Of a stretch of 24,000 nucleotides of DNA, positions 1 to 24,000 are shown piece by piece. How positions within the stretch are numbered: the stretch's first letter is position 1; every line of letters starts with the position of its first letter. The notes under the pieces were generated by a model. The model saw only the letters and a program-made list of their open reading frames with translations. It was not told where the DNA came from and did no database searches. The stretch comes from Acidobacteriota bacterium (GTDB lineage Bacteria > Acidobacteriota > Terriglobia > Acidiferrales > UBA7541): contig JAKASX010000002.1 of NCBI GenBank assembly GCA_021818865.1, forward strand, positions 3,209 to 27,208, read 5' to 3'. A program made the position numbers and the translations under genes.

Positions 1-2
1 CT

Positions 3-1469
3 GCGCTTTCGAGCGCGGCCACTTCGATTCGCAGCAAGCTGGGCGAATCGCTCGCCTCGATCCGGAAATTCAATAAGCCGCTCCAGGATGTCACCACGCC
101 CTCACTCGAAGCGCTGCAGGCGTATACTCTCGGCTGGCAGGCGCTCGACCGCGGCAGCTACGCCGCCGCGGTCGCATCTTTCCAACGCGCTGTTTCGCTC
201 GATCCGAATTTCGCCATGGCCTATGCCACGCTGGGCACGGAGTACAGCGACCTTGGCGAAACCGCTCTCGCGGCCGAGAGCGCCACAAAGGCCTACGCTC
301 TACGCGACCGTGTCAGCGAGCGCGAAAAGTTTTACATTTCCTCGCACTACGAGCAGCTGGTAACTGGCGACCTGCTCAAGGCGAATGAGGTCTATGAGCT
401 CTGGGAACGGACGTACCCACGGGATGACGTTCCCCCCACCGATCTGAGCGTAGACGATGGGAGTCTCGGTCGGTACGAGCAGGCGCTAACTGCTGCCCGC
501 CGCGCGCTTGCACTTGACCCCTCCAGTGGGCTGAGTTACGCGACCGTCGCCGGCAATTATCTGGCCCTCGACCGTCTGGACGATGCCGCGGCCATCTTCC
601 AACAGGCCAAAGCTCGCGGGACCGATTCACCGGCCCTGCGCTTCAACCGGTACATGCTCGCATTTCTCCAGGGCGACACCGCGACCATGGCGCGAGAAGC
701 AGGCTGGAGCTCCGGTAAGCTGGGAATCGAAGATTTGCTCCTCTATTTCGAATCCGACACGGCAGCCTATGCGGGCCGGTTGGCCAAGGCGGACGATTTC
801 ACCTCGAAGGCCGTTGCCGATGCCGAACAGGCCGGGGAAAAAGAGACCGCTGCTGTCTACCAGGCCGAAGCAGCGCTGCGCGAAGCCGTCGTCGGCGATG
901 CCGCGCAGGCGCGCCAGCAAGCCGCCGCCGCGCTGAAAATCTCGAATGGGCGCGACACGGAAGCCGCTGTCGCGCTGGCTGTGGCCATTGCCGGCGATGT
1001 CCCCCAAGCACAAAAGCTCGCGGCTGATTTGGCGCAACGTTTTCCTGAAAGTACGGTCGTGCAGTTCAACTATCTGCCCACGATTGACGCCGCGATTGCG
1101 CTCGATCAGAATGCCCCGACGAAGGCCGTCGCCGACCTACAGCCCGCCTTACCGTACGAACTGGGAACTCCGACGCAAATCGCCCTGAACCTCTACCCGA
1201 TTTACGTGCGCGGCATGGCGTATCTGGCCGCGCATCAAGGCGCGCAAGCCGCGGCCGAATTCCAGAAAATCCTGGACCATCCCGGCATCGCCATCAACGA
1301 AGTGATCGGTCCGCTCGCGCATTTGGGTTTGGCCCGCGCGCGTGCGCTTTCCGGCGACAAATCCGGCGCACGCAAGCAGTATCAGGATTTTCTCGCCCTC
1401 TGGCAGCACGCCGATCCCGGCATCCCCGTTCAGCAGCAAGCCAAATCCGAATATGCGAAGTTGCAATAG
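3..1469 (+). CDS. TPR-repeat protein, C-terminal part (5' end outside window)
   Basis: The frame of ORF 216..1469 stays open back to base 3 (ALSSAATSIRSKLGESLASIRKFNKPLQDVTTPSLEALQAYTLGWQALDRGSYAAAVASFQRAVSLDPNFAMAY...), so the gene is truncated by the window edge. It has repeated TPR-like helical units (SLDPNFAMAYATLG, ALALDPSSGLSYATVAGNY, AEFQKILDHPG). No N-terminal domain is visible. Confidence 0.75.
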   Translation, partial: ALSSAATSIRSKLGESLASIRKFNKPLQDVTTPSLEALQAYTLGWQALDRGSYAAAVASFQRAVSLDPNFAMAYATLGTEYSDLGETALAAESATKAYALRDRVSEREKFYISSHYEQLVTGDLLKANEVYELWERTYPRDDVPPTDLSVDDGSLGRYEQALTAARRALALDPSSGLSYATVAGNYLALDRLDDAAAIFQQAKARGTDSPALRFNRYMLAFLQGDTATMAREAGWSSGKLGIEDLLLYFESDTAAYAGRLAKADDFTSKAVADAEQAGEKETAAVYQAEAALREAVVGDAAQARQQAAAALKISNGRDTEAAVALAVAIAGDVPQAQKLAADLAQRFPESTVVQFNYLPTIDAAIALDQNAPTKAVADLQPALPYELGTPTQIALNLYPIYVRGMAYLAAHQGAQAAAEFQKILDHPGIAINEVIGPLAHLGLARARALSGDKSGARKQYQDFLALWQHADPGIPVQQQAKSEYAKLQ

Positions 1470-1709
1470 TTGACTGCTCGGTGAACCGCGCCATATCGAA
1501 CCGCCCCGGTCCTGATCTAGGTTCAAGAGCACCTGTTTGCTGTCGAGGTGTGCCGGAGTGGCTATGAAGATTTCTGCGGAAATTCTTGCCAAAGAGGAAG
1601 CGCAGGTGATAGCCAGCGGCGTGGGGCGCCGGAGACCCGGTCGGCAGCCTTATTTGCGGGCGGTCAGTTTTGTTGTCGGCCAGTCTGGGGTCCGTCATGG
1701 AAGCCCGGC

Positions 1710-2525
1710 CTAATGCGTGGTCTCGTACTCCCTCGTCGAGTTCTTGATCAAGTCGAAAAATTCCTGCAAGGGCATTCCGCGAGGGATTCTCCCGCGGTAC
1801 CATCCGTGGAATCCCCCTACAACCTTCTTGCCCCTCACCTCGATGCTGGCTTCCTCCCAGTAACCCTGCGCCAGCGGAAACACGTATTGCAGGAATAGAA
1901 CGTACTGTCGGCCGGGCCTAGGATATGTTCTCAGTTGCCGCTGGGTGGAAGGGAGCCACCAGTGGATGATTTGCCCGTCGCTTAGTCGAACTGTTCCCCC
2001 AGGGTATAGGACGTCGACGAACTGCCCCGCGCGCAGCCACCCCTTTGGCGCAACTAACACGTGATCGATTTTGTACTCGACCTGCGTGTAGATGCTCCTG
2101 TGCGAAGGGGTGAGAAAAACGGTCCAGTTTGTGAATGTTGCCTCGAGGACGATCTCCGCCGGGTATAGGGGAATTTTGCTTTGGGAGAAAGGGCACGCAG
2201 GCATGCCGCTCCCTATCACGGCGCGCCCTTCGCCCTTTGGCACGTTGTCCAGAGGCCAGGGCGCCCCCCAATTCGCGTCGAACCAGGCCTCCGTAGTCGT
2301 CGCGTTCGCGCCGACTACGGGGGCCTTGGGGGTCTGCCACCAGAAGGTCTTTGCTTGTTTGATTTGAGCAGCGGCCACGGTTGCCCGCGGGTCCGTCGGA
2401 CTCGCCGCCAAGGTGCGGGGCGCCGCGGGAAGACAGAGGGCCGCGAAGGGAATCGCCCACGCGGAAACGCGAACCACCGATCGTCCCCAGTCCAAACGCG
2501 CCGCCATACGCAACCCTCCCTTCAT
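1710..2525 (-). CDS. hypothetical secreted protein
   Basis: 271-aa ORF. The N-terminus looks like a signal peptide (RVSAWAIPFAALCLPAAPRTLAASP). The residue composition is balanced and non-repetitive. I recognise no family motif. Confidence 0.6.
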   Translation of the reverse strand: MKGGLRMAARLDWGRSVVRVSAWAIPFAALCLPAAPRTLAASPTDPRATVAAAQIKQAKTFWWQTPKAPVVGANATTTEAWFDANWGAPWPLDNVPKGEGRAVIGSGMPACPFSQSKIPLYPAEIVLEATFTNWTVFLTPSHRSIYTQVEYKIDHVLVAPKGWLRAGQFVDVLYPGGTVRLSDGQIIHWWLPSTQRQLRTYPRPGRQYVLFLQYVFPLAQGYWEEASIEVRGKKVVGGFHGWYRGRIPRGMPLQEFFDLIKNSTREYETTH

Positions 2526-2990
2526 CCGCCGTCCATTCTACCAGCCCGCCACTGAAGGGCTTTTTCGCAATTGAAGAGAATCGCCGGGAGGCCAGACTCA
2601 CTCCGGAAACGCCTGTTTTTCGTGCGGAAAGGTGCGGGATCGCGTGCGCCGCAGTTTCCAGTATTTGTGGACGCCGATGGTGTGGGGTTTTTCCGCACAT
2701 ATCAGGAAGCCCGTCTGCGTGGGTTCGGTGACCAGCAGATCAGGAGGTAGAAGACAGCGGCGATCTCCTCGACTGTTCGTTTCACAACGCGAGGGAAAAT
2801 TCCAGCGTGGTGGGGCGCGAGGTTCCGGTTGCAACCGGGCGGGCGGAGGGTATATTGCCAATGTGCACGGAACGGACACCCTGATTGACAGTTCGGGTTC
2901 CTGAATTCCTCGTCGGACACACTTGCTGGGCCGTCGTCGAGACCTCAGCGGCTGTTGTCGCCTGTCGAACTCGCAGGAAAGGAGCGACGA

Positions 2991-3302
2991 ATGCACTGGT
3001 ATTTCTACGTTGGTTACTTTTTCGGTGGCGCTTTCCTCGTCAACGCCATTCCGCACTTCGTGAGCGGAGTTTGTGGCCGGCCGTTCCCCAGCCCATTCGC
3101 CTCACCACCAGGCAAGGGATTGTCGTCGCCGATGGTGAACGTGCTGTGGGGAACGCTGAATGCCGTGGTTGGCTATTTCCTTGTCTGCCGCGTTGGACAG
3201 TTCCACCTGCGCAATGTTGTGGATATGCTGGTCTTGGGAGCCGGTGGGCTGGTGATGGCGCTGATGTTGGCTCGGACCTTTGGACGTAACGTAGCCAGTT
3301 GA
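2991..3302 (+). CDS. small integral membrane protein (about 103 aa)
   Basis: The internal ATG at 2991 is preceded by AAGGAG (2978-2983 region). The product MHWYFYVGYFFGGAFLVNAIPHF...VVGYFLVCRVG...LVLGAGGLVMALMLA has three hydrophobic spans. The upstream part of ORF 2955.. lacks an SD. Confidence 0.6.
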   Translation: MHWYFYVGYFFGGAFLVNAIPHFVSGVCGRPFPSPFASPPGKGLSSPMVNVLWGTLNAVVGYFLVCRVGQFHLRNVVDMLVLGAGGLVMALMLARTFGRNVAS

Positions 3303-3443
3303 GAAGGTGACGGACGCGGGCACCTTTCACGCGACGTTCCGCAACCGTAACGCTTTGACGCTCTTCTGGCTCGTTTCGGAGAGGCAACCCCTGGTTCCGA
3401 AACAGGTTCTCACGGGCACAAGAGCTTCGGAGGCCAAAGGGAA

Positions 3444-4406
3444 ATGCGGCCAGTGGCTAGAGGAGAACGGGGAAACAGGAAGCGATGCGGCGGGGTGGCG
3501 GCACTTGTGCTGCTGATGGCGCTCCTGTCGCCTTTGTCGTTGCTGGCGCAGGGACGGCCAGGGCCGATAACGCCGCCGCCGGGCCCTCTGCCTGAGATTG
3601 TGCCACTTCCCTCGAATCAGCCGGCGCAGCCTCCGCCAGCACCCAAGGCACACAAAGCCGCTCACGTTTCCTTTCCCGCATACCCCATCATCCACGAGCC
3701 ACCTTCGATTCCAGTGGACCAGGTGATTCAGGGATTCGCCGCGCACGAGTCCGAGTTCAAATACGCGCTCGATGGGTATACGTACTACAAGACCGTGATC
3801 GTGCAGACCATCGATTCCGATGGGCAGGTGGATGGCGAATACAGGATGACGACCGACGTCAGCTACACGCCTTCGGGCCGGCGCTACGTGCAAGTCACAG
3901 ATGCGCCCGTTCCCACACTCAAGCGGATCACCTTGACCGAACAGGATATCGAGGACTTCCGGCATATCCAGCCGTTCGTTCTGACTACCTCACAACTGCC
4001 GAAATACAACGTTACGTACGTGGGCCGGCAGAAAGTGGATTACCTGCATACCTACGTTTTCGACGTGGCGCCAAAGAAAATCCAGAAGCACCAGAGGTAC
4101 TTCAAGGGGCGCATCTGGGTGGATATACACGACATGGCCATCGTCAAGACGGATGGGAAAGCGGTTCCGAACATCATCACGGCCAATAACGAAAATTTGT
4201 TTCCCCGCTTCACGACGTATCGCGAGAATATCCGGGGCCAATACTGGTTTCCCGTCTACACGTACGCTGACGATATTTTGCATTTCGGCATCGCCGGCGG
4301 GGGCGACGTGCACATGCGCATGATGATTCGGTGGACGCGGTACAAGCGGTTCCGGGTATCGGTGAAGTTCGTGGGACCGGCCAAAGCGGCCAAGCCACAC
4401 CAGTAA
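3444..4406 (+). CDS. secreted conserved hypothetical protein, tentatively LolA-like / outer-membrane lipoprotein-sorting fold
   Basis: 320-aa ORF with a GGAGG about 10 nt upstream. It has a signal peptide (VAALVLLMALLSPLSLLAQG) followed by a Pro-rich linker. The C-terminal body (YFKGRIWVDIHDMAIVKTDGKAV...YWFPVYTYADDIL) resembles LolA-like domain proteins from memory only. Confidence 0.6.
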   Translation: MRPVARGERGNRKRCGGVAALVLLMALLSPLSLLAQGRPGPITPPPGPLPEIVPLPSNQPAQPPPAPKAHKAAHVSFPAYPIIHEPPSIPVDQVIQGFAAHESEFKYALDGYTYYKTVIVQTIDSDGQVDGEYRMTTDVSYTPSGRRYVQVTDAPVPTLKRITLTEQDIEDFRHIQPFVLTTSQLPKYNVTYVGRQKVDYLHTYVFDVAPKKIQKHQRYFKGRIWVDIHDMAIVKTDGKAVPNIITANNENLFPRFTTYRENIRGQYWFPVYTYADDILHFGIAGGGDVHMRMMIRWTRYKRFRVSVKFVGPAKAAKPHQ

Positions 4407-4651
4407 AGCCGCCTGGGAGCAGCCGCGTTCTTGCGGAACGGCCGGCTCCCGTGGGGACGCAAAACCGCACAACGTCCGCACTTGCGTGGGTGGCGCACGC
4501 AGCTCCCGGCCTCTTCGAGTCAGTGAGCCATTCCGCGGAAGCTCCGCGCGCCAAAAACCAGGCCGGGCGTTGCATATGGGAACCGCCGGGAGTATGTTGC
4601 CGGCCGGGTGTGAGTTCATAATGAAAAATCCCAGCTGAGGACGGGCTGGCT

Positions 4652-5368
4652 ATGCACCCTTCGTCGTGCAACGGGTCTTCTGGTCCAATTTCGTGGGTCG
4701 AAACCAATCTCGGGGCGCGCGGAGCGGGTTCGCGATGGATTTCGCTGGCTGAAGCCATCCTTGGCAGCGTGGTCGTCCTTGGCGATAACGTCTGGCACGT
4801 ATTGCCCAATTCAGTTTTTCTTCTTTTCCTGATGGCGTTGATTTCCTTCCGATTGCGGGAAGGCAATTGGAGCGCGATCGGTTTAAGGCTGCCAAAAACC
4901 TGGACGCGAATCGTTTTGATAGCGATTGCGGCGGCAGTGGTGCAGCAGGCACTGGGCCAATTTGTTGTTGATCCGCTGACGAGGCCTTATTGGCACTACG
5001 CCGCGGGAGCAAATCCCATGGAGGGTGTACACGGATATGCGGGATTGCTGCGCTGGCTCGGCGTCATTTGGACCTATGCCGCTTTTGGAGAGGAACTCGT
5101 CTATCGCCGGTATTTGCTGAATCGCGTCGCTGATCTCGGAGGCCATTCCCGCTCCGCGCTCCTGCTGGGCCTGCTGTGGTCGAGCGCTTTGTTTGGCTGT
5201 GCGCATTGGTATCAAGGGCCGGCTGGCGTCATTTCCGCCATGGTCAGCGGACTTGTTTACGGAGCCGCGTATGTATTGACTGGAAAGAATCTTTGGGTAT
5301 CCGTGTGCGCGCACGGTATCAGCGACTCGCTCGCGCTGTTCGTCACCTATTTTGGATTTGCCGGCTAG
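4652..5368 (+). CDS. CPBP family (CAAX/Abi-type) intramembrane glutamic endopeptidase
   Basis: The protein is multi-pass hydrophobic and carries the CPBP signature motifs. These are EExxxR (FGEELVYRRYLLNR), the FxxxH motif (LFGCAHWYQG) and the distal HxxxD/N motif (CAHGISDSL). Confidence 0.8.
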   Translation: MHPSSCNGSSGPISWVETNLGARGAGSRWISLAEAILGSVVVLGDNVWHVLPNSVFLLFLMALISFRLREGNWSAIGLRLPKTWTRIVLIAIAAAVVQQALGQFVVDPLTRPYWHYAAGANPMEGVHGYAGLLRWLGVIWTYAAFGEELVYRRYLLNRVADLGGHSRSALLLGLLWSSALFGCAHWYQGPAGVISAMVSGLVYGAAYVLTGKNLWVSVCAHGISDSLALFVTYFGFAG

Positions 5369-5575
5369 ATCCTTTTAACGGCATTACACAATGCGTGGGA
5401 GCGCTTGGGCACACACTTGGCGTTTCAGGGAGAGGGTCGGAGGTGATCGGGATTCCAAAACGATAATTTCTTCCGGCAAGGTTCGGCCCGCAGTTGAAAA
5501 GCCGTGTGGACCCTGTCGCCGATATGGCAGAATCACAGCGGCGAAGAAGTGAAGGGCCAGAGGAGAACGAAAGCG

Positions 5576-7750
5576 ATGAGTCGCACGCGAAAGATTGGGC
5601 GAAATCTGGCCTTGCTCGCCTGCCTCGCCGCGGTGGGGCTGGTTTTTGGCACAACGCGGCACGGGCGGTTCTCCGGCTTCACGCGGAAATCTTCCGCGAA
5701 CGAGCAAGCCTACGAACGGCAGATGCGCGCCCTGGCGTCGCCGGCGCGGATTCGCGCGTTTCATCGCTACCTGACCGCCGAGCCGCACATTGCGGGCTCG
5801 AAACGCAACGACGAACTCGCCCGCTGGGTGGCCGAACAGTGGAAGCGGCAGGGCATTGAGGACGTGACGATTCACGAATACGACGTGCTCGATTCCAAGC
5901 CGCGCGAAATTTCCGTGGAACTTGTCAGCCCGGTCCGGTATCGGGCGCGCCTGCGCGAAGACGTCTACGCGCAGGACCCTGACACGAACAATCCGAAAAT
6001 CACCGGCGCGTTTTTCGGCTATTCCGCCTCGGGCGACGTCACCGCGCCCGTCGTCTATGCGAACTTTGGCAATCCGGAGGATTACGCATACCTAAAGTCT
6101 CGCGGCATTGACGTGCGCGGAAAAATCGTGCTGGTCCGTTATTCCGGGCCGTACGGTCAGCGCGGCTACAGTTATCGCGGTTACAAAGCCTATACCGCGC
6201 AGAAGCTCGGCGCGGCGGCAATTTTGATTTACTCGGATCCCGCGCAGGACGGCTTCGCGAAGGGCAAAGTGTTTCCCAACGGCCCATGGGGCCCGGCGAG
6301 CAATATCCAGCGTGGCTCCATCACGTATGACTTCATCGAGCCCGGCGATCCGACGACGCCGGGATGGGCCTCGGTGCCCGGCGCGAAACATATCTCGCCG
6401 AACGATTCACGCTCGATGCCGAAAATTATCGGCGTGCCGCTCTCGTGGCACGATGCCGAACCGATTTTAAGGAACATCGGCGGCCCCGCCACGCCGAAAT
6501 TCTGGCAAGGCGCACTGTCCATCCCTTATCGCCTGGGCGGCCAGGCGCGGGTACACGTCCACGTGGAGATGGACAACCGCATCAGGCCGTATTACGACGT
6601 CGTTGGACGCATCACCGGCTCCGAGCATCCGAACCAGTGGATTCTCCTCGGCAACCATCGCGACGCCTGGGTTTTCGGCGGCGTGGACCCATCGAGCGGC
6701 ACTGCATCCATGCTCGAATTGACGCGCGATTTGGGCCGTTTGCTCAAAAAAGGGATGCGGCCGAAGCGCACTCTCGTATTCGGAGATTGGGATGGCGAAG
6801 AGTATGCACTTACCGGGTCGACCGAATGGGGCGAGCAGTATGCGAACGAACTCAGGAAGAACGGCGTCGCGTACCTGAATGTGGATTATGCGGCGTCCGG
6901 TCCGAATTTCCACGGCGACGCCGTCCCCTCGCTCGCGCCGTTGCTCGTGGAAGTGAGCCGCGCGGTTCGCGCTCCATCGGGCGGCACGCTGTATGACGAA
7001 TGGCGCGCCTCGCGCGAGAAGGAGATGGGCAAAACCGACATTCCGGACGACGAACTCGTGGATACGCGCATCGGCAGCGGCTCTGACCACACGGTCTTCC
7101 TGAATCATCTCGGAATTCCCGCTGTCCTGCTGGAATTCGACGGGTCCTACGGCGTCTATCATTCCGCCTATGATGATTTTTACTGGATCAATCACTTCGG
7201 AGATCCCGGCTACCGGCACGTGACGCTGATGACGAAACTCTGGGGCACCATGGCGCTGCGGCTCGCGAATAGCGACATCCTGCCATACGATTTTGCGTTC
7301 TACGCGCGGCAGATTCGCCTCTACGTCCATGAACTCGACGCGCGCAGCCACGTGCAGCGGCACGTGGACCTGGCTCCGCTGGAGAAACGCATCAGTGAGT
7401 TTGAAACAGCGGCGAAAAATCTGAATGAGACGACTTCCGCGGCGCTCACGTCCGGGGAAGTGAGTGCGTCTGCCGCGGAAAATCTGAATCGCGCGCTGAT
7501 GCGAGTGGAACGCAACTGGTGCGACCCGAAGGGCATTCCCGGACGCCCGTGGTTCAAGCACACGATCTACGCCTCGCGCTACACCTACGCGCATTTGGAG
7601 CTGCCGGGCATGACCGAAGCGGCGGAGGCGGGGCATTGGGACGTTGTGGCGCAGCAGGAAAAAATTCTCGAACGCGAACTTGAGGCCAACACGGAGCTTC
7701 TGAGTGAAGCACGAGCCGGATTCGCCGCTGCAAATCGCGCGAAGAATTGA
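5576..7750 (+). CDS. M28-family metallopeptidase with PA domain and transferrin-receptor-like dimerisation domain (glutamate carboxypeptidase II / NAALADase-like)
   Basis: The ATG at 5576 is preceded by AGGAGA (5561-5566) and followed by a signal/anchor (IGRNLALLACLAAVGLVFG). Motifs match GCPII-type enzymes: GNHRDAWVFGGVDPSSGTASMLELTR, FGDWDGEEYALTGSTEWGE, GSGSDHTVFLNHLGIP and YHSAYDDFYW. The 5504 start offered by the ORF track lacks an SD. Confidence 0.9.
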   Translation: MSRTRKIGRNLALLACLAAVGLVFGTTRHGRFSGFTRKSSANEQAYERQMRALASPARIRAFHRYLTAEPHIAGSKRNDELARWVAEQWKRQGIEDVTIHEYDVLDSKPREISVELVSPVRYRARLREDVYAQDPDTNNPKITGAFFGYSASGDVTAPVVYANFGNPEDYAYLKSRGIDVRGKIVLVRYSGPYGQRGYSYRGYKAYTAQKLGAAAILIYSDPAQDGFAKGKVFPNGPWGPASNIQRGSITYDFIEPGDPTTPGWASVPGAKHISPNDSRSMPKIIGVPLSWHDAEPILRNIGGPATPKFWQGALSIPYRLGGQARVHVHVEMDNRIRPYYDVVGRITGSEHPNQWILLGNHRDAWVFGGVDPSSGTASMLELTRDLGRLLKKGMRPKRTLVFGDWDGEEYALTGSTEWGEQYANELRKNGVAYLNVDYAASGPNFHGDAVPSLAPLLVEVSRAVRAPSGGTLYDEWRASREKEMGKTDIPDDELVDTRIGSGSDHTVFLNHLGIPAVLLEFDGSYGVYHSAYDDFYWINHFGDPGYRHVTLMTKLWGTMALRLANSDILPYDFAFYARQIRLYVHELDARSHVQRHVDLAPLEKRISEFETAAKNLNETTSAALTSGEVSASAAENLNRALMRVERNWCDPKGIPGRPWFKHTIYASRYTYAHLELPGMTEAAEAGHWDVVAQQEKILERELEANTELLSEARAGFAAANRAKN

Positions 7751-7968
7751 CCGCGACCCGGCGGGAGCCGGCAGCGGGCGGGCTAGCGTGTCTCTGTTGC
7801 CCTCTCGTGCTTGCTGACCTTCGCCCACCGCGCACGCTGTGCCACAGCGATCTTCCGCGGCGCACTCGCCACGCCGCTCCAGTGTGTGTATGCTGTGCGT
7901 GTGGAAAGGCAGCTGAAACGTGGCTTCCCGTTGTACGGTCGATTTTCCGCAATTTTTTAGGAGGCATA

Positions 7969-10900
7969 ATGGTCCGTCGTTATCTATGGGTGTTGGGCAT
8001 GGGACTGGGGGCGATGCTGGCGGTTTGCATGCCGATGGCGGGGCAGCAGGTGAGCCCGAAGCTCTATGCCGGCATGCGCTGGCGCATGGCCGGACCCTTC
8101 CGCGCTGGCCGCACGGTCGCGGTGACCGGCAGCACGCAGCACCCTGACACCTACTACATGGGCGCGGCGGATGGCGGCGTGTGGAAGTCGAACAACGACG
8201 GGACTACGTGGGAGCCAATTTTCGACCACGAACCGGTGGCGTCAATTGGCGCGATCGCAGAAGCGCCCTCGAACCCCAATATCATTTACGTGGGCACCGG
8301 CGAAAACGATCCGCGCTCGCAGTTCTCGTTGGGCGACGGGATGTTCAAGTCGACCGATGGCGGCAAGACCTGGGCGCGCATCGGCCTGGAAAAGACGCGC
8401 CAGATTGGCCGGATTATCGTGGACCCGCATGATCCGAACCGGGTGTTCGTCGCGGCACTCGGCAACATCTATGCGGCCACGCCGCAGCGTGGGGTCTACT
8501 TGACAACAGACGGCGGTGCGACATGGAAGAAGGTATTGTTCCTCAACGACAATACGGGCGCGATCGACCTTTCGTTTGACCCGGACAACTCGCAGGTGAT
8601 TTATGCGGCGATGTGGGCGACGCGGCGTCCGCCATGGACGGTCTATCCGTCGTCGAATGAGCCGGGCAGCGGGCTGTATAAATCGAGCGACGGCGGCAAA
8701 ACCTGGGCGCACCTGACGAACGGGCTGCCAGCCCATCCCGGACGCATCGGGGTTGCAGTGGCGCCGAGCGACCCGAACCGCGTTTACGCGATGGTGGACG
8801 CGAGCGCGAAAAAAGGCGGACTGTACCGCTCGGATGACGCCGGCGCGACCTGGAAATTGATGGACACCGACAACCGGATTTGGAATCGCGGCTGGTATTT
8901 CGAATCGATCACGGTGGATCCGAAAAATGAAAACACGCTGTACGCGATGAATACGACGGTGTACAAATCGACCGACGGCGGGGCCAATTTCTTTGCCTTC
9001 CGGGGCGCTCCGGGCGGGGATGATTATCACCAATTGTGGATCAACCCAAACGACCCCAGCCATATGATTCTGGCGAGCGACCAAGGCACAATCGTGACCG
9101 TCAATGGCGGCAAGAACTGGAGCTCGTGGGACAACCAGCCGACGGCGCAACTGTACGACGTGACCACCGACAACCGCTCGCCCTACTGGATCTACGGCGC
9201 GCAGCAGGACAGCAATAACCTTGGTGGCTCGGCGGCGAGTGCGGGGCCGCACGGCCGCCGCGCCACCTTCGGCACCGGATGGCAGACGGCGTGCGTTGGG
9301 GGAGAAAGCGGCGACGTAGCGGAAAATCCGCTGGCGAAGGATGAGATATTCGGGGGCAATACCGTGGCCAAGTGTATTCCGTCCACCGGCGTGCGGCACA
9401 ATATCTCGCCACTGGTGGCCTATCCCGGGCAACACTTCCGGGAGACCTGGACGCTGCCGGTGGCGTTCTCGATGGCGGACAAGCACGAGTTCTTCTTCGC
9501 CAACCAGTTCTTGTTCCAGACGGATGATGGCGGGAATTCATGGCGCAAGATCAGCCCCGATCTCACGCGGCAGGATCCGGGCATTCCGCCGAATCTCGAT
9601 CCCACGACGGCGAAAGATACGACTTATCCCGAGCGGACGTACGGGCCGCGATGGGGCGTGATCTATACGATTGCACCGTCGCCGCTTCTGCCGCACGAGA
9701 TTTGGGTGGGCACTGACGATGGCTACATTCAGGTGACGCGCAACGACGGCCAGACGTGGCACAACGTGACGCCGCCGGAGCTGACTCCGTGGAGCAAAGT
9801 CATCCAGATGGCGGCCTCGCACTACAACCCGCAGGAGGCGTTCGCGGCGGTGGACCGGCATCGGCTGAATGACGACCATCCGTACATTTACCGCACGACC
9901 GATGGCGGGAAGACGTGGACGAAAATCGTCAACGGCATCCCCTCGGATGAATACCTGGAGTCCATTACGGAAGATCCGGTGCGTAAGGGACTGCTGTTCT
10001 GCGGCACGAACATGGGCGTTTATGTTTCCTTCGATAACGGCAACCAGTGGCAGTCGTTGCGGCTGAACATGCCGCCCGTCGAAATTCGAGGGTTTGCGTT
10101 CCATGGCAAATCGCTGGTGATCGCCACGTTCGGCCGGTCGTTCTGGGTGATCGACGACATGAGCCCGCTGCGGCAGGCGAAGGCGGCGATGAATGACGCC
10201 GCAGCCGTGCTTTACAAGCCGGAGCCGGCCTATCTGCATGCGGGCAGCGCGCGAGTCTATGGCGGAAACGACCCGGCGAAGGAAGCGGCCGATCTGGATC
10301 CGATGCTCGTGATTTCGGCGGATGCACCGCCTTCGGGCGCGGTGATTTATTACTATTTGCGCGCCGACAGCGGGCCGGTTTCGCTCGACATTCTCAACAG
10401 CGAGGGACAGGTGGTGCGGCATTACAGCAGCACGCAGCGCGTATTCCATCCGAACCCGAACACCATGACGATTGCCGCGGTTTTCTTTCGTCCACCCGCG
10501 ATTTTGAGCGCAGCGGCGGGCATGCATGAGTGGACGTGGGATCTGCGCGACGTGAAGCCGAGCGCAAACACGGGCCGCGGCGGCTTTTTTGCCTTCTTCC
10601 GTGGTCGTGCGGGCTATCCGGCGGCGCCGGGAACGTACACCGTGCGCTTGACGGCCGATGGCCATCAATACACCCAGCCGCTGGTGGTGAAGCTCTCTCC
10701 GGGGATGACCTACTCGGCACAGGCGATCGAGGAGCAACAACAACTTGCGGGCGAGATTCAGGGGCTGCAGGGGCAGGTTTCGCGGGCGCGGCGCGAAGCG
10801 GAGCAATTGCGCGCGAAGCTGGTGAAACTCGAATCGAGCGCCAGTGGTCATCCGTCACTGGCTGCTTCGATTTCCGCGGTGAGCGGCAAGGTGCACGCGG

Positions 10901-11199
10901 TCGAGGGGTTCGCCTCCGAGCCGCCGAATCCGGATGCTTCGGGCGAAGGCGACGCGGCGCCCGCACCGACGAGCCTCGCCGGGTTGGTCGGGATTCTCGG
11001 CCAGCTTTCCGGTGCGGCGAAGAACGGCCTGGATGCGCCGTATACGACCGTGCGGCAGGGCTTTGCGAAGGCGAAAGTCATGGCCGCGGCCGAACTGGCG
11101 AAATGGAACAAGCTCAAGTCGCAGGATTTGGTTGCGCTTAACCGGCAGCTGCGACGGGCGAACCTGGGCACGATCGCGGTCGGACGCAGCCGGCAGTAG
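7969..11199 (+). CDS. BNR/Asp-box repeat protein (sortilin/VPS10-like beta-propeller, often annotated glycosyl hydrolase-like), secreted
   Basis: The ATG at 7969 is preceded by TAGGAGG (7958-7964) and followed by a signal peptide (LWVLGMGLGAMLAVCMPMAGQQ). There are at least 10 Asp-box S-x-D-x-G-x-T-W motifs, including SNNDGTTWE, STDGGKTWA, TTDGGATWK, SSDGGKTWA, SDDAGATWK, TDDGGNSWR, RNDGQTWH and TTDGGKTWT. The C-terminus is coiled-coil-like. The 7747-7968 extension of the ORF is Cys/Arg-rich and looks non-coding. Confidence 0.85.
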   Translation: MVRRYLWVLGMGLGAMLAVCMPMAGQQVSPKLYAGMRWRMAGPFRAGRTVAVTGSTQHPDTYYMGAADGGVWKSNNDGTTWEPIFDHEPVASIGAIAEAPSNPNIIYVGTGENDPRSQFSLGDGMFKSTDGGKTWARIGLEKTRQIGRIIVDPHDPNRVFVAALGNIYAATPQRGVYLTTDGGATWKKVLFLNDNTGAIDLSFDPDNSQVIYAAMWATRRPPWTVYPSSNEPGSGLYKSSDGGKTWAHLTNGLPAHPGRIGVAVAPSDPNRVYAMVDASAKKGGLYRSDDAGATWKLMDTDNRIWNRGWYFESITVDPKNENTLYAMNTTVYKSTDGGANFFAFRGAPGGDDYHQLWINPNDPSHMILASDQGTIVTVNGGKNWSSWDNQPTAQLYDVTTDNRSPYWIYGAQQDSNNLGGSAASAGPHGRRATFGTGWQTACVGGESGDVAENPLAKDEIFGGNTVAKCIPSTGVRHNISPLVAYPGQHFRETWTLPVAFSMADKHEFFFANQFLFQTDDGGNSWRKISPDLTRQDPGIPPNLDPTTAKDTTYPERTYGPRWGVIYTIAPSPLLPHEIWVGTDDGYIQVTRNDGQTWHNVTPPELTPWSKVIQMAASHYNPQEAFAAVDRHRLNDDHPYIYRTTDGGKTWTKIVNGIPSDEYLESITEDPVRKGLLFCGTNMGVYVSFDNGNQWQSLRLNMPPVEIRGFAFHGKSLVIATFGRSFWVIDDMSPLRQAKAAMNDAAAVLYKPEPAYLHAGSARVYGGNDPAKEAADLDPMLVISADAPPSGAVIYYYLRADSGPVSLDILNSEGQVVRHYSSTQRVFHPNPNTMTIAAVFFRPPAILSAAAGMHEWTWDLRDVKPSANTGRGGFFAFFRGRAGYPAAPGTYTVRLTADGHQYTQPLVVKLSPGMTYSAQAIEEQQQLAGEIQGLQGQVSRARREAEQLRAKLVKLESSASGHPSLAASISAVSGKVHAVEGFASEPPNPDASGEGDAAPAPTSLAGLVGILGQLSGAAKNGLDAPYTTVRQGFAKAKVMAAAELAKWNKLKSQDLVALNRQLRRANLGTIAVGRSRQ

Positions 11200-11365
11200 T
11201 TGGGCCGCACCCAACCACACCTGGGGTTCCTGCAAGGGTAGGGGTGTGGGCGACGCTTAACCCCACATAAAACCTAGCGTTTTATTCGTTCACGAAAATG
11301 GCGGAATGGGGATGTGTGGCGTACACGGAGGGCATTCTTGGTAACACGCACTCAATAGAGGGGAT

Positions 11366-11389
11366 GGATGGTGCCGGGGGACGGAATCG
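11366..11389. repeat. att core copy A (attL of element 1): truncated tRNA 3' end
   Basis: GGATGGTGCCGGGGGACGGAATCG is identical to 18623-18646. Its reverse complement CGATTCCGTCCCCCGGCACCATCC reads as partial T-loop, T-stem 3' strand, acceptor 3' strand, discriminator A and CCA. Confidence 0.85.
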
Positions 11390-11403
11390 TTTCATTTTCC
11401 CAC

Positions 11404-11440
11404 GTTGAAGCCTCGCAAGTTATTGATTCCTCGTTGCGCC
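11404..11440. promoter_or_regulatory. conserved arm block next to att core (partner at 18661-18697)
   Basis: GTTGAAGCCTCGCAAGTTATTGATTCCTCGTTGCGCC starts 14 nt after the core, as does the partner block. By hand alignment 29/37 positions are identical. CGCAA...TTGCG form an inverted repeat around an invariant TTATTGATTC. Confidence 0.45.
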
Positions 11441-11580
11441 AAATAATCGAAAAACGCCAGAAACGCGGATCGGGGGTACGCGCCAGGTACACGATTGTTG
11501 ATGATCTAGGGGAAGGGCGAGCGAATCCATGCGTCGCGCCGGCCGCCGGCATTTTTGTGTACATCAAAAGCCTGGCTTGC

Positions 11581-11630
11581 GGTGTACACCATCGCGATCG
11601 CGGAGGTGCACACATTTCCCGATCGCCGGA
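11581..11630. repeat. imperfect tandem repeat (24 + 26 nt) in the left arm of element 1
   Basis: GGTGTACACCATCGCGATCGCGGA (11581-11604) is followed by GGTGCACACATTTCCCGATCGCCGGA (11605-11630). A further GTGTACA lies at 11557-11563 and a GGTACAC at 11486-11492. Confidence 0.5.
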
Positions 11631-11669
11631 AGTGCTCGAGCGGCGACGCTTCTTGGAAGGGGCCACAGT

Positions 11670-11789
11670 ATGAGGCCCTGGAAGATCGTCACACTCTTCG
11701 TTCTGGCTCTTTTGGTGGGCGCTCTCTTGTTGAGAAAACTGTTGGGTGGAAAACCGAATTTGTCGGGGCTTCCCGCCCCTTCGAGGTGA
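11670..11789 (+). CDS. possible 39-aa single-pass membrane peptide
   Basis: The ATG at 11670 is preceded by GGAAGGGG. The product is MRPWKIVTLFVLALLVGALLLRKLLGGKPNLSGLPAPSR. It stops 4 nt before the next gene's ATG. It is too short to validate from sequence alone. Confidence 0.3.
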   Translation: MRPWKIVTLFVLALLVGALLLRKLLGGKPNLSGLPAPSR

Positions 11790-11793
11790 CGCG

Positions 11794-12411
11794 ATGGTCC
11801 GCAAAAGCCTGGCTTTTAGAAAATCGGCTGTCCCCTGGCTGGTCGTGGTTTTCCTGTTCGTCGTTCTTTGGCGCGCCTCGGCTCGCCCCGCGTCCGCCGC
11901 TCAGAGCTTTCCTCAGCAACGGTTCGCCGTCGAGTGTCCGCCTAGTTCATTCGGCGTGCCGTGGGGTGTGGGATTCGATGCCGCGACAAATGAATACGTT
12001 CAAAATTTTTGCGCGCAGCCCGATGGCCACATTCTCTTCAACACCCAATCGAATGTGGTGGTGGCCTCCCAAGACTTACTGACACAGAACGGCTCGGTTA
12101 CCAACACCAATTGGGCGACATGCGTGAGCGGCGGCGGCATGTATGAGGCTCACTATTTCACGTTCACTTCCAACACATCGGGCGCTTCGTTGACTCTCGG
12201 GCCGGTGGTTGGGTTTATCTATCACGGAACGACGCGGGAGCTACAGTTAGCCGCTCAAACGGTGAGCGGCACTGGAACAGCCGTTGCCGGTGAAACCGGG
12301 CCGTTTTACTGTGATTCAGGAACCGAAATTTATTACAGCACCACGGCGAGCGGCTTTGTTTCGGGAGAGGATTATTACGATTGGCGAATGACGCTGACGT
12401 GGCTTCGGTGA
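11794..12411 (+). CDS. hypothetical secreted protein (element 1 cargo)
   Basis: The internal ATG at 11794 gives MVRKSLAFRKSAVPWLVVVFLFVVLWRASARPASA/AQ, a signal peptide with an AxA site. The mature part is Thr/Gly/Ser/Asn-rich with 4 Cys. I recognise no family. Confidence 0.6.
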   Translation: MVRKSLAFRKSAVPWLVVVFLFVVLWRASARPASAAQSFPQQRFAVECPPSSFGVPWGVGFDAATNEYVQNFCAQPDGHILFNTQSNVVVASQDLLTQNGSVTNTNWATCVSGGGMYEAHYFTFTSNTSGASLTLGPVVGFIYHGTTRELQLAAQTVSGTGTAVAGETGPFYCDSGTEIYYSTTASGFVSGEDYYDWRMTLTWLR

Positions 12412-12490
12412 ACGGGTGATCTTGTTTGGTTTGCCGGCAAGGGTGTACACGTGCCGTGGACCAGGCGGGGATCGGACCAAAGGATGGTGA

Positions 12491-12733
12491 ATGGTGAAAA
12501 AGGCGAGCAAGGACTACCGAGAGAAAAGCGTGTTCTATTGCGAGTGCGGTGGGTGCCGCGACTGTGGATCGGATGAACCGGCTTTCGCTCATCCTTACAC
12601 TTGCCCGGCTTGCGGCGCACGTCTAAAGGGTGAGCCGGACGATGTGGAGAGTCGGACGGTTGTGGCTTGCTCCGAATGCCCGGCCGAGTGGGTAGTGATT
12701 TCCGATTTCCCGTTGATTCTCGCAAAGCTGTGA
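12491..12733 (+). CDS. small Cys-rich zinc-ribbon-like protein (80 aa)
   Basis: The ATG at 12491 follows AAGGA by about 7 nt. It has eight Cys in CxCxxCxxC (CECGGCRDC), CxxC (CPAC) and CxxC (CSEC) arrangements. Its stop TGA overlaps the next ORF's GTG (GTGA). Confidence 0.55.
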   Translation: MVKKASKDYREKSVFYCECGGCRDCGSDEPAFAHPYTCPACGARLKGEPDDVESRTVVACSECPAEWVVISDFPLILAKL

Positions 12734-13269
12734 CTCCGACGCCCACACTGACGGTGCGTGTCCCACGCCGGCTGCGTTCGCGGGCGTCGAGTGAGAATCT
12801 GCGGGCCGCGATCCGATGGTGGGAAGATTCGGGTGTTTCACTTCCGCCGGTTCGTGAGCCGCGCTTTGCTCGCGTCTGCTTCTCGCTTCGTGGCGTTTCC
12901 CGTGAGAAGCTGGACCGCCTGGCCGCCGGCCAGGGAATGAAAGCTGGCGAGCTACTCTGCCGGTTGTTTGTTTTATGGGCGGCCCGAAAAGGAGAAGAGC
13001 GGGGCCGGCCGCGCGTGGCAGCGCGGCCAGCGTCTGTTCATCCCGCCAGTCCGGTTCAGGCGGGCTGCCGCGCGGCCGAGCAGACGCCATCGCGCGAAGA
13101 ACCCCCTGTGCGCTTGGACTGGCAGTCGGCTGCGTCTCTTCTAAAAAGAGCCGGCGCCCTGGCTGCTCCGGCGCTCGATGGTGAATTCTCTCGTGTCGGT
13201 TCGCTGCTCGTCGAGCGGATTGGGGGCGAGGTTTCCCGTAGCTGGAGATTGCCGTCTTTGGAGGGTTGA
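12730..13269 (+). CDS. hypothetical protein with one or two ribbon-helix-helix-like segments
   Basis: The GTG at 12730 overlaps the upstream stop. PTLTVRVPRRLRSRASSENLRAAIRWW and ARVCFSLRGVSREKLDRLAAGQGMKAGELLCRLFVLWAARK both fit a beta-strand/helix/helix RHH (CopG/Arc-like) pattern by eye. The C-terminal half is Ala/Arg/Pro-rich. Confidence 0.45.
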   Translation: MTPTPTLTVRVPRRLRSRASSENLRAAIRWWEDSGVSLPPVREPRFARVCFSLRGVSREKLDRLAAGQGMKAGELLCRLFVLWAARKGEERGRPRVAARPASVHPASPVQAGCRAAEQTPSREEPPVRLDWQSAASLLKRAGALAAPALDGEFSRVGSLLVERIGGEVSRSWRLPSLEG

Positions 13270-13271
13270 GA

Positions 13272-13415
13272 GCGTCATAATTCGCGTCATAGTTTCTGCG
13301 GAAAGACGGAAAGATGGTGTGGAATTTTCCCTGTTTCGCGGCAAGGTAAAGACGTTCCGGGGATTGTCACGCTGGTGCGGAAAAATTGTCACCGATTCCG
13401 TAGAGGAATTGTCAC
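13272..13415. repeat. repeat-dense intergenic region (iteron/operator-like)
   Basis: GCGTCATA occurs twice (13272-13279, 13284-13291). CGGAAAGA occurs twice in tandem (13299-13314). ATTGTCAC occurs three times (13363-13370, 13385-13392, 13408-13415) at 22-23 bp spacing, and the last copy abuts the GTG start at 13416. Confidence 0.7.
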
Positions 13416-13721
13416 GTGAGTTTGCCTGAGAGAGCGAACGGCCGAAAACGACGGGTGTTGGCGTTCCTCCTGGCCGACCGCCGGCCACGAACCGTGCTCG
13501 AAATTGCCCATGGAAGTGGCTGCGGGGTCTTGCGCGCGGGGGGCCTTTACGGGCTTTTGCACCGTTACGCTCAGTGTGGATTGGTGAGTCGGGAACTGAG
13601 GCAGCGCGAGTCTCGATCCGGCCCGCGCCAGGTGGCCGCTTTTCGCATCACGGCGAAAGGACGTGACCGCCTGGTGTGGTTGCGAGGGCAAGGGGGGAAC
13701 GATGACCACAATTCACTTTGA
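13416..13721 (+). CDS. winged-helix DNA-binding protein (MarR/PadR-like fold)
   Basis: GTG start at 13416. RRVLAFLLADRRPRTVLEIAHGSG...LYGLLHRYAQCGLVSRELRQRE...RQVAAFRITAKGRDRL fits the wHTH pattern of helix, recognition helix and beta-wing. Confidence 0.6.
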   Translation: MSLPERANGRKRRVLAFLLADRRPRTVLEIAHGSGCGVLRAGGLYGLLHRYAQCGLVSRELRQRESRSGPRQVAAFRITAKGRDRLVWLRGQGGNDDHNSL

Positions 13722-14172
13722 GAAGAACAGCCCGAACAGTTCTACACCGGCAGATCGACTTGGCCCGAACTGGGGTGCAGTAACGCGGCGAAACTGCTTC
13801 GCAGTTCTGGCGGCGATCCGCCAGCGTTTTCCGCAATCCGATGATGCCGGGTGTAGTGGAGGTGGGCGCATTTCGGTGGACACGCTCGCGGCCAGCGCCG
13901 GTCTAACACGCGGAGCGGCCCTGAAGTCCTTGCGGGTATGGAGAACTTGGCGCGTTTTGTGGCTTCGTGGCTGCGGCGAGGAAATAGAGTTGCGATTTGA
14001 TCGCCGCGTCGTTGTTGGCTTACTGACAGCCGACAGAGTTGTGCCCAGCGAGGTGGAAATCTTGATAGCGCGGCATCGAGCAAGGAGGGAAGCTATCGCG
14101 CCAAGGCGCTCGGCTTGCTCTCTACCACGGACGAACAGCCTATCGGAGCCCGGGTGTGCCGCGCGTCCCTGA
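13702..14172 (+). CDS. hypothetical HTH-containing protein
   Basis: The ATG at 13702 follows AAGGGGGGAA and overlaps the previous gene's end by 20 nt. ISVDTLAASAGLTRGAALKSLRVW looks like an HTH. The last 80 nt overlap the convergent gene, so the 3' end is uncertain. Confidence 0.45.
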   Translation: MTTIHFEKNSPNSSTPADRLGPNWGAVTRRNCFAVLAAIRQRFPQSDDAGCSGGGRISVDTLAASAGLTRGAALKSLRVWRTWRVLWLRGCGEEIELRFDRRVVVGLLTADRVVPSEVEILIARHRARREAIAPRRSACSLPRTNSLSEPGCAARP

Positions 14173-14695
14173 GCAACCTGCGGGCATGACGAACCGAGCA
14201 ATCTTCCAGCTTGGCGATCAATTTGACGATTTTCGCTTGCGGCACGTTGGCTGCTTTCCATTCCTCCTCTCGTCTCCGAATTTCCGCCAATTTTTTCGAG
14301 CGGTCTTTTGCCGTTCGCCTGCCGACGTGCGGCAATTTTCGGATCGAATTCATATAGGAAGAATAGAGCAGACGGCGTGCCCGGCCGATCAATTCGCGCT
14401 GGAATCGCTCGAGTTCTCGACGTGAAGGCTGATTCGCCGATGCTCCCTCCAGCGTCAAAAATCTTTTCAGCGTTTCGGGCTGGAATTCAGCGAATAGCTG
14501 CTGTAAGAAGCCTTCGAAATTACGCCGGAAAACGTCCGGCTCACCCTCCTCCCCTTGGTAGATATCGAGCGAAACGATTCCCACTTTGATGGTTTTCGCC
14601 TTGGCATTTTTCGGTGTTTTTACGAAGGGTAGAATTGCCTCGGCTACCTTGTAAAGTGCTGATTGGGAATAGGATACGGCATTTTTAGCGGACAT
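14093..14695 (-). CDS. putative regulator with C-terminal HTH (element 1 backbone)
   Basis: The ATG at 14695 (minus strand) is preceded by AAGGGGGG. The product is MSAKNAVSYSQSALYKVAEAIL...AKIVKLIAKLEDCSVRHARRLLRDAR. It is positionally and C-terminally similar to the element 2 gene 19969..20616. The upstream 130 codons of ORF 14093..15085 overlap the divergent gene and hairpin, so I discard them. Confidence 0.55.
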   Translation of the reverse strand: MSAKNAVSYSQSALYKVAEAILPFVKTPKNAKAKTIKVGIVSLDIYQGEEGEPDVFRRNFEGFLQQLFAEFQPETLKRFLTLEGASANQPSRRELERFQRELIGRARRLLYSSYMNSIRKLPHVGRRTAKDRSKKLAEIRRREEEWKAANVPQAKIVKLIAKLEDCSVRHARRLLRDARHTRAPIGCSSVVESKPSALAR

Positions 14696-14754
14696 GATTA
14701 CTACCCCCCTTGATCGCGTCCGCATAAATATAGCACGATTCAAATGGAGAACGA

Positions 14755-14964
14755 ATGCGAATGAGCCGCCACAAACTGACACCGGAAGAGCAGTTGGAAG
14801 GGATTCGGGCCGCCCTGGCTTCGCGTAGACTGCCGAAACATTTCCGCCCGGCGTTGGAGCGGCGGCGGAAAGAACTTTCCGCGCAGATTGAGGCGAAGCG
14901 GAAGGCGGAACGCGAACATCGCCGGAAGCGCAGCAAGGGTTTTCTCGATTGGTTTTTCTCCTGA
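14755..14964 (+). CDS. small basic protein (69 aa), conserved in both elements
   Basis: GGAG lies 7 nt upstream. In MSRHKLTPEEQLEGIRAALASRR versus element 2 MARHVLTTEERLRGVRAAIRKMRR, about half of the first 23 residues are identical by hand. The tail is Arg/Lys-rich. Confidence 0.55.
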   Translation: MRMSRHKLTPEEQLEGIRAALASRRLPKHFRPALERRRKELSAQIEAKRKAEREHRRKRSKGFLDWFFS

Positions 14965-14973
14965 AAAAGGGAA

Positions 14974-15003
14974 GCCCCGCCGGGGCAAATGCCTGGGCGG
15001 GGC
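14974..15003 (+). terminator. GC-rich hairpin after the small basic ORF (no U-tract)
   Basis: GCCCCGCC (14974-14981) pairs with GGCGGGGC (14996-15003). An analogous hairpin follows the homologous ORF in element 2. Confidence 0.35.
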
Positions 15004-15040
15004 CTCGAAACCCTAGAACGCCTTCAAGGGGTTGGTGATC

Positions 15041-15070
15041 TACATGGACATTGTACATGGACATTGTACA
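15041..15070. repeat. 13-bp tandem direct repeat, 2.3 copies, containing TGTACA palindromes
   Basis: TACATGGACATTG TACATGGACATTG TACA. The start codon of the CHC2 gene (15057) lies in copy 2. The equivalent ATG in copy 1 (15044) opens a 10-codon out-of-frame mini-ORF, MDIVHGHCTN. Confidence 0.85.
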
Positions 15071-15611
15071 AATTAACGAGACCAAGATTCAAGGGCCTTC
15101 CCGCTCGCGGCTGGAATTTCTACGGTCGCGCGTTTCGCTCGTTTCCCTGGCCGGCCATTTCACAGAGCTTCGCCGTTGTGGTCCGCGCGCGTGGCGCGGG
15201 CTCTGTCCACTGCATGTTGAAACGAATCCCTCGTTCTTCGTAAATCCAGAAAGCCGGCAATTTTTCTGCTTCGGTTGCGGGGCCGGCGGCGACGTGTATC
15301 GCTTCATCGAAATTCTTTGCGGCTGCCGGTTCCGGGAAGCCGTTCGCCAGGTCGCGCGTCTAGCAAGCGGTAAGACGCTATCCTTGCCGGCGCTGGCGGC
15401 TCGCCAGGGGGATGCTTTAAGCGCAGGAGGTGCAGGAGGATGGAATCCTCCTGCTAGCCTTGCCACGCGGCTGGAAGTGGCAAGGAAGGCCCATCGCCGT
15501 GCGGTCCTGGCCGGTGCGGCCCGCGCGCTACTCGAACGCGAGCGAGAGCTGCCGGCGTCCATGCTGGCCGATCTGCGGGCGGACTCTCTTTTACTCGAGC
15601 CGGAAATTTAA
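15057..15611 (+). CDS. stand-alone DnaG-type CHC2 zinc-finger protein (no TOPRIM/primase catalytic domain)
   Basis: GLCPLHVETNPSFFVNPESRQFFCFGCGAGGDVYRFIE matches the primase zinc-binding signature CPFHxExTPSFxV...FxCFGCGxxGDxxxF. The 184-aa product ends in an Ala/Arg-rich tail with no TOPRIM acidic motifs. Confidence 0.85.
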   Translation: MDIVQINETKIQGPSRSRLEFLRSRVSLVSLAGHFTELRRCGPRAWRGLCPLHVETNPSFFVNPESRQFFCFGCGAGGDVYRFIEILCGCRFREAVRQVARLASGKTLSLPALAARQGDALSAGGAGGWNPPASLATRLEVARKAHRRAVLAGAARALLERERELPASMLADLRADSLLLEPEI

Positions 15612-15619
15612 GTGTTCCG

Positions 15620-16834
15620 ATGGCGACGCAACCACAATTCGACGGCCGATTGATTCCGCCGGCGGGATCGCGTTTTCATTCCTCGCTTGCGAGAGAGATA
15701 GCCGAACGGAGAACGCAGGCAATCGAGAGAACGCGAGGCCGGCTCTTCGACCGCTATCTTTCAAGGCCCACGCCGGAAAAAAAGAAAAAAGGCCGCGATC
15801 CGCGCGAGGCTCTACCGAAGGGCGACGATATAGCGAGCCTGGCCGATACATTTGGAGCAAGCGAGCGCCAGAAACAACAGGCACTCGCCTACGACGAACG
15901 GCCTGGCCTGCACCGGAAGGCAAAGCGCATCGCGTTGTGTGGCAATCTCGGGAAGCGGCAGAACTGCATGGCGGAGGACTCACACAGGTTTTATCGTCCC
16001 TGCCGCTGTGGCTGCCGCTATTGCCCAGAGTGCGGGCCGGCGTGGTTTCGTAAAAAATTCTCTGATTTGCTCTTCGCGCTCCCGCCACTAATCGAGCGTC
16101 TGGTGAGTGCGGGAGAGAAACGCGGCCGGCGTGTAGTGATTGCGAGGTTGGATTTCACCGTGCGGAACACCGGAACGATGCCAACGCCGGAACAGGTCCG
16201 TAAATTTCACCGCAACATTCACCGCTTTTGGAGGGCGGTTGAACGTCGCTTCGGAATTGGACGCGGTGAGTACGGCTGGGCTGGTTGCGACGAGTTCGGC
16301 GGGTCGAATACGAACCTACATCGACATTGCGTCTACATCGGTCCCTTGCTTCCGCAGCACGGGCGGGACGTAAAAAAACTGGGTTACAAGAACCGAAGAA
16401 AAAAAAGCGGCCGCGCCGCCAGTGGATTTTCTAAGCATCTACTCTCAGATATGTGGAGTGAGGTGTGCGGCGAAGAGGCCCACGTTTCGATTAAGCTTTC
16501 AAAGGATTTTCCTTCGGCCCTTGCCCATGCGCTGAAGTATCCAGCAAAATTCCTTTCCCAATCGAATCCCGAACGGCTCGCGGACCTTGAAGCGGCGTTT
16601 CACAAAACGCGCCGTTTTTCGACGGGCGGCGCGTTCTACCGATTGAAGGCGCTGCGTGAGCCTGGCGAAGAATGCGCGCTTGGTTCCTGCCCGATCTGCG
16701 GCGCGCGACTCGCCGAAGTCGTAGAAGGTTGGGTGCCGCGCGCAGTGTTGCTCTCCGAGGGCCGGAGCGACGTGGCAGATGTCCGCCGCGACGTTTCGAG
16801 ACAGAAAATTTTCAGCGGACAAGGCCCGCCATGA
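15620..16834 (+). CDS. HUH-superfamily rolling-circle Rep / relaxase-like initiator (element 1)
   Basis: The motif order is that of single-Tyr RCR initiators. Motif I is ARLDFTV. Motif II is NTNLHRHCVYIG, where the HUH reads H-R-H. Motif III is LAHALKYPAKF (Y-x-x-K). There is an N-terminal Cys/His cluster (CGNLGKRQNC...H...CRCGCRYCPEC) and a C-terminal CPICG. It is homologous at motif level to 21592..23166. Confidence 0.6.
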   Translation: MATQPQFDGRLIPPAGSRFHSSLAREIAERRTQAIERTRGRLFDRYLSRPTPEKKKKGRDPREALPKGDDIASLADTFGASERQKQQALAYDERPGLHRKAKRIALCGNLGKRQNCMAEDSHRFYRPCRCGCRYCPECGPAWFRKKFSDLLFALPPLIERLVSAGEKRGRRVVIARLDFTVRNTGTMPTPEQVRKFHRNIHRFWRAVERRFGIGRGEYGWAGCDEFGGSNTNLHRHCVYIGPLLPQHGRDVKKLGYKNRRKKSGRAASGFSKHLLSDMWSEVCGEEAHVSIKLSKDFPSALAHALKYPAKFLSQSNPERLADLEAAFHKTRRFSTGGAFYRLKALREPGEECALGSCPICGARLAEVVEGWVPRAVLLSEGRSDVADVRRDVSRQKIFSGQGPP

Positions 16835-17076
16835 CCCTTCTGCCGGCAAAACGCGACCGATTCAAAGAAAGCGAGGAAAGGCAAAACGTTACCAGTGTGG
16901 TTGTCGCGCGGATTGAGCCGTGTGCTGGGCACTTTCACGTTCTTTGGAAATGCCCGGATTGCGGTTCTGAGGGTATGGCCAGGTACGACGGCGAGCCGAT
17001 CTATGTCGAATGCGAGAAAACGGGCCGAATTTTCGTCTTGCAGGTGCAGGGGAAACCGCGTGGCCCAGCTGAGTAA
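16831..17076 (+). CDS. small zinc-ribbon-like protein (81 aa)
   Basis: The ATG at 16831 overlaps the Rep stop (ATGA). The product is ...EPCAGHFHVLWKCPDCGSEGMARYDGEPIYVECEKTG.... Confidence 0.45.
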   Translation: MTLLPAKRDRFKESEERQNVTSVVVARIEPCAGHFHVLWKCPDCGSEGMARYDGEPIYVECEKTGRIFVLQVQGKPRGPAE

Positions 17077-17338
17077 TACGTCTAACTGTGTCGCCGCGGA
17101 GGCGACTGACGCCCTGGAACGGCACTATACCGTCGAGGAAGTCGCGGCGGCGTGGCATCTGTCGCGCGATGCGGTGCGCCGCATCTTTGACGGCGAGCCG
17201 GGGGTGTTAGTGATCGAAAACCACTCAGCCTTTCGGAAGCGGCGCTATCGGACGTTCAGAATCCCCGCTTCGGTCGCGCAGCGTGTGCACAGGCGTCTAT
17301 TGACAAAGGGGCAGCCTGTCGGTAGGTTGCCGGCATGA
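17060..17338 (+). CDS. Xis-like / excisionase-family HTH DNA-binding protein (element 1)
   Basis: The GTG at 17060 follows AGGGGA. The product is 92 aa, the same length as the element 2 homologue. ERHYTVEEVAAAWHLSRDAVRRIFDGEPGVLVIENH...RTFRIPASVAQRVHRRL shows 52/72 identical residues with 23651..23929 by hand alignment. Its position is immediately upstream of int. Confidence 0.6.
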   Translation: MAQLSNTSNCVAAEATDALERHYTVEEVAAAWHLSRDAVRRIFDGEPGVLVIENHSAFRKRRYRTFRIPASVAQRVHRRLLTKGQPVGRLPA

Positions 17339-17478
17339 GAAAAAAGAATCAAGCGGCAGTGGCACTCGGACGCAAGGGTGGTTTCGCGAGGGCCAAAAGA
17401 CTCTCGGCAAAGAAACTTTCGGAGATTGGTCGCATGGGCGCTGCTGCCAGGCTGAAAAAGAAAAAACCGCGATGCTGA
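17335..17478 (+). CDS. 47-aa Lys/Gly/Ala-rich basic peptide (below the ORF-track cutoff)
   Basis: The ATG at 17335 overlaps the Xis stop (ATGA). The product is MRKKNQAAVALGRKGGFARAKRLSAKKLSEIGRMGAAARLKKKKPRC. It overlaps the int start by 7 nt. A homologous start (MVKKEKNKNIHAAALGTQGGR) sits at the same position in element 2. Confidence 0.5.
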   Translation: MRKKNQAAVALGRKGGFARAKRLSAKKLSEIGRMGAAARLKKKKPRC

Positions 17479-18599
17479 CGATTTACAGAAGGCATCGGAA
17501 GGCCTGCTCACGGCGAGCGGACGGCCGCGCCTATCGGCGCTGTCAGTGTCCCGTCTGGGTTGACGGCCTGCTTGGCGGTAAGGAAATTCGTCAATCGCTT
17601 CGCCTGCGGGACTGGCAGAAAGCGCAGGCGCGAATCCGAGAGTGGGAAGCGAAAGACCGGATCGAGCAGGATGTGCGGGCGACCGTGGCCGAGGCGTGGA
17701 ATCGGTTCCTTGCCGATGCTGAGGCGAGAAAGCTTCGGGCGGGAACGCTCGGAAAGTACAAGTCCCTTCGCCGACAGATGGAATCTTTTGCTGTGAATCA
17801 GCGGATCAAATTTCTCGATGAATTCAGCCTCGATACTTTGGGTGATTTCCGGGCGGGCATCGGCGGCGCGGCGCTCAACCGGCTTCGGGCTTTCTTCCGT
17901 GTGGCATTTGAGCGGCGCTGGATTCCCGACAATCCCGCGCGCGTGCTGAGGCCCGCCAAGATTCAGCGTAGACAGACAATGCCTTTCTCGGCCGAAGAGA
18001 TGGGAAAGATTCTCGGAGCGGTCGAGGGATACGCCCAGTATGCGGGCCGAGACTACGCGCACCGTCTTCGCTCGTTCGTTCTCCTGTTGCGGTACTCCGG
18101 AATGCGGATCGGAGACGCAGCGCAATTGAAGCCGAATCGAATTGTGAATGGCCGGCTTTTCCTCTACACGCAGAAAACGGGTCAGCCGGTCAACATCCTA
18201 TTGCCGGGTTTCCTCGGGCGCGAGCTTGTAACCTGTCCACGCGGAGCGAATGGGCATTTTTTCTGGAGCGGCGCTTCGACGGTGAAAACGGCTGTGAGTC
18301 TTTGGCAGCGGAGGTTGGCGAGTCTGTTTAGGCGTGCGGAAGTGAAGGGCGGCCACGCGCACCGTTTCCGCGATACGTTCGCGGTGGAATTCCTTATGGC
18401 CGGCGGAACGATGGAGCAGCTATCGGTGCTGCTCGGGCATTCCAGCACGCGCATCACCGAGCGCCACTATGCTCCTTGGGTCGAGGCCAGGCAGCAGCAA
18501 TTGGACTCGTTTTTGAAGCGCACTTGGGCGCGCGATCCGCTCGCTCTCGCTGCGGCGAGGGGTACACGCGGGGTACACGGCGGGAAACATGTCAACTAA
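17472..18599 (+). CDS. int: tyrosine recombinase / phage-type integrase
   Basis: The catalytic signature is present: box I Arg (LLLRYSGMRIGDAAQL), HxxR (GHAHRFRDTFAVEFL) and the C-terminal LLGHSSTRITERHYAPW with the nucleophile Tyr. It has an N-terminal SAM-like core-binding region. It ends 24 nt from att core copy B. Confidence 0.9.
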   Translation: MLTIYRRHRKACSRRADGRAYRRCQCPVWVDGLLGGKEIRQSLRLRDWQKAQARIREWEAKDRIEQDVRATVAEAWNRFLADAEARKLRAGTLGKYKSLRRQMESFAVNQRIKFLDEFSLDTLGDFRAGIGGAALNRLRAFFRVAFERRWIPDNPARVLRPAKIQRRQTMPFSAEEMGKILGAVEGYAQYAGRDYAHRLRSFVLLLRYSGMRIGDAAQLKPNRIVNGRLFLYTQKTGQPVNILLPGFLGRELVTCPRGANGHFFWSGASTVKTAVSLWQRRLASLFRRAEVKGGHAHRFRDTFAVEFLMAGGTMEQLSVLLGHSSTRITERHYAPWVEARQQQLDSFLKRTWARDPLALAAARGTRGVHGGKHVN

Positions 18600-18622
18600 G
18601 TTCTTGAAAATGCAAGGCGGAA

Positions 18623-18646
18623 GGATGGTGCCGGGGGACGGAATCG
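18623..18646. repeat. att core copy B (attR of element 1 and attL of element 2)
   Basis: GGATGGTGCCGGGGGACGGAATCG is identical to 11366-11389. The sequence to its right does not complete a tRNA: there is no GACGG T-stem partner and no GCCGGGG acceptor 5' strand. Confidence 0.85.
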
Positions 18647-18660
18647 GAACGCGCACGGGG

Positions 18661-18697
18661 GTTGAACGCGCGCAACTTATTGATTCTGCGTTCCGCC
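18661..18697. promoter_or_regulatory. conserved arm block next to att core (partner of 11404-11440)
   Basis: GTTGAACGCGCGCAACTTATTGATTCTGCGTTCCGCC starts 14 nt after the core. 29/37 positions are identical to the partner by hand. Confidence 0.45.
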
Positions 18698-18821
18698 GTA
18701 GTCGCCCAGACCGCCCATTCAGCCGGAGTCACACACACGCGACACACACGGCGGGGGAAGGCAAAGCGAAGCGGTGAAGTCTGGGCAAATGATCTCACTT
18801 TTCCTCTCCGTCTTTCCTTCG

Positions 18822-18854
18822 CTCTCCGAGGCGTGCTCAACCGGCCTCGGAGAG
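18822..18854. other. perfect 10-bp inverted repeat (hairpin/operator) in the left arm of element 2
   Basis: CTCTCCGAGG (18822-18831) and CCTCGGAGAG (18845-18854) are separated by a 13-nt spacer. Confidence 0.6.
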
Positions 18855-18863
18855 CTACTCAGT

Positions 18864-18895
18864 GACCGTCTGAATTTGCCTGTGGACCGTCTGAA
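18864..18895. repeat. two direct copies of GACCGTCTGAA, 21 bp apart
   Basis: The copies lie at 18864-18874 and 18885-18895. A degenerate inverted copy (TCTGAAACGGTC) lies at 18913-18924. Confidence 0.6.
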
Positions 18896-19007
18896 GCTCT
18901 ATGCTGATAGTGTCTGAAACGGTCGGTTTTCCTCATAATCGGCCTTCTTCACCATGCGCGGCGCGTTCGGCGGCCTGAATTTGTTCTGGGGGGAAAGACA
19001 GTGAAAA

Positions 19008-19754
19008 ATGCCGAAAGAAGCGCCGAAACCAACCAAGCAACAACCTGACAACGACAAAACCTGCCCCGTCTGTGGGGTATCCGGCTTTTCGAGCGTCCAC
19101 GGCCTGGTAAACCACGTTCGCCGAATCCACGGCGCAGCGGCCCAGCCAACGTCGTTCCCCGCTCGCCCGAGCAATCAGCCCAGGCCGGCCGATACTCGCC
19201 CCGGTGCAACCGCGGTGGCGGCCGAGGAGCCTGAAGCCGGCAAGGTGAGCGGTGAGGCCGAAAGCGAACCCATTCGCTGCCCTGCTTGCGAGAGCACCGT
19301 TTCGGCTGACGGAGCGACGCTCGTGCGGGAGTCGCCGCGCTTGCGCGCGCTGCGAAATTCCGAGGTGGCGCTTTCGAACCTGGAAACGGACAACGTGGAA
19401 TTGCGGGATGAAATCGGAGCGATCAAGCAAGACGCGGTGGACCTGGACGAAAATCCAACGCTCCGGCTCGAGCTCGTCCGCATCGAGAACGAAAAGCTTG
19501 CCGAGCGCATCCGCGCGGCGGGCAAAGAGCCGGTTTGTTCGCCCCGGCGCAGCTACGTTCACGGCCTGTATTTCGACAACGCCCCGGCGGTGGATCTCGC
19601 CATTGCCGATGCCGAGGAAGACCATCAGCGGCTTGCTGAGCAGGCGGAAAGCTTCGGGCAGACGGGCGGCAAGAGCGACGCCGAGGAACAACCGGCGGCG
19701 GAGCGAAGGCAAGCCCGCAGGTTCGCGCTGCGAGGTTTGCGCCGGTCGGCGTGA
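19008..19754 (+). CDS. C2H2-type zinc-finger plus coiled-coil protein (element 2 cargo)
   Basis: CPVCGVSGFSSVHGLVNHVRRIH reads as C-x2-C-x4-F-x5-L-x2-H-x4-H, very close to the classical C2H2 finger. There is a second CPAC pair. The central heptad-like segment is LRALRNSEVALSNLETDNVELRDEIGAIKQD...LELVRIENEKLAERIRAAG, and the tail is acidic. The antisense 332-aa ORF is Arg/Pro/Gly-rich and I reject it. Confidence 0.6.
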   Translation: MPKEAPKPTKQQPDNDKTCPVCGVSGFSSVHGLVNHVRRIHGAAAQPTSFPARPSNQPRPADTRPGATAVAAEEPEAGKVSGEAESEPIRCPACESTVSADGATLVRESPRLRALRNSEVALSNLETDNVELRDEIGAIKQDAVDLDENPTLRLELVRIENEKLAERIRAAGKEPVCSPRRSYVHGLYFDNAPAVDLAIADAEEDHQRLAEQAESFGQTGGKSDAEEQPAAERRQARRFALRGLRRSA

Positions 19755-19824
19755 AGGGTCGCGCCTGCCCGCGTTCGGCGCGGCTGATTGTGCGTCTCCC
19801 CGCGATTTGCTAAATTCGCGCGGA

Positions 19825-19850
19825 GCCTGGGTATCCCCCGGATCCCAGGC
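19825..19850. terminator. strong hairpin between convergent genes
   Basis: GCCTGGGTATCC CCC GGATCCCAGGC forms an 11-bp stem with a 1-nt bulge and a 3-nt loop. There is no clear U-tract. Confidence 0.35.
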
Positions 19851-19968
19851 TCTCGCTCGACGTAACCCCGTCCACGGTCCGCCTCCGGCGCACGGTGCGG
19901 AAACTACGCGCCGCGAGGGGGACCGAATCACTTCGGCTCACGGTGGGGGCATTCGCGCGCGGACGTTG

Positions 19969-20616
19969 CTAAAACCCCCTCAAGTGCTTCTGGCTGATTT
20001 CTGCGCGCTCTGACCGAGACATTGCGAGCAAGTGCTCCTTAAGGGTACCTTGCTTCGCGGCCTCTCTTTTCCGCCGTTCCCGCAAGCGACGTTCTACGGT
20101 ATGAGCCGAAATACCGTGGCTTTTGGCGACCAAGGCGATCGCGTTCCGCCAGGTTGTCCAAGGCGCACCACAGCTCGGTTGCTTTCTCTTCAACTCCACT
20201 TCGTCACAAAAACGATCATCTTCCCTTCGACTGGTTTTCCGGCGTCGGCCTGGTCTTGCCTTTTTTTCGGGAAAGGCGCGCAACAGGGTGAGCAAGGCAG
20301 ATCGGAAGGCAGTTTCGTGCCCGGAAGCTTCGTCCAAGAGCCGCAGGAGGGCTCGGGAATAGAGCAGCTCCTGCTTCACGAGCGGGTCAGTGGAGCAGGC
20401 ATCGAAAAAGTCTCTGAGCAATTGGTACGAGTCGCGGGAATCGGGAGCTGCTATACGCTCAGATTTCGGACATTTGCCTTCTGCCTCTGTTGCGACAGTC
20501 GTTGTCTCGGTAGCCAAAATTACCGCATTTGCCACAGGTGCCCCGCCTATCCCGCTGTGCTTCTTGGGCTTATGGTTCAGCGTTGGTAGCCAAAATTGGG
20601 TACCCTTTTGCCGCAT
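19969..20616 (-). CDS. putative regulator with C-terminal HTH (element 2 backbone)
   Basis: 215-aa ORF. Its C-terminus, WRNAIALVAKSHGISAHTVERRLRERRK, parallels the HTH of 14093..14695. It is divergent from the small basic ORF, as in element 1. The 5' 110 nt contain two GGTAGCCAAAATT repeats (20509-20521, 20585-20597), so the true start may be further downstream. Confidence 0.5.
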   Translation of the reverse strand: MRQKGTQFWLPTLNHKPKKHSGIGGAPVANAVILATETTTVATEAEGKCPKSERIAAPDSRDSYQLLRDFFDACSTDPLVKQELLYSRALLRLLDEASGHETAFRSALLTLLRAFPEKKARPGRRRKTSRREDDRFCDEVELKRKQPSCGAPWTTWRNAIALVAKSHGISAHTVERRLRERRKREAAKQGTLKEHLLAMSRSERAEISQKHLRGF

Positions 20617-20696
20617 TGACTTCCCATGGCGTGAACGGTCATAAGAGTATCACTATGACGAAACAAAAGCGAAAGCGAAAGTAAGGAGAAGACGAC

Positions 20697-20879
20697 ATGG
20701 CGCGACATGTACTGACGACCGAAGAGAGATTGCGGGGAGTGCGCGCCGCGATTCGAAAGATGCGACGCACCAAGCGCGGCCCCGTCTGGCTGATTCCTTC
20801 GATGGAGCGGCACGCCGAAAAATTGCAGGACAGGCTCGACCGCGAACGCCAAACCGGGCAGCCGGGCTCGGGGCGTTAG
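20697..20879 (+). CDS. small basic protein (60 aa), homologue of 14755..14964
   Basis: AAGGAG lies upstream. MARHVLTTEERLRGVRAAIRKMRR is similar to the element 1 protein. It is followed by a hairpin. Confidence 0.55.
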   Translation: MARHVLTTEERLRGVRAAIRKMRRTKRGPVWLIPSMERHAEKLQDRLDRERQTGQPGSGR

Positions 20880-20911
20880 CACCGCTGAAACAGTTCGTTG
20901 AAAAAAACAAA

Positions 20912-20934
20912 GGGCCGCGCTTTGAACGCGGCCC
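20912..20934 (+). terminator. perfect 8-bp GC hairpin after the small basic ORF (no U-tract)
   Basis: GGGCCGCG CTTTGAA CGCGGCCC. It lies inside the 5' part of track ORF 20898.., which argues for a later start of that gene. Confidence 0.4.
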
Positions 20935-20951
20935 GGAAAGGAAGCTCACAC

Positions 20952-21320
20952 GTGCAACAATCATCGCACGAAAATCCACGAAAAGGCAATCCGCCAGGCC
21001 CGGGATCCCCGCAGTCCGATTCGTCTCAGGCAAGCCCGCGCTGGACCGTTCGCGTCCCCGCGTTGCGGCTCGTTGAATCCGCGAACGGCTCTTTGCTTGC
21101 GCACACCGATATCGAGCTTTCCTGTTGCGGCGAAACGCTGCGGGTCTACGGGCTTTCCGTTCTCGAAGGCGATGCAGGCGCCCGCTGGGTGAGCTGGCCG
21201 CAACGCAAGGGCCGAGAAAAATATTTCCCTGTCGTCGCCGCTTCGAAGGGCCTGCGGTCCCTGGTCGAATCCGCGGTCTTGGCGCGGTTCGATGCGCTCA
21301 AAAGCGAAGGCGATTCGTGA
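20952..21320 (+). CDS. SpoVG-like nucleic-acid-binding protein
   Basis: The GTG at 20952 follows GGAAAGGAAG. The core WTVRVPALRLVESANGSLLAHTDIELSCCGETLRVYGLSVLEGDAGARWVSWPQRKGREKYFPVVAASKGLRSLVESAVLARF follows the SpoVG pattern (V-x-V...G-x-L-x-A...I-x-L...V...G...G...V-x-x-P-x-R-K...AVL). The N-terminus is Pro/Ser-rich. Confidence 0.5.
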   Translation: MQQSSHENPRKGNPPGPGSPQSDSSQASPRWTVRVPALRLVESANGSLLAHTDIELSCCGETLRVYGLSVLEGDAGARWVSWPQRKGREKYFPVVAASKGLRSLVESAVLARFDALKSEGDS

Positions 21321-21473
21321 TGAGTTTACGACTTAGGGCCGGCAACGCAGGACTCGCAGACCATGCGACCGGCGACCTAAACGGGCTGCGGGGGCGACCT
21401 TGCAGCTTGGAACGACTCCCAGCCGGGTTGCGGAATGGTCCCCTTTCGCAGCCCGGTAGGGAGGAAAAGAGTC

Positions 21474-21544
21474 TGCGCGGGGTGCGGGGCAGCGCCCCGC
21501 GCATTTCCGGTTTCTGCTGGCGCGCGCGGCGGCCTGGCGCGCGC
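21474..21544. other. structured GC-rich non-coding segment upstream of Rep 2 (candidate origin or regulatory region)
   Basis: There is a 9-bp inverted repeat, TGCGCGGGG (21474-21482) with CCCCGCGCA (21495-21503), with a nested alternative GCGGGGC/GCCCCGC stem. The direct repeat CTGGCGCGCGC occurs at 21517-21527 and 21534-21544. Confidence 0.5.
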
Positions 21545-21591
21545 CCTTTACTTGTCACAAACCGGATGACCCTTCCGGGCGGGGAGGGGGA

Positions 21592-23166
21592 GTGAGCACG
21601 TCGGCCATGCTCGAATCGGATTCCCGCCCGCTTGCGCTGGCGGAGTACTACGAAACTTTCACGGGGCCGGCATCCTGGCGCGAGAAGTTTGGGCAAGGTC
21701 TCAAGGAAGCAGAGCGAGTGCCGGGGGGTTCCGGCATTTATACGCTTTCGAATAACTTTCCTCTCGGTGATCATGTTGCCGCGTCCGCCAAGGAATTTTC
21801 TCCTGCGGAGCGCGCCGCTCCTGCCGCTGCAATCACGTTGGTTGAGCGTACCCTTGTGGAAGGATTTCCCCTTCAAGACCGAGCTTCGATTCAGACTCGG
21901 GTGTATCTGCTTAAGACCAGGTATGGGAAGCCAGGTGCGCGGCCGGAGCGCTGGGTGGACATTCCCCAATCCCTTCTCGACTCGCTGGGTGAATTTGATC
22001 GGCGTTACTGCGAGGCGTTGGTTGCGGAGGGGTTGGAACGTGAGGCGATTCGCGCGGCGTACTGCGGGCGGCTGGCGGTTCTTTGGCAATGCCCCGATGA
22101 CTTCACCGTGCACAAAATGCGCGCCCGGTGTAATGGTCGGACGCATCCTCCGTGCGCTGAAAAAAACTTCGATAGACTTTTTCGTTCTCTGCTTCCACTC
22201 GAAGAGAGTGTGCCGGCCGTTCTGCGTTCGCTTCCTGGATGGGATTGGTACGTGCTCGATTTCTCCTTTCGGCATGATCGAAAAAAAGACCCGACCCACG
22301 AAGAGTTGGTGGGCATGGTGAAAGTAATTGGTAACACCGTTCGGCGCGCCGTCCGTGAAGCGAAGCCGGATTGGTGGCGGGCCGGCCAAGGCTGCCGTCC
22401 GAAGTTGGATGCTGTGGGGAAACCGGTGCGTTCCCCGGACGGCTGGCCTATCGGTATCGCGCGCGATGGCAGTGAGCGAAGCCTTCCCGGCTGGGAATAC
22501 ATCTTTCTGCCGGAGCATCCTAGCCCGGACAATAAAGCGCGGAAGCAGGGTTTTCATGGCGCGATAAAAACGATTCCCGCGCGCTGGGTGTTGCGCTTTG
22601 GATTTGAGTTCGTTCGCGTGACCGAATTCGGGCGCGACAACACGAACGCTCACTTCCACGGCGCGTTTTTCGGGCCGCCGCTCGATTACGGGTATGACGA
22701 ACGTAAGTTGCGGGAAACTGGTGAGCTGAATTGTTGGGGTCGGCTGACTGCCATTTTCAAGCAGGAATCGCGGCGGATTTTGGGGCAGGAATCCTACACG
22801 GTGTTTTTCGAGCCTGCGCGCCAAGGTTTCCGATCGGTGCTGGCTCACGCGCTCAAATACACGAAGAAAATTCCTCGGACGACACCGGAGGGTTTGGCGC
22901 ATTTGGCGAAGGTTCTTCATGGGACGCGCCGCGTGGCGATCCTAGGCGCGCACTACGGCGTGTCGTTCTCCAAGCCATCCAATCTGAAGTGCTCGCGCTG
23001 CGGTGGTCCGCTAGCTCGCGTGGACGGATTGGGACCGGTGCCAATCGAAGAGGTGGCCGATCTGCCGGACGCACTCGAAGAGAAAATTTCCGTTCCTTCC
23101 GAGGCCGAAACAGAATCCGGCGCGGATGGTTTCTTGAAAGAGGCGGAGTGGGAGTGCGGCCCGTGA
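21592..23166 (+). CDS. HUH-superfamily rolling-circle Rep / relaxase-like initiator (element 2)
   Basis: The GTG at 21592 follows GGGGAGGGGGA. Motif I is YVLDFSF. Motif II is NTNAHFHGAFFG, a canonical H-F-H. Motif III is LAHALKYTKKI. There is an N-terminal C/H cluster (CGRLAVLWQC...H...C...PPC) and a C-terminal CSRCGG. It is collinear with 15620..16834 apart from an insertion between motifs I and II. Confidence 0.65.
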   Translation: MSTSAMLESDSRPLALAEYYETFTGPASWREKFGQGLKEAERVPGGSGIYTLSNNFPLGDHVAASAKEFSPAERAAPAAAITLVERTLVEGFPLQDRASIQTRVYLLKTRYGKPGARPERWVDIPQSLLDSLGEFDRRYCEALVAEGLEREAIRAAYCGRLAVLWQCPDDFTVHKMRARCNGRTHPPCAEKNFDRLFRSLLPLEESVPAVLRSLPGWDWYVLDFSFRHDRKKDPTHEELVGMVKVIGNTVRRAVREAKPDWWRAGQGCRPKLDAVGKPVRSPDGWPIGIARDGSERSLPGWEYIFLPEHPSPDNKARKQGFHGAIKTIPARWVLRFGFEFVRVTEFGRDNTNAHFHGAFFGPPLDYGYDERKLRETGELNCWGRLTAIFKQESRRILGQESYTVFFEPARQGFRSVLAHALKYTKKIPRTTPEGLAHLAKVLHGTRRVAILGAHYGVSFSKPSNLKCSRCGGPLARVDGLGPVPIEEVADLPDALEEKISVPSEAETESGADGFLKEAEWECGP

Positions 23167-23196
23167 AACCGCTGACGGAAAGCCAGGCGCGATCCC

Positions 23197-23439
23197 GTGA
23201 GTGTGCAAAAAAACAAACGCTGCCGGTGTCGCTGCGGCGGAGTGCTTCACGGCGCTGGAAGGGTTACGACGGACGCGCCGAGGTGGGAATTCGAACTTTT
23301 GCCGGAATTAGACCCGCATCGGCTCTCGTCGGCGACGGGAAACGGCCGTGGAAAAGGGGAAATGGTTGGGGAGCCGGCCTGGCGCTCTCTTCTACAACCT
23401 AACTTTTGCGATGAACGCGACGCAACCCACGCTTTTTGA
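23197..23439 (+). CDS. hypothetical small protein (frame ambiguous)
   Basis: GTG start. The product is MSVQKNKRCRCRCGG...WEFELLPELDPHRL.... Its stop overlaps the next ORF's TTG (TTGA). The alternative frame 23163..23402 (GTGA overlap with the Rep stop) is more Arg/Gly/Ser-biased. My hand GC3 counts are about equal (about 58-59 percent), so the choice is weak. Confidence 0.3.
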   Translation: MSVQKNKRCRCRCGGVLHGAGRVTTDAPRWEFELLPELDPHRLSSATGNGRGKGEMVGEPAWRSLLQPNFCDERDATHAF

Positions 23440-23654
23440 TTGCACCGCGGTGGGGCATGCGCGTTAATCGCTCCACCGACCGCCGTTGGGATTGGTGGCG
23501 CGCGAAGCGGCTTGGTTGGCCGGAGGGATACCGCATCCTGCTGCGGATCGAGGCGCGGTTTTGGGAACGGGGTGAGCGCACTCCTGAAGTGGAGGCGATT
23601 CTCGCTGGTTGTCGGCGCGCGGTGTTGGTCGAGTTGGGGTATCGGGTGAAATGA
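23436..23654 (+). CDS. small Trp/Arg-rich hypothetical protein
   Basis: The start is TTG 23436 or ATG 23457. The product is MRVNRSTDRRWDWWRAKRLGWPEGYRILLRIEARFWERGERTPEVEAILAGCRRAVLVELGYRVK. Its stop overlaps the Xis-like ATG (ATGA). Confidence 0.45.
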   Translation: MIAPRWGMRVNRSTDRRWDWWRAKRLGWPEGYRILLRIEARFWERGERTPEVEAILAGCRRAVLVELGYRVK

Positions 23655-23929
23655 TGGGAGCTTCCGTCCAAAGCGTTACGCCCGAATCGTTGGGGGCGAT
23701 GGAACGACATTACACGCCCGAAGAGGTGGCCGAGGCGTGGGGCGTTTCGGCAGACACGGTGCGGCGTATCTTCGATGGCGAGGCGGGCGTGTTGGTGATC
23801 GAGAATCATCGGGCCGGGAGCAGGCGGCGGCACCGCACGTTGCGGATTCCCGCATCCGTGGTGGACCGGGTGCATCGGCGGCACTTGACAAAGCCGATGC
23901 CTGGCGGCAGGCTCACGGGCGGGAGGTAA
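23651..23929 (+). CDS. Xis-like / excisionase-family HTH DNA-binding protein (element 2)
   Basis: MERHYTPEEVAEAWGVSADTVRRIFDGEAGVLVIENH...RTLRIPASVVDRVHRRHL shows 52/72 identical residues with the element 1 protein by hand alignment. The product is 92 aa. Confidence 0.6.
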   Translation: MMGASVQSVTPESLGAMERHYTPEEVAEAWGVSADTVRRIFDGEAGVLVIENHRAGSRRRHRTLRIPASVVDRVHRRHLTKPMPGGRLTGGR

Positions 23930-23936
23930 TGCGAGT

Positions 23937-24000
23937 ATGGTGAAAAAGGAGAAAAACAAGAACATTCACGCGGCGGCGCTCGGGACCCAGGGCGGGCGCG
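23937..24000 (+). CDS. Lys/Gly-rich basic peptide, 5' part (truncated by the window end)
   Basis: The ATG at 23937 gives MVKKEKNKNIHAAALGTQGGR.... It has the same position and the same AAxxLGxxGG motif as 17335..17478. Confidence 0.4.
   Translation, partial: MVKKEKNKNIHAAALGTQGGR

Follow-up and report, generated by a model that had tools for sequence, protein, structure and literature searches.

What kind of mobile DNA occupies a tRNA-Phe locus in a soil acidobacterium of the Terriglobia class, and does its recurrent gene order stem from one element or from two? The window, the whole stretch of 24,000 nucleotides analysed, and its continuation on a public contig contain element 1 (7,257 bp) and element 2 (6,624 bp), head to tail at the tRNA-Phe 3' end. 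The best explanation, held with good confidence, is that two independent site-specific integrative elements inserted successively at the 3' end of tRNA-Phe(GAA) and would follow a cycle of excision, replication and reinsertion. Neither the element family nor its replication protein has been described before, in line with the first-pass annotation, which could name no fitting family.

Junctions and target gene

The sequence GGATGGTGCCGGGGGACGGAATCG is present as an exact direct repeat twice in the window, at 11366-11389 and 18623-18646 on the plus strand (chance expectation 0), as first annotated. The similarity reaches 28 nt with one mismatch (11362-11389 and 18619-18646). The repeat had been read as a minus-strand tRNA 3' end. 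This applies to 21 nt, TGGTGCCGGGGGACGGAATCG, the reverse complement of which is the end of tRNA-Phe(GAA) from the T-loop to CCA, but not to the remaining 3 of the 24 nt. Core copy A forms the left junction of element 1 (tRNA-derived part at 11369-11389), and core copy B, also matching the tRNA-Phe 3' end, forms the junction of elements 1 and 2. ARAGORN found no tRNA in the window, thus both copies are tRNA fragments.

A public contig, 100% identical to window positions 10689-24000, continues for 4.6 kb beyond the window. It carries the integrase gene of element 2 (window-equivalent 24098-25228, plus strand), then core copy C fused to an intact minus-strand tRNA-Phe(GAA) gene (L001 14562-14636, window-equivalent 25250-25324). 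A second integrase and a third core on an intact minus-strand tRNA had been predicted, and both lie just past the window end; the genomic tRNA expected to end in ...CGATTCCGTCCCCCGGCACCA is tRNA-Phe(GAA). The three 21-nt cores are identical. A chimera is excluded, since independently assembled sequences of several samples show the identical tandem arrangement. The locus comparison with relatives proposed earlier revealed that the segment is not universal. One relative (L037/L038) has the same tRNA-Phe and core, and its left and right flanks are 92% and 86% identical, respectively. Neither element is present; an unrelated 1.8-kb insert without integrase takes their place.

Left of core A, positions 11316-11343 (plus strand) probably represent what remains of the 3' end of a decayed third integrase gene. 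Its deduced end, ..CGVHGGHSW*, resembles that of integrase 1, ..RGVHGGKHVN* (reading frame by inspection). The relic stop codon is located 22 nt before the core, and the relic is also found in L037.

Shared recombination module

Common to both elements are an excisionase-like protein, a Lys/Gly-rich peptide, an integrase, the att core and an arm that contains an IHF-like site. Integrase 1 (375 aa, 17472-18599, plus strand) is a tyrosine integrase (PF00589, 40 bits versus a cutoff of 27.1; PHROG 1, 6.8e-33) and shares 74% identity with integrase 2. Inspection of the two sequences shows the catalytic residues R, K, HxxR, H and Y in each. The integrase gene reported before the second core is confirmed, at a spacing of 23 instead of 24 nt; in both elements the distance is 22-23 nt. 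The putative excisionases, winged-helix proteins of 92 aa each (17060-17338 and 23651-23929, both plus strand), are assigned by position, weak HTH_17 and HTH_23 matches of the second protein, and a model of moderate confidence. They are 63% identical over 87 aa in an alignment, a figure that replaces an earlier hand count of 52/72 while the similarity itself stands. The gene in between the putative excisionase and the integrase encodes a conserved Lys/Gly/Ala-rich peptide, 47 aa long in element 1 (17335-17478, plus strand). The element 2 peptide (67% identity) starts at 23937 on the plus strand and is cut by the window end at 24000. Beginning 15 nt right of each repeat, a 37-nt arm block is 81% identical between the elements (11404-11440 and 18661-18697, plus strand). 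On the minus strand, these blocks hold the only two IHF-consensus matches of the window (11416-11428 and 18673-18685), homologous in position and each 27 nt from the neighbouring core (A or B).

Similarity declines outside this module. The small basic proteins share 36% identity, the Rep proteins 33% over two stretches, and all other proteins, including the cargo, are unrelated. The annotated recurrence of one gene order right of each core is real. Integrases at 74% versus Rep proteins at 33% identity, together with unrelated cargo, argue for the accretion of two lineages and against a duplication, as the first reading had held. Such a tandem arrangement is ordinary for integrative elements.

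Gene content of the elements

The cargo block of element 1 (11794-14172, plus strand) comprises five genes, none similar to element 2. They encode a 205-aa protein whose N-terminus includes a hydrophobic segment (11794-12411), an 80-aa zinc ribbon (12491-12733), a 179-aa protein (12730-13269), a 101-aa protein with a weak match to PadR (13416-13721) and a 156-aa protein (13702-14172). Element 1 also encodes a 39-aa hydrophobic peptide. In element 2, a 47-aa ORF (18774-18917, plus strand) precedes a 248-aa cargo protein (19008-19754, plus strand) that is zinc-finger-like at the N-terminus and coiled-coil-like elsewhere.

Divergent minus-strand genes follow in both elements (200 aa, 14093-14695; 215 aa, 19969-20616). 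They had been called HTH regulators, an assignment that found no family match. Position and weak similarity to positional counterparts elsewhere (31% identity to that of L024 for element 1; L009, L013 and L023 for element 2) make them candidate regulators. A small basic protein, a hallmark of the family, is encoded next on the plus strand (69 aa, 14755-14964; 60 aa, 20697-20879); that of element 1 is a candidate activator. The gene is followed by a hairpin, which is G+C-rich with A-rich flanks in element 1 (14974-15003, z = -2.8; element 2, 20912-20934, z = -3.4). Its stem sequence differs in element 2 and in five related elements, which have a hairpin at the same position.

The small nucleic-acid-binding protein of the first-pass annotation proved to be a DnaG-type CHC2 zinc-finger protein in element 1 (184 aa, 15057-15611, plus strand; 1.8e-21), without a primase catalytic domain. 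In element 2 no family was detected for its counterpart: the slot is taken by two plus-strand ORFs (122 and 91 aa, 20952-21595) without a family match. A 13-nt tandem repeat, TACATGGACATTG, in 2.3 copies (15041-15070) overlaps the CHC2 gene start. The 91-aa ORF overlaps G+C hairpins at 21474-21503 and 21519-21545, followed by CTTTACTTGT.

Downstream of rep, element 1 encodes a small Cys-rich protein (81 aa, 16831-17076, plus strand). Element 2 has two small ORFs instead (79 and 65 aa, 23163-23654, plus strand), and the 65-aa protein is 66% identical to the ORF at the same position in L005.

Rep protein family

Rep1 (404 aa, 15620-16834, plus strand) contains the motifs RLDFT (I), NLHRH (II) and ALKYPAK (III) as well as two Cys pairs. 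Rep2 (524 aa, 21592-23166, plus strand) has the same three motifs. Motifs I, II (H..H) and III (Y..K) are invariant in 25 family members. In an AlphaFold model (pLDDT 84.7), Foldseek recovered Microviridae replication initiators, GpA and HRPV-1 ORF1 (E down to 3e-8, probability 1.0). Comparison of Rep with solved structures gave no significant match. Motifs and predicted fold support the earlier HUH-like label, and Rep1 is a predicted HUH rolling-circle-type initiator. No curated model in Pfam, NCBIfam or PHROG claims the family. Weak matches were obtained to REP_ORF2-G2P and to Rep_1 (18.9 bits, below the gathering score of 33.2), and some homologues carry PF01446 Rep_1.

The family comprises about 950 clusters, nearly all from Acidobacteriota. 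No match was found in PLSDB plasmids or phage genomes, and only 2 relatives among 2.9 million IMG/VR contigs. Of 20 genome loci, all contain rep, and 18 bear the label Acidobacteriota, Terriglobia or the like. At 14/20, rep has a tRNA gene no more than a few kb away, most often encoded on the other strand 1.4-2.8 kb downstream. When the element integrases served as tblastn queries, only a few of these loci yielded an integrase. Rep regularly occurs in tRNA-flanked elements of 6.6–12.6 kb, and elements bounded by direct repeats of tRNA 3' ends measure 6.9-12.6 kb. A primase-type zinc finger adjoins Rep or is fused to it. None of three family contigs of element size had the terminal overlap of a circle.

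No replication origin was pinned down in either element, and the structured element upstream of rep in relatives had no significant match in the window. A 10-bp hairpin with a GGA triloop (15432-15454, z = -1.9), located between GGGGGATGC and TAGCC about 170 nt upstream of rep1, is possibly a reduced version of it, without statistical support.

Proposed cycle

Excision, replication and transfer, all inferred steps, would proceed as follows. De-repression would switch on the rep-xis-int genes. The integrase and the excisionase-like protein would recombine two of the three 21-nt cores, probably assisted by a host protein that bends DNA at the conserved IHF-like sequence. The excised circle would be element 1, element 2 or a 13.9-kb composite, and the tRNA would be left intact. 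Rep would nick an origin near its own gene and start rolling-circle replication. The primase-type zinc finger of element 1 may help to recruit host primase for single-strand conversion, a role that a DnaB N-terminal-domain protein may play in relatives. Finally, the integrase would return the circle to tRNA-Phe in the same or a new cell. The tandem would have arisen when a second element of the same integration specificity entered an att copy flanking a resident element.

Pfam, PHROGs, NCBIfam and PADLOC yielded no capsid, terminase, T4SS, coupling-protein or helicase signature in either element, as first reported, and neither contains conjugation or packaging genes. Neither a circular junction nor a free replicon nor an empty site of the same strain was seen, and the life cycle is incomplete without a transfer mechanism. 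Both points count against the best explanation, as do the lack of a defined origin, the tentative excisionase and regulator assignments, the Rep_1 score below threshold and the missing Rep matches in plasmids, phage genomes and solved structures.

Related systems and alternative explanations

The closest analogues are of two kinds: pSAM2-type elements that lack the transfer gene, and integrative mobilizable elements of streptococci whose relaxases are of the Rep type. pSAM2 (about 11 kb) likewise has a tyrosine integrase, a tRNA 3' end as target, a rolling-circle Rep of the pC194/phiX174 kind, and co-oriented rep, xis and int ending at the att site. [quoted passage not shown] This layout corresponds to the order found here, with regulator on the minus strand, small basic protein on the plus strand, and later rep, xis, int and att. 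In contrast to pSAM2 of Actinomycetota, the acidobacterial elements lack an FtsK/SpoIIIE-type Tra, Spd proteins and a Nudix immunity gene. Their regulator is not detectably GntR-like, their Rep has no RepSA-like family in Pfam or NCBIfam, and the CHC2 zinc finger and the Lys/Gly-rich peptide are additional.

A less probable reading, still to be taken seriously, regards both as integrative mobilizable elements. Rep would act mainly as a relaxase nicking oriT, a co-resident conjugative element would provide the mating pore, and replication after excision would be secondary. This overlaps with the best explanation and does not exclude it. Streptococcal mobilizable elements are similarly small and have tyrosine integrases at gene 3' ends, a single rolling-circle-initiator-like protein and often no coupling protein. 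Tandem accretion, in which they share one att site with elements that are related or decayed, is frequent (PMC5704250). In 118/144 of them the relaxase is related to rolling-circle initiators, and 35 of these 118 lack a coupling protein (PMC5704250). The types are Rep_2, PHA00330, Viral_Rep and MobT, and the microvirus-type PHA00330 agrees with the Rep fold found here, as does the absence of transfer genes with mobilization. However, the Rep family and the phylum differ. In streptococci, mobilization has been demonstrated or is plausible, given the helper conjugative elements known there; none is known for the window elements, and no helper system was identified within the 28.6 kb examined. 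Neither oriT nor a relaxosome accessory protein was recognised, and the primase-type zinc finger beside or fused to Rep suggests replication over transfer.

It is improbable that the elements are minimal, PICI-like phage satellites, which a helper phage would induce to excise and replicate and package into its capsids. The elements would suit this in being small and in having an integrase, divergent regulators, a replication module and numerous small ORFs without assignment. Prochlorococcus tycheposons also speak for it: these elements with tyrosine recombinases and tRNA-gene targets carry replication genes, can be satellite-like and can lie side by side with only partial tRNA copies between them and decayed integrase relics nearby (10.1101/2020.12.28.424599). 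Tycheposons, however, replicate by primases, polymerases and helicases, not by an HUH Rep, and are typically larger, about 10-20 kb in the PICI comparison (10.1101/2020.12.28.424599). Searches turned up neither a small terminase or capsid gene nor one for capsid remodelling or interference. PHROGs matches are confined to the integrase, the zinc finger and, weakly, the Lys/Gly-rich peptide (E = 0.0046, a PHROG with no assigned function). Against satellites stand also the scarcity of Rep relatives in IMG/VR and the cargo, which is not conserved between elements 1 and 2.

An integrated microvirus-like or pleolipovirus-like ssDNA virus, with structural proteins too divergent for detection, is very improbable. 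Rep shares three HUH motifs and a predicted fold with Microviridae gpA/VP4, HRPV-1 ORF1 and Pfam Rep_1, and the microvirus initiators and HRPV-1 ORF1 are its best structural matches. The genome size is compatible, and element 1 has the hydrophobic peptide and the 205-aa protein. Unlike these proteins, Rep falls below every curated threshold, adds conserved Cys pairs, has a primase-type zinc finger linked or fused to it, and has no virion gene alongside. Against a virus, no protein beyond Rep, integrase and a small conserved set is common to both elements or the family, so there is no candidate conserved capsid or spike. The cargo of element 2 is a single 248-aa protein, and no major capsid protein, Zot-type ATPase or PHROG match supports a virus.

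Hardly credible, despite the same gene order and three identical cores, is an in-situ segmental duplication of one ancestral element with later divergence, already disfavoured by the unequal identities of Rep and integrase by unrelated cargo and regulators, and by the relatives of Rep1 in other genomes, which reach 59% identity and are much closer to it than Rep2.

Tandem elements at the tRNA-Phe gene

Two distinct integrative elements with intact integrase and Rep genes lie in tandem at the 3' end of a tRNA-Phe(GAA) gene. The first-pass annotation had proposed this stacking from a 24-nt sequence, GGATGGTGCCGGGGGACGGAATCG, which indeed occurs in exactly two copies in direct orientation (core A, 11366-11389; core B, 18623-18646); shuffled sequence is expected to contain none. 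Gap-free extension lengthens the repeat to 28 nt with one mismatch, and a second repeat block of 37 nt with 81% identity is located 15 nt further right. The recurrence of one gene order to the right of each copy was confirmed by gene calls and pairwise comparison. ARAGORN detected no tRNA gene within the 24-kb window. An exact look-up of the integrase protein retrieved the ENA contig k141_201475, which is 100% identical to window positions 10689-24000 and extends 4.6 kb beyond the window (window coordinate = contig coordinate + 10688). The features predicted to follow past the window end are present on this contig: a second integrase (Int2, 376 aa, 74% identical to Int1 of the left-hand element), a third core copy (core C) located 22 nt past the Int2 stop, and an intact minus-strand tRNA, tRNA-Phe(GAA), which contains this core.

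The stretch common to the three cores comprises 21 nt, TGGTGCCGGGGGACGGAATCG, and represents the T-loop-to-CCA end of tRNA-Phe. Its presence at three places delimits element 1, on the left, to 7,257 bp and element 2, on the right, to 6,624 bp. The elements are flanked by tRNA 3'-end direct repeats; the intact tRNA stands at one end, and an integrase gene adjoins an att copy. The tandem is not an assembly chimera, because the same DNA was found in further assemblies (ERZ27237336, 99.9%; DRR872537, 100%; SRR13205817, 100%).

The att arms are also conserved. The IHF consensus WATCAANNNNTTR has only two matches in the 24-kb window, against 0.35 expected. Both are on the minus strand (11416-11428 and 18673-18685), each 27 nt to the right of its core (A or B), and occupy homologous positions in a block conserved between elements 1 and 2. 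The motif ACACGG(A/C)G(G/A)G is located about 45 nt left of each of the three cores. At cores B and C the motif is part of the integrase gene and codes for its C-terminus. Core A is preceded by no integrase gene, yet CGVHGGHSW-stop can still be read in one frame, and its stop codon is 22 nt away from the core. This putative 3' end of an integrase gene (11316-11343), recognized by its reading frame before core A and present also in a relative without either element (L037), suggests a relic of a third, older, decayed element.

Chromosomal flanks and presence in relatives

The chromosomal genes left of core A encode a CAAX protease, an M28 peptidase and a sortilin/BNR protein of 1150 aa. A GNAT acetyltransferase and FtsK are encoded right of the tRNA-Phe. 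For both the flanking genes and the element Rep, relatives come from Acidobacteriota / Terriglobia genome bins. GNAT homologues led to the relative GCA_021812285.1 (L037); a second locus was obtained from a sister sample (L038). L037 is 92% identical on the left, up to window position 11379, and 86% identical in the FtsK flank, and the core in its tRNA-Phe is the same. The interval from a degenerate core copy, GGATGGATAGTGCCGGGG, to the tRNA-Phe contains only an unrelated, integrase-less stretch of 1.8 kb. Elements 1 and 2 are therefore not fixed at this locus, and the tRNA-Phe site is a recurrent insertion point.

A same-strain empty site or an excised circle was not seen. A search for free circles revealed no terminal overlap in three element-sized contigs (L023, L024, L025), of which L024 begins at the att repeat. 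The exact look-up of the 1150-aa protein from the left flank returned no record, probably as a result of start-codon choice. A JGI relative with 89.5% nucleotide identity (L026) was uninformative as empty-site evidence; its synteny is lost right after the 1150-aa gene, and no tRNA is present within 10 kb. Two GNAT homologues (P0118, P0132) were discarded as empty-site contexts because of non-syntenic surroundings.

Gene content of the elements

The shared order comprises, from left to right, cargo, a divergently transcribed protein of ~200 aa, a small basic protein, a hairpin, a variable slot of one or two genes, Rep, one or two small ORFs, a 92-aa excisionase-like protein, a Lys/Gly/Ala-rich peptide of ~50 aa, the integrase and the core. 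The integrase matches the catalytic domain PF00589 (40 bits, gathering cutoff 27.1) and PHROG 1 (6.8e-33). On inspection, Int1 and Int2 both carry the catalytic R, K, HxxR, H/W and Y (SGMRIGD, QKTGQ, HAHRFRDT, LGHSS, ERHY). The integrase is a genuine tyrosine recombinase from a very large acidobacterial family (more than 2,600 matches at E <= 1e-40).

Position in the gene order points to an excisionase function of the 92-aa protein. It has weak HTH_17 and HTH_23 matches, and a model of moderate confidence predicts a beta-alpha-alpha-beta-beta-alpha winged-helix topology. The comparison of the model with the PDB yielded weak winged-helix matches, including BldC, RacA and a phage P2 DNA-binding protein. 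BLASTP gave no alignment with the HTH_17-annotated neighbours in two other loci (L023, L017).

The variable slot of element 1 encodes a DnaG-type CHC2 zinc finger (1.8e-21) without catalytic domain, and that of element 2 contains two ORFs with no detectable family. A SpoVG-like assignment of the 122-aa protein of element 2 was dropped, as Pfam and PDB sequence searches gave no support. The divergently encoded candidate regulators had no family match. Among the element proteins, no conjugation, capsid, terminase or defence family was matched in Pfam, PHROG, NCBIfam or PADLOC, and PADLOC found nothing in the cargo proteins.

Several elements carry the Lys/Gly/Ala-rich peptide of 47-53 aa (..LGxxGGxARAxxLSxxxLSEIGxxGAAAR..) between the excisionase-like and integrase genes. 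It is encoded at 17335-17478 and 23937-24000 in the window, at 11437-11574 in L009 and at 3626-3769 in L049, and matches no known family. A G+C-rich hairpin follows the small basic gene directly (14974-15003 and 20912-20934; also in L005, L009, L011, L013 and L024). The hairpin keeps its position from element to element, with A-rich sequence on either side, but its stem sequence varies. Read on the minus strand, it has the form of an intrinsic terminator; no minus-strand gene enters it. A 13-nt exact tandem repeat, TACATGGACATTG, occurs in 2.3 copies at 15041-15070, where it overlaps the 5' end of the zinc-finger gene; it may be a site of the iteron or operator type. A 65-aa ORF in the gap between rep2 and the excisionase-like gene (23457-23654) shares 66% identity with its positional counterpart in L005 (11515-11673). 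The Rep of L005 is of the Rep1 type, and the common ORF is another sign of module shuffling.

The Rep family

The Rep proteins are HUH initiators of an uncurated family. Rep1, from element 1, has 113 word-indexed homologues, all of them unnamed. An exhaustive profile search with Rep1 yielded 956 clusters at 50% identity at E <= 1e-3, and 416 at E <= 1e-10. The alignment contains three rolling-circle motifs, KLDFT (I), NTNLHxH (II) and ALKYxxK (III). H234, H236, Y307 and K310 are invariant in 25/25 sequences, and two Cys pairs are conserved. The AlphaFold model of Rep1 (pLDDT 84.7) predicts an HUH-type fold, which matched predicted structures of Microviridae replication initiators, phage GpA and HRPV-1 ORF1 with a probability of 1.0.

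Curated resources hardly cover the family. Rep1 scores 18.9 bits against the Pfam model Rep_1 (PF01446), below the gathering threshold of 33.2, and Rep2 of element 2 has no match; precomputed PF01446 matches exist for a minority of homologues. NCBIfam and PHROG gave no match. The alignment profile found nothing among all PDB chains at E <= 10, and Foldseek of the model against the PDB nothing significant, with HUH proteins among weak matches only. Rep1 had no tblastn match among PLSDB plasmids or INPHARED phages, and IMG/VR contained two relatives only. A family of ~950 clusters at 50% identity without a Pfam, NCBIfam or PHROG model leaves such elements invisible to annotation and to mobile-element surveys.

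Candidate origin structure

A motif search revealed GCGAAGC clusters upstream of rep in relatives. A structure of ~113 nt was aligned across seven loci, consisting of a closing stem, a long hairpin and two short hairpins. C-GAA-G triloops cap two of the hairpins, and an invariant ATAGCC forms the end. This three-way-junction element immediately precedes rep, either within the zinc-finger coding region or following it (L005 9768-9879; L009 9504-9613; L013 9500-9612; L023 2441-2552; L003 9543-9655; L011 9639-9751; L007 9620-9732; L008 9489-9601). Paired cells account for 90% in the alignment versus 32-50% with the partners slid. Covariation is strong, with thirteen pairs changed on both sides, a support matched by 0/500 shuffles, and RNAalifold gives the same fold. 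A covariance model matched L008 with 91 bits and, more weakly, L017, L024, L042, L018 and L015. All matches precede rep on its own strand, and the control loci have none. Rfam contains no family for the structure.

GCGNAGC mini-hairpins are present at the primase-dependent complementary-strand origins of the microviruses G4, St-1 and alpha3, and in RSF1010 ssiA (PMC13037366). These precedents and the adjacent primase zinc finger mark the ~113-nt element as a candidate site of primase-dependent single-strand initiation. Within the window, the covariance model found nothing significant, even with filters off, and the structure was dropped for elements 1 and 2. Element 1 contains no more than a 10-bp hairpin with a GGA triloop and with GGGGGATGC and TAGCC as its flanks. 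In element 2, as in L014, CTTTACTTGT comes after two G+C hairpins. The sequence CTTGAT at ~14706, considered as a pC194-like nick site, is too short to mean anything.

Elements with this Rep in other genomes

A family scan with one genome per species yielded 20 loci. Eighteen are labelled Acidobacteriota, Terriglobia or similar, one 'Patescibacteria group' and one Candidatus Cybelea (phylum Vulcanimicrobiota). The two off-phylum bins, L005 (DATLSU010000023.1) and L004 (DASPVZ010000052.1), may be binning errors or a real spread beyond Acidobacteriota. A tRNA gene is present within a few kb of rep in 14/20 loci, in most cases on the opposite strand and 1.4-2.8 kb downstream; six of these genes are tRNA-Met, and the others tRNA-Arg, Lys or Pro. 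Elements of 6.9-12.6 kb are bounded by tRNA 3'-end direct repeats, and all eight delimited elements have the integrase ORF at the right-hand end. Three att copies in L017 enclose an integrase-less module of 2.5 kb and a complete element of 9.1 kb, so accretion recurs in the Rep family.

Three loci (L007, L017, L020) encode the zinc finger and Rep as one fused protein. In L025, a protein with a DnaB N-terminal domain (2635-3153) takes the slot before rep instead of the DnaG zinc finger; the two are both domains of the primase-helicase interface. The recombination module is exchangeable: the integrase of L049 (68% identical) is preceded by ORFs of 98 and 47 aa, positioned as in the window, with no Rep upstream.

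Comparison with known systems

The elements belong to a recurrent acidobacterial family and are absent from a relative. Excision would be accomplished by the integrase and the excisionase-like protein, and rolling-circle replication by Rep, presumably aided by the zinc finger. Regulation is probably of the pSAM2 kind.

Like integrative mobilizable elements, elements 1 and 2 have their own integration/excision module and no mating-pore genes. Rep could serve as relaxase (PMC5704250); no helper conjugative element or oriT was identified. [quoted passage not shown] AICEs encode an FtsK/SpoIIIE-like Tra, a domain present in no protein of elements 1 and 2; the sole FtsK found is the host gene right of the tRNA. 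AICE hosts are actinomycetes, in contrast to the 18/20 Rep loci labelled Acidobacteriota, Terriglobia or similar. Phage-inducible chromosomal islands and satellites carry packaging or capsid-redirection genes (terS, capsid, cpm/sid-like), for which neither PHROG nor Pfam gave a match here. A Microviridae or Inoviridae prophage would encode a major capsid protein F or a Zot-type ATPase; neither was found, nor was a suitably sized ORF conserved across the elements as capsid candidate.

Tandem accretion is well documented for mobilizable and conjugative elements (PMC5704250) and for tycheposons (10.1101/2020.12.28.424599). The tandem arrangement is ordinary; the novelty is the element family and its Rep.

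It is rather improbable that the family represents a distinct phylum-restricted class of integrative ssDNA replicons, combining an HUH Rep with its own primosome fragment and spreading without conjugation or recognisable virions. In such a class, an unclassified HUH Rep would pair with an element-encoded primosome fragment, the DnaG-type zinc-binding domain, at times fused to Rep, or the DnaB N-terminal domain in one relative. The fragment would act on the conserved three-way-junction origin of GCGAAGC mini-hairpins. The element would supply its own specificity subunit for the host primase, much as microvirus G4 does with DNA structure alone. Transfer from cell to cell without conjugation might involve vesicles, for example, or a virus with novel structural proteins.

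Acidobacteriota are among the most abundant soil bacteria. To our knowledge, few of their mobile elements are known and genetic tools are scarce. The compact, apparently self-contained integration and replication cassette is a realistic start for integrative or shuttle vectors, with a defined target of 21 nt in tRNA-Phe; relatives use tRNA-Met, Arg, Lys and Pro. The co-occurrence of HUH Rep, primase zinc finger and mini-hairpin DNA in relatives offers a directly testable idea on the priming of single- to double-strand conversion.

Integrase-less inserts

Inserts bounded by att copies and lacking an integrase were observed in L037 (2445-4269, 1.8 kb, tRNA-Phe) and L017 (902-3473, 2.5 kb, tRNA-Met). 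They resemble cis-mobilizable remnants. The L017 insert encodes an excisionase-like HTH protein and two proteins of ~245 aa without assigned function. L037 contains an extra 4.4 kb (4405-8780), encoding a GH116 glycosidase and CobW, between the tRNA-Phe and the GNAT gene. It corresponds to window-equivalent positions 25384-25499 and represents an indel on the host side of the tRNA.
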